Of a stretch of 64,000 nucleotides of DNA, positions 1 to 64,000 are shown piece by piece; positions within the stretch are counted from its first letter, which is position 1, and each line of letters opens with the position of its first letter. This stretch comes from Anthoceros angustus (taxonomy: Eukaryota > Plantae > Anthocerotophyta): NCBI GenBank assembly GCA_010909165.1, contig MU008162.1, positions 186,001-250,000 on the forward strand. The letters run 5' to 3'. The position numbers were made by a program, and so were the translations under genes. The notes beneath the pieces are model-generated. The model was not told the origin of the DNA, did no database searches, and saw only the letters and a list, made by a program, of their open reading frames with translations.

Positions 1-1652
1 TTTCTGTACTCAAAGCCTGCAGCAGAATTGCAGAGCTTGGGGAGCGAGAGGGTGGTAATGGAACACTTGTGAAACATAAATGCCTGGAGATGGTCAGAGA
101 GATCCATGCAGACATCGCAAAGGGCCAGTTTGGTTCTAATGTGTTTGTGGGGAACACGCTCGTGGACGTGTATGCAAAATGTGGGAGCTTGGAGAATGCT
201 AGACGGGTTTTTGAAGTGATGCCTCATCGTGATGTTGTTTCCTGGAACGCCTTGATCGGGGGGTATGCCCAGATGGAAAGGGGTCAAGAAGCGTTACAAC
301 TGTATGCACAAATGCAACATGAAGGTGTGGCACCAAATGATCGAACATACGTTGGTGTACTGAAGGCTTGCAGCATCGTTGCAGAATCAGGAAGGAGAGA
401 AGGTGATGGTTGGATACATGCCAGGAAACTATGCCTGGAAACTGTGACAACCATCCACACAGATTTGAAGACTGAAAAGTTTGAGTCAGACGTATTTGTA
501 GGGACAATGCTGGTGGATGCTTATGCGAAGTGTTGGAGCCTGGAAAATGCAAGGCGAGTGTTTGAAGCAATGCCTCAAAGGGATGTAGTTTCCTGGACTG
601 CCCTGATCCTGGGGTACGCTGAGATGGAGAAGGGTGAAGAGGCTTTGAAGTTGTATGCGCAGATGGAACAGGAAGGTGTGGTGCCAAACAGTCTAACCTT
701 CGTTGCTGCATTGAATGCCTGTGGTAGTATGGCAGGACTGGTAAAAGGAAAGCAAATTCATGCCCAAATTCTGCAAGCTGGTCTTGAGTGTGGCTCCTTT
801 TTGACTAGCAGTTTGATTGATATGTATGGCAAATGTTCAAGCATGTCGGATGCACAGCAGGTGTTTGATGCAATGCCCACCAGAGAGGTTGCTGCATGGA
901 ACGCATTGATTGTTGGGTATGCCCGTCAAGGGGAGAGTGAAGTCGTTTTCCAGTTGTTCAACAGGATGGGTCAGGAAGGTGTGAAGCCAGATGGAATTAC
1001 GTTTCTTGGTCTTCTCAGTGTGTGCAGTCATGTGGGTCTTGTGGACATGGGTGAAAAGTACTTTGAGGCAATGAGCAGAGAGTATGGCATCTTCCCGACT
1101 ATTCAGCACTACAATTGCATGGTTGATCTCCTGGGACGTGCAGGTCAAGTCCAGAAGGCCATGGAGATAGTGCAGATGATGCCTTTCCAACCAGAGAGTG
1201 CAGTCTGGAAATGTGTAATGGGTGCTTGTCAAAAGTGGGGACACGTTGAGCTGGGAAGAATTGCATTTGAAGGTGCAATCAGGTCGGATGCATGTGATGC
1301 TGCTCCATATGCATTAATGTCCAACATATATGCCGCTGCTCAAATGCCAGACGAGGCAAAGAAAATTCAAGCAATGAGGGTGGAATCACGAGCATGGAAG
1401 GAACCAGGACAGAGCTGGTGGGTGGACATGAGCGGGAATGCACATGCATTTGTTGCAGGGGATGGAAAACATCCTGAATGTGAAGATATTTTTGCGAAGT
1501 TGGGAGACCTTATGGTCCAAATTACAACAGCGGGCTATGCATCTAACCTTGATTCCATACACAAAGACATACTGGATGATGAGGAGGAGGCCTCATATGG
1601 ACAGGGGAAGACTGCTATACCCCTTGCCGGCTATTACCCTCTTCCTCGTTGA
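1..1652 (+). CDS. PLS-class PPR protein, E/E+ type with PG box and degenerate truncated DYW start; 5' end outside window
   Basis: Repeated P-L-S motifs (DVVSWNALIGGYAQ, FVGNTLVDVYAKCGSLENARRVF), E domain (HYNCMVDLLGRAGQ), PG box KEPGQSWW, E+ region; ends SYGQGKTAI where CGHSEKLAI is expected. Frame is open from the window edge. Confidence 0.93.
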   Translation, partial: SVLKACSRIAELGEREGGNGTLVKHKCLEMVREIHADIAKGQFGSNVFVGNTLVDVYAKCGSLENARRVFEVMPHRDVVSWNALIGGYAQMERGQEALQLYAQMQHEGVAPNDRTYVGVLKACSIVAESGRREGDGWIHARKLCLETVTTIHTDLKTEKFESDVFVGTMLVDAYAKCWSLENARRVFEAMPQRDVVSWTALILGYAEMEKGEEALKLYAQMEQEGVVPNSLTFVAALNACGSMAGLVKGKQIHAQILQAGLECGSFLTSSLIDMYGKCSSMSDAQQVFDAMPTREVAAWNALIVGYARQGESEVVFQLFNRMGQEGVKPDGITFLGLLSVCSHVGLVDMGEKYFEAMSREYGIFPTIQHYNCMVDLLGRAGQVQKAMEIVQMMPFQPESAVWKCVMGACQKWGHVELGRIAFEGAIRSDACDAAPYALMSNIYAAAQMPDEAKKIQAMRVESRAWKEPGQSWWVDMSGNAHAFVAGDGKHPECEDIFAKLGDLMVQITTAGYASNLDSIHKDILDDEEEASYGQGKTAIPLAGYYPLPR

Positions 1653-2754
1653 ACCAGTAGAAGGGGCAGGTACTTTTGAGGTGAAAAACTGTTTGGAGTA
1701 TGAAGTTTGTCCCGGAGCTGGTGCTGATTTCGAGGATATAATTATCCATATTGGACGGGGACACAAGGTGCTGCCACCATAGATCTCAATAGGCACCCCA
1801 TGAAATTAAGATCTCTTCATGCGAGCATCTTTTCCTGTCCTGGCCTGAAAGTTGATACCACTCCAGAAGAACTACTGATACTGATGCCCCTGTTGCAGGC
1901 TCGGCTAAAAGCTCGATTACAGACAAGTGTCAGACTGAGATGCTGATGAGGAAGGAGGATGTCTTGGTATCCACGTACGTACATCGAAGTCAGCAGTTCG
2001 AAAGTTCCAGCTGCTTTCCTCCATGAGACCGTTATGCAAGAAGCTTTTAGTTTCTTGAACATGATTTCTTGTTTCACAGTGTCAGATTTCATAACTCTAT
2101 GCCTACCCATGCGCAGTTGCAACTTCCATTGTCCGTGCAGTAGATATTGCTCACCTTAGAATATGTGTTCTGGTTATGCAGAGCCAGCAGGCGACTCCGC
2201 TTGAGACTCCGCTTGACTGACTTCATTGGAGAGGTAATCGAAATGATGTAAGGTAAGTGTCCATTGGAGGCCAGCTGTTGGGCTTTCAGTTACATGGATG
2301 ACATGCCCTTAGCTGGTTGATTTTCTGATGCAGCCCCGGTTTCAGGCAGTAACTTGTGGGCATACCTTTTCATAGATCGAACATAATAGATCTTACAGGG
2401 ATTGCTATACCTATGTACCTTGGTATAGAAGAAGAAGAATTTTATATCTTGGGTCACATGGACTGGGATGAGAACCGAAGAGAGGCATGGTTAACCCCAG
2501 AATGCCCATGCCCAAACATATCGAATCGGGGACTTCGGGCATACTTGGATGATTTGTAAAGTAATCATATAATAAAAGGATTATCAAATAATCACTCGTG
2601 GAAAATTTTTATCTTAATAAGAAAATTCAGAAATTTTATTTACTAATCATCCATGTCCGTCTCTGCTGTTACCATGACGTATCTATGCTAAGAGATCGCA
2701 AAGTTTGCCCCATCTCATCCATAGATACGGCAGCCAAAGCTGATAGTCTTAAAT

Positions 2755-3085
2755 GTCCAAATGGCTTAAGCCAAATGGATACATATTTATAAGAAAGTCG
2801 TTATTAAGCACCTTGCGCTTAGATCGGTACTTAGATGGGGTACCTAAACTTAGATGGGGTGCCTAAAGGGAGTGGATGCCCTTGGTGCAAATAGCTTGGG
2901 CACACCATGGTACAAGTTGTTAAGTACTAAGATGGGGTGCCTAAACTTAGATGGGGTGCCCAAAGGGAGTGGATGCTCTTGGTGCAAATAGCTTGGGCAC
3001 ACCATGGTACAAGTTGTTAAGCACCAAGTCCAATGACAAGAAAATTTCGACCAAGTGGACTATAATATATTCTTCTTCTTCTTCT
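2755..3085 (+). repeat. Dispersed repeat copy with internal ~102-bp tandem duplication and (TTC)n tail; possibly non-LTR/SINE-like
   Basis: Two copies of ttagatggggtgcc...cacaccatggtacaagttgttaag at 2820-3022; block atggcttaagccaaatggatac...tggtgcaa...cacaccatgg is homologous to the reverse complement of ~14050-14190; ends in tataatatattcttcttcttcttc. Confidence 0.6.
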
Positions 3086-3226
3086 TACGGACAATCTTGA
3101 AGCATTTCTATCAATGAGAGACGTTTGCTGCAAGTGCAATGAGAGCATGTATGGTGTTGCTAGAAAGGCCTTGATACACACAAAAAAAGGATTCATATGT
3201 TTTGTAAGAATCCTTGAAATGTTTAT

Positions 3227-3739
3227 ATCGACGGAGGGCGTTTTCTTACAGTGCAATCATTCGATGGGAGCTCTAAGTACCTATTATCGTTTCTATCGAT
3301 GGAGGGCGTTTTCTTACGATGCAATCATCCGATGGGAGCTCTAAGTACCTATTATCACTAGAAAGACCTTACGAAAAGGAACGCCTGTCTATTTTTTCAG
3401 AAATTTAAGAACTAAAAATGTAGTCTTCATGCTAAGGGTTATGGGTTTTAATGTAGAAAATAGGGTGGCCATTATGTGGTCAAGGTCATTTATTTTAATG
3501 GAGAACCATAGAGTGATTATTCTGGGGCTAAGGTCATTGCAAAGACATTAAGACCTTACGAAAAGGAACGCCTTTCTATTTTTTCAGAAATTTAAGAACT
3601 AAAAATGTAGTCTTCATGCTAAGGGTTATGGGTTTTAATGTAGAAAATAGGGTGGCCATTATGTGGTCAAGGTCATTTATTTTAATGGAGAACCATAGAG
3701 TGATTATTCTGGGGCTAAGGTCGTTGCAAAGACATTAAG
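3227..3739. repeat. Two adjacent tandem duplications: ~70 bp x2 (3227-3356) and ~187 bp x2 (3364-3739)
   Basis: agaccttacgaaaaggaacgcc starts at 3364 and 3551 with near-identical continuation; ggagggcgttttcttac...gagctctaagtacctattatc occurs twice just before. Confidence 0.9.
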
Positions 3740-4643
3740 GTTAGTTTCGCATGAATAGCCTATTCATAAGTAAAAGACGAATAAGAACGCAAAAACATTT
3801 GATGTAAAATGAAACAATCAGTAAGTAAAACAAACCGCTAGAGCTCTCTAGTGCCCCGCCTCTAATAGAATCCTATAGTAAGCCATTGTCCACTGGCTAC
3901 GCTTTGTGGTGGTAGGCAATTAGCTAGGTAATTAGGACTAAATTCGTGGTTTGGGAAAAGCTATAAGCTAACTAGGTGTGGACTCAACTAACTGAAATAC
4001 TTAAGACCATCTCCAATGATAAAGAGAAAAATCAAGCCACTGGAAGTATTTATTACTATAGTGCATTGCTCTATTGAGACAAGATTAATTTCATGTGCAA
4101 GAAAAGTTAACCTAATTGAAAATAAATATATCCTATTGTACAACAGCTTGAAGGTAATCGGACGTATATATTTTACCATAAGATACGTATTGGAGTGATG
4201 AGCATATTGCTTTTACACGCATGATAACTTACATGTACTGCTATGGGCCGTTGGATCCAGGGATCTTCCACGCACATATGTACGTACATACACGTATACA
4301 CGAGGGCATGATGGAATTTGATGGGCATCCTGGTCCCGTAACCATGGCCGCATTACGGCAGGTTGGAATGAATGCAAGGCGAAGAGAATCGTGAAACGCG
4401 CGTGATATGCATGAAAGCTTAGAGACGGTGACTGGAGTGATAGGCACACGTGACGCTCCAGAGCTGCCCAAGCTATGGCGCTGGAAGGGGACTCGCAAGG
4501 GAGGAGCCCTCTACACACTTGACGGATGCCTGACGCTGCTGCAGAGGAGACAGTCTGCCTGATGAACGCCTGAAGCTGCAGCGCTGCGCCTTTGCAAGCA
4601 GAAAGACAGGCCTGTCTGACGCTCACCAGAGCTGGCCGCAGAG

Positions 4644-5456
4644 ATGGAGGCGATGGCAGGGCCAATGCTAGGGCACAGCGCAATCCTCCGTCTGGAGATA
4701 CGGCCGGCGCGCATCCAGCTCAGGAAGGAGGCGGGATTGCTCAGGAAGCAGGCCAGGCAATCCCGCCCGGGGTTTGAGACGGCCGCCCGGGCTTCTTCGC
4801 AGGAGCAGCAGCAGCAGCAACAGCAACAACACAGGCTGCGGGAATTCCAGTACTGGCACGGGCAGGACGTGGTGATCCAGACCATGCGGGAAGGCCAGGC
4901 CAAGGAGACGGAAGACGTGCTGGTGGACTCGTTCGCGGAGCTCATGGGAGGGGGCCTGCTCACGTACCGCCCCCTGCTGGCCCTGACTGTCCGGCAGTAC
5001 CTCCGGGACCGCCTCCGGGCCTTCCCCGACACCGTCACCCTGGTGGCCCTGTTCTGCCATGGCCGGGAGTGGATCCTGGCCGGGACAGTGGAGGTCTGCC
5101 TGCAGAACGTGGCGGGAAACCCCGTCCCGTACCTCTGCAACATGGCCGTGCTCAAGGAGTTCCGGCGGCGAGGCCTCGGGCGCCAGCTTCTCCGCGCCGC
5201 CGAGCACCTCACGGCAACCCTGGGATGGCACCATCTTTACCTCCACTGCCGGCTGGTGGACGCCGCACCGCTCAGCATGTACCGCCAGGCTGACTACCGC
5301 ATCGTGGCCACAGACAACCTGTTCCATCTCCTGCTCAGGCTGCAGCGCCGCCGCCACCTGCTAAAGAAGATGCTCTTTTCGGAGCAACAACCTAGGAATG
5401 GCTCAGTCCGGCTTTCCCCTTCTATAAACGCCGTGGAAGCTCCGTTTTCCGATTAG
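4644..5456 (+). CDS. GNAT-family acetyltransferase, plastid-type, intronless, with poly-Q tract
   Basis: Acetyl-CoA motif A YLCNMAVLKEFRRRGLGRQLL, LYLHCRLVDAAPLSMY, C-terminal LQRRRHLLKK; Arg/Ala-rich transit-peptide-like N-terminus; CAG/CAA run at ~4803-4830. Confidence 0.88.
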   Translation: MEAMAGPMLGHSAILRLEIRPARIQLRKEAGLLRKQARQSRPGFETAARASSQEQQQQQQQQHRLREFQYWHGQDVVIQTMREGQAKETEDVLVDSFAELMGGGLLTYRPLLALTVRQYLRDRLRAFPDTVTLVALFCHGREWILAGTVEVCLQNVAGNPVPYLCNMAVLKEFRRRGLGRQLLRAAEHLTATLGWHHLYLHCRLVDAAPLSMYRQADYRIVATDNLFHLLLRLQRRRHLLKKMLFSEQQPRNGSVRLSPSINAVEAPFSD

Positions 5457-5777
5457 GAAGGGGTCGGATTGTCCATTCATTTTTGTCAGTAATTCCTCGC
5501 ATGAAATTTGCCAAGCCCGGAGGTGTGTGTACGTCGGTGCTTTGCAGGTGCTGTTGGGTAGATAGTAAGTGGGATACTACACCGGAGCTTGTGTTCCCTT
5601 TGGGATGCGAGCCGAGTATGGAAATCATACACATTTGGCTGCTTGCCAACTGCGGATTGGCTGAGGAGTGGGATTTTTGAACGGGCGGCATGTTGGGAAG
5701 GAATAACCTGGTGATGGGGCTTGTAGACTTCATGTGGGCGCATTTGGTAGCGATGGCAGTCAACTACAGTCACGTAG

Positions 5778-7856
5778 TTGATGCATGATTTTGTTGTTGT
5801 AGAGGGAGAGAAGATGAGAACACTGAAGTTGGGAGGACGGAAGGTTTGGCCTTCGGGGCTGGTGATCGTGGTGGTGGTGGGGGCATTAGCGTTATGGGCG
5901 CTTTCCCCTGTTCTGCTGACGTTCCGACCATGTGACTGGATTGGCCCAGAGTTTTGCAATCGATGGCAGGGTCAGGAACAATTTGAGGTGCAACCGGCTG
6001 GTCCACCACGGGAATATTCGGATAAGGAGCTGAGGGCGCAAGAGAGTGCCAGGGAAATTTTGAACCTGCCTCGGAATCTGGATGGCCGGGTCGCCTTTAT
6101 GTTTCTTACGCCTGGGGAATTGCCCTTTGAGGAAGCGTGGGCTGAGTTTTTTAAGGTGCGATGTTTGGGTTGTGGAGGGCAGTTTGTGGGAGCTGACGAA
6201 CTTGGATGGCGCAGAGGTTGTTGGGGAACCTGCATAGGTGCAGCTCTGAGATTTGGTGGTATGATATGGGCAGGGTCACGAAGGGAGATACAGTGTTTAT
6301 GTCCACGGCTCGCAACACAACAACTCCGACATTGTTAACTACTACAAGACCGACCCATTCTTCGGCAGAGATATCCGCAGCGAAGCTGTATGTGGGACCC
6401 CTTGTCGTGTTTGTGACTATGTTATTGCTTAGATGTTTGTTTGGAGGTATGCAGTCTGGAGAGCGACGATGGTGGTCCCGACAATCGATCCTTGCTGATG
6501 TGTGTGAGCAGATCTCATGGGGCGGTATAAACATGATCGATGCTGAGAAGCGGTTGTTGTCGTATGCCCTTGCGGATAAGGAGAATGAGGTTTTTGTGCT
6601 ACTGTCAGACAAGTATGTGAAGGAAATCAGGTTGTGTTGTAGGGTTTAAGCACTATTTGTCGCTGCTGAACACTCGAGACCTCTTGTGGTTGTCACAGGT
6701 GTGTCCCTCTGAGGGACTTTGACTTCGTCTACGATTACCTGATGGGGTCCCCCGTCAGCTTTGTGGACTGGTGAGGAGTGTTATACTGAGTTTTGTTTTA
6801 GCGTGTAAGTTGGTCAGATTGGGCTTGTATGATGAGCTGCAAGCATTCCTATTGCAGCTTTGATGACCCCGGTCCACATGGAAGAGGACGATATCTGGAG
6901 GGTATGAAACCTGAAGTTCTCCTCACTGACTGGCGAAAAGGATCGCAGGTATGCCTGGTTTTCTCTTCTTTTACTTGAGTTGCTGCTTGCGAGGTCTAGG
7001 GTTGATCCCGATGCAAACCAATTAAGCTATTTTGCAGTGGTTCGCAATGCAAAGGCGACATGCTTTAATCCTGGCCAGTGACTCACTGTACTATGAGAAG
7101 TTCAAGTACTTCTGCAAGGTGGGTTTATCATGAACTAATGATTGCAAGGAAGGCAGAGTGCACAGTACAGACGTATTCATATCAACCCCTGCCCAGTCGA
7201 TTGATTGTGGGACACATCTTGGTGTAAAACAGAGAGGGGACGAAAACAAGAATTGCTATCCTGACGAGCATTACCCACAGACACTCTTGCATGTAAGTGG
7301 TCCATCTCCTCTTGATTCATACTTGCCTGGCACTACTCTTGATGGCCAATGTCCACCTTTTGTCTCAGATGATAGACCCGGCTGGTTTAGCAAACTGGAG
7401 TACGACGTATGTGGACTGGACAGCGGCGTTCTGGCACCCCCATGAATTTCAACCCCATGAAGTGACAAAAGATTTGGCTCGACGACTTCAGGTGGGGTGC
7501 TATCTCTCTCTGGAAATGCAGTGGTCGATGTACGCTTGAGATCTTCACAGGAATTGAACGCTGATATCCAACCTGATATCCCCGTGCAGAAAGTCCAGCA
7601 GGTGGAGCACAAAAATAGCAATGATGTGAGTGTGAACCACATTCTTCATCACTCGTTTTCCCATCTGACTGCTGCCTTATACCTGATTAACATCAGATGT
7701 TTGAATTGTGCTTCGCAGGGTAAGAAGAATTATGTCCAATGTAGAATAGGCGGCGTTGCGAGGCCTTGCCATCTATTTGCTCGCAAGTTCCATCCGGAGA
7801 GCTTACCCAATGTGCTGGCTTTCTTTCCCATTACCAAGAAACCAAAGAGTATCTAA
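5778..7856 (+). CDS. Core-2/I-branching GlcNAc-transferase-like protein (BC10/DUF266, GT14-like), about 10 exons
   Basis: N-terminal TM anchor; exons with GT-AG borders give RVAFMFLTPGELPFEEAWAEFFK, GHEGRYSVYVH, ISWGGINMIDAEKRLL, CVPLRDFDFVYDYL, FDDPGPHGRGRY, WRKGSQ/WFAMQRRHAL, CYPDEHY, YVDW, CHLFARKF. Confidence 0.9.
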
Positions 7857-8238
7857 TGCTGGTAGCTCAAGGTTACCTATGTATAATTTTGGGTAAATTA
7901 CAAGAGTGAATAATGTATTATCTGTAGGTGCCTCAATCTGTAGGTGCCTGAATCTGTAGGTGCGAACAACTTAAACCGCTGTTAGAATCGTGTGTGAATT
8001 GAGGCACCTATTCCAACGGTGGAACATCTGCATTCACTCCACGCCTCCATCAGATGTGTGAACCTGACCTGCACAATAAATTACTGCTTGCAGATCCTGG
8101 ACTAATGAGCATCAGAAGAGGTGGGCATATATCTGCAACCTGTCCTGCAGGCAATTGGGACTCCCTTATTCCCCTTGAGTGCACACTTACTTGGCTGCAA
8201 GCATCACGATGCCTTCCTGGATCAGTCCCACTCCGGAC

Positions 8239-9069
<831 letters not shown>

Positions 9070-9534
9070 CTATGCCCTTCCCTTCCACCAGCTCCACAAC
9101 CGGCAGCTGTCAGCAGAGCAACCCCATCACCTCACCATGCAACCTGCCGAGCATTCTGCAGCCATTCCTCCGCCTCCTCCACAATTCAGCCTTCATTCTT
9201 CCTCATCCGAATTGGAGCTGCCAATTTAGCCCGACCTCGCATTCCTTCACGCTCCGCACAAATTCACGCTCAAGACAGATTCACACTCGGGGCAGATTCA
9301 TGCTCGGACAGATTCACGCTCGCATCGATTCCCTCCGAGCGATTCACGACTCGTTGGAATCGAGCCACACACTCCACCGGCGTGTCGCGCCGTGGCGTGG
9401 ATTTCGTATGTGAGGCCCTAGTCCCGGCCAACACAAAGCTTAACGGAAAGGAAGATGCAGCAGCCGGCGTGTGCGAAGCGATTCGCGTTCCGTTGCGTTA
9501 AGCGGGAGGCGGCCCGGGCCGGGCGAGGCTGGCG

Positions 9535-9584
9535 TGACGTCATCAGTCTATCCATATAAGACGTTCCGACTTGGCAAGCACGTG
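9535..9584. promoter_or_regulatory. Putative bZIP/bHLH sites (TGACGTCA, CACGTG) with a TATA-like motif in the divergent NSI/RING intergenic region
   Basis: TGACGTCA at 9535-9542, catataag at ~9553, G-box CACGTG at 9579-9584. Function not demonstrated. Confidence 0.3.
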
Positions 9585-10402
9585 GCGCGCTTGTTGGGCG
9601 CCACGGCCGGGAGCGAACTTCCGAAGTAGGTTAGGCGGCCAGTTCGTGAGACGGTGAGACGCAAGCACGCGGGAGTTTGAGTCGAATCGATCGAGTGGAG
9701 TCGGCGGCGAGTCGCAACCCGCCTGGCTGGCTGGCCTCAGCGGTGCGCTGCGCTGCTTGTTCTATGCGCCAGCATTTCGCCCACCATTTCTTATCTTTGG
9801 GACGGACAGGCATCACCGACTTGCCCCGCGGTCAGGTTAAAGGAGCACGTGTTCTTCTCTGTGGAGGCGGAGGCTAGGGGAGGGAGGACGGGTACTGTTC
9901 ACTTCCAGCCGGGCATTGCGCTGCGGTGAAGCATTTGTGGTCCTGGGTCCGGGATTGATTGGAAGAAGGTGGGCGGTTGAATGGGCCGGGAAAGGACGAG
10001 AATTTCGAGATCTGGTTCACGTGGTGGGCGGCTCTGTGTGGTGAGACTCCTTGAGATGTTGGATAATTGCAATTTCTATGTTGATGGGCGTAGGGATGGG
10101 GAATTTTGGAGTCTGGAAGGAATGGCAATACGTTGTTGGGTTTTGCGGAATCGGGGTCTTGATTGATTGGAGTCGGTCTGAGTGGCGTGAAGTGAGTGTC
10201 TCATTGTGGGTTTTTGTGGGTTTTTTGTGTTTGGCAGGTTGGCGATGGTGGGTTTTCTCTTGAGGTTGAGGAGGTGCACGAGAGGTTGATTTCCGGCTGG
10301 CGGGATAGATGTGGAGGACTGTTTACGTGATATTCCTTACGCAGTGGTGAGAGCAGCTGGACAGTGGTGTGATGAATGATGGGAGCTGCAAGGAGATAAC
10401 AT

Positions 10403-11101
10403 GTGCAGGCTATGGATCACAAGGGGTCACGGCAACCTGGAGTTAGAATACTGCACCTTCCCGAGTGTCCTGTATGCTGGGCCTTGCTCTCAGAAGAAGA
10501 GAACGTTCCTCTGGTGCTGCACTGCGGCCACACATTATGCAGAGGCTGCGCGGAGCAGCTGGTTATGACAGGCTCCGAGCCCGGGAAGAAGGCCTTGCAG
10601 TGCCCTGAATGCCGGCTATGGTGCTTGTGGTCTGGCAACTTACCTAAGAACTTTATGCTTCTTCGTGCTCTCAGCTGTGCTGTGCCAGCAGAGGCTGAGC
10701 AGCCTTCACATGGCTCTGCACGGAAGGACCTGGAGAGAGGTGCTGCATCTCCTTTCAGTGGCAGTGACTCGGAGACCATGAAGACATGGCTTTCCGGCAT
10801 CCTAGAGGAGAAGGTATGGGGAGTTGCGAGGCTGATAAAGACTCTCATATTGTTCCTCTGCTTCCTCCCTCTGTCATTCATGCACATGTTCCTCTGGTGG
10901 TGGACAGCCATCCTGGGGGGCATCGTGTTCTGTTGGTTTTCGCTAGGTGGGCTGGGGATGGGCGTGTTTTTCACCTTCGTCACTGGAACATGTCACGTCT
11001 CCAAATTACTCCGCCTGCATGTGTCCAGACAACTCTTCGGAGATCGAGTGGAGCCGTATCTGCTTGTGAGATCTGGGTTCGGTCGAGTCCCGGATATTTA
11101 A
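10403..11101 (+). CDS. RING-HC zinc-finger protein with C-terminal transmembrane segments (putative membrane E3 ligase)
   Basis: CPVC...CGHTLCRGC...CPECR ligand spacing; hydrophobic stretch LILFLCFLPLSFMHMFLWWWTAILGGIVFCWFSLGGLGMGVFF. Confidence 0.78.
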   Translation: MQAMDHKGSRQPGVRILHLPECPVCWALLSEEENVPLVLHCGHTLCRGCAEQLVMTGSEPGKKALQCPECRLWCLWSGNLPKNFMLLRALSCAVPAEAEQPSHGSARKDLERGAASPFSGSDSETMKTWLSGILEEKVWGVARLIKTLILFLCFLPLSFMHMFLWWWTAILGGIVFCWFSLGGLGMGVFFTFVTGTCHVSKLLRLHVSRQLFGDRVEPYLLVRSGFGRVPDI

Positions 11102-11514
11102 CCTCAGCAGGGAACCGGCTGGAGGTTCTGTTGCTCTCAAAGGCTCACGTCAGTTTTGTACCATATTAGTTTGTCTTCGGAGACGGATTCTTCGAATGGG
11201 TGAAAGCTAGCTTCAGCATTGTAGGCCCAGCGTCTAGCTTGGGTGGAAGGAAGCACACATTGTTTCAACACTCGGCTGGTTTTGCTGCTGTACAGTACTG
11301 TTTGGAGCAAGTTTTTCTTTAGGCTTGCCGTAGCCAAAAACGGCATTCCCTTTTTTTCTTACTGCATCACAAAGTCCATAAGCATGGCCATAAGCATGGT
11401 CTGAGTCCCAGCTTGTAGTGATGTGCACATATCGTTCTAGCTAAGCTCACATTTCACGATGAAACAAGCTTTCTGTCCTTGCTCTCGGCTTTTGCCTTCA
11501 GGGCTCACCACCTT

Positions 11515-12964
11515 CTACTTGCTCTTCGATCCCACAACCTTTTGCCGCTCGGACTTGTACAGATGGAGAATATGCTGCCGCAAGACAAGGCAGAGTGTCA
11601 GCTGGCACAAGGACTGATCTTCAATACTTCGGGGACTGCACTGCTTCCCTGTGGTTTACCTTGCCAGCTGCTGTTTGCTGGAAGACTCGCACTCCCTCAG
11701 CCAGATCTTTGGGGCAGTCGGGATCGTTGATGTCAGGTAACCTGCCATAGCACACCATCAACAAAGAGAAGTGTTTCGTAGGCTGCAATGGAGATGCAGA
11801 ATCCTTCCGAACATCATACCCAGCACCAGAAACGCAGATACAGCCGAGGGCAGCAAACGTCAGGTCCGCAGCAGTGAAGGTCTGCCCGCAGATGAAAGGC
11901 CTCCCATCGGCCAGCGCGTCATCCACCTCCTTGAAAATCTCTTGCAGCCGCTCCAGAGACCTCTGCTTCGCGTTGGGCTGATTCAGACCCACGCCTTTCG
12001 CTATCCCACGTCTCAAAAGCGGTCCCATCAACCACGCTAATCTCCTCTCCGTGGCAGGAGCTCCTGGAAAGCCCACAAAAACATCAACACTCTGGCCGGC
12101 AACCTGGACCCCAAGGCCATGTCCCAACACAACCTCTGCCACACCCACCCTCTGTGAGAATCCGGTGGCTCCATTTGTGAAAGAGCAGAGAAGAGTACGC
12201 CCATCTCCGGAGATGAGGACCCAAGATGTCATCAAACTTCTTCTCTGAAACCCACGACCAAAACATCACCACCCACCAGCCTGAGTATGGCATCCTTGGG
12301 CATTGCACCACAAACCTACGCCACAAATCCAAGCACCCAACTCACCCCATTCCTCAACCACCTTCCTGGCCTCCTCATCCACGGGGTACAACCGATCTCC
12401 CTCGCTGACATAGGAATCAGCAAAATGTACTATCTCGGTTGACTGGTTCAGCACTTTGCTCGCCTCCCCATCACTGCCCTGGATCACCAGCTTCGGGCAG
12501 CTCGTTCCTTCCCCCAACTTCCTGAACCTCCACCATCCTCCCATGAGTCCCACCATCTTTCATCCAAGCAGGAAACAACCTCATGTGCATGTCACTCACT
12601 TGGTAACGAGGAGATGGAGACCTGGTACATGCTTAGTCTCAGTGAACTCCACACCGGATCGCTCCAGAGCCCATCTTGCCTAAACCACAAGGTTTCCACT
12701 CCACACATCGGCATTCAGCAGGCCGTGAGTGCATCACCCCACAAGCCAATCTGTAGGCATCGAAATGCACCTACCTTTTCGCAGTAATGAGACGGCGCTG
12801 CATATAGTAATAACAACTGCAGTCAGAACAGCGAGCTCGAAGAAGAAAGGAGAAGAGTTACAATAAATGGGAGCTAATTGCTGCTCAGTGCCAAAAATCT
12901 ACAATTCCGCCAAGCTAGAGCCGCATTTCCACGTACCAATGGAGACGAGGCGAGGCGGTGCCAT
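11515..12964 (-). CDS. Glutathione S-transferase-like protein of bacterial/cyanobacterial type, multi-exon
   Basis: Manual splicing gives MAPPRLVSIAPSHYCEK|ARWALERSGVEFTETKHVPGLH...TSCPKLV...QSTEIVHFAD...LYP; then LGPHLRRWAYS, DGRPFICGQTFTAADLTFAALG and a final exon HILHLYKSERQKVVGSKSK*. ATG at 12964, TAG at 11515. Central exon borders are less certain. Confidence 0.8.
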
Positions 12965-13389
12965 CCCGCTCGACACCGGGCTGATCGGGCAAATCAACTG
13001 TCATATACTTCTCACTTTATGCCCGTCGAAAGAGGAGACATCCCGAAACTTCGTGGCAATGGGTCCAGATAGGACGCGGAAACTTCGTGAAAATGGCTCG
13101 AGATAGGACTAAGTAGGAGAGAAGAAGAAGACCACTTAGGGTAATCGCCGCGTAGAGCGCATCGTGTAAACCTTTAAAAAGACCACTATTCAAAAACGGC
13201 CGAGTGGTTTAGGAGGAGTTTCGCATCAGTCTTTTCTATAGTTTTTTGTCTTACCAAGTTATTTCAGTTCTCCTCTCTCCATCAAGCTCCGTACACTTAA
13301 TTCGTGGTAGCTCCCCATCATCTCCTAATCGAGACCGATCGTTAGCTTAAGAATGGATCCTTTCTTCTTCTTCATGAATCCCCTTCCCA

Positions 13390-13910
13390 TCTATGAAGTT
13401 ACCTTCTTGGGGAAATTGTCCCCTGCCTGAGGTTGTTCGTATTTGCAAGCTTTGTTCCCTCGACACTAAATCTGAATTACACTTCTTCTTCTATTGCCCT
13501 ATCTATGCTTCTATTCGGGCTCTTTACACTTTTCTTTTTGAGTGTGTTAGTTTCTACTTGCACAATTTTTTCTCCTTTCATATACCTAAGCTCACAGGCC
13601 TATGTCTCTCTGAGCTTCTTGATTATCGGCAGACCCAGTTGAACTCTGTATAGATTTTTACCTCTTTTTTCATTCTCATAGTTTTCCCTCAATTTTTTCT
13701 CATCTCAGACAATCTGTGTCTACATAGTTCATATGTATGTAAGTGTACGCAGTGTTTCACCCCTTTTTTCATTGTACTATCTCTGTCCTCTGTGTCTACA
13801 TAGTTCATATGTATGTAAGTGTACGCAGTGTTTCACCCCTTTTTTCATTGTACTATCTCTGTCCCATGATGGTCCTTCCATCTTTAGTGCACGTAAATAA
13901 AGTTGTTGTT
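13390..13910 (+). mobile_element. LINE 3'-end fragment (RT C-terminal zinc finger, 3' UTR and simple-repeat tail)
   Basis: RICKLCSLDTKSELHFFFYCPIYASIR fits the CxxC..HxxxxC C-terminal motif of non-LTR ORF2; ends taaataaagttgttgttg; internal ~75-bp duplication at ~13715-13865. Confidence 0.7.
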
Positions 13911-13989
13911 GGTCTAAGGCGCCAGACTCAAGGTCTGGTCTTTGAAATGGGACATGGGTTCAACCCCCATATCTTATAAGAGTAGCAAT

Positions 13990-14200
13990 CCACTGAAGAA
14001 TCCATGATAGATAGATCCATTCAGACGGAATTTCCATGAGGGACGTGGCACTCAACAACTTGCACCATGGTGTGCCTAATCTACTTGCACCAAGGCTGTT
14101 CACTTCTTTTAGGCACCCCATTTAAGTACCAATCTACACACAGCTGCGTGCTTATAAATTTGTATCCATTTGGCCTAAGCCATTTAAAAAACAATAAATT
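13990..14200 (-). repeat. Second copy of the dispersed repeat at 2755-3085, inverted
   Basis: Reverse complement reads aaatggcttaggccaaatggatac...ttaaatggggtgcctaaa...ccttggtgcaagtag...gcacaccatggtgcaagttgttgag, collinear with 2760-2925. Confidence 0.65.
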
Positions 14201-14760
14201 TTTCTTCTTCAGTGAATTTCTATGAATTTTAATACTCTTATGCATACTGAATAATTTTTATCCTACTATTGACTTCAATAAATTTTTATCTTCTCTTCTA
14301 TATAAAGTTTTATCCGTTCAAAGACTTCAAGAAATTTCAATATTCTCTTTTATATACATGTCGGATCATTTAATATTCACTTTGTATACTTGTTGGATAA
14401 GTCTCATGCCAATTTTCTATGGACTCAAATAAAGTGGTATTTAATATATATTATAATATTTAAGTTAAGTTACAGACGGTTACCATTTGGATTGTCGAAA
14501 CACTTTGTTACGGTAACAGAATGTTGCAATTTCAATTGTCAATACACCACTTACTATTTCAGTTGTTGCGATTTCAATTGTCAATACATCACTTACTATT
14601 TCAGCTGTCAATGCATCACTCGATGTTGTGTCTTTGTCCGTGTGATTTGGTGTCTAATTCTCCATTAATTTCTTTATAATTGTTCATATAGAAGTAGAAA
14701 AAAAAGAAAGCTTTACTAAAAGAACCTTGGGCATAACCTTTTAGTAACCTTCATAACCTT

Positions 14761-15067
14761 GGTAACCTTGGACATAACCTTTTAGTAACCTTGCACTTCA
14801 CAACCTTGCCAACTAGGCCTGCATACCCAAGGTTCTTATAGGAAAATGTGTCATTGTATACATGAAAGACGACGTCAACCATCTACCATAAGATAAGTTA
14901 CATTCTTCATAATCTTGGTAACCTTGGGCATAACCTTTTAGTAACCTTGCACTTCACAACCTTGCCAACTAGGACCAGCCTGTATGCCCAAGGTTCTTAA
15001 AGGAAAATGTGTCATTGTATACATGAAGACGATGTCAACCATCTACCATAAGATAAGTTACATTCTT
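14761..15067. repeat. Tandem duplication, ~156 bp x2, with partial extra units upstream
   Basis: ggtaaccttgg(a/g)cataaccttttagtaaccttgcacttcac at 14761 and 14917; both copies end atctaccataagataagttacattctt. Confidence 0.9.
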
Positions 15068-15399
15068 ATAGCATGCTTAGGAAATATGAATGTTTAAAAT
15101 GTATTATATACTATGATTTGAATTTTAAACATTTTAACTTGTTAAACTTTAAATTTATATTGGATTAAACTAAACCTCACATTGAATTCAATACAAATGT
15201 AGCTTCACTTTCTATTGCATATTTTGTATAAGTTTGTCTTCACTTGAAAAGCCTTCTCATTTTCATTACATGATATTCTAGTTTGGGTCTTCTTCGCTTT
15301 TCACTACATAACTCACATTCGATTCAAAATGTTGGGATCGAATGTTAGGATCGAATAGATATAGGGGGATTTTACTACATTTTAATATGCAGGACTTTC

Positions 15400-17740
15400 A
15401 TCCCGTGTCTACTCCTCTTGTTCCTCAAACTACTTCTTTGCCTCAGGAGGTGTTGTCTTCTCCTCTTCTTACCTCTTAGGGTGTGGAATGTTATCAAAAG
15501 GGTGTTGGTTCTCTTATGTATGCTTCTCTTTCCAATTGTCCGATTTGTCTACAGCTGTTAATATGATATGTAGACATTCCAGCAAGCCATCTAATGTTCA
15601 TTGGTAATGGGCCAAGCATATTTTGCGTTATTTGCATAGAACTTCTGTTTTGGTGATTCCACTGTTAACATTGCTGCGCCTTCACGACTTGTTGGCTAAT
15701 ATGATTCTGATTGGGGAGGAGATAAAGAGACTTGCCGTTCTACTTCAAGATATGCTTTTTATGTTTTTAATTCTCTTGTTAGCTGTAGTACTAAGTCATA
15801 ATCTACTGCTGCTCTCCCTTGTACGGATGCAGAATACAAGGCAGCTGGCAACACATACTACTAAGGAGGCAGTTTGGTTGCAACTTCTTCTAAAGGAGCT
15901 TGGTTATGCTCAAAACAGCGTCTGTGTAGAAAGGGATTTCCCCTGAAACCCCTTTTTGCACACGGACGTGGCCGGACCCCTTTTTGCACTTGAAAAAATC
16001 TGCACTATAATCAGCCTTTTTGGTATTTCTCTGCATACATGTCACCCGCAACCTTTTGAATAATTGTTTTGATACATTATTTGAGATTGTAGATTGCAAG
16101 CACGTGGCAAAACTTAAAGTCCCATTCTCGCTCGGCTTTTTCTTTCAAATCGACTGTAATTGGCGCAAACTTGTGCGCGCACTTACATCTACACAGTCTT
16201 CAACACCTGGCAATCATTGCCAGGTGTTGGATGTATACAAACGTTTAGAGTTTTTAGGGCTTGCTGTAATTCTGGTGTGCAAACTTTGTTTGCGCACCAA
16301 CCTTTCATTCATACCAGTCAATCCTAAGACTATACTCTCGCTTTGGGAATTTTACAGGACTTTGTTTCTTAGACATTGGGACAATAATATCTTCGTTGAC
16401 CTGATGGTCTTGATCCGCGGCAAAGCGAGAGTGGCATGGTCTCGACTTGGAGTCGGGCCCACGCCAAACGTCTCAAGATTCAAAAGATGCAAAAGGTTCT
16501 CATTACTAGTTCAAAGTTTTAACCACTAGAAAAAAGACGAGGGCTAAGTAAAGATAAGAACATATCCACAATAGGGAGGTGCACCAAAAAGGTTGAAAAC
16601 GTCGAAAGGAACCCTTTAAAACAACAAAAATATCAAAAAATACCAAAAAATTCACAACATATCAAAATTTTAAGGTAAGTGCGCGCACTTCCCTAAAAAA
16701 ATTGGACTTTTTTGGGGTTTTTTTAGATTTTTTGCTCTTTTTTTCTTTGGATGAACCGTTTGGGAATGCACTAGGAGGCTTGAACCATATGGGTTCATGC
16801 TCCTAGGCCCTTCTTGACCTTGGGTGCGTGCACAAGTGTGCGCACCTGGGCCTCCTTGCCCCCGGGTGCAAGCATTTGTTCACCCTGCTAGGCCCCCCTG
16901 GCATGTTTGATGATAACCCGGTTCTAGATTCCCGTCGAAAGAGACGGAAACACCGTAAAGGATAAATAGGGGATAGGGTGTTCTTCGTCGTATTAGGGCA
17001 TAGGATAGATATATGAGAGCAGTCTAGGTGAACCTTTGCTCTGTCTGCTACTTGTTATTTTGTTGGGAGTTCCAGCACATCCTCAAACCTCCAAAAGGAC
17101 ATGTTTCCCCATTAGAAGATCATTTTTCGCGTTCTTTTTGCACAATGCGCGCACAAGTTTGGCATAGCATTGTACCAGGTACGTACTTGTGCGTGCCTAG
17201 GCCTACCCGGAATACAAAAACATAGAGAATCACATAAAATGCAGAAACTACAGACATGACGAAATTCTGGAACAATGAGGTCACTGACCCTTCATCACAC
17301 CGACTAAATCACCATGAATCTGATTAGAAGGCGCCTGCTTGGTGTAAATGACTTGACAGGAAGTGGCACCAGAGCTGAGAATGCCAGAAATCGATGGATG
17401 AACACCTACAAAAAACAACAAAAACCAAACCAACTTGAGTTTTCAGCGAAATAAGGTTGGGATTTTTACCAAAATCCCTTTTGACAGGAGAAACCCCTTT
17501 CTACACAGACGCTATTTCAAACACAATCTACAATTCTCTATGTGGATAATTAAAGTAGTCTCAAGGTTGCGCATAACTGAGTTTCATCAACGTATGAAGC
17601 ATATTGATATTCACATCATTATACTCGCGAAAAGATAAAGAAGGCGTAATCGATTTCCAATAGATGTCTGCAAGATCTATGAAGGCAGATGGTTTCATCA
17701 AAGTTCTTCCCTTAACAAAGTTCAAAGAGTTTGTGCAGCA
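15400..17740 (+). mobile_element. Degenerate Ty1/copia RT-RNase H relic, split by a TIR-element insertion
   Basis: YQKGVGSLMY, HW*WAKHILRYL and TKEAVWLQLLLKELG before 15916; resumes after 17514 with STILYVDN, EFHQRMKHIDI and KADGFIKVL. Confidence 0.82.
15916..17514. mobile_element. Non-autonomous TIR DNA transposon (~1.6 kb; hAT-like ends possible)
   Basis: Left end agcgtctgtgtagaaagggatttcccctg and reverse complement of right end agcgtctgtgtagaaaggggtttctcctg match 27/29; the copia RNase H reading continues across the removed insert; flanks gctcaaaa/tttcaaac are a weak 8-bp TSD candidate. Confidence 0.8.
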
Positions 17741-17799
17741 TTTGCGCGTAGTTCCTGTGACTGAATAGTTTTATACTTCCACAGCCATAGAAGATTTCT

Positions 17800-18141
17800 T
17801 AAACAAGAAGTCTTAAGACAGAAGTAGATTTTCTGGTGTCATGGTGACTTCTTCTTCTTCCTACTTCTTCACATTTGAAAGAGAGTTCGCAATAGCCATT
17901 GGAGAAAAAGCAAGTTTCTACGCAAGAGAGCGTATTAAGTTTGTGGAGGAGAAAGCCAAGTAGAACATAGTTTTCCAGTGGCCAACTCATAGTCCTTAAG
18001 AGACTCATGTGGACCAAAGGCACAAGGAGAGGCCCAAGTCCCAAGGCTTGAGGCCAAGAGAGGGGACCAAAAGTACAATGTCTTTCGCTCCTTGCCTTCC
18101 ACAAGAACAAAGCTATCCTCCTTCATGAGAACAACCTTCAT
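17800..18141 (-). mobile_element. Possible copia gag-like relic
   Basis: Fragmentary LYFWSPLLASS...KDYELATGKLCSTWL resembles gag helical segments; frameshifted, weak. Confidence 0.3.
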
Positions 18142-18677
18142 AGACGTTCTCTATACTTCAAACCTTGTTCCATCTAGCGTTGACAGATGAAGTGTCGCCC
18201 TAGATAATGAGTCGGTTGCTATTCATCTGGTTGCTATTCATCTCTTCCGTATTCCAAGACTAACTTTATCCCTTCTTTCTTCCAAGTCCGGCTATGAATG
18301 ATCCTAAGAATGAGATCATATTAATTAGAGTATGAAGATATTCCTACAATAAGGGTATGCTTATATTATTCCACCAAAGAGGATATACGTGACACTTACA
18401 TACACTAGCAAAGCTATGGATACCTTATCTAGTTGCGTTTATGTTATGAGCACTATAGACTCTAACTTATTTCTATGTTAGTAAGGCTATTTACTCAACC
18501 TAATAGGCTATTGGCCTTCTACCTACTTGGTCCTTGGCCTTCTCTATTCACTATCTTCCTAGTGTAGTGGAGCAGCATATGCTTGAATCTCTTAACGTAG
18601 GACATATAGGTACACAATATTGATTGGATCAGGACGCAAGAAGCATAGCATTCGATTTAAGAGGCCAATCAAGTGTG

Positions 18678-20117
18678 ATGTCCCAGAGAGGTGAAAACTC
18701 GCTCACTCAACCGTCGACTGCAAGTCCTGACGGACAGAGCAAGGGGAAGAAGAGGAAACTGGATGGAGAGAGCTTGAATACGGGGTCAGGGAGCATAGAG
18801 GGGACTACGAGAAATGCAGCATCTGATGCCCTCCTCCTTTCTCAGCACACAAAGATGGCAAATGATGACACGGTGTGCACACGACGGACTGAGATTCAGG
18901 TTTCGTTGATCCCGCAGTTCTTGAAATTAGGTCGGGATGTGTTTGGTGCAGCTTGGACGGCTCCGGGCAACATTGAATCCTATTTGAATCGGGCAGTCGA
19001 CCTGTTGGATCGTGGTCAGTTAATGCGTCGGGATGGGACTGGTGTGATCGTCATTTGTCCAACACGGGAGCGGGCAGCGCAGATTTATAGAAAAGCCACG
19101 TCCTCGCTCAAGCACCGTAGCCATGCACATGGATTGATGGGAGGACGTAACCGTGGGAGGGAAGCGGAGAAGCTCCGCGAGGGTGTTAATGTACTTGTGG
19201 CTACACCTGGCCCCCTGTTGGATCATATTCGGAACACCGAGGGCTTTTTGTACGAGAATCTGATGTACCTAGTCATAGACGAGGCTGACAAAATTCTGGA
19301 AACTGGATCTAAGGAGGATTTGAAGGAGATTATAGAAATTCTTCCCAAGGACAGACAGACTGCGCTTTTCTCTGCTACTCTGACACACGGGGTTGAGGAT
19401 CTTGCTCGTGTTTCTCTCAACAACCCTATTTATATTGGAATTGAGGGGGGACTGAAACACGGCTACTGTGTGGTGTCGAGCTCTATGCGTTTGCACTCCC
19501 TTTTCACCTGTCTGAAGGAGAGACTGAATAAGAGGGTGATGGTTTTCTGTTCTTCCTGTGATGCTGTGAAATATCACAGCAGGGTTCTGAAATACATGAA
19601 TATTCCATGCCTCAACATTCATGACCAGCAGAAACAGGAGAAGATAGCCACCACCTATTTTGAGTTCTGCAATGCCGAGGAGGGAATTCTTGTATGTACT
19701 GATGTTGCTGTCCGTGGGCTAGATATTCCGGCTGTGGACTGGATCATACAGTATGACCCACCTAACAATGCGGAGGAGTACTTGCTTAGAGTTGGCCGGA
19801 CACCTAGCAGGGAAGGTGCCGGAGGCACAGCTATGTTGTTTTTGAGACCTGAAGAGCTGAAGTTTTTGAAATATGTGAAGGGTGGGGTTCCACTCGACAA
19901 GTACTCTCTGGAACCAAGTGACACGCTGTCCAAATTGCAGACAGAGTTGGGAAAATTAGTGGAGAAGCACAACGAACTCCACAGATTAGCACAACAAGCG
20001 TACACATCGTATGTGCTTGCCTACAACTCACATGCTATGAAAGATATCTTCAATTTCCGTGACTTAAACCTGGCGGAAGTTGGTTTCTCCTTTTGTTTAA
20101 CTTCGCCACTCAGGTGA
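18678..20117 (+). pseudogene. DDX18/HAS1-like DEAD-box helicase copy, intronless open ORF with degenerate catalytic motifs (retrocopy or pseudo-enzyme)
   Basis: PTRER, VATPGPLLDH, LVIDEADKIL, LFSAT, VRGLDIPAVDWIIQYDPP, AYTSYVLAYNSHAMKDIFN are HAS1-like; motif I reads TAPGNI instead of TGSGKT and motif VI reads LRVGRTPS. First in-frame ATG is 18678. Confidence 0.75.
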
Positions 20118-20751
20118 ACCTGAAATTAGCCAGCAATGCGGCTGGCTAAGTTCAACAAGAATGGTTAAAATACTGAGATCAGAAGGAGAAGCAACCCCGG
20201 ACCAAGGGCCCGCTAAGGTCACGGGTTTAGTGCTCCCAATCCTTATGGGAGCGTCCATAAAGTGACAAACGGCAGTTCTCGGCTATGAGCTCCATGGATT
20301 GTCAAATGTTTTTAGCTCTCGTTGTATTTGTTCAAGGTTACCAACCTGTTGGAGAATGAATTGGGCACTGCAACAGACAGTGCAGTTTGTCAATCTCGTT
20401 GTAGTAATCTCCTTGGACCTCGTGATGAAATGAAGGATAATCATTCTATGGGAGCTTGAAAGGTGCCAGTAATGCCGGTAGTGCCGGTCAGAGGAAGAGT
20501 CTAACAAGAATCGTCCAGGGACCCCTATCGGGAGATGTGGGAGTAACAACAACCTATGACAGGAAGCCCAGGGAGCATGGCTAGACCTTCTTTCTCCTCA
20601 TCATGCGGTCCACTAATGGATAGTAACCATTTTCACCCAAGCAACTTTCTTCATATGGCGTGCAAACAGTTGGGCACTGGATAGACCTTCATTATCCCTA
20701 CTATGCCGTCCTTGGTCGACTATAATAGAACTGTTTTTCCTGTCTGCACGG

Positions 20752-23454
20752 TCAACCCTTACAACTGCAACAACCAGCTGCGAATCGATGCACACGGTAG
20801 CCATCCCTTACAACAATGTCTCTCTGTTCAAGCCGTGACATAATCTCCGTGGAGCTGTGGCAGTCGCTGCACATGCGTAGATTCTTCGTTACCACCAGAG
20901 GTGTCCCACTAGGAGTGTTCAAGAGACCAAACGCCAGAGCTAGCTTCTCAGCATGCCCACAAAGCACATCTTCCTTTTCCTTCTCACACAGTGGCTTCAA
21001 CACCAACTTCGTGTGAGGTACGTGGCCTCCTTCCTGCTTCAGACGTACACTTGTACTCTCTACCTTAAGCGCAATATCCTCTCTGGCTTCCCCCACCAGA
21101 AATCTATGTACCTCCTTATTCACTTCAATGCTCGCCACTGCAGGTTTCTTGTTAGCTCCTGCTGCCCTTCTCTGTCTTTCAATCCTGTCTACATCGGTCC
21201 ACCTCCCTGCATCTGCGTAGGCATTGGCCATGAGCACATATGCGGCTGCCTCCTTGGGGTCTAGCTCAACAATGCTTTCAAAACACCACGTCGCTCTCTC
21301 TATATCCCCATGACTCTTGCAGGCATTCAGCAAAGACATCAAACCCACGACATCCCTTTTGCCCTCACATGACAACAGCATCTTCTGGGCCGCATCTAAG
21401 TGGCCCGCACGCCCAAGAAGATCAATCATGCAGGTGTAATGCTCAATAGTAGGTTTGATGCCATGCTGTTCAGTCATGGAATCAAAGAGTTTGCGACCCT
21501 CGTGAACCAGTCCCTGATGACTGCATGCAACTAGAAGGCAACTAAAAGTAGCACCATTAGGCTGAATACCGGCAACTAACATCTCCTCAAAACAGGCTAG
21601 TGCTCTGTGGCCGTCATCACAAATACCATACCCAGATATCAGTGCCGTCCATGTAACCACATCCTTTGTGGCCATGCCGTCAAACACCTGGCGTGCATTT
21701 CTCAGTTCACCACATTTTGCATACATGTCTACCAGGCAGCTGCCCAACACTACGTTATCCAACAATCCTCTTTCCACAATCTGTGAGTGCAGCTGCGTGC
21801 CCGTCTGTAAGGCACCAGTGCTTGAACAGGCCTTCAGAAGGCAAGCAAAAGTAACATGGTCAGCCAAAACAAGGCCCCCCTCCTCCATTTGTCTATACAG
21901 AAAAAGCGACTCATGTCCAAGCCCTTGCTCGGCGTACCCAGCAATCAGCACCGTCCATGTCACCACATCCCTCGTGGCCATGCTGTCAAAAACCTGGCGT
22001 GCATCTTTCAGTTCACCACACTTTGCATACATGTCCACCAGGCAGTTGCCCACCACTACGTCATCCAGCAGTCCCCTTTTCACAATCTGTGAGTGCAGCT
22101 GCCTGCCCTTCTGTAAGGCACCAGTGCTTGCACAGGCCTTCAGAAGGCAAGAAAAAGTAACATGATCACCCAAAATAAGGCCCGCCTTCTCCATTTTTCC
22201 ATACAGAAGAAGCGCCTCATGTCCAAGCCCGTGCTCAGCATACCCAGCTATCAGAGCATTCCATGTCACCACATTCTTAGTGTTCACGCTGTCAAAAACC
22301 TGGCGTGCATCATCCAGTTCACCAAATTTTGCATACCCAGCTATCAGGGCATTCCATGTCACCACATTCTTCGTGGCCATGCCATCAAAAACCTGGCGTG
22401 CAGCTTTCAGATCACCACACTTTGCATACATGTCCACCAGGCAGGTGCCAACAAACACGTTCAGGGGAATCCCACTGTGCAATACATCACAATGCACTTT
22501 CCTGCCAGATTCCAAGTCCGCCGCAAACGTACAAGCTTGGAGGGCAGCTACAAAGACGTGGGCATCCGCATTCACTCCTGACCTGCCCATCTTATGGTAC
22601 AGCTGTATGGCCTCCTTAGGTTTCCCATGCTTGGCATATGCAGAGATGATGGAAACCCACATGAAAGCATCTGGTTTGGCCACCCTGGTGAACACATCCA
22701 TGGCCTCCTGCAGCCTACCTCCGCTTGCATACATGCGCAAGATATGGTTCCCCAAGTAGGCATCCGACTCGTACCCGAGTTTGAAAGTGAGGTCATGAAC
22801 TCGCCGCCCCACAGCCAGATCCTTCTTAGCTGTACACAGTTTCAGCACGGTGTAAAACAGAGACTGAGAAATAGCAACAGCAGAGTCTGTCAGCGCCAAA
22901 GATTCCAGGGCTCCCACGGCCTCAGAAAGCTTCCCCTGCTGACATAACGTGCTCACGGTTACAGCCGTAACGACGCCCATATCCAATTCTGCACGCCTTC
23001 CAGGTTCAGGCTTATCCGGAAAGGGAGAGCTCCACTTGGAAGGAGAGGCACCATGACCCATCTGCATATCCAAGGAAACGAGCTGCTCATCAACCCAAGC
23101 TGGCTTAAACAAGTTGTCTAACCACAGCACCTCGCCGGACCCCTTACGCCGGAAATCAGGCGAACGGGAGCTCTTCTTGTCTGGTCTCCTGTCCCACCAC
23201 ATGGTAGGATCCAGAAACAATTGTTGCCACAAGTGCTCCTGCTCCTGGCGACGACCATCGATCCACAACCCGTCCCCAGCCACACATTTTCTCGGAAGCG
23301 GAAATGCTGGGCTCCTTACACTGCTACACATGGAGGCTTGGTTGGTTGCCGTGGATTGACTCCCTGAGGCTGCGATGGGCTTGGCAGGAGCTTCTCGTAG
23401 AATCCCAGCACACCCACCAATTTGTTGGGTCGACAATAGTCTCCCCCGACGCAT
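20752..23454 (-). CDS. PDF-motif + PLS-PPR + DYW:KP (GRP-like) RNA-editing factor, intronless
   Basis: WWDRRPDKKSSRSPDFRRKGSGEVLWL motif; PLS array; KKPAVASIEV box; HAEKLA, NLRMCSDCH; ends CSCKG* followed by a Pro codon. Confidence 0.93.
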   Translation of the reverse strand: MRRGRLLSTQQIGGCAGILREAPAKPIAASGSQSTATNQASMCSSVRSPAFPLPRKCVAGDGLWIDGRRQEQEHLWQQLFLDPTMWWDRRPDKKSSRSPDFRRKGSGEVLWLDNLFKPAWVDEQLVSLDMQMGHGASPSKWSSPFPDKPEPGRRAELDMGVVTAVTVSTLCQQGKLSEAVGALESLALTDSAVAISQSLFYTVLKLCTAKKDLAVGRRVHDLTFKLGYESDAYLGNHILRMYASGGRLQEAMDVFTRVAKPDAFMWVSIISAYAKHGKPKEAIQLYHKMGRSGVNADAHVFVAALQACTFAADLESGRKVHCDVLHSGIPLNVFVGTCLVDMYAKCGDLKAARQVFDGMATKNVVTWNALIAGYAKFGELDDARQVFDSVNTKNVVTWNALIAGYAEHGLGHEALLLYGKMEKAGLILGDHVTFSCLLKACASTGALQKGRQLHSQIVKRGLLDDVVVGNCLVDMYAKCGELKDARQVFDSMATRDVVTWTVLIAGYAEQGLGHESLFLYRQMEEGGLVLADHVTFACLLKACSSTGALQTGTQLHSQIVERGLLDNVVLGSCLVDMYAKCGELRNARQVFDGMATKDVVTWTALISGYGICDDGHRALACFEEMLVAGIQPNGATFSCLLVACSHQGLVHEGRKLFDSMTEQHGIKPTIEHYTCMIDLLGRAGHLDAAQKMLLSCEGKRDVVGLMSLLNACKSHGDIERATWCFESIVELDPKEAAAYVLMANAYADAGRWTDVDRIERQRRAAGANKKPAVASIEVNKEVHRFLVGEAREDIALKVESTSVRLKQEGGHVPHTKLVLKPLCEKEKEDVLCGHAEKLALAFGLLNTPSGTPLVVTKNLRMCSDCHSSTEIMSRLEQRDIVVRDGYRVHRFAAGCCSCKG

Positions 23455-24739
23455 CGCCTTGGCCTGGAGCCCACAACCAGGACGGTGGAAGGCAAGTGTA
23501 CATAGGGTGCCACCAAATTAGGTTTCCATGGTTTGGTGGAAAATCCAAACTCATCTACCTCTTCCACCTTTCCCATCGTCTGTCCAGTGCGAATTGTACT
23601 TCCGACCCATACACCCTCTCTTATGCTCCCACACAGTTTTGGGCTGCTCCTCTGTGCGTAGCGTGGGTGTGACACTGTGAATATACCCACACTACACACA
23701 GTGTCACCCAGTCCCAGTAGTGCACGTTCACAGTTGCTTAGTTTCAGTCGACTGTGGAAGCAAGGCAAGAGATGTGGCCGGAACTGGGACGATTGGGAGT
23801 TATGGCATATTCCACCGGTCCCAGTGCTCAGCAAGCAGCAGGCAGCACGTACATTCCAGCATCAGACCCAGCATCAAACCCGGCCCAGCATCAACATAAC
23901 ATTACTGTTGTACCCATCAGAGCCATCCCAATGCCTCAATTGGTCTCGTTAACGTCTTAACCTGTCCGCTGTGCCCACACTCATCCATGGATGCATACGC
24001 ACGATGGCAATGCATGCATCAGTACTAGTGTGCGTGAAAGCCGGCGACACATTCCATGCATGTCTAATGTCTCTTGGGCACGCCCTTCATCATTCACGCG
24101 CCCCTAAATCGCGAGGCGCCAGCCAGCTCCGGTACCAATCGGAATCGGCAGAGGCAGCAGCACCCATCAGAGCAATTTGCAAGCATGGGCTCCGGGGCAG
24201 TTTCCATGATGTGGATCTGTCTTGTGCTGCATGCTTGGGTCGATTCGGCCGAAGAAAAGATGCCGAGGAGCTGGCCCGATGAAAAGGCAGCTGACAGCTT
24301 TGTGGGCTCTACAGGGGAAGGAGGAGGTATAGCCCGAAGCGGAAACGACGAGGAGGGGACGGGACGGAACAGGGGAAGTAGGAGGTATAGCGGAGGGCGG
24401 ACGGAAGCCCTTGTCCAATCCCAGAAGCGGAACGGAAACGGAAACGGAAAGGGGATCCGGAACTGTTGGTACTACAGGGTGGGGAGACTCAGCCGCCCAG
24501 AATTCATCAATGCGGCGCGAGGAAGCTCGAGTCCACCGACGGGCTTCCGGTGCGTCTGTTACGGGAGATGGAGGAGGTATAGCAAAGGGCGGACGGAAGC
24601 TCTTGGGGGGAACGGAAACGGGACCTGGTGGTACACACCACACTAGGAGCTGTTGGAGGCCTAGGGAACAGGAACGGGAACGGGCCAAGGACAAGGTGCC
24701 AAGCTCCACGCCATAACAAAATTAAAAAAAAGGTAGAAT

Positions 24740-25030
24740 ACCATCTTGACTACCTAGGCTAGAGATAGAATACATCTTGACTACCTAGGCTAGAGGTCGA
24801 TGTGGTCGTTCCTCGAGCCTTCTGGTTTGGAAAGGATCCTATTAGGGAGTGCATATTGATTATGATTTTTCACTCTATAGATGATCACCTCCAGGTTATG
24901 TTTCACTCTATAGATGATCACCTCCAGGTTATGAAGGCTAGATCTATGTTACAGACAACTCAGTTATATATCAATGAGGATCTTACATCATTGCAACTCA
25001 GTTATATATCAATGAGGATCTTACACCATT
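24740..25030. repeat. Cluster of short tandem duplications (~31, 30 and 38 bp)
   Basis: catcttgactacctaggctagag x2; tttcactctatagatgatcacctccaggttatg x2; caactcagttatatatcaatgaggatcttac x2. Confidence 0.8.
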
Positions 25031-26840
25031 GCAATGGAAGACTAAGAAGGAGAAGTTACCCACTTTCAGAGCAGCTCGTGCTGTAGGTCAAGTGGCTTTC
25101 TTTCGTGGGGATGAATTGGTGGTGTTTGGCCCTTGTTCACGCAATTTCATTGACAATGTTGATTGATTGAAGATTATTTATCTTATTTAATTTTTACCTT
25201 TACATTAGTCCAGATTATTTTACCACAATCTATGTAGTTATCATATTTCAATCCCATGACGGAAATCCGTCCTTAATAGACTTAAATAAAATTCTTCTTC
25301 TTCTTCTACCTACCTATTAGTCCAGTGTCCTATTTAGGCTGCACTCCAACACTTCAGTGGGCTTTGGATTTGCTGAAGGTGTTGTACTAATACCTATTAG
25401 GTTGTATTATTATATATAAAAATATAAAAATATTTTGTAAATATTATTAATAATTTTATAAATTACAATTGCTAATTGATCTTGTTGGTTATGCAGGCCT
25501 AGTAGATGAGGTACAAAAGTTACTACCATCATGTTGAAGCCAAATTAATGTCATGGGGTTGATGTGTTGCTGAACACCTAAAAAAAAAGATGGGACATAG
25601 AGAACTGGTGCTCACCTTTGAGCCTACAAATATAATGGGGATTTAGAGAACTTGTGCTCATGCCTAAGAGCCAATGGATTGAAAGCATTCGAGACCTTTC
25701 AACACTAGGCTAGCACAACTTCAGATGTACTAGAAACAGAATGAAAGATTGGTGACTTCATTCAACTGATGATATTCAACTGATTTTATTCATTCTAATG
25801 ATATATTTAGTTTAAAGTAAAAATAATTATGTTTTAACATAAAATAGATGATGATTTTGTATAAATAAAAAACTTCTGAGTTTTGAGAACCGTGCGCTTC
25901 TCAAACCCCCCTAGGCAGCGCATGGAGACATAAGGGCTCATGGGATGGAGCTGCCCGACGAGGCTGCGGCGCTGCCCAGTTTGGGGCCATTGCGTTTTTG
26001 GACACATTCCTTGCATCGCTTCGGGTGTGCATTTCAACGTTTCACCGGTTCCCGAGAAATACTTTCTATCGTCCGACAGCCACTTGTCCGTGTGACCTGG
26101 GACAGGAGTCGCAAAATGTGCATGGATGCCCGCCCGTTTCGCGCTTCGAGCCATGGACACCATGGCATGCCTCTAGGTTCTATGCCTCATTCTCTATCCA
26201 ACCTCTTCTATTATCCTACCTGCCTTCCCATCCGTCGTCTCAACCATGGGCGACGCCTGGAGATCCATTCAGCGGCCGTCATGCGCGTAATCGCCTCCCT
26301 AGCCCTCGGTAATGCCATACCCGATGTTACCATGCCCCCGCCGCCAGTGGTGAAGACGATATAGACTTATGGAGGCTATAGCCAAGTGACCACCCCAGTG
26401 TTGAGCATGCGCTACTCCCAACAACATCAAAGCCATGGCATAGAGTTCGGACTTTCGAGAAAGTTCATTATGGTGGGATCCCATGACATGAAAGGCAACC
26501 GCAACCCCGAGCCCGGAGGATATGGGAAAGTACCCTGTTCGCCGTCCCAGGAACTAAACTGTTCTAGATGTGGAGCCACTTGTGGATCATAGATACCTCC
26601 CTCTCTTGTCTACGGGAGAGCGTGCTTGCCAAGATTCTATCCTCTTTCCTGCACCAACATATAGATGAGAGATTTTTATGGCTGTACATGTGCACCATTC
26701 TAAAGACCTGGGATTGCTGAACTGTGCCCACGAGAGTGGCAGAGATCTAGAAGAGAAGCACAGCAGCTGCCTAGCTAGAGCTTGTGTGCAAGCTTATAAT
26801 TACGACGAGTGTTGCTGGCATATTTAATCTTGGGCACAAT

Positions 26841-28121
26841 ATGGATCTGTGCAGGTTCACTGCGAGTCTGAGGTGTGCCCGTTCTGGTAGTAGCGACTGC
26901 AGATCTAGAGCAGAGGCTGTCCTACAACAAGGCCCTGCTAATTCTTCTTTTTTCTTGACACTTCCAGTTTCTTCTACCTTGAGGCACAAGACTCTTTCTG
27001 TGTCTGTCAGATGCGAGGCCGAGGTGGATGCTCGCACAACGCCTAGGCATGTTCCCGTTGGCAGGCCCAAGCCGGTGATGGGCGATGATGGTGGCCTTGG
27101 CCATGGCGCTGGCATGAACACCAGCGTGCTGACGTCTGTATACATGGATTTCCTGCACAACATGTCCTTCAACAATTCCCGGGAAACCTGCTACCCTGAC
27201 CGGCTGGACACCATGATCGCACGGGTGAGAGAAAACGGCGGATCCTTCATGCCGGATCGGTACATCAACATGGGAGCTGCGTTCGGGAATTTGGTATTCA
27301 GCCTCCACCCCGAGGACGTGCAAGCCAAGATCGGACATTTCACCGCTCTGTTCCTGCTGGTGGACGATCTGGCAGGGAAGCTGACGGGGGCGGCGCGAGA
27401 GAGGTACCTGGAGGACATCCGCTTGTTCCAGATGAAGTTCGCGGACCCAGAAGGGTACGCGAGGCGGTACCCCGGCCGGGGCGACCTGCACGAGGCGCTG
27501 GAGAAATTCATCGTCTATCTCAAGACGGAGCAGAACCCCTTCCTCCCCACGGAGCTCCGGCTGCACAGCATGATGATCAAGTCCGTGCTGGACTTCATGG
27601 AGGCCAACCTGCAGGAGCAGCACTACGAGCACGATCCGATCGAGTACACTGCTGACATGGCCCAGCTGCCCAGGTTCCTCCGGAACAAGTCCGGCATAGC
27701 TGAGCTCTACGCGTACTTCCTCATCATGCCGACGTCGTCCTCGGGCTCTGCCTCGGAAGATGAGCACTTCTTCTACAACAACCTGTATCCCATGGTCCCA
27801 GAGCTTGTCGACGTGATTAACTTCGGCAACGATGTCATGTCGTTCTACAAGGAGGTGCAGGCAGGAGAGGATTCCATCGACATTGTGAACTACTCCAAGA
27901 TTCACAACCTGCCGCTTCTTCAGTCTCTTCGGGACAGCATGGAGACTGTGATCCTTTCCAGGACGAGACTGATGACCTTGGTCGACAGGACTGGTTCTAA
28001 GGAGACCAAGGACAAGCTTGTGAGATTCTTGCAGGGATATCTGAGTTGGCATCTTGGGGTCAGACGGTATAGGTTGGGTGAAGTTTTGTGTGGGTGGTAC
28101 AACGGCGGCTACTGGGCATAG
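26841..28121 (+). CDS. Microbial terpene synthase-like protein (MTPSL), trichodiene synthase/Tri5-type, intronless, putative plastid transit peptide
   Basis: Class I terpene synthase motifs LVDDLA, FLRNKSG (pyrophosphate-sensor Arg), NDVMSFYKE (NSE/DTE), WH..VRRYRL (RY pair); no seed-plant-type N-terminal domain; Ser/Arg-rich leader ending SVRCEA. First ATG is 26841 (the ORF-track start is GTG). Confidence 0.88.
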   Translation: MDLCRFTASLRCARSGSSDCRSRAEAVLQQGPANSSFFLTLPVSSTLRHKTLSVSVRCEAEVDARTTPRHVPVGRPKPVMGDDGGLGHGAGMNTSVLTSVYMDFLHNMSFNNSRETCYPDRLDTMIARVRENGGSFMPDRYINMGAAFGNLVFSLHPEDVQAKIGHFTALFLLVDDLAGKLTGAARERYLEDIRLFQMKFADPEGYARRYPGRGDLHEALEKFIVYLKTEQNPFLPTELRLHSMMIKSVLDFMEANLQEQHYEHDPIEYTADMAQLPRFLRNKSGIAELYAYFLIMPTSSSGSASEDEHFFYNNLYPMVPELVDVINFGNDVMSFYKEVQAGEDSIDIVNYSKIHNLPLLQSLRDSMETVILSRTRLMTLVDRTGSKETKDKLVRFLQGYLSWHLGVRRYRLGEVLCGWYNGGYWA

Positions 28122-29001
28122 CCTTTCAACACGTGCTTGCAAGATAATCAGAAAATCCTTGCAAATGTGCTCACTGCAGCTGCATTCGTAGACTAGATTA
28201 GATTGATAGATAGATATATCGATTTCTTTAAGAAGAAGAAGATGTGATTGAAGCTTGTCCACAAAGGATGTTATATGGTGTATTGTGGGGTACTATAAAA
28301 TCTCGATTCTCGAAAACGGGTTACTCACACGCAACCCAAATGACAATGATGTCTCCTAGCTTGTGAGACAGAGGGGTAAGCTTAGATCTTAACCAAGCAC
28401 ATTATTTGAATGAATAATCAGATCAGCCTATCCAGCTGTTGTGTGTGTTTGCCTAAACGCACCAGCAGCACCCGTAAAGCCACTCTTCGCTTTCCCACGA
28501 GATGCCCGTAGTAAGCTCACATCTTTCCGTTTGGGATGGAAGTTTTTCCTCTAGGGAGGGAGAGGAACAGGAATGCTTCGTTGCTCAAGGCTTGCATCAA
28601 CGGAACCATGCCAGCACTTCCTCTCCCAGATGCCAACACTAGGGCCGAGGGTTGACGGCCTTGAAGGTGTACGAGGACGTGGCCACTCAAGGCATCAAGG
28701 CATCCATAGGGCTGCAGAATTACAAGTCCCCGGGCGGCGGGCGGCCTTGTCTATAATGTATGCAAATTCAAGTCCCCGGGTGGCCCTGTCTAATGGCTGC
28801 AAATTCGCTTTACTTTTCGTGAATCCAAATGAAATTTCCAATGATCAATATCCCAATGATTCAGAGCAACTTCGTTTCTGAACCAACTTGGTTGAGTCCA
28901 AATGCAGTCCAAGGGCACTCAACTGCCATGCGTAAGGCAAGTCCCCATACCAGCCTGCAACTGAGCGTTCAGACTCTCTTAATTGTTTGGCACTGGGCAG
29001 A

Positions 29002-31257
29002 CTAGAAGTGGTGAGTAGCCTGGATCCTGATTGGGACACCGTTGTTGGGGCATGGCAGACCCGACAAGTCTCGGCCACTGTCTGGCTTTTCTACTGTCCA
29101 CCTGTTAATTCAATACCAGTTGAGATCGGTCAGATCAGATAATAGTCCAATGGACAATTTTGCTATATATAGGGGAACATCATTAATGGGGTCGCACCTG
29201 AACTTGAACATCAGATGATGCAACATCACTTTCATCTCCATTAGTGCCAGATCCTTCCCAAGGCACAACCTCTGTCCACCTCCAAATGCCAGCAGGGTGA
29301 AAGGCTTCGGTGGCACCTGTAAATTCATAGCCACCAAACGCAGTGTCTCAATCTTGATTGCTCCCAAGATGTCTAAATGATTCGGAGATAGTCGACTGTA
29401 CATAATGATTCCTAATATATGTTGAATTCAAGCATCAGGGTAGGCTGCTTACATCGAAGCGAGAGGGATCGAACGCGTCCGGGTCTTGGAAGATTTCTGG
29501 ACTATGGTGCAAGTTGTGAGTGTCTAGCATAAGGTTCCAGCCTTTAGGGATGTGGTACCCTGCAGTGGCACATGTATGTGTGTCAGACGCACATTGCTTG
29601 GAGCAATGCTAGGTGCAGCATACATACCGTTGAATACGAAGTCCTCCTTGACCCGTCGATGCCACCAGAAAACGACAGAAGACACTCGGAGTGCCTCGTT
29701 GATCACCTGCATGTATACATAGGACAAGTCAGATATCGATCGTCTACTCTTAGGACGCCAGCTTTGAGTGAGCGGTAGGGCGGAGAATATCAACATTTGT
29801 TGAGGAGGGATCCGAGACTCACTTTCAGGGTGTAGCTCATTGGTTGTCCGAGATCCGCCCATGTCAGTGGCTCACCAGCTTGTTTGTTACTTCTCACTGC
29901 CAAATGCTCAGCCTACAGTTCAATGTACAGACAGAAAACTTGAAGGTAGAGCTCGCCTGGACAGCCAAGATATTCTGGACACCTGAAATTGTTTTCATAT
30001 GGACAAGCTCACCAGCAGCTTCTCCTTGACGCTGGGATTCTCATGAAGCAGCTTGACAAGCCAGGTGAGTGTGGTGCTCGCGGTCTCAAAGCCAGCAATG
30101 ATGATGCTGAAAAGATTGTCCCTCAGCTGCTCGTCGCTCAGGGCAGGCTTGTCGCTGGAAGATTCGGGGTCGACTGCGTTCATCATGTCGTTCAGCAAGT
30201 CGCTGCGGACAATTTTCCCGCTCCTTCTCAACGCGAATTCGGTGTCGAACATTCTGAGCAGCTCCCTTCTTGCCTGCACGCCCCATTGCAACCTTGGAGA
30301 AATGGACACTCTGCTCCAATTTAAATTTGGATTCGGCCAGGGCTTGAATTCGCACCTTCATGGCCTTGTGAAAGGCGAATCCAGGAAGATCGATGGGCGC
30401 CTGGAGCAAATTGTTACTCACTGTTTCGGTGAGCTCCAAGCTCCTCTCACGCTCTGGACCAGGGCCCCAGCTCAGCGCCACTCGCGCGATCACGTGATAA
30501 GTGAACTGTGCACCGTCAGCAGCAGCTACCAGTTAGAAAGACTCACTGTCAGCCGATGCTTTGGTGTGGTGGTCGGGCACACAGCACAGTTCAAAACGAC
30601 CCGGGCTCGAATCTTCTTCCCTTGAAGAATCACAATCAGCTGGTACCAGCGCTCACGCATTGCAATTTGCAGGCAAACGAGCAGGGTTGGGACTAGCCGA
30701 CTAGCCTTGATGGCCTCGTGTTTTATGACGCGGACGTCGCCCAGTCTCCAGGAACTGAGCGTCTCCACAGCCGTTTGCTCCACCAGCGGCAGATACTTCC
30801 TGATGCTCTCGGCCAGGAAGGTTTCGTTCAACAACTTGCGATACAGCTTGTGCCTGGGGCCGTGCACATTGAGCATCGATTCCTGGCCCAGAATCTTGTT
30901 CACGGGAGGGAACTGGTGCGCCTGCACCAGCTTCTCCTCGCTGGTGACCAGCAGCTTGGCCGCCTCGGCGCCCCTGAAAAACACATACGGACTCCCGAAC
31001 ATGTGCGACTTGAACACATTGCCATACTTGCCAAAGCGCTTCATCCTGAACGCCTCCGGATCCCCGGCCTTGAAGCAGCCCAGCAGCTCCATCGTCTCTC
31101 CCAGCAGCGGGAGGCCCATGCCCCCCGGCAGCTGCTTCGATCCCTCGGGCGCCCATGCCCCCCTCCGCTCCCAGTACCTCCACGCTGGCCACGCCACAGC
31201 CACCACCGCAACTACTGCAACCGCCACCAGAATCTCCACACCCACCGTCACCTCCAT
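29002..31257 (-). CDS. Cytochrome P450, CYP85-clan-like, 8 exons, apparently intact
   Basis: TM anchor then LPGGMGLPLLGET; I-helix AGFETAS; K-helix EALR; FDPSRF; heme motif FGGGQRLCLG; last exon WTVEKPDSGRDLSGLPCPNNGVPIRIQATHHF* with TAG at 29002. Intron 1 appears to use a GC donor. Confidence 0.9.
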
Positions 31258-31512
31258 GGCTGCCGTGCGATGTGGGTACTTTCCATAACGCAATGCCGTG
31301 CTATGTACTGGTGCTAGTCTGTAGACTTCGAAAACAACGCCTAAATGCGAGTTCATCTATTGCCCAAAGAGAGCTAAGGATCCATACTTGTCCACTATTC
31401 TATGGACTAGTGCTGCCTAGGAAAACCTGCCTAAAAAGGGGAGTCGATCCATGTAAAAAGGGGGAGTTGATCGATATCCAAAAGACAGTGCTAAAGGATC
31501 CATACAGTCCAC

Positions 31513-31862
31513 TAGTCTATGAACTAGTGCTCCTAGCTAGAGCTTATGGACTAGTGCTCCTAGCTAGAGAGCTTATGGACTAGTGCTCCCTAGCTGAGAG
31601 CTTATGGACTGGTGCTCCTAGCTAGAGAGCTTATGGAGTAGTGCTTTCTAGCTAGAGAGCTTATGGACTAGTGCTCCCTAGCTAGAGAGCTTATGGAGTA
31701 GTGCTTTCTAGCTAGAGAGCTTATGGACTAGTGCTTTCTAGCTAGAGAGCTTATGGACTAGTGCTCCCTAGCTAGAGAGCTTATGGACTAGTGCTCCCTA
31801 GCTAGAGGTCTTATGGGCTAGTGCTCCCTAGCTAGAGGGCTTATGGACTAGTGCTCCCTAGT
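31513..31862. repeat. Minisatellite of ~30-bp units (ctagtgctccctagctagagagcttatgga), about 11 copies
   Basis: Direct head-to-tail repetition with point variants and no unique spacers. Confidence 0.93.
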
Positions 31863-32039
31863 GATATCTTTGTTAGTTTCCATATTCATCACAACCATCT
31901 GTTCTCAACTCTTGGGATGCTCCTTTATTGTTGCCATCCCGGTCTCCATGTGCTGAAGTTATTGTAATGAGGTCTATTTATGGTAGAAAATACGATTTTC
32001 GTCTTATCTATCCACATCTTTATGCCCATTGCCTTGAAT

Positions 32040-32985
32040 AACGCTCTTGCTTGCTCATGCGAATAACGCTCTTGCTTGCTCATGCTTCTTCGCAATACGA
32101 AAAACTTGGAAAAACTTGGAAAAACTTGGAAAAACTTGGAAAAACTTGCTCCAACATAGGAGGCAGGACCTACTCACCCTACTCTAAACCGGATAGGAAC
32201 AGGTAAATGAAGAAAGAAAAAAATCACTTTTTTACTCATTAAGGTAAAATTTCATATACATTGGATAAATATAATAGGTGAAAACCAAAACTGATGGATA
32301 GAACTCAAAACTAGAAGCTAGAAAACAGAACTCGAGGATAAAAATTGGAACTAATGGGTAGAACTAGTGGGTATAAAACATTCACCAAATGGCTGTGACT
32401 GCTGCTGTTCACAACTTGCCTTGCATGATTGTGACTGCTGCTCCCCTCAACCTGCCTTGCATGCTTATGACTGCTACTACCCACAACCTACCTTGCATAG
32501 GCTGTGGGGTGCTGGTCTTGCTGCTACTTGGCTGTTATGTTGTGCCCGTGAGGTTAACCTGTAAGCGGCGCAAGTGTCTGCAGTACGTGTATTATTGTTG
32601 CATGTGTCTGCAGGACCTATTACTGCTTTTTTACCAAACCCCCAGCTTTGTGCGCTTCGTGGGGATCTGCTTTTTGTTTTTGTAGCTCTTGTAGTTGATT
32701 TGTTTCTATAGCTGATTATTTCTGTAACTGATTTGTTTCTGTAGTTGATTTGTTTCTATAGCTGATTGTTTCTGTAACTGATTTGTTTCTGTAGTTGATT
32801 TGTTTCTATAGCTGATTGTTTCTGTAGCTAATTTTTTCTGTAGCTGATTTTTTCTGTAGCTGATTTTTTCTGTAGCTGATTTTTTCTGTAGTTGATTTGT
32901 TTATGTAGCTGATTTGTTTATGTAGCTGATTTATTTTTGTAGCTAATTGTTTGTATAGCTGATTTGTTTCTGTAGCTGATTTATT
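32040..32985. repeat. Short tandem arrays: aaaacttgga x~5 (32100-32148), ~33-36-bp unit x3 (~32395-32500), tagctgatttgtttctg-type array (32690-32985)
   Basis: Directly visible periodicity. Confidence 0.85.
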
Positions 32986-33009
32986 AAGCATTTTCTTGTG
33001 TGTTCATCT

Positions 33010-34300
33010 TTGCAGGCAATGTCCTGGGATTCAGTCGATCAAATGATTGATGATGTACGCGATATGCGCGACTTGCGTGCCGATGCAGATTTGGACATGG
33101 ATGTCCATAATCCGAATACTCCAGAGGAGTATCCACCTGTAGACCATGATTTGGAGAGGGATGAGGTACTCTGACGGGCAGCGGTAGAACGTAAAACTGA
33201 TGAAGAATTGAAGAAACCATACCTGCTATCCGGTGACGAAATTGAAACAGCTATAGCAAATGGTATTTGTTTATATTTAATCTGTTTTTAACCATGTTCA
33301 TGTTTAACATTTTTAGTGAATGCCTTGTTGTAGCAGTTGTTAAGAAACACAATGAGAGAGCACTCGTAAAAACTAACGATATGTTGGTTTTGGTGGATGC
33401 GCGACTGCAGTTATCCAAATCGAAAATGGTAAGCCTTATGTTATTTCTGATGTATTATTTTATTCAAATTTAAATTTGATAAAATTAAATTTCGCAGGAC
33501 TTGAAAAAGAATACAAGATTGACGAACAAGCTTTATAAGGAAACTGTAGGTGTGAAGAATTTGCATCAGAACATTGAAGAAAATGTGTCTCATATCATTC
33601 AAGTAAGTTTTGCTTTGAGCAATAAATTGCTTATTTTATTTTATTTTTCCTCAAATTAGTATGATTAATTGATGCAGATTGTCAACAACACTTACCACAA
33701 AATAGAGGCTGTTGAAACTAAAGTCAACAAGATAGAGGATATTTGTGAACACTTGGAAACCATAGTGGACCAAAGACTCGTAAAAGTCTATACCGTGAAC
33801 AATATTCCCCCCAAGTGGTCCTCGAGTTCGCCACGTAGCAATTCTTCCCAATATCATTTTATTGGGGATACAGAGGACACTCCTACTATGATAGAAGATG
33901 ATCGTGTTGAAGACCCTGGCAGCAATAGTCTCCAGTAAGCTTCCTTAAGTGCTTGAGTTTGAATGATTGACAGTATCTAAAAATGAATTACTATTTTGTG
34001 CAGGCTGGAAGGCACACTACCCTAAGACATGCCAAACAAAAAGAAATTAAACAATAGTAATTTTTATTCAGTTATGTATATTTTAATGTCTTGCTAATAA
34101 GAATATACACTTTTTGTTTACTAATACTCTCTTTGGTAAATGCAAAGCTGTTGAACACCTTATTTGACAAAGAGTTGGCTGCAGAAGATCTCTTGATGGT
34201 CTTAAAGAATCCTGATTTACTGGACAAAATCAGAACATTAAGTTTTTATCAAAAAAGCGTTTATATTGCAAGTTCAAAGATATATCTAAATTACTTATGA
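33010..34300 (+). other. AT-rich intron-containing gene-like relic, possibly a transposon accessory gene
   Basis: Several short open exons bounded by ag/gt (ttgcag|GCAATG at ~33015, cgcag|GAC at ~33498, tgcag|ATT at ~33678); no recognisable domain. Confidence 0.3.
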
Positions 34301-37300
34301 ATTATATTTACTCATTTTTTATTTACCTTATTGCACGCAATCGATAACGAGCATTTTGGGATTAGTTCCACGCTTCTTGAAAATTCTGTAGTGGAAGGAT
34401 AAAACTTGGACCTAAAAACTAATATTTACGATAGAGATCTAGTGCAGCCTTGACATGTTTTGGAGCAACCTTTGTCTATACAAGGCTCATACGTCGCCAC
34501 GATCGAGAAAGGAGCGGGTCTCACCTCCTATCACGGCAGTGCATTTTACGCCATGGAACTGGTGTTGGTCGGGGCGCCTGGCTTATACATGCCTCGGCCT
34601 AATGGACTCAGCATGTCCGCATTGGGACGTCCCTCCCGACGCCAGTAATAGGTATAACCTTTCTCCGTAATAGGAAAAACTTCCTCCAACGTATAACGCT
34701 TCTCCACAATAGGAAAAACTTGCTCCAACGTATAAGTTTTACCATATACTGTTGTTAGTTCTTAAAAATCATCATCCCTTATGTCTTCATCCAGGTTTGA
34801 AATATACTTGAAGCACACCTTGATTTCATTGTGCATTCCCGTATCCATCACAAGTTGGCTAGTTCAATAGTAGAGCATCAACCTAGTCTTGTCAAGCTTC
34901 CTCTTCCAGTTGGCCAACTCTTCTATTTTCATTAGGTTGATTGATGGAAATCTAAGTTCTAACATGTGGAGAAAAAAATTTGACAAGCTCCGAGTTCTTA
35001 CTATTAACAATGAACTCCATGAAAATTTTCAAATAAAACTTGTATGCATCATTGAAGCAAAGAAAATTCTTACTTAGGCTCTAAGTTTACCTCTTCCCCT
35101 CCATTCTCTTGTAATTTTAGTAGAACATGCACATTAATTGGTTGATAGATACTGATGACTTTGGGTGCTCTGAATACTTCTCACCTTTTGCTGGTAATAG
35201 AATTCCCCCTCTAGTCTTCTTCTCCACTACAAGGGTTTTGTCTATGGAGGAGCCTAATATTTGCTCTGCACTGTTGCCTACCAGTTTTAGTCCTCTACTC
35301 TCACATACTTGTTTTACTTGTTCATTAGATAGCTCACAAGTTTTGTCATTCCCATCTTCCATTAGCTCTCTCTCTTTTAGTTCAAATCCTCTCTCTTCAG
35401 GCATAACTATCTCAACTCTTCATTAGTCAGGCATGTTGTTCTATTCTCCTCATCCACTGCTATTTGCCTCTCCTGTCCACTCCTCTAATTCATGTTAGAG
35501 TTCCTATATTCATACATCTGCCTAACTTCCTCATGTGTCAAGTTTGAAACTTCAGGCGCTTCTAGTCCTTCTCACTTTCATTAGGACATCACTCTCTTCG
35601 CCCTCACCACTCCCCCAACTATTACAGATACCATTATTTTTAAGAAGCTCCTTGCACCCAAGTTTAAGTTCTGGAGGTCTACCTCTCCCTCTGCAAATAG
35701 GTGTTTCACTGGGTAGCTCACAAATTTCTACCATGTTGATTGTTGTACTTGGCTCTCCTTTCTAATTAGATTCCTTTACAGAGGCCCTAGTCACTTTGAT
35801 ACTTTTAGTTGTAGGTCTTCTCATTTCAAAAAGTTTATTTGATGGCTATGAGTATGTGTGGGATGACTTTTGCTAGTAGGGCTAGCAAGGTGTACACTTA
35901 TAACTTAATGTCGATGTAGTACTAGGGTCGTTCCACAGCTTATTGTACCTAAGCTCCACAACTTATTGGCTAAACGGGCTCCATCAGGTTGGGTCCGGTG
36001 GAAACTGCGGAGTCTAGGCATGTGCTACATAGCAACTCAACAGACCATGCACGCGACACACTGGACCTTCGTACAAGGCTCTTCTCAGGGTGTCTCAAAA
36101 ATTTGAGGTCCAACGGACTGGAACAGATTTAGCGACATGTTTCCCCATCAGACACCGTACCCTAGCACCTCTGCGCACATACCTCCTTAGCTCCACATCT
36201 TCCAACTCACAACTCTCGACTCCGCTTAACAACAACTCTAATACAATGCACAAGCCACATCGTCTTCCTTCCTTCTCCCTTTCTCACACACAGCTACTAC
36301 TAGAAACACCAACTCCCCGACGTATTCACACATGATTGCCTTTGCTCCTCCAGACTGCTTCACTTGCGATGAGGTAGTGGCTTCTCAGCTTGCAACCCCA
36401 TGGCCTCCTCCCCAGCAGCCACCAAGGATGGCTCCGTGCCACAGGTCACCCCCACAGTGCTACCTGAGCTTAGGACTAATCCTATTCTGCACCCATCAAA
36501 TGTGTTAGCGCAGCTCGTCATCAGAGCTCTCGACGCATTCCCCTACCACCAATCAATCTTGCGTGGTTATGTAGGAACACACTCAACTCCTCGAGCGCAT
36601 GACAGCATGAGCACACAGAGCGCAAAATTGGCACAAGGAATATATTATCTATTGGTCATGGGCACCAAGGCCTCCTTCTATAGCCTCCCTAAGGTTTACA
36701 TCTCGATAGCAACCCCCAACCCTAGACGCTACATATCGATAGCAAAATTAGCTGGGCCTGCCTGCTCACCCTAACCTAACCAGCCCATATACGTGCGAGC
36801 CAGATCGCAGAATCTCCATCGTATGCCACCATTTATGATGGCACCTGACTCATTGCCGCTGACCCCAAGCCCTAGGACGACGCAACCGCCAGGCCGTAAC
36901 TCATCTTGCCAAGCCGGCCTTCTTCCACCGGCCCTGCACACCCGCCAAGCGGCGAATCCGTTACCGGACTACGCTGTCATGGCTGGACCATCCCGCCAAG
37001 CCACTCCCTCCCACACTGAACCAGCTCATCTCAACGAACCAGTCCAGCAGTCGCCGGTCCACCTTGGTCTCCAACAAACCGAGGTCTAGGATTGCACTTT
37101 AAGTGCAAGTTAGCTAAAAATGGCCTTATTGGCTATTAAACTCCGCCCTATCCCTAATAAAAAACAACAGCTCAAAAAGAAACAAAATTAAACAAGCCGC
37201 CGAGGTTATGAACGTCGGATTTGGCACTCTACAGTATGAACTCGCTAAACTTTTGCTATACCCTCTAGATCAAACTAGTTTGTATTTGAACCATCAAGAA

Positions 37301-37440
37301 AACAGTGTAGAAACTAGGTGTTCAAAATCTACATGTCTAGGTGCATTCCACACCAAGTTCTCCTCTACTTCTTCTTCCCAATCTCTTTACAAGAGTTGCT
37401 ACATCTTGGAAGTGTCTTGAACTATTATCGGATCGGCCTT

Positions 37441-38110
37441 GGCAGCGTGGTGAGCGGCGTGGTAGGCGGCGTGGTGAGCGGCGTGGTAGGCGGCGTGGTG
37501 AGCGGCGTGGTGAGCGGCGTGGTGAGCGGCGTGGTGAGCGACATGGTAGACAATGTGGTTGACGACGTGGTTGACGACATGGTAGACGATGTGGTTGAGG
37601 ACGTGGTAAGTAAACGACGTTGTAAACGATGTGGTGAACGACGTGGTTAATGACATTGTAATTAAGGTTGTACTCTAGGTTGTAAAGTAAGAGTGTATGA
37701 AGGTTTTAAATGAGGTTGTAGCGTATATTGTAAAATACGTTGTAAATAGACCCACTTTTACAATCTAGTTAAGCTGTCAGACTACAACCTCCTATTAACA
37801 ACCTACTTTACAATCTAGATTACAAGGCAACCACGTTGTAAATGGCGTTGTCATTTAGGTTGTAAACGAGCACAACATTGTAAATGGCGTTATAAACTGG
37901 CTACCCGGATACCTTGCCCGCACGATTAGCTTAGTGTGGCCGGCATGGACGTCAGCAACTTGATGACGTGGCAATCTTCCCTGCCACATCAGCAATTTTA
38001 CAACTTAGTTAAGCTGTTAGTCTACAAACGTATAAATATCCATTTTTACAACGTGAGATTGTAAATCACATTGTAAAATGCGTTGTAAAACACCTGTGAT
38101 TTTTGTAATG
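37441..38110. mobile_element. CACTA/EnSpm-like right end with subterminal repeats and 12-bp minisatellite
   Basis: gcgtggt(g/a)(a/g)gcg tandem array at 37441-37540; many gttgtaaa/tttacaa motifs in both orientations; terminates ttttgtaatg, one change from ...TTTTGTAGTG. No left end found. Confidence 0.55.
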
Positions 38111-38339
38111 CATAGGGCAAATTATTTAGAAGTAGACATTTTAAGCCCAAAGTGTGAAAATTTGAGGTGGGATCTCGACCATGTATACTTGCAAAGGAAG
38201 ACTATGACTACAATTGACACAAGTGCGAGCAAGATAATATTAAGGGTTTAAAAGAGATGGAAAGTATACCTGTCGAATGGGGGTAGGTACACTTATGTTT
38301 CTAAGCAATCAGATGAGACCAGACATCTCCAACACCGAA

Positions 38340-38662
38340 AATGCTATTGCACAGTTCTTTGAGAATCAATCTAGGCAAAGATCACTAGATTGCTCTTAAG
38401 CCTCTAATGCAGTACCTCAAGGGTACACCGAACTTTGGCATGTGCTATAGACCTAATGGAAATAAGCACCTTCTACTTACATGCTTTGTAGACGAAGATT
38501 GGGCTTCAGATGCTGATACCCAAAAGAGTATCTCTGCTGATTGCTTCCTAACTGGATCCACTGTTGTCAAGTGGTCATGCTGCAAGCAAGCGGCGTTTTC
38601 TCTATATTCAATAGAGTCCAAGTTGAAAGCTCTCACTAAAGCCACTAAGGAGGCTGAGTGGG
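38340..38662 (+). mobile_element. Ty1/copia RT-RNase H junction relic
   Basis: QYLKGT...CFVDEDWASDADTQKSIS...VKWSCCKQ...ALTKATKEAEW. Confidence 0.8.
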
Positions 38663-39035
38663 AGGCGTGCATTACCAAGGTCCCGCGTGCTTCCCGCCGT
38701 GCACGGCTCCCGGGTGGAAGCCGTGCTCCGATAGCCCAATGGCCGCCCGCAGCCCCGCGCCTCCCGCTCCCACAACCACCGCATCGTATGTGTGGTCAAT
38801 GACCGAGTAGGACGCTCTCTCCCCGCCCTCCTTTTCCGCAGGCGCTTCTCGGCCCAGGATCCGAGACCCTCCCCGCGCGGCGTTGCCATGCATGGCTCGC
38901 CTAGCCCCAGCGATGATCGTCGGCCTCACCACCTTCTTCCGCCTGCTAGGGCCTTCAACATCCTCCTCTTCTTTTCTTTCTAGTGAAAGCTCCTCCTCTT
39001 TTTGTTTGAAGGGGGCGTGCACTAATTTTTGTGTT
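38663..39035 (-). pseudogene. SDH1: Rearranged 5' fragment copy of the SDH1 locus
   Basis: Matches 50996-51420, including upstream acaaaaa.tagtgcac.gccccc.tcaaacaaaaa, the ATG region and [27 protein letters not shown]; the last 19 bp (ggcgtgcattaccaaggtc) is inverted. Confidence 0.88.
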
Positions 39036-39435
39036 TTCATATAGCCACGTTAGGCATCACTTTGTATAAGCGTTTATACTAGCGTTTGTATTCTAATTGG
39101 TAGTGTATAATAAAGGTAAGGGCTGGAGCCTTGGAAGCCCTCGAGTCCGTTTTTTGCCCATGCAATTTGTGGAGGCCCACGACTTCGTGTTTTGCCCATG
39201 CCATTGGTGGAAGCCCTCAAGTTCGTCTTTTGCCCATTCATGGGTGACTGTGTGTTGGGAGTAGGGAGATGAACAGGGAATCCCCAATTCCTAATTTCCT
39301 ATGGAAAGCTTTGTGTGCTTGTTTGGGTTACCCACTCGTTAATCGTCGTCTCAAGTCTGAGACAATCTCTACAAAAGAGTTTCCTACAAGATGGGCATCA
39401 CCTTGGTGCTGCGTGCGTGTGGGTTGTGTGTTGAA

Positions 39436-42375
39436 TCAATGCCGGTCTCCGCATGAGCATGAGCCATCCAGGAAGCGGTGGACACGATGGACATCCCTCA
39501 CGATGATCTCTCGCTTCTCCAGGCGGGACATGATCTTGGTGCTGCTGTGGCAGTCACCGCACATGCGGAGGTTCTTGGTCACCATGAGGCTGGTGCCAGA
39601 TGGGGTGTTTAGGAGGCCGTATGCCAGGGCCAGTTTCTCAGCATGCCCGCATAGGGAGTCCTCCTTCTCCTGCTCGGACATGGGCTTGAGGACCAGGTCT
39701 GTTTGTGGGACATGACCTCCCTCTTCCTTCACCCGGGTGATCATGGTCTTGAGCTTGGAGGAGATTTCGCGCCGGTCTTCTCCTACTGTGAATTCGTGGA
39801 CCTTGTGCTGTACTTCGATGCAGGCTTTGGCGGCCTTTTTCTTGGCTCCTGCTGATTTTCGTAGGCTTTCTAGCCTGTGGACGTCGTCCCACCTGGCTGC
39901 GTTGGCGTAAATGGTGCCCAGGAGGACGTAGGAGCTGGCGTCGTCGGCTTCTGATGATGATGTGAGATGGTTGAAGCATCGGATTCCGCGCTCGATGTCG
40001 TGGTGGGTTTTGCATGCGGATAGCAGAGCTGTCCAGCCCACCACGGTGTTTGCAAGTGACACGGTTTGGAGAAGATGCTCGGCTTCGTCCAGGCGGCCTG
40101 ACCGGCCCAAGAGATCAACCATGCAGTTGTAGTGGTAGTCGCTTGGGACTATGTTATGCTCGTCCACCATCTGCTTGAATATCCGTTGCCCTTCCTGTAC
40201 CAGGCCTGCGTGACTGCATGCCACCAGAAGGCAGACAAAGGTTCTTTCGTTGGGACGGATGCCTTGTTCAAGCATGTTGTGGAAACACCGCATTGCCAGT
40301 TCGCAGTTGCTGTGTTCTGCGTACCCATTGAGCATGGCATTCCATGTGACCACATCCCTGCTGGGCAGTCTGTCGAAGACGTTGCAAGCGTCTTCCAGGC
40401 TCCCAAACTTTGAATACATGTCCACCAGGCAGTTTCCGATGCGGATATCCAGTTCCAGACCCAGTTCCCGGATCTGGGAGTGGAGCTGCTTGCCCTGCTG
40501 CACTGCTCCTACACTGGCACATGCTTGAACAAGGCACACAAATGCCACATGATCGTCTGGAGTGATGCCCTCGTGCTGCATACTTGCATACAGAGCCAGG
40601 GCTTCTCTTCCCAACCCCTGTTGGGTGTAGCCTCCGATCATGGCTGTCCATGTCACCACATCTTTCCAGGGCAAATTGTCAAACACTTCTCGAGCGTCTT
40701 GCACACTCCCGCATTTAGCATACATATTCACCAGGCAGCTACCGATGAATGCATCAACTTCCAAGCCTCGCTCACGAATCTGTAAGTGGAGCTGCTTCCC
40801 CTGATGCAGAGCTCCCACACGGACACATGCCTGCAGCAGGCATGCAAATGTGACATGACTGGCAGGAGTGATACCCTCCCTCTGCATACCAGAATACAGA
40901 GCCAGGGCATCTTCACCCAGCCCCTGCTGCATATAGCCTGTGATCATGGCATTCCATGACACCACATCTCTCGTGCGCAAACTGTTGAAGATTCTGCGAG
41001 CAGCTCTCAAGCTCCCACATTTTGCATACATGTCCACCAGGCAGTTACCGATCCGCACGTCGCCCTCAAGTCCTCGTTCCCGAATCTGTGAGTGCAGCTG
41101 CTTGCCTTCCTGCAGGGCTCCCACACTGGCACAGGCTGAAAGAAGGCACACGAAGGTGACATGGTCCGCAGGAGTGATGCCCTCACGTTCCATAGAGGCA
41201 TAGAGAGCCAGGGCTTCTCTCCCACGCCCCTGCTGAGTATATCCTGCAATCATAGTATTCCATGTCACCACACATCTTCTGGGTAAACTGTCAAACACCT
41301 TGCGAGCATTGTCCACACTCCCACACTTGGCATACATATTCACCAGGCTGTTCCCCACAAACAGATCGGCCTTCACAGCACTGGCCTGAATATCAGCATG
41401 CACCTCCTTCCCAGAAACCAGGTCCTGTGCTGAGGCACACGCCTTGAGGACTGCCACAAAGATATGGTTATCAGGCTTCACACTGGCTTCCCGCATCTGT
41501 CGATACAGGTTGATGGCCTGAGAGGGTTGTCCATGTCTTGCATGTGCCAAAATAATGGAAGACCACATGTAGACATCAGGGACAGCCACCTTTCTAAACA
41601 CCTGCACTACATCCTCCAATCTGCCATGAGAAGCATACATACCGATCATGTGGTTAGCCAAGAATGCGTTTGACTCGTGCCCACATCGGACAGCCAGATC
41701 GTGAACCCGCCTAGCCAACACCAAGTCCCTCCTGGCCTTGCACTTCTTGAGCACAAGATACAAAACGGAATCAGTGACTTGACGTCCACGATCCACAAGG
41801 AGCTCCAACCCTTCCACAACCTCGCCCAACTCAACGGCCTCAGAAAGCTTCCCCTGCTGACATAACGAGTTCACGATTCCAGCCGTAACGACGCCCATTT
41901 CCGATCCTGCGGGCCCGCCAGGTTCAGACCTATCCCCAGACCTGGACTCGGAAGGAAAGGCACCATGACCCATCTGCATATCCAAGGAAACGAGCTGCTC
42001 ATCAACCCAAGCTGGCTTAAAGATGCTGTTTAACCACAGCACCTCCCCGGACCCCTTCCGGCGGAAGTCAGGCGAACGGGAGCTCTTCTTATCACGTCTC
42101 TTGTCCCACCACATGGTAGGCTCCAGAAACAAACTTTGCCACAAATGCTCCTGCTCCTGCTCCTGGCAACGACCATCACTGGCAAACCTGTCCGCACCCA
42201 CACATGTTCTCGGAATTGGAAGCGCTGGGCTCCTTCCACTGCTGCACCTAGAGGCTTTGTTTGCCAGGGGTTCAATCCGTAAAGTGAGGTGAATGGGAGC
42301 TCCAGGGAGAATCCCTATACACACACCAATTTGTTGGGTCCGCGACAGGTCCGGTTGCCATACTGCGGCCATCAT
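39436..42375 (-). CDS. PDF-motif + PLS-PPR + DYW:KP (DRH-type) RNA-editing factor, intronless
   Basis: WWDKRRDKKSSRSPDFRRKGSGEVLWL; long PLS array; KKKAAKACIEV box; HAEKLA, NLRMCGDCH; ends CSCGDRH*. Confidence 0.95.
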   Translation of the reverse strand: MMAAVWQPDLSRTQQIGVCIGILPGAPIHLTLRIEPLANKASRCSSGRSPALPIPRTCVGADRFASDGRCQEQEQEHLWQSLFLEPTMWWDKRRDKKSSRSPDFRRKGSGEVLWLNSIFKPAWVDEQLVSLDMQMGHGAFPSESRSGDRSEPGGPAGSEMGVVTAGIVNSLCQQGKLSEAVELGEVVEGLELLVDRGRQVTDSVLYLVLKKCKARRDLVLARRVHDLAVRCGHESNAFLANHMIGMYASHGRLEDVVQVFRKVAVPDVYMWSSIILAHARHGQPSQAINLYRQMREASVKPDNHIFVAVLKACASAQDLVSGKEVHADIQASAVKADLFVGNSLVNMYAKCGSVDNARKVFDSLPRRCVVTWNTMIAGYTQQGRGREALALYASMEREGITPADHVTFVCLLSACASVGALQEGKQLHSQIRERGLEGDVRIGNCLVDMYAKCGSLRAARRIFNSLRTRDVVSWNAMITGYMQQGLGEDALALYSGMQREGITPASHVTFACLLQACVRVGALHQGKQLHLQIRERGLEVDAFIGSCLVNMYAKCGSVQDAREVFDNLPWKDVVTWTAMIGGYTQQGLGREALALYASMQHEGITPDDHVAFVCLVQACASVGAVQQGKQLHSQIRELGLELDIRIGNCLVDMYSKFGSLEDACNVFDRLPSRDVVTWNAMLNGYAEHSNCELAMRCFHNMLEQGIRPNERTFVCLLVACSHAGLVQEGQRIFKQMVDEHNIVPSDYHYNCMVDLLGRSGRLDEAEHLLQTVSLANTVVGWTALLSACKTHHDIERGIRCFNHLTSSSEADDASSYVLLGTIYANAARWDDVHRLESLRKSAGAKKKAAKACIEVQHKVHEFTVGEDRREISSKLKTMITRVKEEGGHVPQTDLVLKPMSEQEKEDSLCGHAEKLALAYGLLNTPSGTSLMVTKNLRMCGDCHSSTKIMSRLEKREIIVRDVHRVHRFLDGSCSCGDRH

Positions 42376-43609
42376 TCAGGGACCGCTGTCGGAAGATAAG
42401 TCTGACAACAGACTATGGCAGGATGCCCAGATGCCGCATGACCACATCATACGGGCTGCTTGCTTCACTCCATCCCCGTCCAAACAGAGACATGGACAGG
42501 GATGGCACACACTGACCCTGGCACCTCTCATCATAACAGAGAGAATCAGAATCAAGCGGCGCGGGGTGAAAGGGTTACAATTCTAAGCTTACAAAGGTTT
42601 CAGGCTTTAAATTGAATGGCGGGCCTCAAACTTGTCCGAGAAGAAGGGTCTGCGGGCGCGTGTGTTTTTGCGAGTCCAGGCGAGCGGAGATGCGAGACCC
42701 GAACAACCGAACGGTTTAGGCACCATGGGTTTGAAGTATGTAATATGTCTATAAGGAATACCAATTTTAACAAATTATTGGTCTTGTGCTATGTTACATC
42801 ACGTACTTGCTCTTTAAGGCCAAGGCCAAGCTGGCCGAGCATTGGCCCGAAACAATGCTGGCGCGAGCGCTCCATAAGCTAGACCAAGCGGCCAACCCTT
42901 TTTCTCTTGGGTGCACTTAAGGGATGAGGGATGAAACTAAAATCCTTAGTCCTAGTTGGTTTCAAAAATTAGGGTTAGAGAGAGAAGAGGTGAAGTGGTG
43001 GCTGTACACTTGCTTTCCCGATCATCACTTCTTTCATGATCTAAAGTTTGATTTTATGGTTGTTGTTCATCATGCTACTGATATGTAGTTTTGATGCAGG
43101 TTGATGTGTTGAAACGCTTCAATTTCTTTGGTTTGTATTCTCAGGGCAATTGCTTTAGAGGTACTTTTGTTTCCTAACCTTTATTACTTAAACAAATGTA
43201 TTCGTTTAGGTGTTTTATGTTTGGCATGCTAATACTGTCCTAGTTATGTTTGAAGTGTGGAGTCTTGGAGTTGTGTTTCCTTATGTAGTGTGAATGTGAT
43301 CTTGGACATAGCTACATTGTTTTAGGGGTCTCTTCTTTGACGTGCTTATCCTATCTTTCTAGTTGCTAACTGATTTTCATTAGATTACTTAATTTTTTAT
43401 TTTCTTGATCACAAATTAGGAAGATTGCTGGAGAAATCATTCTAGTCGTTTAAGATTTTTCCTCTTTTTCTATATTCTTTACCCATCTATATTGTTTACC
43501 GTTGGGATTTCTTTTTCACCCCCTTGTTATATTTTCATCTCTATTCTATTTTGATCCCTAGGGTTATTTCACTCAGGTGATTTTTTATCTTGTGGATAAA
43601 ATTATATTA

Positions 43610-43800
43610 CTTTTAGTATTGTCCATTTTCTGGTAGCCTGATTGGACCCACAAAGTTTATACCCCACTTCTCGAAAGGTGTCGGAGGCAAGATATAAGTA
43701 AGAGGCCATTGGGTTTGAAAAACTCTCAACCAGAGTTTCCTTGGGCTTCGGCTTTGTGCCACATGCTGAACCCTAAACAAATGAACAAATGCCAAGAGCC
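43610..43800 (-). mobile_element. Ty3/gypsy integrase fragment
   Basis: PLTYILPPTPFEKWGINFVGPI matches the start of the gypsy integrase core. Confidence 0.7.
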
Positions 43801-46049
43801 AAGATTGGTTTGCCTATAATTGGAGAATTATCCAGCAATACATCCTTGTGTAATTATAAATGTTTTCTCGCCAATGAACTTTACCCTAAACCCTAAACCT
43901 CCTTCGTAAATGTCCATGCCACAGAGTTCTCGCCAAATCTTGGAAAAGGAAGAGGCCTTGTAGGGGGTACCCGGCGGTTCGAGATGTGCATGCCCTCCAT
44001 TCTCGCTCTTTCCATTTCACTTAGCGGTGACAGCCTCTGTGCCCTAAAAGCTCTGTTCTCGCTTTTTCCATTTCACTTAGCAATGCCGGCCTCTGTGCTC
44101 TAAAAGCAAACTTTACACCTGCAAGCCACTTACTATGCAGTGCAAGCCCACGAAAGGAGGACACATTAGCTGACGAGGAGAGAGCCGAGTTTAGAGAGGT
44201 GGTATGCTCTCCGTCTAGTTCTGTGACCAGAGCATTGTATTACAGACAGCTTTGTTGTGTGTGCCTTCGCTTTCTTCCACCGCTCTTATTAATGAAAATC
44301 AACACTCTGTCCAGATGCCCAAGTCTAAGAAGATTGAGCTGTGAGCAGAGTCCGACATGGAGACTCGTCGCCTTACAACAATGGCTTTCATCGGTGAAGT
44401 TGATTGCATGCTAGTGGGTTGGGAGCCCGACTTTGACGACACGCCCAAGGAATTCTAAACCGAGATTTCCCTGACCCAAACCCTGGTTAGAATTATGTAT
44501 GCTTATAACCCTAACCATGGGTTATACACATGAGCATATGCTCCTGTTGAAGAGAATCATGGACTTGCTCGAAAGGTCTTATGCATTTGAGAATCATAAT
44601 AGAGAGTACACAATGTGTATAAGAAGTAGGTGGTTAGAGGTTGTTGTAACCTATTAATCATAAAATACATCAGAAATTAGAGCACTATTTATTAGGGCTC
44701 TATTAAATACCTAGAATTCATAGTATATAATTCTCAGGGTTAAAATTAGTTTTAACTAGTGAAAAATAAGCTATAGAATAAGCTAAGTTGCTAAGCCTAA
44801 CTCCCACTGAATGCATACTAGGAGCCTAGCATAACTCAAACTTAAATTCATAAATGAATTAAGCTGAAATTATTTCTAAAATAGGTGATTAAGAAAAATA
44901 CTCATAAAGCCAAAACAAATACTCTTGAATTGGCTGTTAAAAATTGGTTGTAATAGCAGGAGAAAATAAGGAGGCAGAAAATTTGCCTGTGGTTCTCCTG
45001 TGTCCTTTCTGCTTCGTCTACTGCTTGCCATCCTATGCCAAGGTTATACACCCAGAGAATTGGAAAAGTCCGCACTTAAGATGAAGAACTGGTCAGCACG
45101 GAACGATGCACAAGACAATAGCACAAGGAGGTGCATACCATGATGCGAGGTAGTAATGTTGAAGATGAAATTGCGCACCCAAGGAACGCTCCCCCAGACC
45201 TCGCATGATTGGAATTAGCGCCGGAGCTCCTTTGTCTTCTGTGTGCATCCTCATCTAAAAAGCTCTACACCGTTCCAACTATTGTCTTACAATGCGGTAG
45301 GTTTCGGTCTGGATTACTTCCAACTAAAACTGGGGAGTATGAAACCACATTTGGATATCATGTCGATGTGATGGCGGCTTGAAATGTAATTATCATTCAA
45401 AACCATGCTTAAATGAATGGCTATTTTGAGGACCTGTAATGCCTACGAGGCAAAAGCAGTACGGTGTAATATCATTTTAGGGTGAACAATGAAGAAGCGT
45501 TGTGGTGCGCAGATGACAAGATTTACCGTTGCAGATCCTCTCGTATATTTGCAATGATGTTCCTTCCGCACCAAGCCAGGTAGTCTTGGCGGCGGTCGCC
45601 TACCACTCAGAGCATGCAACGTGTTTTTGAGGCATAAGGTTTCCAGGCGACGGAGATGCATTGTCCTCCTGGCAATGAGAATGTTGCGCGCCACACACAC
45701 CTCAGATGTCAAAGAGGTCAGTCTTGTTTCTCAACGAAGTGCTTTTCTGTTCAAGCCATGTGTTCCTTACTGTACAGTCTCAGCGGCTGTGTTGTGTCCA
45801 ACTAATGGTGATTCATTGTTGTTATTACAGCTGGAACACTTTGAGGAAGAGGAGCTTTTCGAATTCCGGAGGGCCGGTGAGTCAACAGCAAGGGGCAGGA
45901 GGATGGCTCTATTGAATGTGGCCCCTTAGGCACTTCCTGTTCAACAACCCCGAGAGCAGGTCTGAACTCCAGAAGGTGTGTTGACCTCGAACCAGAAACA
46001 ATTGGTATGCGTTCATAACAATGTTGTGGCCTAAGGGTCATCACCATTC

Positions 46050-48026
46050 GTTACAGACTTCATATGATTCACACCGTCCAATTGCAAGCGCAGGGAAAGC
46101 ACGTCGACGTCGACAATGTCCTCTCCTCTCGTAATGCCTTGGTATTTTACATCAATTGCATGTAAAGGATTTCTTCTCCAAGTTGGGTTGTCTTGATGAA
46201 GACTGATTAAACGAGCCTCTCTCACGGGCTCGTCCTCGATATCTACTATGCCCACTGGAGGCAAACAACACTCGATTGTCATTGTTGCCTTTGGAACCTC
46301 AGTTCTTGTGTAGAGTCCTTGATCTTTCTTCCAACAAGAGTGCACAAAGGACCTCTTGCAATGTAACAGCAGGTGTGTTGCCAGCAGTTGCTGCTTGAAC
46401 TGCAGCTCTTATAGTTGCGTTTTGAGAGCTCATCAGCTGCTAGAGGTATCTAGCGAGAGAAGAAGGCTGAACTTCAACATAATACACTTCCACAACAAGC
46501 CAAGTAGCCCTTAGAGTTCTAAACTATGCATGAGCCCTCAACAGGCTTAGTGTCCTTCATCCAAGTTGGGTTGTCTTGATGAAGGCATTAAACGAGCCTC
46601 TCTCACGGGCTCGTCCTCGATATCTACTATGCCCACTGGAGGCAAACAACACTCGATTGTCATTGTTGCCTTTGGAACCTCAGTTCTTGTGTAGAGTCCT
46701 TGATCTTTCTTCCAACAAGAGTGCACAAAGGACCTCTTGCAATATAACGACAGTGTGTTGCTGATTCTTTGCCGAGCTGACTCTTATAGTTGCGTTTTGA
46801 GAGCTCATCAGCTGCTAGAGGTATCTAGCAGAGAAGCAAGAAGGCTGACAACAGCCTGAACTTCTGTTAACACACTTCCACAACAAGCCAAGTAGCCCTT
46901 AGAGTTCTAAACTTGTGTCTGTAGCCCTCAACAGGCTTAGTGTCCTTCATCCGCAAGTTGAAGAAATCACGATAGGTGCACTATGGAGGCAGAGCCTTGT
47001 CTTCGTAAATGAGTTTAAATGCCTTCTACACAGCATTCGAGGTGGGTGCACCAATGGTGTGGGGCATCATTGTTCTATCTAAGGAAGCGATCAAGATCGA
47101 TTAGACCCTCTTGTTCCTCTGCTGCCACGCTAGGACATCTTCTGGTGGGAATGCAAGACAGACATCAAAGCTGTCTACAATGCCCATCAACTCATTTTCT
47201 TCAAAGATCTGTGCTAGCCTCATGAACTTGATAGCATAATTGGTATCGCTAAACCTATCTTTGTCCCTAAATTCTATCTTGAGAGGAACAATACTAGGAG
47301 TAAATGTAGCGGTAGGTGCAAAAATACCACCTGACATACTTGCTAGGATGGTGAACATTACTCACCAATCTGTATTGTGACTTAGCCTGTAGAACGAACC
47401 TAGCCTACACTGCATGAGGAGAAAAAGTCAAAAGGTGAGTATTCAAGTGACTCATAATCGGAATCATAGAAAGGGAAAGACAAATCTAATGTGTCCCCCT
47501 CCTCTGGATGCTCCTCTAAGGTTGCATGCAGCTTGCTATCTTAGAGTTGTGCAGAAGAACGTCTACCTGCCATGGTGATATCTATGTCAAGACTCAAAGC
47601 AGAAAGATGGACTTGACAAATCTCATCAAGAATCTGGATGGATTCAGCTAGGCAGTCGATCACTCCTTTTGAGCGTGCAGGCGTTGCAGATTGATGATTG
47701 GAGGATTGATGAAAGATCTTGCTGTGATGCGGTTTTGAGACAGTGCTCTTCGCGTCCTTGCAAACAAGCCAGCAACCGGCCGAATTTGGGCTAGTGAGGC
47801 ACTGATGGAGCAGCAATCTCTCAAGCCTTGGCGTTGTAAGTTCAACGGCGGTGGAGGCCGTGCTGCGCGCTCTTCTTGTTCCCTGCCCTCGGGGCAAACA
47901 AACTCTGACGTTGCTGGGCGAGGTAGATGGGCGCGTTGGTTACCAGCCTTCACAAAATGCTTTGGCATGAATGTGTGGATTGCTTGAATGATTTCTCATC
48001 AACGAAGAATGTTGGCTTTGATACCA
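46050..48026 (-). mobile_element. Degenerate Ty1/copia 5' part (PBS, leader, gag)
   Basis: tRNA-iMet-like PBS TGGTATCAAAGCC at 48026-48014; gag N-terminus FSDTNYAIKFMRLAQIFEENELMGIVD...WQQRNK; disrupted zinc knuckle CN*CKIPRHY..GHC near 46150. Confidence 0.7.
46179..46952. repeat. Tandem duplication of ~382 bp within the copia gag relic
   Basis: ccaagttgggttgtcttgatgaag at 46179 and 46561; the copies differ mostly by scattered small indels. Confidence 0.88.
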
Positions 48027-49074
48027 TAAAGGATTCCAGTTGTCTGGAGTCGTGACGTCATCTGCACGTCGGAGGATGATGGTAGGCGGTGGCCAAAGGG
48101 AGCAATCGAGAGAGCATCCATAAGAGAGTATTTGGAATTGATGATATAGACACCAATATACAGAGTGTTTGGTAACTGTTTTGTGACTACTACAACTACA
48201 TGGGCAACAAGGAAAACTGCACAAACTGATGGGTAACACTGGGATTACCCTTATCTACTATTAACCAGTAGGCTCGCAACTTGCTGCTGCTGGTCTGGCC
48301 CCACCGGGTCTTTGGATTGGCCTTCTATCTTGACCCGCCCTAATGCCGCGGGAGATTGCAATTGCTAGCTTAGCACCTTGATCAAGCTGTCCTCCAACAA
48401 GAACCTGTTGTTGTAGTTGTAGTTGTCGTTGCAAATGTTGCACTGCTGTTTCTATAGGCCATTGAGCGCCTGATACTGGACACCTCCTGCCTGCTGAACA
48501 CCTAGTGCGTGTTGAACACCCCCCATGTGTTGAACACCTCCCGCATTGCTACTTGTAGCTTAAATTTGCGCAAATGACTGACAGTCGGAGATCATCGTGA
48601 GCTCTTTGTAACATGTGATTGCAGCTCCTTTCCTCCCGTGTTTCCAGTTATGGACTCTGACCACCTATAGAAAAATGAAATTCCTCGTCTCCTTTCCCTG
48701 AAGTAAATACAAGAGAAACTCGTACAATGCATTTGAACGGAGCGGTTGGTGGTGAAGAGGTATATCTAACCCTACAAATGACAATTCGCACTTCATTGAA
48801 AGGTGACATATATCCAGATGAGACATGTAACGAGTCTTAGGAAAATTAGAGATGATGAAAATTTGCTCCATAGTGCTTACAAAGCAAAATACCAATTACC
48901 TTCAACGTAAGCCGATGATGTTTGCACACTGGCTGCTTCAAAGGTAGAACTTTCAGTGTTCCCAGGCATTTTCTTGGACAGGATGCCATGTAGATAAGAG
49001 CAGACTGAGATACTATCGCCAAAGTCAGTACACCACTCTAGGCTCAATACAAGCTCTACAGATTCCTCCATATT

Positions 49075-49495
49075 TGGGTGCATGCTGCTTTGGGCCAATT
49101 CGAGCATTGTCTGGTGGATCAAGGATGGGCAGTGAACACTCGGCTATTTTCAGAGGTGAGTTGGAGTTGCAGTAGGAGAGGTATGGGTTGTGGGTGAGAA
49201 GTTCTGGGTACTGAGGTATGGATGGACGTTTGTTAAGAGCAGGTGGCTGGGGTGGAGCAGCGGATGAAGGTAATCCAACAAGCAGCAGGGGAGGAAGCCT
49301 TGTTGGTGTACACACTAGCGGATCTTTCCATGGCAGAGATTGCGAGGCAGGCCTGTCAGATGCTATTGCTGCCACATGTTGATATTCTGGAGCCCATCAC
49401 GGAAGATCTGGGGGCTCAATGTGGGGTCACTTCGCTGGGGCTATCTTGAGGGGCCGTAGGAAGGCTGGTGGGTCTATCTAAGCAGTACTATCCTT
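49075..49495 (+). pseudogene. Partial DNA-level copy of PDRP (end of exon 1, intron 1, start of exon 2)
   Basis: Collinear with ~56113-56525 including the gtgagt...gagcag intron; substitutions create a TGA at ~49447. Confidence 0.9.
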
Positions 49496-49699
49496 AAAGT
49501 TTCAGCCAAAAAGTTCAGTGAGTTTTAGCTGGCTAAGTTGATAACTGTTCCTAATATTAATTAACTTTAGGAATGTTTCAGCCAGAGAGTTTAGTAAGTT
49601 TTAGCTAGCTAAGTAGATACAGTTTGTGCCCCTAGCTAGCCTAGAACAACAAGTGGACTCAAGCCTTATACTGTCCCTTAAGCCCAAGTAATCTAAGAC

Positions 49700-50220
49700 T
49701 GGTGTTTGAAACCCGTGGAGAGAGTGGCAACCAAACTTTCTAGCAATGCCACTTTCTTTTCCTCTAGAACTTCCAATTTCTTGGACATTGAACTCAATAG
49801 ACTGATAGCATTGGCCGATGTCTCTTGACCAGTCTTCTTTGTTTTGGCCATGTCTTCATGGTTCATACCGTTCATTGAGAAACTGTCCACACTAGACCTC
49901 TTCTGTGAAAGGGTATGAGCCTCACACATAACTGTCCACACTAGACCTCTTGTGTGAAAAGGTATGAGCCTCACACACAATGTGAGCATGGCTATGCATG
50001 TAGAGGTCAACAATGTCAAACCATGCACACTTCTGAGACTTGTCGTTATCTGATACGGCATTGTGAGCCTTGTCCACTTTGTAGTCCTTATAATTCAATT
50101 TCCATTTCTGCATACAAGCCTCTATATTCTTATCAAAATCATGAAAAATTGTAGCCACTGCTGCCGTCATCTTGCTGTAAATGTTAACCACTTGTGGACT
50201 TAAAAGACTATAAGACAAGA
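49700..50220 (-). other. Myb/SANT (trihelix-like) relic, possibly transposon-associated
   Basis: CMQKWKLNYKDYK...CAWFDIVDLYMHSHAHI; internal ~50-bp duplication at ~49880-49975. Confidence 0.4.
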
Positions 50221-50600
50221 ACTTGAATTCTATGGCTATTGGAACCTACTTTGTAGCAAAAGGCTGACCTTGTTTCGGCATCTGACCGAATTCGGCCTCC
50301 ATCCCACCTCTTGCATGGATGAGGTCTCTTGCATGTTGAAGGTTCTTTTTTCTTCACATTTGGCTCCTTTTTCACTACACGATGTCGTCGTTTGGTGGGC
50401 ACACAGTCTTGATATAGATTGCCTTTGGACTGAGATGTTGGATACCTACAAGAAGGGGCAGCAAGTGATCCCTACATAGTAAGCATTGGCAAGCTATAGC
50501 CAACTCCAGATGCTATAAGAACAGGCATTGTGAAAGGCGATGCAAAATCACTAGTAGGCGCAAAGCCGCTGAATTGTGAGCCCTACGACAGGCCGCTCAC

Positions 50601-50770
50601 TTGTGAGCCGTGCACTTGACAGTTGATCTTCACCATTGTGAGCCGTGCACTTGATACTAATCTTCACGATTGTGAGTCGTGCACTTGACCCTGATCTTCA
50701 CCATTGTGAGCCATGCACTTGATACTGATCTTCACGATTGTGAGCCGTGCACTTGACCCTGATCTTCACC
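50601..50770. repeat. Minisatellite of ~34 bp x5 upstream of SDH1
   Basis: tgtgagccgtgcacttga...tgatcttcac(c/g)at units with alternating variants. Confidence 0.9.
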
Positions 50771-51155
50771 ACTACAAAGCATAGATTTGCGTCACCAACG
50801 GAAACGGATCCATGTCCACCTTGCTCAAGCAAAACAATGATCCAGCTTAAGGCTCACGAGTTAGTGGAAGACACCCTGCATCGCGCGCTACATAATATGA
50901 TATCAAGTGACAGGGTAAACGTTACGTGTTCCTCTCGCTTGGACACACGACACACTGTACCGATTTCTTTTACAAAGTCCAGGATTTCTCTAAAAAACAA
51001 AAAGTAGTGCACAGCCCCCCTCAAACAAAAATATGTCAGTGGTTAGGTTTGGAGGAGCGCAAAAGTGAGGTTCTAGAAGAGAAGCTGGAGGTGGAAGAAG
51101 GAGGAGGAGGAGAGTGAGGGGAGGAGAAGCTGGAGGTGGAAGAAGGAGGGGGAGG

Positions 51156-53456
51156 ATGCTGAAGGCCCTGCGGAAGAAGGCGGTGTGGCCGGCGGCCATT
51201 GCCGGGGCCAGGCGAGCCCTGCATGGCGACGCCGCGCGGGGAGGGTCTCGGATCCTGGGCCGGGAAGCGCCTGCGGGAAAGGACAGCGGGGAGAGAGCGT
51301 CCTACCCGATCATCGACCACACATACGATGCGGTGGTGGTGGGAGCGGGAGGCGCGGGGCTGCGGGCGGCCATCGGGCTGTCGGAGCACGGCTTCCACAC
51401 GGCGTGCATCACCAAGGTCTTCCCGACGCGATCCCACACGGTGGCGGCACAGGGGGGAATCAACGCGGCGCTGGGGAACATGACGGAGGACGACTGGCGA
51501 TGGCACATGTATGACACGGTGAAGGGCAGCGACTGGCTCGGGGACCAGGACGCCATCCAGTACATGTGCCGGGAGGCTCCCAAGGCTGTGATCGAGCTGG
51601 AGAACTACGGGCTGCCCTTCTCCCGCACCGACGATGGCAGGATCTACCAGCGGGCGTTCGGGGGCCAGAGCCTGAACTTCGGCAAGGGCGGGCAGGCCTA
51701 CCGCTGCGCATGCGCGGCGGACAGGACGGGGCACGCCATGCTGCACACGCTCTACGGCCAGGCCATGCGGCACGACACGCAGTTTTTTGTGGAGTTCCTG
51801 GCGCTTGATCTGATCATGGAGGACGGCGAGTGCCGGGGTTTGCTGGCGATCAACATGGAAGACGGGACGCTGCACAGGTTCCGCTCTCACCACACCATCC
51901 TGGCCACCGGCGGCTACGGGAGGGCTTACTTCTCGGCAACTTCCGCGCACACTTGCACGGGGGACGGGAACGCCATGGTGGCCAGGGCGGGGCTAGGGCT
52001 GGAGGATCTGGAGTTCGTGCAGTTCCATCCGACGGGGATCTATGGCGCGGGTGTTTGATCACTGAGGGGTCGCGGGGCGAGGGCGGGATTTTGCGGAATA
52101 GCGAGGGAGAGGTTCATGGAACGGTACGCGCCGACGGCCAGGCCATGCGGCACGACACGCAGTTTTGTGGAGTTCCTGGCGCTTGATCTGATCATGGAGG
52201 ACGGCGAGTGCCGGGGTTTGCTGGCGATCAACATGGAAGACGGGACGCTGCACAGGTTCCGCTCTCACCACACCATCCTGGCCACCGGCGGCTACGGGAG
52301 GGCTTACTTCTCGGCAACTTCCGCGCACACTTGCACGGGGGACGGGAACGCCATGGTGGCCAGGGCGGGGCTAGGGCTGGAGGATCTGGAGTTCGTGCAG
52401 TTCCATCCGACGGGGATCTATGGCGCGGGGTGTTTGATCACTGAGGGGTCGCGGGGCGAGGGCGGGATTTTGCGGAATAGCGAGGGGGAGAGGTTCATGG
52501 AACGGTACGCGCCGACGGCCAAGGATCTGGCTTCGCGGGACGTGGTGTCTCGGTCCATGACGATCGAGATCCGGGAGGGCCGCGGGGTCGGGCCGCAGAA
52601 GGACCACATCTACCTGCACCTCAACCACCTCCCGCCGGAGGTGCTCAAGGAGCGTCTGCCGGGGATTTCCGAGACGGCGGCAATTTTTGCCGGCGTCAAT
52701 GTGACCAAGGAGCCCATCCCGGTGCTGCCCACGGTGCACTACAACATGGGCGGGATTCCCACCAACTGGAGGGGGGAAGTGGTGACCATCAAGGGCAAGG
52801 ATGTGGATGCTGTCGTGCCGGGGTTGTTTGCGGCGGGGGAGGCGGCTTGTGCGTCGGTGCACGGGGCTAATAGGTTGGGGGCCAACTCGTTGCTGGATAT
52901 TGTGGTGTTTGGGAGGGCGTGTGCGAACAGGGTGGCAGAGCTGAGCAAGCCCGGGGAGAAGCACAGGCCGCTGCCGGCGCGGGCGGGGGAGGAGAGCATT
53001 GCGAGGCTGGATAAGTTGAGGTTTTCGAACGGGGATCTGTCCACGGCCAGCATCCGGCTCAAAATGCAAAAGGTGATGCAGGACAACGCGGCGGTGTTCC
53101 GGACCCAGGAGGTGTTGGCAGAGGGTTGTAAGCTGATTGATAAGACGTGGGATAGTTTCTCCAGGGTGAAGACCACTGACAGGGGTTTGATTTGGAACAC
53201 GGACTTGTTCGAGACTCTGGAGCTGGAGAACCTGCTCATCAATGCGTGCATCACGATGTATTCTGCCGAGGCCAGGAAGGAGAGCCGCGGGGCTCATGCC
53301 AGGGAGGATTTCCCCACAAGAGATGATAAGAACTGGATGAAGCATACGCTAGGGTTCTGGGAGGATGGCAAGGTCCGCCTGGATTACCGTCCTGTGCATA
53401 TGTTCACGCTGGATACCGAGGTGGAGGCTTTCCCGCCCAAGGCCCGAGTCTACTGA
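51156..53456 (+). CDS. SDH1: Mitochondrial succinate dehydrogenase flavoprotein subunit, intronless; frame broken by a 383-bp internal tandem duplication
   Basis: [18 protein letters not shown]-attachment [50 protein letters not shown]-terminus PPKARVY*. Confidence 0.95.
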
Positions 53457-53604
53457 TACTACTACTCCGCTTTTGGCCCCAGCTTGCTTTGGTGGTTCGA
53501 GTCTACTCATCACTACTACTCCGCTTTTGGCCCCAGCTTGCTTTGGTGGTTCGAGTCTACTCATCACTACTACTCCGCTTTTGGCCCAAGCTTGCTTGGT
53601 GGTG
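53445..53604. repeat. 53-54-bp tandem repeat x~3 spanning the SDH1 stop codon and 3' UTR
   Basis: cgagtctact starts at 53445, 53498 and 53552; unit continues ...actactccgcttttggccccagcttgctttggtggtt. Confidence 0.9.
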
Positions 53605-54592
53605 TCTTTTTCACTATGATGCAGAGCTTGTGGTGCTGGACTGGAATTTTGTAACAGCCTTCTATCTGTGAGATGTCGTGGATCTGAAATGCCTCATACA
53701 TGGGATCCTTTAATCAGGTAGCGTACACTCTTCACATTATGGAGAGGTCCAGGTAGCAAGCAGCACATAACCTCTATGTTTGAGCCCAAGAATTGTAAAG
53801 ACCAGCTTTCATGCTGGGAACTAAATCACACCAAATTTAGCATCTATTCGTCCTTTGTACTGCTTCCAGAACGTCAACCAGAGCAACACATTACAAAGCC
53901 AAGACTTGTTTTTGTTGCTTTCTGGCAAAAGCCAGTGGCGTGCAGTATTGGGCTGGCTCGAGGAGCTGGTGATCGTGCTGCCACTTGGCCACCTGTATCC
54001 CCACCACGCGGCTACACAAAGCTCCTGCGAACTGACCTGCCCCTGTCAGTGCAGGTTCTCATCAGGTTGGTCGTTGGTCTGCAGTGCGCACCTTCTGTGC
54101 TCACGTGTGATGTGTTGAGAGTTTTATTCATCTACAGTTTTGAATGCATCTCCGGGCCTTGATGTCGGTCGTACAACAGTCGACGATTTACCTTCCCTCG
54201 AAAGATGGACACAAAGGTAGTCTTGGTTCAGATGTTGTGAAGCCCGCTGAAGGTGGTTGTGAAACGGTAGCAGTTCGGCAATAGGAAACTGATGGACCGA
54301 CCATAATAAAGTGCTTGACCAGTGTATTTTCGGAATGCTAAGCAATTCAGGCTGGGAGTAAAGCACTATTAGTTCCCGTAAGTGTATTCACAACAAACAT
54401 GACAAAATTTTGTGCACACGCAGTTCAGCTGTAGCTGTGCAGGCGATGGAGCCAGAGCAAGAGGCTGTGGTTGAAGCACTGGAGCAAGAGGTGGGTTGCT
54501 CCAACCAGCTGAAGACGAGACAGAGTTGCTTCACAGTTCAGGTCTGGAGTACTGAACTGTGGCACAACACCAGGCCACCTTGCCCACCTAGA

Positions 54593-55299
54593 CTATTGCT
54601 TGTTTCGAGAGTCAGAACTCTCCTCATCCTCATCAGCCGTGAGCCCAAAGGGAACCTGTTCGTGCCAGAGCATAAGAACAGCAAGAAAATAAACCATCAT
54701 TGTTGGTGTCTTCTTTCCTTTCTTGCGGAAGGATACTCACCTCGTACACAGGCATGACCACCCGTTGAGGACTCTCTGCCACTGTGCCCGTTGGCAGATT
54801 ATGAAGACGAGGATACGGTATTTTGTAATGCCATCCTAACTGTAACCTGGTTTCACCCTCTTGCAACTGCATAAACAGGTAAGAAATGGAATTCCATCAG
54901 CCCTAGATCAACAACGACCATACAGCGGCATCCAGGTTCAGGTCTCGCATCACGGAAGGACGAGAACACATCGATCCGCACCGTCCTAGTGATGGCCTGA
55001 GGATCAGTCAAGAACTTATTCTTCCTGAAGGAATTCCTGCTTTCGTCCTAACGTCAGGGGAAAGACACGACCATTAGAAACATCGCACGAATGTCAAAGA
55101 CAAAACCGAAAAAACGCGATCCAACATAATTGTTTGAACAAGCTCCATGCCGCTAGCCACGATCTAAGGGAGATCACTGCAGAAACAAGCTTACGAAAAT
55201 GTACTTTTGCTCGACCAAAGGACCTGGCCAATTTCGCGCGGAGCGCATCAGAGCCCGGTACAAAGCCAGGGCTCGTGCCCTAGATGCTGGTGTCGCCAT
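54593..55299 (-). CDS. LYRM1: LYR-motif protein, LYRM1-like, 4 exons (not seen whole in the ORF track)
   Basis: Splicing gives MATPASRARALALYRALMRSARNWPGPLVEQKYIF|DESRNSFRKNKFLTDPQAITRT|LQEGETRLQLGWHYKIPYPRLHNLPTG...VYE|VPFGLTADEDEESSDSRNKQ*; all GT-AG, phase 0. LYR, FRKNK and HYKIPYPR match LYRM1 as recalled. Confidence 0.85.
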
Positions 55300-55482
55300 G
55301 GCACAAGCTGGACGCTAATAACTACCAGTATGTAGATGTCGATCCACGAATTGAATAAACTCTCTCCTGACAGCCAGGTAATTTCGACATATGTATGTCA
55401 CGACACTGGACCAGTAAAAGTAGAATGCTTGCCGAAACCTGATGAATAGCCGGGGCCGGCCCCAACCCACCGGGGAACGAAG

Positions 55483-57104
55483 ATGGCCACCAAGTGGACA
55501 GTCATCCATTCGGAAACCATGCTGTGCTCCATTTCCAGGCAGCTGCCGCATCTCGTGGCATCCCAGCCACAGGACTGCGTGTTCAATGGATGCCTGAACA
55601 TGGATTGTCGACTTCCTCGTCCTCACCCAAATGTACCTCCCAAGGCATCGCTGCAGCTTCCAAACCAAGCTGTCGGAAGAGAATCCGAGTTTTCGAGGTC
55701 AGGACGGTCTGAGCGGAAATTGTTCCTCCCTCCTGGAGTTTCGACCTCGGACTTGTCTGGGCTCCAGGAGGTTGGGGTTGCGGAAGAGGATGGGTACAAG
55801 AGCGATTCCTCTACCTCGGCGCAGTCCGGTAGTAAAATGCGAGGCAGCCCGCAGCTCTCCAGGTGGGCTCGAGCTCGCCGAATTCGGTCAGGCAAGCTGA
55901 GCGACCGAAAATCCGACCCTTCTTCTTCCTCCTCGCCCGAAGATGGGGGGGCAGCAGTGGCAGAAGCAGCGGCTTCCTCCCCGGAGGCCGCCAGTCCAAG
56001 GTTGTCGGCCCTGGACAGGGCGGGGCCCGAGGAGGGCTCCGTCGGGGAAAGGCGGGGCAAGGAGAAGGCAGTGTACATGGTTTCTGACGGAACGGGGTGG
56101 ACTGCGGACCATTCGGTGCACGCTGCCCTGGGCCAATTCGAGCATTGTCTGGTGGATCAAGGATGCGCAGTGAACACTAGGCTGTTTTCGGAGGTGAGTT
56201 GGAGTTGCAGTAGGAGAGGTATGGGTTGTGGGTGAGAAGTTCTGGGAACTGATAGGATGGATGTCTGTTGAGAGCAGGTGACTGAGGTGGAGCAGCTGAT
56301 GAAGGTAATCCGGCAGGCAGCGGGGGAGGGAGCATTGTTGGTGTACACACTGGCGGATCCTTCCATGGCAGAGGTTGCGAGGCAGGCCTGCCAGATGCTG
56401 CAGCTGCCGCATGTTGATATTCTGGGGCCCATCACGGAAGCTCTGGGAGCTCACCTCGGGGTTACTCCGCTGGGGCTGCCTCGAGGGGCTGTGGGAAGGC
56501 TGGTGGGTCTGTCTAAGCAGTACTTCAAGAGGATAGAGGCAGTGGAGTTCACCATCAAGCAGGACGACGGGGCCTTGCCCAAGAACTTGCATCTGGCTGA
56601 CATGGTGCTTGTCGGGGTGTCGCGTACCAGCAAGACCCCGCTCTCCATCTACATGGCTCAGAAGGGCTACAAGGTGGCCAACGTGCCTCTGGTTCTGGGG
56701 ATCAAGCCGCCCAAGGAGCTGTTTGAGGTGGATCAGGACAAGATCTATGCACTCACCATCAGCCCCACCTACCTAAAGACTATCCGGGTAGAGAGGCAGA
56801 AACATCTGGGAACAGGCGATGCTACCACTGCCTATACTCAGATGAATCACATTCGGAAGGAACTGGATGAAAGCACAAAGCTGTTTCAGCAGAATCCGAT
56901 ATGGCCGGTTATCGGTAAAAAACTTACCGCTCAAGTCTGCCGTGAGCTTCTTCTTCTCAGACAGGACACAGTCTTGAGCATTGCTTCTTCCCCTGTGCAG
57001 AGGTTACGGGGAAGGCCATCGAAGAAACTGCAGCTTCCATCCTGCGAATTCACCATGACCGGCAGAACAAGTTTGCCATGCCTCACATCTCCAGACGTTA
57101 CTGA
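55483..57104 (+). CDS. RP1: Pyruvate, phosphate dikinase regulatory protein (PDRP/RP1 kinase-phosphorylase), 3 exons
   Basis: [47 protein letters not shown]; last exon [21 protein letters not shown]...ISRRY*; introns at ~56194-56277 and ~56915-57000. Start codon uncertain. Confidence 0.92.
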
Positions 57105-57195
57105 TGTGGTGATCGCGAGTCACCAAGCCAATGTAATTCAGCAGCAAAGAGTTTACATACGAGACGAAAATAATGGGGCCATAATGCGTCTTTCG

Positions 57196-60100
57196 CTACC
57201 GCGTCCTGTGCCGAGACTCTCTGGAAGCTGCCGACAGGACTAGACTTTGAGGCCCCGCGCTGGGAGGCAGGTACAAGAGAGAGGTGGGAGACTCAGAGCC
57301 AGCACAAAGCATGTCTACGATCCTAAGCCACTCATCAAACGGAATGTGGGTGCTGTACTCCAGTGACACAGAGTCTCGTCCACGCTTCGCAACATAGTAT
57401 TGCCTCCAGAAGTCGAGCAATGACCTGAAATTCCTTGTTACACTCCCAGGTCCAGCTCCTCCGCCCATATCAGCTGCCCTCAACGCCTGGAGGTAGTATT
57501 CCAATTGCCCATTTTGCTCAGCAAACACCAGGAAGATAAGCGCTGTATTCAGGACGCATATATTGTCCTGCACCACGAACAGATATGGATAGGTGAGTGG
57601 CCTAATAAAACATGAAAGTCATCAGCACCAGAAAACCTGTACATTTTCCTCACCTGGTTTATGTCCTCCAGCTTCACAGCGCACATGAGGTCTTGTAACA
57701 GCCGAACTGAGTTATGCTCCACAAAGCTCGTCAACTTGCACGAGTTCTCATCATCATCCAAGTAATGGTGAGCATGTCTTGAAGAAAAGTTGAAGCTGCT
57801 ACTACTGCTACCGTCTGCGTTACTTTCTTGACCACTATCCACCACCATCCTCACAGCCGAGTTCAACCCTTGCCATCCCAAAGGATGAAATGAAAACTGT
57901 CTGTTTCTCTTAAATGCATCAAGAGAAAGGACCACTGATCTAACAAAGACGTTAGAATCCACCAAGTTTGTGACAAGAACCTGCCATATCACACAGATCC
58001 CCAAGTCAGTCCCCCACTCTTGAAGAGACCAGGCCTTTCATTCGCAATTTCACCACCTTCTACGAAAGACGGGGAACCAACCCTCACCTCAACAAACTGG
58101 CAGAACTTATCACCCGTCAACAATTTGGTGAATCGTCTGAACAGTGCCTCATTGAACTTTATAAGCTCCCCCAACAGGTCAAAGTTAATCTGAACAGTAA
58201 AATTCGTCATCAGCAAAACCGAGGACATAATGTCTGGGAATCGACAAATCAAATGTCCAGTGGAATAAGTTACTAACCTGCAAAGAGTTTGCACACCTAA
58301 AGCCACTCTTGAGAATTTCAGAGAGTAGATGCTCCATGAGTCCAGTAGATGCAATCAGTTCCTGCATGATTGAGTTCATTTGAGGTTGTGACTCCAAACA
58401 CTCCAAGAACCGTGACAGGCAAGTGTAATGCAAGGTTTGCTCGTAACGTTACAACTTCCTTTATCAAGGAAAGTACCTGGTCATGATGATCAGCACCTCG
58501 TAAGAATGCCTCCACACAAGAGGCTAGCCAGAAGCTGCAAAACACAAATGGTGCACGCAAAACAATAAGTCAGCTCAGCATTTAGAAGAGTCTTCACCTG
58601 CCCTTACGTAACAAAATCATGTCATGTAGTAAACTGTGAGATTTGAGCAGACGAAGTTACCGGTAAAGCGAATCAGCAGGCTCAGAGATGAGAACTTTCA
58701 AAATCTGCATTATCAGGCCATCTGCCTTTGGAGACCCGGGTTGCTCAAAAGCCGCATCCTACTCAACCGCAGAAAGAAGACAAAAAATATGGGTGAGTAA
58801 AGCCTTGCGTCCCCACAACACTAACAACTACGCACACATAAGCGATTTCTATACCAGCTGAGGCGAACTCAAAGATCTTAGGAGGAGATGCTTATTTGCC
58901 CTATTGCAACTGTCTCGATCGCAGAAGTTGTGAATCAGCCTTAGATACTGAATCTTCAAAGCCTGTTACACAGACATCACATGCCAATTCATTACACACA
59001 ATGTCATCAGGACCTGGCCAGTAATGGCTATGCAACAGGATCACTCACCGACTTGGGATTGCATGCACAGCCTGGCCCATGAATGCCACGGGCATGATGC
59101 TGATTGTGAGCTGTTTTCCAGTCTAGCTTGTCAAACATGTTTGTCAAAACTCCAATGAGCCCAAGCCTCGCCAGCTGGTTTTGCACCTGCACTTGAATTA
59201 TAATGACCCATGTCAAGATCTTGGGCACACCACTGAGGCAGATAAACTGAAAAAGAAGCAAGAAACGGACCTGTTCTCTACTTTTTCCTCCACACAAAGC
59301 GCAGAGCACGAACAGAATCTCCACATGAGGCTGTCCACACAACATAAACCGGCTCCAAGTTCAAAAGGGAACCAAAGGAATTCAATGCCCTCTCATAAGC
59401 TTTGAACAGGAGGCTGTTTCTCAAAAGGCTCAAAAACAGTAGACAGTGAGGCCTATTACTGTTGCGAAGAGCACATTCGAAGGAGTTCTCTCTCTGGGAG
59501 TGGTGTTTGTGCCCGGGACAGTTGTCCCTCCAACCCTTGCTGTAGTTGTTGGTCTTTCAATTGGTGTTTGAGCTGCAGTACCCCCTGGTGGAACTGCTTG
59601 CTCAACCCCTTCAGTTCCCACGGTGGTCTGAACGCCAACCCCGATTGGATTCCTAACCACTCCCAAAGTTGCCAGTGACTCCTCTCGCCATTGCTGCAAA
59701 ACAGTGCGAGTGGCTGCGTTGGCAAAGGCCAAGTATACCCTTTCCGGATCATCTTCTGCCAAGCCGACTTGCTGCAACAAAGGGTTGCCATCGATTAACC
59801 GGTGCCACCAACTTTCATCGACTTCCTGAAGATGCTGGATAATATGTTCATGAAGACTGCTCATGGACTGCATTACACAACAAGCTCGTCAGAACATCAT
59901 GGTATAGATGCGGCCAATACCAAAAAAAGGCTAAAGAGAACCAACATGCTCTGCACCTTGGCCCCCACAGCTACGGGCTAGTGTCAATCGATACTAATGA
60001 CGACAATTCACCCAGCACACCATTATGTTAACAAACAAGATCAGGGCCTCATTTTACACCCAGACACCAAATATATCTAGGTGGTCAATACTTCCTGTTG

Positions 60101-61299
60101 CATGTAATACATAGACCTGCAAAGGAATGCTACCTCACGGTCAAATGGTACACGATGCAGCTGCAGCAACTGCACAAGTCGTGCAAGAATGTTTGGCACT
60201 CTCAGGATTGCATCGTGATTGATGTCTGCTATTGTTTGTTCAGCTTCTGCAGCTTTCAAAGCTGAGAGCGTGACTACAGAGCACTTTTGCTGCTTGAAGC
60301 CAGTACCTGACATCCTGTCCTGCAAAGTCCAAAGTTTCCAACTGCAATGGATTAGAAGAAAAAAAATTGCCCAGCTCTGAACAAGGCCTAGGGGCAGCAC
60401 TTATGATGCGAAGGGCAGTCAACTATTACATCCACCTGGTAATGGAGAGCCGGAACAAGATCGAATTACCTCAGGCTCAAACACAACCATAGCCAGAACA
60501 CGGCAGAATGATGCCAGCTGCCTTGACGTGAAGCCATTGACAAGATTGACAAAATCTGGAATTTCCGTCACATTCAGGGTGTCTTCTCTAATAGCAAGCA
60601 CCTCTTCTGCCAAGCACACAGCTGCAACAGCGAAAGGTAGACAGAAGTCAGGCCGGCGTCTCCACATGGCATGCAATCTATACATGGCAATGCAGCAAGA
60701 GCAGCTGGCTGAAAGCGCGCACCCAAATCAAAAGTCCTAGGATTCCCCATCAAGGCGAAGAGCTGAAGGACAAAATCCCTGTTCGCAGCCAGAGTCTCTG
60801 TATAGAAAGGAAGCGTGAAGCAGAGCTCCCGCAGCACCGTCAGACACTCCTTCCGCGCGGTCCAGACGGGCGCCGGAACTAGGGACTCCGTAATTGCCGG
60901 ATGCGTAAACGGGAAAGACAGTATCCGCAGCAGCAGCGCGTCTCCCCCGAGCAGCACAAAAGACTCCCGATTCCGTATAGGACATGTGCTCCCTACTTCA
61001 TTCCAAAGATCCTCCAGCACCGTGGTACACAAGGCCACATCGTTGGCCGCAAGCGCCTTCTCGATTTCCACACACAGCCTGATGATCTCCGGAGACAAAC
61101 ATTTCCTCGCAAGCACGAACTTGGGAGACTGCTTGTACGATTTCCACCCCCTCCCGGTGGTCTGAACTCTGAGCAAGGTGTCGAGAATATGCTCATTCGC
61201 ACGCTGCGCATTGTAGGCGCCCCCGCTGTGCCTCATATAGGACTTCCTCCCGGGCCCCTGAGCGCCCCCGCTCCCCGAAGTCGGAGCCATCTGCATCAT
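57196..61299 (-). CDS. TRPC4AP: TRPC4AP/TRUSS-like protein (DUF3689), multi-exon
   Basis: AEEVLAIREDTLNVTEIPDFVNLVNGFTSRQLASFCRVLAMVV and NFRSLLDFWRQYY...RDSVSLEYSTHIPFDEW..IVDML match recalled TRPC4AP blocks; many GT-AG exons in between. Internal borders not all resolved. Confidence 0.82.
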
Positions 61300-62244
61300 G
61301 CCCCCTCACAGGCCGGAACCGCAACCCCGCGGCTCCCACACACAAACCGACCACGCAATTCCCCTTCTCCCAAAACTCACGCAGCTGGTGCGCTGCAAGC
61401 TCCGCTGCATCCAACCAAGGATCGGACGAAAGCACGCAGACCGCGCATGCTTCCAGCCTTAAAGATTCCCCCGAACCCTGAGCGATTCCTAACTCACAAC
61501 CACCAATACGGTGCCGCAAACCGCCTCCCATGCAAGCGCTCCATTCCCCGGACCTGCTCTTGCTCCTTCCCCCTCGATCCTTCCTCCTTCCTCCTTGCTC
61601 CGGCCGGACATCCGAACCCTCGGCTTGCACCGACCTTCACGCCGGAACCCGGAAATGTGGAGAGAAACGCTTCCAAACTTGTGGGAGAATTTGTATGAGA
61701 GTTATGAACACGGCGCCATGCTGGTTTAGTGTCAAGAAAGCGGGAGATTGCGGAAGGGACGAAGCGTGGGGTGTGGGCTCGGGCTCGGGCTCGGGCTCAG
61801 CAGGCGCTCAGAGTCCGCAGCCGGTGCGATCGCAGAGCGCGAACATGGCAGGCACTGGAGGAAGGACCGGACGAGCCCGCCACAACGGCCGCGTGACGGC
61901 AGAGGCGGATCGTCATGTTGGTAAGGCCTGGGTGAAAGTGAGATACAGCCTGCTGTGCTGTGCGCTGCGCGGCAGCCTACCATAACAGTGACCGTTAGAT
62001 TTGTTAGCGGCCCCACCAGCGGTGCCTTTCTCTGTAGACGCCCACCTTCAACCGAGCTCGCAAGTGGACCTGGATCGTCCAACCAGGCAATGCACGCACT
62101 TTGCACACAATGCCGATTCATTCCATGCTTTCGGCCAGGCCGAGAGATATTCCATGGAGGATGTATCTACCTGGCAGGAAGTACATTGTTGGTTTTGATT
62201 CGTTGCCATGGGGAGAGGAGGAAGTGAATTGCATTGAGGTGAGT

Positions 62245-64000
62245 TCATCCAAAGCCCTTGCCTTTCTTCTCAGATCTCAAGGGAGAGGCTGCCCTCTTTT
62301 CTCTTTCCAGGGAGGCCAGCCTCGACCAGCAGCTGTTGATGAGGTCCAGCAGGAGCTGCTTCTTGTTCAGTCGGTAGGAGATGGCCAGATTCCGGGTTGG
62401 AGATGCCGCTTCTTCCTTGCTGCTGCGGAGGAGGAGGTCCTGGTCTTCCACAGCTGTGGTTGGGAAGCGGCTGAGCAGCATTGCACAGAGTGCTACCAGA
62501 GTTTGCAGGACGTTGGACTCGTTCACAATGCCCAGGGGGGCATCAGGCCCCCAGTCCTGGAGAGCATCCAGGCTCTTGTTTCGTAGGCTGGCAGCATCGT
62601 CTGCGAAGAGCACGCGGAGAGCTGCGAGAAGGCGGCCGTCGACTTGCGATCGCCCCAAGGTTGTCTGAACAGGTACCATGCTCATGGGGATCAGCAGGGA
62701 AGAGGAGAGGAGATTTGAGAACGAGGTGAGTGTGGTGTTGGCATGAGAGCTTACCATGAGACCTGCACCGGCACCTTGTAGGCGGAGCTGGACGAAGATG
62801 GCCTGCTGCCATGGGGCCGGGGAGGCAAAGCTTGCAAGCTTGCTAGGCTGCTTCACACCTGCAGCAGCCCGAGCTTCGTCCAGCATGGACAGCACCACAT
62901 CAAACCTGAGATCCACTGTGTCGTGCGGGTTGTTTGGAAGGACGAAGCCGTAGTCCAGGAGAAGAAAGTCGTTGCTCAGAGGACCGTAGTTCAACACGAT
63001 GGGAGCACCTTCAACCAGGTCCTCCTCAGCTACAACCTGTACAAGAAAGAAGCTGTACATTAACAACAACAACACAGCCATGTATACTTCTCTGTTCAGC
63101 TCGTAAATGAGCCAGGTACGTCACCTGGAGAGCGAAATCCCCTCCTTCACCGTCATCCATGTTCTGCTGCTCCAGTCTGGCGTTGGCGTGGAAACTGTGG
63201 TTACACATGTCGACAAGAGGCAGCAGCTTCCGACTGCCGCTTCCATCATCCAGCTGCTTCGAGGTCTGAACTCTGAATGCCCTGCTTGAGACCGCAGCCA
63301 TGGCCCAGCCCAGTGATCCGGCATCCACGTCCAGGTTGCAGAAGGGATGACTTGCGTCATCCAGGCCCCCGAGAACTGAGGGAATGTCATGCTTCGCAAA
63401 CTGGAGCAGGAATTTGCACCTCTTGTTCACCTGCCCACCACCCAGCCCAAGCAAGGATTTCAACATCATCCCAAGGTGGCATGGCACCCACCAACACAGC
63501 CAATTTACATGCTTCTTTCCAGACCTGCTGTATCAAGGGAGGGTACTGCAAACTGGCAATGTCCTCTCCGGAGAAGAAGATGGGCACACTGAAGCGCTGT
63601 GGCAAGATGCTGATGTAAGGCCACCAGAAGGACTCCACCTTGGCCCTCTCTGCCAGCAGCTTGAGGCCCAGCTTGAGCGTCCACAGCTCCTCTGCCACAG
63701 GCTCGAGTCAGAGAGGCTTGCCCGCGGATCCTGTTGCGGCAAAATCAAATCCAGAGCACATCAACCTCCCTCCACGCCGCAATCGGCTCTGCAGCTACCA
63801 GCAGCTTGCAAGAAAGCTCACCTGGCACCCGGTCCGTAAGCCGGCGCAGAGCCCGGTCGGCAGCAGCGTCGGACGCTGCCGGCGGCAGGGACAGCAGCAG
63901 CTGCGAGGGCAGGCTGATGAGCCTGTGCCCCGCCTGCGCAGGCCGGGCAGCCACCAGGCCCAGCCCGTCTCCATCGCGCTCCACCCTCAAGCCCGGCCAC
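62245..64000 (-). CDS. SET-domain protein of the Rubisco LSMT family; 5' end outside window
   Basis: FWWPYISILP, WAMAAVSSRAF, LLPLVDMCNHS, LNYGPLSNDFLLLDYGF, VDGRLLAALR; multiple introns. Confidence 0.88.

Follow-up and report, generated by a model that had tools for sequence, protein, structure and literature searches.

An OSB-type PDF domain N-terminal to the PPR arrays of two Anthoceros angustus editing factors with KP-like DYW domains

In the standard view, plant organelle editing factors have a presequence, followed by PPR repeats, the E motif, and the DYW domain. One class of these factors, DYW:KP, is defined by a Lys-Pro pair at the start of the DYW domain where DYW:PG proteins have Pro-Gly, by Ala or Cys in place of the Ser that follows the catalytic His, and by a variable C-terminal triplet, according to one description (PMC11845758). 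The same source attributes U-to-C editing to an active-site lysine, Lys88 of KP6. By its account, what activity natural KP proteins have is yet to be established (PMC11845758). The existing U-to-C tools have been assembled from consensus PPR and DYW parts.

In OSB proteins, an SSB-like OB fold occupies the N-terminus, and one to four copies of the PDF motif lie C-terminal to it. According to reviews that cite Zaegel 2006, the AtOSB1 PDF motif alone can bind single-stranded DNA (ssDNA), and both OSB1 and OSB2 prefer ssDNA over dsDNA or RNA (PMC6963530, PMC4166229, PMC6451138). In one of these reviews, AtOSB2 is reported to form tetramers (PMC6963530).

Two genes on the reverse strand of a 64-kb stretch of Anthoceros angustus DNA (the window, meaning the whole stretch that was analyzed) join components of both systems. 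Both are intact, lie in the nuclear genome, and encode PPR editing factors of the PLS class whose DYW domains are KP-like. Gene 1 (20752..23454) is an intronless ORF of 900 aa that matches the Pfam families PPR (2e-77), E_motif (1e-15), and DYW_deaminase (3.6e-32), and gene 2 (39436..42375) is an intronless ORF of 979 aa that matches the same families (2e-86, 5e-11, and 4.6e-35, respectively). Neither ORF has an internal stop, and both proteins carry the HAE, CSDCH or CGDCH, and CSC signatures of the PLS-class PPR-DYW type.

The order of parts is identical in the two proteins: a leader, a 65-aa PDF domain, a linker, a PLS-type PPR array, an E motif, and a KP-like DYW deaminase domain. In gene 1, a leader of presequence-like composition (aa 1-69; 23248..23454), whose first 65 residues include eight R+K, two D+E, 11 S+T, and nine A, precedes the PDF domain (aa 70-134; 23053..23247). 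Then come a low-complexity, poorly conserved linker (aa 135-165; 22960..23052), the PPR array with its E motif (21028..22959), and the deaminase domain (20755..21027; Pfam match at aa 810-899). The corresponding parts of gene 2 are the leader (aa 1-72; 42160..42375), the PDF domain (aa 73-137; 41965..42159), the linker (aa 138-161; 41893..41964), the PPR array and E motif (39718..41892), with helical repeats modeled from about aa 158, and a deaminase domain that ends in DRH (39439..39717; Pfam match at aa 887-977). By alignment, the PPR array of gene 1 is about 71 aa, or two repeats, shorter than that of gene 2. An AlphaFold2 (AF2) model of the first 300 aa of gene 2 predicts a disordered leader (pLDDT below 50 at residues 1-66) and a flexible linker (pLDDT about 40, and below 50 throughout residues 138-161). 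We infer that the leaders are organelle presequences. An earlier, sequence-only reading of this locus had proposed two KP-type PPR ORFs bearing a PDF motif, and both genes prove to be as described, with the domain spanning the stretches in which the motif had been placed.

The assignment of both genes to the KP type, made in the same reading, holds only in part. The DYW domain of gene 1 contains KKPAVASIEV, which includes a literal K-P pair, as well as GHAEKLA and CSDCH, and it ends in CSCKG, without a terminal triplet. That of gene 2 contains KKAAKACIEV, with K-A instead of K-P, together with GHAEKLA, CGDCH, and CSCGDRH. Neither gene has a PG pair (compare EPGRTWIEV in a Sphagnum protein discussed below). 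In both, H-A-E stands at the position of the PG-type H-S-E, so the Ala after the catalytic His that marks DYW:KP is found in each, along with a C-terminus that departs from the DYW triplet. A lysine in TKNLRMC, also present in both, is presumably equivalent to Lys88 of KP6. With the C-terminal triplet absent from gene 1 and the KP proline absent from gene 2, it is uncertain whether either enzyme is fully competent in catalysis.

The PDF domain of both proteins conforms to LWQxLFLxPTMWWD..PDFRRKGSGEVLWL..KPAWVDEQL and is 89% identical between them over 65 aa by tblastn, which detected no third copy of the motif within the window. The Pro-Asp-Phe signature, SPDFRRKGSGEVLWL, occurs in both genes. 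Across the 85 sequences of alignment A1, P38, D39, and F40 are invariant or nearly so, and the invariant PDF columns W15, D27, K32, D39, and W59 are all kept in both genes. When the gene 1 PDF domain was searched exhaustively with phmmer against 1.84 billion proteins, 542 matches reached E<=1e-3, 125 of them E<=1e-10, and most of the matches inspected have an SSB/OB domain followed by one to four motif copies. Proteins named OSB1 or OSB3 were among them (P0049, 4e-20; P0053, 1e-19; P0142, 3e-10). BLASTP aligned the same domain with residues 178-243 of Arabidopsis OSB1 (P0184) at 37% identity (E 2e-14). A detectable SSB/OB domain is present in 72 of 162 proteins, a set made up of 150 listed matches (of the 542) and 12 cluster mates, and it lies upstream of the motif copies in nearly all proteins inspected. 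Word-indexed protein searches with the motif region gave no matches at either length class, which reflects a limit of sensitivity rather than absence because the exhaustive search recovered hundreds. Pfam assigned no family to the N-terminus of either protein, and scans of 85 PDF instances against Pfam and PHROGs yielded no consistent family; therefore, these collections hold no curated model for the PDF domain.

Structure prediction points to the same relationship. The AF2 model of the gene 1 PDF domain has a pLDDT of 87.7, and that of gene 2 is predicted to form a helix, three short strands, and a second helix, with pLDDT mostly 80-91. In a Foldseek search of the Swiss-Prot portion of AFDB, which compares predicted models on both sides, the top four matches were AtOSB1, AtOSB3, AtOSB2, and AtOSB4, all at their PDF regions with a probability of 1.00 (TM 0.61-0.80, rmsd 0.7-1.6 Å), and the next match had an E of 4. 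Thus, the AlphaFold comparison that had been suggested from the sequence gave significant Swiss-Prot matches to AtOSB1-4 only. Solved structures returned only noise from a profile search, from Foldseek, and from a wide VIA-align run (best Z 4.1). Two Uroviricota clusters also appeared at TM 0.6, as did Phage_gp49 feature matches at 0.68; a phage link has no backing from BFVD, PHROGs, or Pfam and is set aside as an unsupported lead.

Based on phmmer, the BLASTP alignment, and the predicted fold, the N-terminal module is almost certainly a homolog of the OSB PDF motif, which bears out the identification first made from the sequence alone. Membership in the OSB family itself was considered and rejected, since an SSB/OB domain is absent from both proteins in Pfam searches, even at E<=1, and the PDF domain is N-terminal and precedes PPR repeats. 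Because the OB domain is absent, these proteins are not OSBs but share only a module with them.

PDF-PPR proteins were also found in Adiantum (KAI5076972.1 and KAI5061374.1), Ceratopteris (KAH7429238.1), Pteridium (assembled transcripts), Diphasiastrum (KAJ7570437.1 and KAJ7231026.1), and Sphagnum (CAM6033764.1), all of them unnamed or hypothetical. Like genes 1 and 2, these public proteins carry N-terminal PDF copies (one to three) before a PLS-PPR array. Unlike genes 1 and 2, none is of the KP type, and their PDF domains are 35-52% identical to those of the two genes. Three PPR/DYW clusters in the ESM Atlas, with 127, 57, and 63 members, carry the PDF fold, and read depth reveals a very large paralog family in the A. 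angustus genome. By the evidence of the ESM Atlas clusters and the read depth, the architecture is no rarity confined to two genes. Contigs assembled from reads at the locus were shattered by the repeat family. The only same-species run labeled “RNA?” is as even across the intergenic flanks as a DNA run is, and so gives no sign of transcription specific to the two genes.

It had also been suggested that the fusion is specially tied to KP (U-to-C) editors. The Sphagnum compactum protein CAM6033764.1 combines PDF, PPR, and E segments with a canonical DYW:PG domain (PG box, HSE, and CSCRDYW), and the fern and lycophyte proteins with complete-looking C-termini end at the E motif and have no DYW domain. 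Because these PG-type and PLS-E members exist, a KP-specific fusion is rejected, and the PDF domain is best explained as an accessory found across PLS-PPR proteins of seed-free plants rather than as a component of U-to-C chemistry. PPR-linked PDF domains are clustered on a 65-column, poorly resolved tree (six changes versus 13.2 when shuffled), on which a single PPR-linked clade is not rejected (p-AU 0.098), so that the fusion may have arisen once. Literature searches found no paper describing the PDF-PPR architecture. The combination of PDF, PPR, and DYW therefore appears to be undescribed, as the sequence-only reading had tentatively supposed.

What might such a domain contribute to an editing factor? 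By analogy with OSB proteins, we propose that it serves as a sequence-independent accessory binder of single-stranded nucleic acid, a reading to which we give a probability of roughly 45%. A PPR array lies parallel to the RNA it reads, so that its first repeats meet the 5′ bases and the DYW domain at the C-terminus reaches the edited base. Given this polarity, a PDF domain joined to the PPR array by a flexible linker of about 25 aa could contact the RNA immediately 5′ of the stretch covered by the repeats. Such a contact might raise the affinity or on-rate for single-stranded RNA, or it might keep the site unfolded. The preference for ssDNA over RNA reported for the OSB motif (PMC4166229) speaks against an RNA-binding role and therefore favors a rival in which the domain acts as a tether to DNA.

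In that rival, the PDF domain would bind ssDNA, such as the non-template strand when displaced, or intermediates of replication and recombination, and thereby hold the editor at the nucleoid, where it would act on nascent transcripts. Besides the reported affinity of PDF motifs for ssDNA and the preference of OSB1 and OSB2 for it over RNA (PMC6963530, PMC4166229, and PMC6451138), the good preservation of sequence and fold relative to AtOSB1-4 is in accord with this possibility. However, binding may be weak when only one PDF copy is present and is flexibly tethered, and most OSB-type matches listed have two to four copies. For these reasons we regard a nucleoid tether as unlikely, though it deserves to be kept in mind. 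A more specific version, in which the domain would hold on to unpaired organelle DNA, in R-loops or on the non-template strand, and so couple editing, including U-to-C editing, to nucleoid transcription, is a long shot. The lack of a PDF domain might then be one reason that designer KP editors differ from natural KP proteins.

The PDF domain could instead mediate contacts between proteins rather than with nucleic acid, either through oligomerization or by docking to editosome or OSB-type proteins. MORF/RIP helpers are a feature of seed plants, and all PDF-PPR proteins found come from seed-free plants, so the domain might stand in for helpers that seed plants supply in trans. The tetramers reported for AtOSB2 are compatible with such a function (PMC6963530), but the literature found does not map the tetramer to the PDF motif, and ssDNA binding is the sole activity reported for it. 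We consider a protein-protein module improbable.

Another view is that the PDF block is inherited baggage, spread among paralogs and homogenized by gene conversion and with little or no present function, in genes that may be unexpressed or decaying. Genes 1 and 2 do share an N-terminal block of high likeness (gene 1 codons 34-185; 22900..23355), in which identity at third codon positions is 0.70-0.87 compared with 0.23-0.60 elsewhere, and dS is 0.23-0.63 in N-terminal segments but greater than 2, and thus saturated, in the gene body. Such an excess of identity at silent sites is expected from conversion or a recent swap, and the C-terminus of gene 1 is shortened. Within the block, however, the PDF domain and its flanks are equally diverged at silent sites (pS 0.20 versus 0.27, p = 0.47), whereas nonsynonymous divergence is fourfold lower in the PDF domain (pN 0.061 versus 0.246, p = 4e-6). 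The dN/dS between the two genes is 0.73 for the leader and 0.95 for the linker region (aa 135-200). The PDF domain is under purifying selection while the adjoining leader and linker have drifted. In addition, the two reading frames run unbroken for 900 and 979 codons, the PDF domain keeps its invariant residues, and mosses, lycophytes, ferns, and A. angustus have all maintained the architecture. We conclude that a domain without function is very unlikely here.

Finally, redirection of the deaminase to single-stranded organelle DNA would draw, by analogy, on one supporting point, namely the ssDNA binding of the module in OSB proteins (PMC6963530 and PMC4166229), and it is highly implausible given that a PPR array is an RNA-reading device, that the literature searched offers no example of DNA editing by a DYW protein, and that the PDF domain also occurs on PLS-E proteins without a DYW domain.

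An additional domain that is conserved, under selection, and taken from the machinery of organelle DNA maintenance would represent an unrecognized working part of these editing factors, in a range that extends over mosses, lycophytes, ferns, and A. angustus. The fusions also extend the protein contexts in which the PDF domain is known to occur; Pfam has no model of this domain, and no structure of it has been solved. The two intact genes are ready constructs for comparing editing with and without the domain.

Other PPR proteins are known to carry accessory domains, such as PPR-SMR proteins and PRORP with its NYN nuclease, and editing is assisted in trans by MORF/RIP, ORRM, and OZ1 proteins. 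These systems share the principle that the PPR array provides specificity while another module provides an added activity or contacts with nucleic acid or protein. To our knowledge, the domains involved are unrelated to the PDF domain and are C-terminal or on separate proteins, and we know of none that comes from the organelle DNA-maintenance toolkit.

Genes 1 and 2 resemble both the DYW:KP factors known from hornworts, lycophytes, and ferns and the designed KP2, KP3, and KP6 (PMC11845758, PMC9478123) in having a PLS-PPR array, an E motif, and HxE...CxxC within the DYW domain. They also share the Ala after the His, along with the K-P pair in gene 1 and a non-DYW triplet (DRH) in gene 2. They differ in the K-A that gene 2 has for K-P, in the missing terminal triplet of gene 1, and in the presence of an N-terminal PDF domain, which goes unmentioned in the passages of PMC11845758 that characterize the class by its DYW domain and PPR repeats. 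With OSB proteins, genes 1 and 2 share a PDF domain that retains the invariant W, D, K, P-D-F, L-W, and P-x-W positions. Unlike OSB proteins, they pair it with no OB fold and carry a single N-terminal copy, with the PPR repeats and the deaminase domain behind it.

Two minus-strand genes in the window join the PDF motif, an approximately 65-residue domain of organellar single-stranded DNA-binding (OSB) proteins, to a PPR protein. Gene 1 (20752-23454) and gene 2 (39436-42375) are translated as open reading frames (ORFs) of 900 and 979 amino acids, neither with an internal stop. Pfam models recognize numerous PPR repeats in each protein, together with an E motif and, at the C-terminus, DYW_deaminase. 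The first ~165 residues of the two proteins gave no Pfam match, even with the threshold relaxed to E<=1. It is in this region that the sequence-only reading had quoted a shared motif, and its placement in both proteins is correct; the full 65-residue motif spans 23053-23247 in gene 1 and 41965-42159 in gene 2, both minus strand. The two copies are 89% identical across 65 amino acids, and there is no third copy within the 64-kb window. Both genes are intact in the window and can be cloned directly for testing, which gives the pair particular value.

The N-terminal motif of genes 1 and 2 is the OSB PDF motif, as had been proposed, on the combined evidence of homology and predicted fold. An exhaustive phmmer search of 1.84 billion representative proteins with the 65-residue motif produced 542 matches at E<=1e-3, including 125 at E<=1e-10. 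Several direct matches are OSB proteins by their source annotation; for example, P0049 is named 'protein OSB1, mitochondrial-like', P0053 'organellar single-stranded DNA binding protein 3', and P0142 as an OSB1 relative from Arabis. The window motif also aligns, at 37% identity and an E of 2e-14, with residues 178-243 of P0184, a 261-residue Arabidopsis thaliana protein that groups with OSB1; these residues form its single C-terminal PDF motif. Among 162 proteins scanned for domains (150 listed matches of the 542, plus 12 cluster mates), 72 contain a detectable SSB/OB domain, and nearly all SSB-bearing matches inspected have the OSB architecture, with the OB domain preceding one to four copies of the motif. 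In an alignment of 85 PDF instances, W15, D27, K32, D39, and W59 are invariant and P22, W25, R29, P38, F40, L49, W50, and P57 are nearly so, and genes 1 and 2 retain all of these positions.

No Pfam or PHROG model captures the PDF domain, and no solved structure resembles its predicted fold. From the 85-sequence alignment, AlphaFold2 predicts with confidence a small domain (mean pLDDT 87.7, pTM 0.74) in which one helix at each terminus flanks three short strands or bridges. A comparison of AlphaFold models had been suggested as a check on the identification, and in the Swiss-Prot AlphaFold library this model significantly matches only the PDF regions of Arabidopsis OSB1, OSB3, OSB2, and OSB4 (TM by query 0.61-0.80, rmsd 0.7-1.6 A); the next-best match has an E of 4. 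Most matches among AFDB fold clusters lack a name; where a name is informative, it almost always denotes an OSB or nucleic-acid-binding protein. Two phage (Uroviricota) clusters of the ESM Atlas resemble the model (TM 0.60-0.62), and Phage_gp49 clusters give a weak match (0.68) in language-model features; this phage likeness is unsupported by BFVD, PHROGs, and Pfam. A separate model of gene 2 residues 1-300 predicts a disordered leader (residues 1-66, pLDDT below 50), the folded PDF domain (residues 68-134, pLDDT mostly 80-91), a disordered linker (residues 138-161), and helical PPR repeats from about residue 158.

The divergence between the two genes is a mosaic. Their DNA similarity begins 24 nt after the ATG and stops ~30 nt before the stop codon, and their flanks share no homology. 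Third-position identity is 0.70-0.87 at gene 1 codons 34-185 (22900-23355, minus strand) and 0.23-0.60 elsewhere, and dS is likewise uneven: the N-terminal segments give 0.23-0.63, and over the PPR, E, and DYW parts the values exceed 2 or reach saturation. From this uneven silent divergence and the lack of flank homology, we infer that a block of ~450 nt, covering the end of the leader, the PDF, the linker, and the start of the array, was exchanged or homogenized between paralogues long after their bodies diverged. Gene conversion or an N-terminal module swap among PPR paralogues would explain the pattern.

Segment-by-segment Nei-Gojobori estimates of dN/dS between genes 1 and 2 are 0.73 for the leader, 0.28 for the PDF (amino acid identity 0.89), 0.95 for the linker, and 0.16 for the PPR array. 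Within the block, the PDF and its flanks do not differ in silent divergence (0.20 versus 0.27, p = 0.47), and the PDF shows one quarter of the amino-acid-changing divergence of its flanks (0.061 versus 0.246, Fisher p = 4e-6). Because amino acid change is reduced at equal silent divergence, this is direct evidence of purifying selection on the PDF domain and not on the leader or linker.

According to PMC11845758, KP-type DYW deaminases, the subclass linked to U-to-C editing, have a K-P pair at the position of P-G in PG types; in addition, their catalytic His is followed by Ala or Cys, and their C-terminal triplet varies. Gene 1 has KKPAVASIEV, HAE, and CSDCH, and its CSCKG abuts the stop; gene 2 has KKAAKACIEV, HAE, and CGDCH, and ends in CSCGDRH. 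At these features both differ from a Sphagnum PG-type protein with EPGRTWIEV, HSE, and CSCRDYW. The deaminases are KP-like and clearly not PG, each with one departure from the textbook KP type: gene 1 has no terminal triplet, and gene 2 has K-A instead of K-P. Because the activity of natural KP proteins is still unknown according to the same paper (PMC11845758), the two genes are only putative U-to-C editors.

PDF-PPR proteins also occur in several other seed-free plants. Among ferns, Adiantum capillus-veneris has two of them, and Ceratopteris richardii and Pteridium aquilinum carry them as well. Because the Pteridium sequences are assembled transcripts, both parts reside on one mRNA in that fern. 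The lycophyte Diphasiastrum complanatum has two such loci, one with two PDF copies, and a contig from Logan (assembled public reads) encodes a PDF-PPR protein with three. In the moss Sphagnum compactum, the PDF precedes PPR, E, E+, and canonical DYW:PG domains, and fern and lycophyte proteins with complete-looking C-termini end in an E motif without a DYW domain. Because the PDF occurs on both a DYW:PG protein and DYW-less E-motif proteins, the fusion is not tied to U-to-C editing, and these proteins do not support a special link to KP editors.

Three ESM Atlas PPR/DYW clusters from Streptophyta (127, 57, and 63 members) carry the PDF fold at TM 0.80-0.83, and database proteins with this architecture are all labeled hypothetical or plain PPR. 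A 19-kb Logan contig (SRR33208241) encodes the nearest outside relative of the window PDF (P0079, 57% identical). There, at L001:8340-10845, the PDF ORF is followed by a frame change and a PPR-E-DYW ORF with KP-like features (HVE, ending CTCE); the copy is broken, or else a short intron accounts for the frame change. A neighboring PPR-E gene with a PG box (4405-7428, minus strand, 1007 aa) has no PDF. The 85 aligned PDF instances offer too little sequence for a tree to resolve their origins; the PPR-linked copies group together and may stem from a single origin, which is not rejected (p-AU 0.098).

Some database proteins, namely P0001, P0002 (Kingdonia uniflora), P0008, and P0003 (Cladocopium sp.), consist of 7-13 tandem PDF copies. 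Because one tandem-PDF protein comes from the dinoflagellate Cladocopium, the motif may extend beyond the green plants, to which reviews confine it. A Coptis chinensis protein (P0043, 1526 aa) joins a weak SSB match and three PDF copies to a kinesin motor domain; annotation may have merged separate genes here, in which case the fusion is not genuine.

Contigs from four public runs were placed on 20500-24300. Depth is 11-18 in the flanks and sums to 10^3 to 10^5 inside the ORF, including the PDF segment (23040-23293), a figure that is not a copy number; Anthoceros angustus and a relative have very many contigs that match the whole ORF, with its PDF, at 90% or more. Genes 1 and 2 therefore belong to a large family and are not unique loci. 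A same-species run labeled 'RNA?' covers the intergenic flanks as deeply as a genome-like run from the same sample. Runs from related organisms guessed to be RNA contain 20-29% of gene 2 words, a share that is compatible with expressed relatives and proves nothing. DNA-like run X2, from the same sample, has single-base deletions relative to the window at flank positions 20539, 23443, 23614, 24255, and 24282, where run X1 agrees exactly with the window; these may be indel errors in one data set.

Other ORFs accompany the pair. A DEAD-box helicase with an SPB4-like C-terminal extension (18624-20117, plus strand, a single ORF of 497 aa) lies directly downstream from gene 1 on the opposite strand. 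Between the genes are a TRI5-like (fungal-type) terpene synthase domain (26784-28121, plus) and a cytochrome P450 fragment (30526-31356, minus). At the window's left edge, where a stop truncates its N-terminus, lies a third PPR ORF (69-1652, plus, listed at 527 aa); it combines an E motif and a PG box (KEPGQSWW) with only a degenerate stub at the position of the DYW domain. Further plus-strand ORFs encode a succinate dehydrogenase/fumarate reductase flavoprotein domain (52116-53456) and a kinase/pyrophosphorylase domain of the PPDK-regulator type (56278-57243).

In both genes, a folded, selected PDF is flexibly tethered to the RNA-reading array at the end that faces 5'. In PPR editors, the PDF would be an accessory that binds single-stranded nucleic acid regardless of sequence. 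We rank first, at a probability of roughly 0.45, that it contacts the transcript just 5' of the PPR footprint. Ranked second, and rather unlikely, is a tether holding the editor to single-stranded DNA at the nucleoid; reviews report that the AtOSB1 PDF motif suffices for single-stranded DNA binding and that OSB1 and OSB2 prefer single-stranded DNA over double-stranded DNA or RNA (PMC6963530; PMC4166229; PMC6451138). A protein-contact module, ranked third, is doubtful, and functionless baggage, against which the purifying selection on the domain speaks, is fourth and improbable. Redirection of the deaminase to DNA comes last and is very improbable.

A full-text literature search found no description of a PDF domain on PPR proteins, with a mention in Zaegel 2006 or Gutmann 2020 being possible. 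Reviews place the motif in OSB proteins only (PMC6963530; PMC4166229; PMC6451138). PDF-PPR-DYW proteins combine two known modules in an apparently undescribed way. Genes 1 and 2 share a module with OSB proteins, yet because neither protein contains an OB fold (Pfam, E<=1), they fail the defining OSB architecture and are not OSB proteins.

Follow-up and report, generated by a model that had tools for sequence, protein, structure and literature searches.

A fungal-type terpene synthase gene and a CYP7005-like cytochrome P450 gene lie tail to tail in the hornwort Anthoceros angustus

Two intact genes of specialised metabolism, coding for a TRI5-family terpene synthase and a CYP85-clan cytochrome P450, lie tail to tail in a 64-kb stretch of hornwort nuclear DNA from Anthoceros angustus (the window). 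Their structures and intact state, the families they fall into, their copy number and their convergent layout are observed directly (Table 1). We give an even chance to the reading that both are real genes, each functioning as its family does, with no evident mutual action. A first-pass annotation had described an intronless class I synthase ending at 28121 with DD, RxxSG, NDxxSFYKE and RY motifs and an intact eight-exon P450 ending at 29002, about 880 bp apart, in a seed-free plant; all of these points are borne out, with 880 bp from stop to stop and a hornwort as host.

Table 1. Coordinates of the synthase gene, the P450 gene and the DNA around them in the window.
Feature	Position	Strand	Details
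TRI5-family (fungal-type, MTPSL7-like) terpene synthase CDS	26841..28121	+	intronless ORF, 426 aa; ATG at 26841, stop codon ends 28121
Synthase N-terminal extension	26841..27125	+	~95 aa, not in fungal enzymes
Metal-binding motif 1 (VDDLAGKL), DD only	27363..27368	+	residues 175-176
RNKSG (RxxSG) motif	27681..27695	+	residues 281-285
Second metal-binding motif, NSE/DTE-type, NDVMSFYKE	27828..27854	+	residues 330-338
C-terminal RY pair	28065..28070	+	residues 409-410; R409, Y410 invariant
Intergenic stretch	28122..29001	.	880 bp, contains both 3' ends, single-copy, GC 0.47
P450 gene	31257..29002	-	8 exons, 1458 nt, 485 aa, no internal stop; ATG 31257, TAG end 29002
P450 exon 1	30706..31257	-	184 aa; membrane anchor 31239-31180; hinge LPGGMGLPLLGET 31131-31093
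P450 exon 2	30356..30505	-	50 aa; contains APIDLPGFAFHKAMK
P450 exon 3	30013..30273	-	87 aa; I-helix AGFETAS at 30096-30076
P450 exon 4	29823..29912	-	30 aa
P450 exon 5	29628..29706	-	ExxR (EALR) at 29697-29686; joints in paralogue transcript
P450 exon 6	29453..29559	-	PERF-like FDPSRF at 29473-29456; joints in paralogue transcript
P450 exon 7	29198..29316	-	haem-binding FGGGQRLCLG at 29286-29257
P450 exon 8	29002..29101	-	TAG stop at 29004-29002
Minisatellite block upstream of P450	31518..32982	.	30-bp unit x11.7; 25, 10, 36-bp units; 17-bp unit x17.7

The uninterrupted synthase ORF scores 55.6 bits against the Pfam TRI5 profile (cut-off 25.2; E 5.5e-15), finds its best PDB matches in the fungal SydA and trichodiene synthase and matches MTPSL7 of A. 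agrestis from end to end at 83-84% identity, the start MDLCRF included. Its earlier description as a fungal-type, Tri5-like MTPSL stands. In an alignment of five Anthoceros MTPSLs, residues D175 and D176 of the first metal-binding motif, R281, K283, S284 and G285 of the RNKSG motif, N330, D331, S334 and E338 of the second metal-binding motif and the C-terminal RY pair are invariant, and the second metal-binding motif also aligns to its SydA counterpart. The third acidic residue is absent from the first Asp-rich motif, a DD form that is likewise invariant in the five sequences, and several of these are active enzymes (PMC13364417). The protein would be an MTPSL7-type class I enzyme stemming from an old fungal transfer, predicted to ionise a prenyl diphosphate via Mg2+ bound to DD and NDxxSxxxE and then to cyclise the cation. 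Start, N-terminal extension, motifs and intronless state are those of MTPSL7 of A. agrestis and A. punctatus (UniProt A0A2P1ED64), but 16-17% of the residues differ, so that the protein is either the orthologue from a different hornwort species or a closely related paralogue. A word search with the C-terminal half of the synthase returned known cDNA proteins only and no further fragments, and a metagenome scan yielded no relatives of the MTPSL alignment.

The fungal TRI5 synthases (trichodiene synthase 1JFA, SydA 8YZX and longiborneol synthase CLM1) align only to residues ~240-420 of the window synthase, that is, to its C-terminal half with NDxxSxxxE and RY included, and Pfam and PDB matches begin only beyond ~residue 240. 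In contrast to these enzymes, the hornwort protein has only DD in its first Asp-rich motif, an added N-terminal extension of plant type and fully host-like codon usage, with a GC3 of 0.73 that equals that of the P450 gene. The extension is rich in S, T and R, is kept in all five Anthoceros MTPSLs together with its ...SVRC motif and has no confident structure (predicted pLDDT 25-30) in an AlphaFold model built from five sequences, the mean pLDDT of which is 42; it is probably an organelle (plastid) targeting sequence. Antisense ORFs, including one of 446 aa opposite the synthase, have no Pfam match and were set aside as shadows of the GC3-rich coding sequence.

The exon structure of the P450 gene is mirrored in the transcript of a paralogue, which is continuous across 30355-30507 (exon 2) and has a joint at 29911>30012 with CT..AC ends at the exon 3/4 boundary. 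A nine-exon model with a 21-nt 'intron' at 30401-30421 was rejected, since these 21 nt keep the frame, are too few for an intron and are read through in the paralogue mRNA. Intron 1 is of the GC-AG type (donor AAG/GCTAGT), a feature absent from the first-pass annotation. A GT-AG alternative, with the donor 4 nt downstream and the acceptor 20 nt upstream, was dropped because it adds eight residues that are absent from every homologue and from the paralogue mRNA, whereas the GC-AG junction is colinear with both. The I-helix, ExxR, PERF-like and haem-binding signatures are all present, and Pfam p450 matches fall on three of the exons. The protein is predicted to be a monooxygenase anchored in the ER and dependent on O2 and on NADPH, the latter via P450 reductase.

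In phylogenetic trees, the P450 nests among CYP707, CYP7005, CYP88, CYP90 and CYP716 representatives and hence in the CYP85 clan, as first annotated; among PDB structures, exons 1 and 2 match CYP120A1, CYP90B1 and CYP725A4 best. It lies outside the CYP707A, CYP90, CYP88 and CYP716 groups and forms one clade with Ginkgo CYP7005C1-3 (support 100/99), in which it is the earliest branch. Its identity to GbCYP7005C3 is 40.1% by BLASTP and 38.6% by global alignment, against a family rule of at least 40% plus monophyly, in a comparison that contained no named fern CYP7005A. The P450 would represent a hornwort lineage of the CYP85 clan grouping with the fern and Ginkgo CYP7005, and its substrate is probably some terpenoid or a similar lipophilic scaffold. 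To our knowledge, the CYP7005 lineage has been thought to be confined to ferns and Ginkgo, and no report of a CYP7005-like P450 in a hornwort was found in the literature searched. A word search with exon 1, which had a length ceiling of 483 aa against the 485 aa of the P450 and covered a collection that seems to lack hornwort proteomes, gave no match, and the contigs of the nearest relatives (L001-L004), which are short and have another exon structure, carry no synthase.

Up to 12 different contigs from the same organism lie over single P450 positions, compared with about two over synthase positions. The P450 belongs to a set of about a dozen close paralogues, and paralogues with a likeness of 80-99% are many. 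The intergenic stretch and the outer flanks are single-copy, as judged by single-contig depth in a same-organism DNA run. Because many contigs cover the P450 while its flanks are single-copy, the P450 family has expanded without the synthase, and since the intergenic DNA is single-copy, the pair has not been duplicated as a unit at a likeness of at least 80%. Evidence for expression comes from the contigs of one RNA run, which show presence and not absence. An exact contig of depth 5 covers the 3' end of the synthase at 27946-28238 and extends 117 nt beyond the stop codon; over the P450, the same run holds a paralogue only (~87% identity, depth 85) and no contig that matches at 95% or more.

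The two genes are convergent and therefore have no shared promoter. Elsewhere in the window lie genes for PPR/DYW editing factors, GNAT, DEAD helicase, SDHA, a PPDK regulatory protein and LSMT, whereas the ORFs of at least 130 aa in the 64 kb, and those of at least 70 aa near the pair, revealed no other biosynthetic enzyme; an Rfam search of the window gave no match. As regards the usual marks of a metabolic gene cluster, the locus links non-homologous enzyme genes, but with two such genes it stays below the minimum of three from a single pathway. The claim that both flanks are rich in repeats holds mainly on the P450 side, with minisatellites at 31518-31861, 32036-32148, 32394-32498, 32690-32982 and 34652-34735; on the synthase side there are only three two-copy tandem duplications, at 24734-25034. 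In a related organism, the proximal 3' flanks of both genes can be aligned, no contig bridges the synthase and the P450, and the contig on the P450 side is unlike the window for ~780 nt left of 28810.

Whether the two enzymes act together is a separate matter, and here we infer substrates, localisation and any link between them. A pairing is suggested only by adjacency and by the family precedent of the Ginkgo CYP7005. A true two-gene terpenoid module, with synthase and P450 in one pathway, is in our judgement a tentative reading and somewhat unlikely. The MTPSL7-type synthase, probably located in plastids, would then build the scaffold of a monoterpene or sesquiterpene, and the adjoining ER-bound CYP7005-like P450 would hydroxylate or further oxidise it; linkage could hold alleles together, and co-regulation might come about via a shared chromatin domain rather than a promoter. 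Such a module would fit the 880-bp adjacency of two intact genes for non-homologous enzymes, their equal codon bias and the alignable flanks in the related organism. It would also fit the clade shared with GbCYP7005C1-3, enzymes that act oxidatively on levopimaradiene and whose genes share a cluster with GbLPS (PMC9436924), the non-random occurrence of TS/CYP pairs in angiosperm genomes (PMC6048515), a proven MTPSL-based mini-cluster in Marchantia (bioRxiv 10.64898/2026.07.16.738752) and the oxygenated sesquiterpenoids reported from Anthoceros (PMC13364417). Against it stand the RNA run, in which the 3' end of the synthase is present and this P450 copy is not seen, the lack of co-duplication in a locus of just two enzyme genes, the ~40% identity to the Ginkgo enzymes, which is too remote for substrates to be transferred, and the contigs of the relative, which do not span both genes and on the P450 side diverge. 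Chance may also bring such genes together. Of the 24,700 genes of A. agrestis, 144 are CYPs (PMC9937507), so that ~1.2% of genes directly adjoin a P450, and with 6-7 MTPSLs plus the ordinary TPS genes, one chance pair per genome is not improbable. The shared pathway proposed in the first-pass annotation is unsupported so far: there is no third enzyme in the window, no shared promoter, no joint duplication and no joint expression in the one RNA run.

The hornwort pair can be set beside known systems. Ginkgo CYP7005 enzymes initiate ginkgolide biosynthesis next to their own terpene synthase. In the GbLPS-CYP7005C cluster, a CYP7005-lineage P450 adjoins a terpene synthase, as in the window, and GbCYP7005C1 and C3 act directly on the product of the synthase in whose gene cluster they lie (PMC9436924). 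In that cluster a diterpene synthase of plant type is accompanied by five P450s, and co-expression and activity have been shown (PMC9436924), whereas the hornwort pair has one P450, ~40% identical, and a microbial-type synthase and is known from sequence. The MpMTPSL2-MpCPT5 mini-cluster of Marchantia polymorpha likewise brings together a bryophyte MTPSL gene and another gene from its pathway, but there the plastid-localised MTPSL stands head to head with a cis-prenyltransferase gene at a shared bidirectional promoter and knockouts prove the function (bioRxiv 10.64898/2026.07.16.738752), whereas the hornwort partner is a P450, the arrangement is tail to tail and the pair is a candidate. The description of the hornwort system as 'undescribed' has to be divided: hornwort MTPSLs, including MTPSL7, are already available as cloned and assayed enzymes (Xiong et al. 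2018, Phytochemistry 149:116, as cited in PMC13364417), and the functional ones are sesquiterpene synthases in vitro according to the same source, but neither a synthase-P450 pairing in hornworts nor any description of the genomic neighbour of MTPSL7 was found in the literature searched. MTPSL7 reportedly also accepted GPP.

The broader proposition, in which an early bryophyte gained the synthase from fungi and hornworts later joined it to a native CYP7005-lineage P450, seems to us doubtful, slightly more so than the two-gene module itself. If true, hornworts would have their first synthase-P450 metabolic gene pair, a microbial-type synthase would for the first time be joined with a plant P450, and the linkage of a synthase to a CYP7005 would have come about a second time, independently and at a distance of more than 400 million years. 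Terpene synthase-P450 pairs seed many metabolic clusters in seed plants, and knowledge of how the products of horizontally acquired synthases are decorated in bryophytes is very sparse. A functional pair would open hornwort terpenoid chemistry to direct tests with only two genes, and it would show a native oxidase working together with an enzyme of foreign origin. The CYP7005 lineage itself would be older than a distribution in 'ferns plus Ginkgo only' implies, with about a dozen copies in the A. angustus genome.

It is improbable that the P450 is a silent or decaying recent duplicate that is open by chance, with the synthase as the only functional gene at the locus. The non-canonical GC donor of intron 1, the many paralogues at 80-99% likeness and the RNA run, in which a paralogue is strongly represented and no contig reaches 95% on this copy, would suit such a duplicate, but 485 of 485 codons are open, every signature is intact, seven introns have canonical GT-AG ends by our tally and the GC-AG junction yields a protein colinear with all homologues. 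GC-AG introns work in plants. Least probable is the case that the first-pass annotation had named as an example of what would refute its proposal, a brassinosteroid or ABA-catabolic enzyme, here a hornwort counterpart of the CYP707A ABA 8'-hydroxylases with no relation to the synthase: CYP707A belongs to the same clan, is the next nearest clade (31-36% identity; 95/84 support for the joint set) and has an FHKAMKAR-like motif in common with the P450, but the latter groups with CYP7005 outside both CYP707A and CYP90, stays below the 40% identity expected within CYP707A and has about a dozen close paralogues, which would be unusual for a hormone-catabolic gene.

The intronless synthase gene had been described in the first-pass annotation as Tri5-like and fungal-type, which is borne out by a score of 55.6 bits against Pfam TRI5 (cut-off 25.2), by complete motifs and by the closest solved structures, all of them fungal (SydA, 2e-14; Fusarium trichodiene synthase, 7e-10; longiborneol synthase). 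A protein word search returned four matches only, each a cDNA-derived Anthoceros MTPSL. The top match, A. agrestis MTPSL7 (427 aa), shares 83% identity over 100% coverage, and Anthoceros MTPSL6, MTPSL2 and MTPSL5 are 60–66% identical. The start MDLCRF... and a ~95-residue N-terminal extension ending in ...SVRC are common to the synthase and the Anthoceros MTPSLs, and D175-D176, R281/S284/G285, N330-D331-S334-E338 and R409-Y410 are invariant in their alignment. Since start, extension and catalytic residues all match, this is an intact MTPSL7-type enzyme gene, which either belongs to a different hornwort species from A. agrestis or is closely paralogous. By analogy with its family, the enzyme would bind Mg2+ via the DD and NDxxSxxxE motifs, ionise a prenyl diphosphate and then cyclise it. 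GPP is among the substrates of MTPSL7. Every recombinant hornwort MTPSL found active yielded sesquiterpenes (PMC13364417). The S-, T- and R-rich N-terminal extension is predicted to be disordered and looks like a plastid transit peptide; plastid targeting has been shown for Marchantia MpMTPSL2 (bioRxiv 10.64898/2026.07.16.738752). GC3 is 0.73 in both synthase and P450, so the synthase is fully host-adapted in codon usage, which agrees with the ancient fungus-to-bryophyte transfer put forward for MTPSLs (PMC7027989, PMC12890914).

The convergent P450 gene is likewise intact and encodes a membrane anchor, a LPGGMGLPLLGET hinge and the motifs AGFETAS, EALR, FDPSRF and FGGGQRLCLG. By analogy with its family, the product would be an ER-anchored monooxygenase. 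The eight exons counted earlier stand in the corrected model, and their borders are confirmed by the joints of a fully spliced 1,609-nt paralogue transcript from RNA run X2 (~87% identity, depth 85). Intron 1 is GC-AG and the remaining introns are GT-AG; the paralogue mRNA junction at intron 1 is exactly ...CAAG|TTCACT, and a nearby GT-AG choice was rejected, as it would add eight residues absent from every homologue. A ninth exon, set off by a 21-nt 'intron', was dropped: these 21 nt are in frame and stop-free, and the paralogue transcript runs unbroken across them.

Among solved structures, exons 1 and 2 are closest to CYP120A1, CYP90B1 and taxadiene 5-alpha-hydroxylase, and an exhaustive representative search with exon 1 gave a top representative only 45% identical. 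A word search with exon 1 among proteins of up to 483 aa had given no match. When the full-length spliced model was compared by BLASTP with the matches, identities were 47% to P0005 (a 313-aa fragment), 40.9% to the Logan transcript P0006, 40.1% to Ginkgo CYP7005C3, 31–36% to CYP707-type ABA 8'-hydroxylases and 28–30% to CYP90A, CYP88 and CYP716. The P450 groups with P0006 and GbCYP7005C1-3 in a quick tree (99 SH-aLRT) and a careful one (100/99), the angiosperm CYP707A clade being the next group in both. These identities and trees agree with the CYP85-clan assignment made from sequence alone and refine it: the P450 lineage is CYP7005-like, sits on the 40% border for family membership and is not CYP707A. 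In the literature CYP7005 is confined to ferns and Ginkgo (PMC9436924; bioRxiv 10.1101/2021.03.23.436569), and no description of a CYP7005-like P450 in bryophytes was found in the literature searched. The closest relatives found for exon 1, P0005 and P0013, lie on contigs of Logan SRR33208241 (L001, 972-2750; L004, 787-3080), and their genes are unlike the window P450 in exon structure, a single exon encoding the first ~300 residues.

Contigs of four sequencing runs were aligned to positions 25900-31500 (5,601 nt). Pieces of DNA run X1 match the window almost exactly, and X1 is therefore from the same organism; X2, from the same sample, contains spliced contigs and is thus RNA. Up to 12 different X1 contigs cover single P450 positions vs ~2 for the synthase, so the P450 family is large and has grown without the synthase, which indicates that the CYP7005-like family underwent lineage-specific expansion. 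Because the intergenic stretch and outer flanks are at single-contig depth, the pair is not block-duplicated at ≥80% likeness. Runs X3 and X4 come from a related organism, whose ~90–95% like pieces cover the synthase and its flanks on both sides, as well as the last P450 exon and ~190 nt past its stop. No contig in X3 or X4 joins the two genes, and the relative's P450-side contig continues for ~780 nt without a match to the window left of 28810.

That hornworts have MTPSLs, and that these are of fungal origin, is already known; no paper on a synthase–P450 pair, or any terpenoid gene cluster, in hornworts was found in the literature searched. We regard the pair as a sound candidate, short of a demonstrated pathway. 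There is an even chance that the two are independent neighbours: there are only two enzyme genes, a shared promoter is absent, synthase and P450 were not co-duplicated and joint expression was not seen in the single RNA run. In that run the synthase is represented by an exact 293-nt contig (27946-28238, depth 5; its 3' end and 117 nt beyond the stop), and on the P450 there is the paralogue transcript but no contig ≥95% identical. Chance adjacency is also not negligible, since ~1.2% of genes would have a P450 next door (computed from 144 CYPs in 24,700 A. agrestis genes; PMC9937507) and a genome holds 6–7 MTPSLs (PMC12890914), with ordinary TPS genes on top. A true module, in which the P450 acts on the synthase product, is possible but less probable. 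It is favoured by the 880-bp adjacency, the non-random TS/CYP pairs of angiosperms (PMC6048515), the oxygenated sesquiterpenoids of Anthoceros (PMC13364417) and a precedent within the same P450 lineage, Ginkgo GbCYP7005C1 and C3, which sit within the GbLPS gene cluster and oxidise levopimaradiene, the direct GbLPS product (PMC9436924). That this P450 copy is silent or decaying seems unlikely. An ABA-type catabolic role for this CYP7005-like enzyme is the least probable reading.

ORFs of ≥130 aa window-wide, and of ≥70 aa in the flanks of the pair, were surveyed. PPR genes, a GNAT acetyltransferase, a DEAD-box helicase, SDHA, a PPDK regulatory protein and a Rubisco LSMT-like gene were found, which fit a hornwort nucleus; three PPR genes within 64 kb, two with DYW deaminase domains, are typical of hornwort genomes. 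No second synthase, oxidase, transferase or prenyltransferase was present among the surveyed ORFs besides the pair, and antisense ORFs had no family match. The repeat-rich flanks reported earlier hold mainly on the P450 side, where minisatellites occupy 31518-32982 upstream of the gene; the synthase side has small tandem duplications only. Two well-preserved minisatellites lie in the gene-poor, AT-richer 8 kb that separate the P450 from the next PPR gene. The FAD_binding_2 matches of the two SDHA ORFs overlap in the profile (positions 1-259 and 160-414), which could come from imprecise alignment or from an internal duplication of part of the gene. The end of a separate 122-aa ORF matches FAD_binding_2 over the profile's first 23 positions (E 2e-4), and this ORF may be related to the SDHA gene as a first exon or a fragment.

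Positions of the synthase–P450 pair and other features of the window
Feature	Position	Strand	Remarks
PPR-E gene	69-1652	+	
tRNA-Leu(CAA)	13897-13978	+	
PPR-DYW gene	20752-23454	-	long
Terpene synthase CDS	26841-28121	+	single uninterrupted ORF, first ATG 26841, 426 aa
P450 gene	ATG 31257 to TAG 29002	-	8 exons, 485 aa
Minisatellite	31518-31861		30-bp unit x11.7, 91% match, well preserved
Minisatellite	32690-32982		17-bp unit x17.7, well preserved
122-aa ORF	38672-39040	-	
PPR-DYW gene	39436-42375	-	long
SDHA gene	51114-52058, 52116-53456	+	two ORFs
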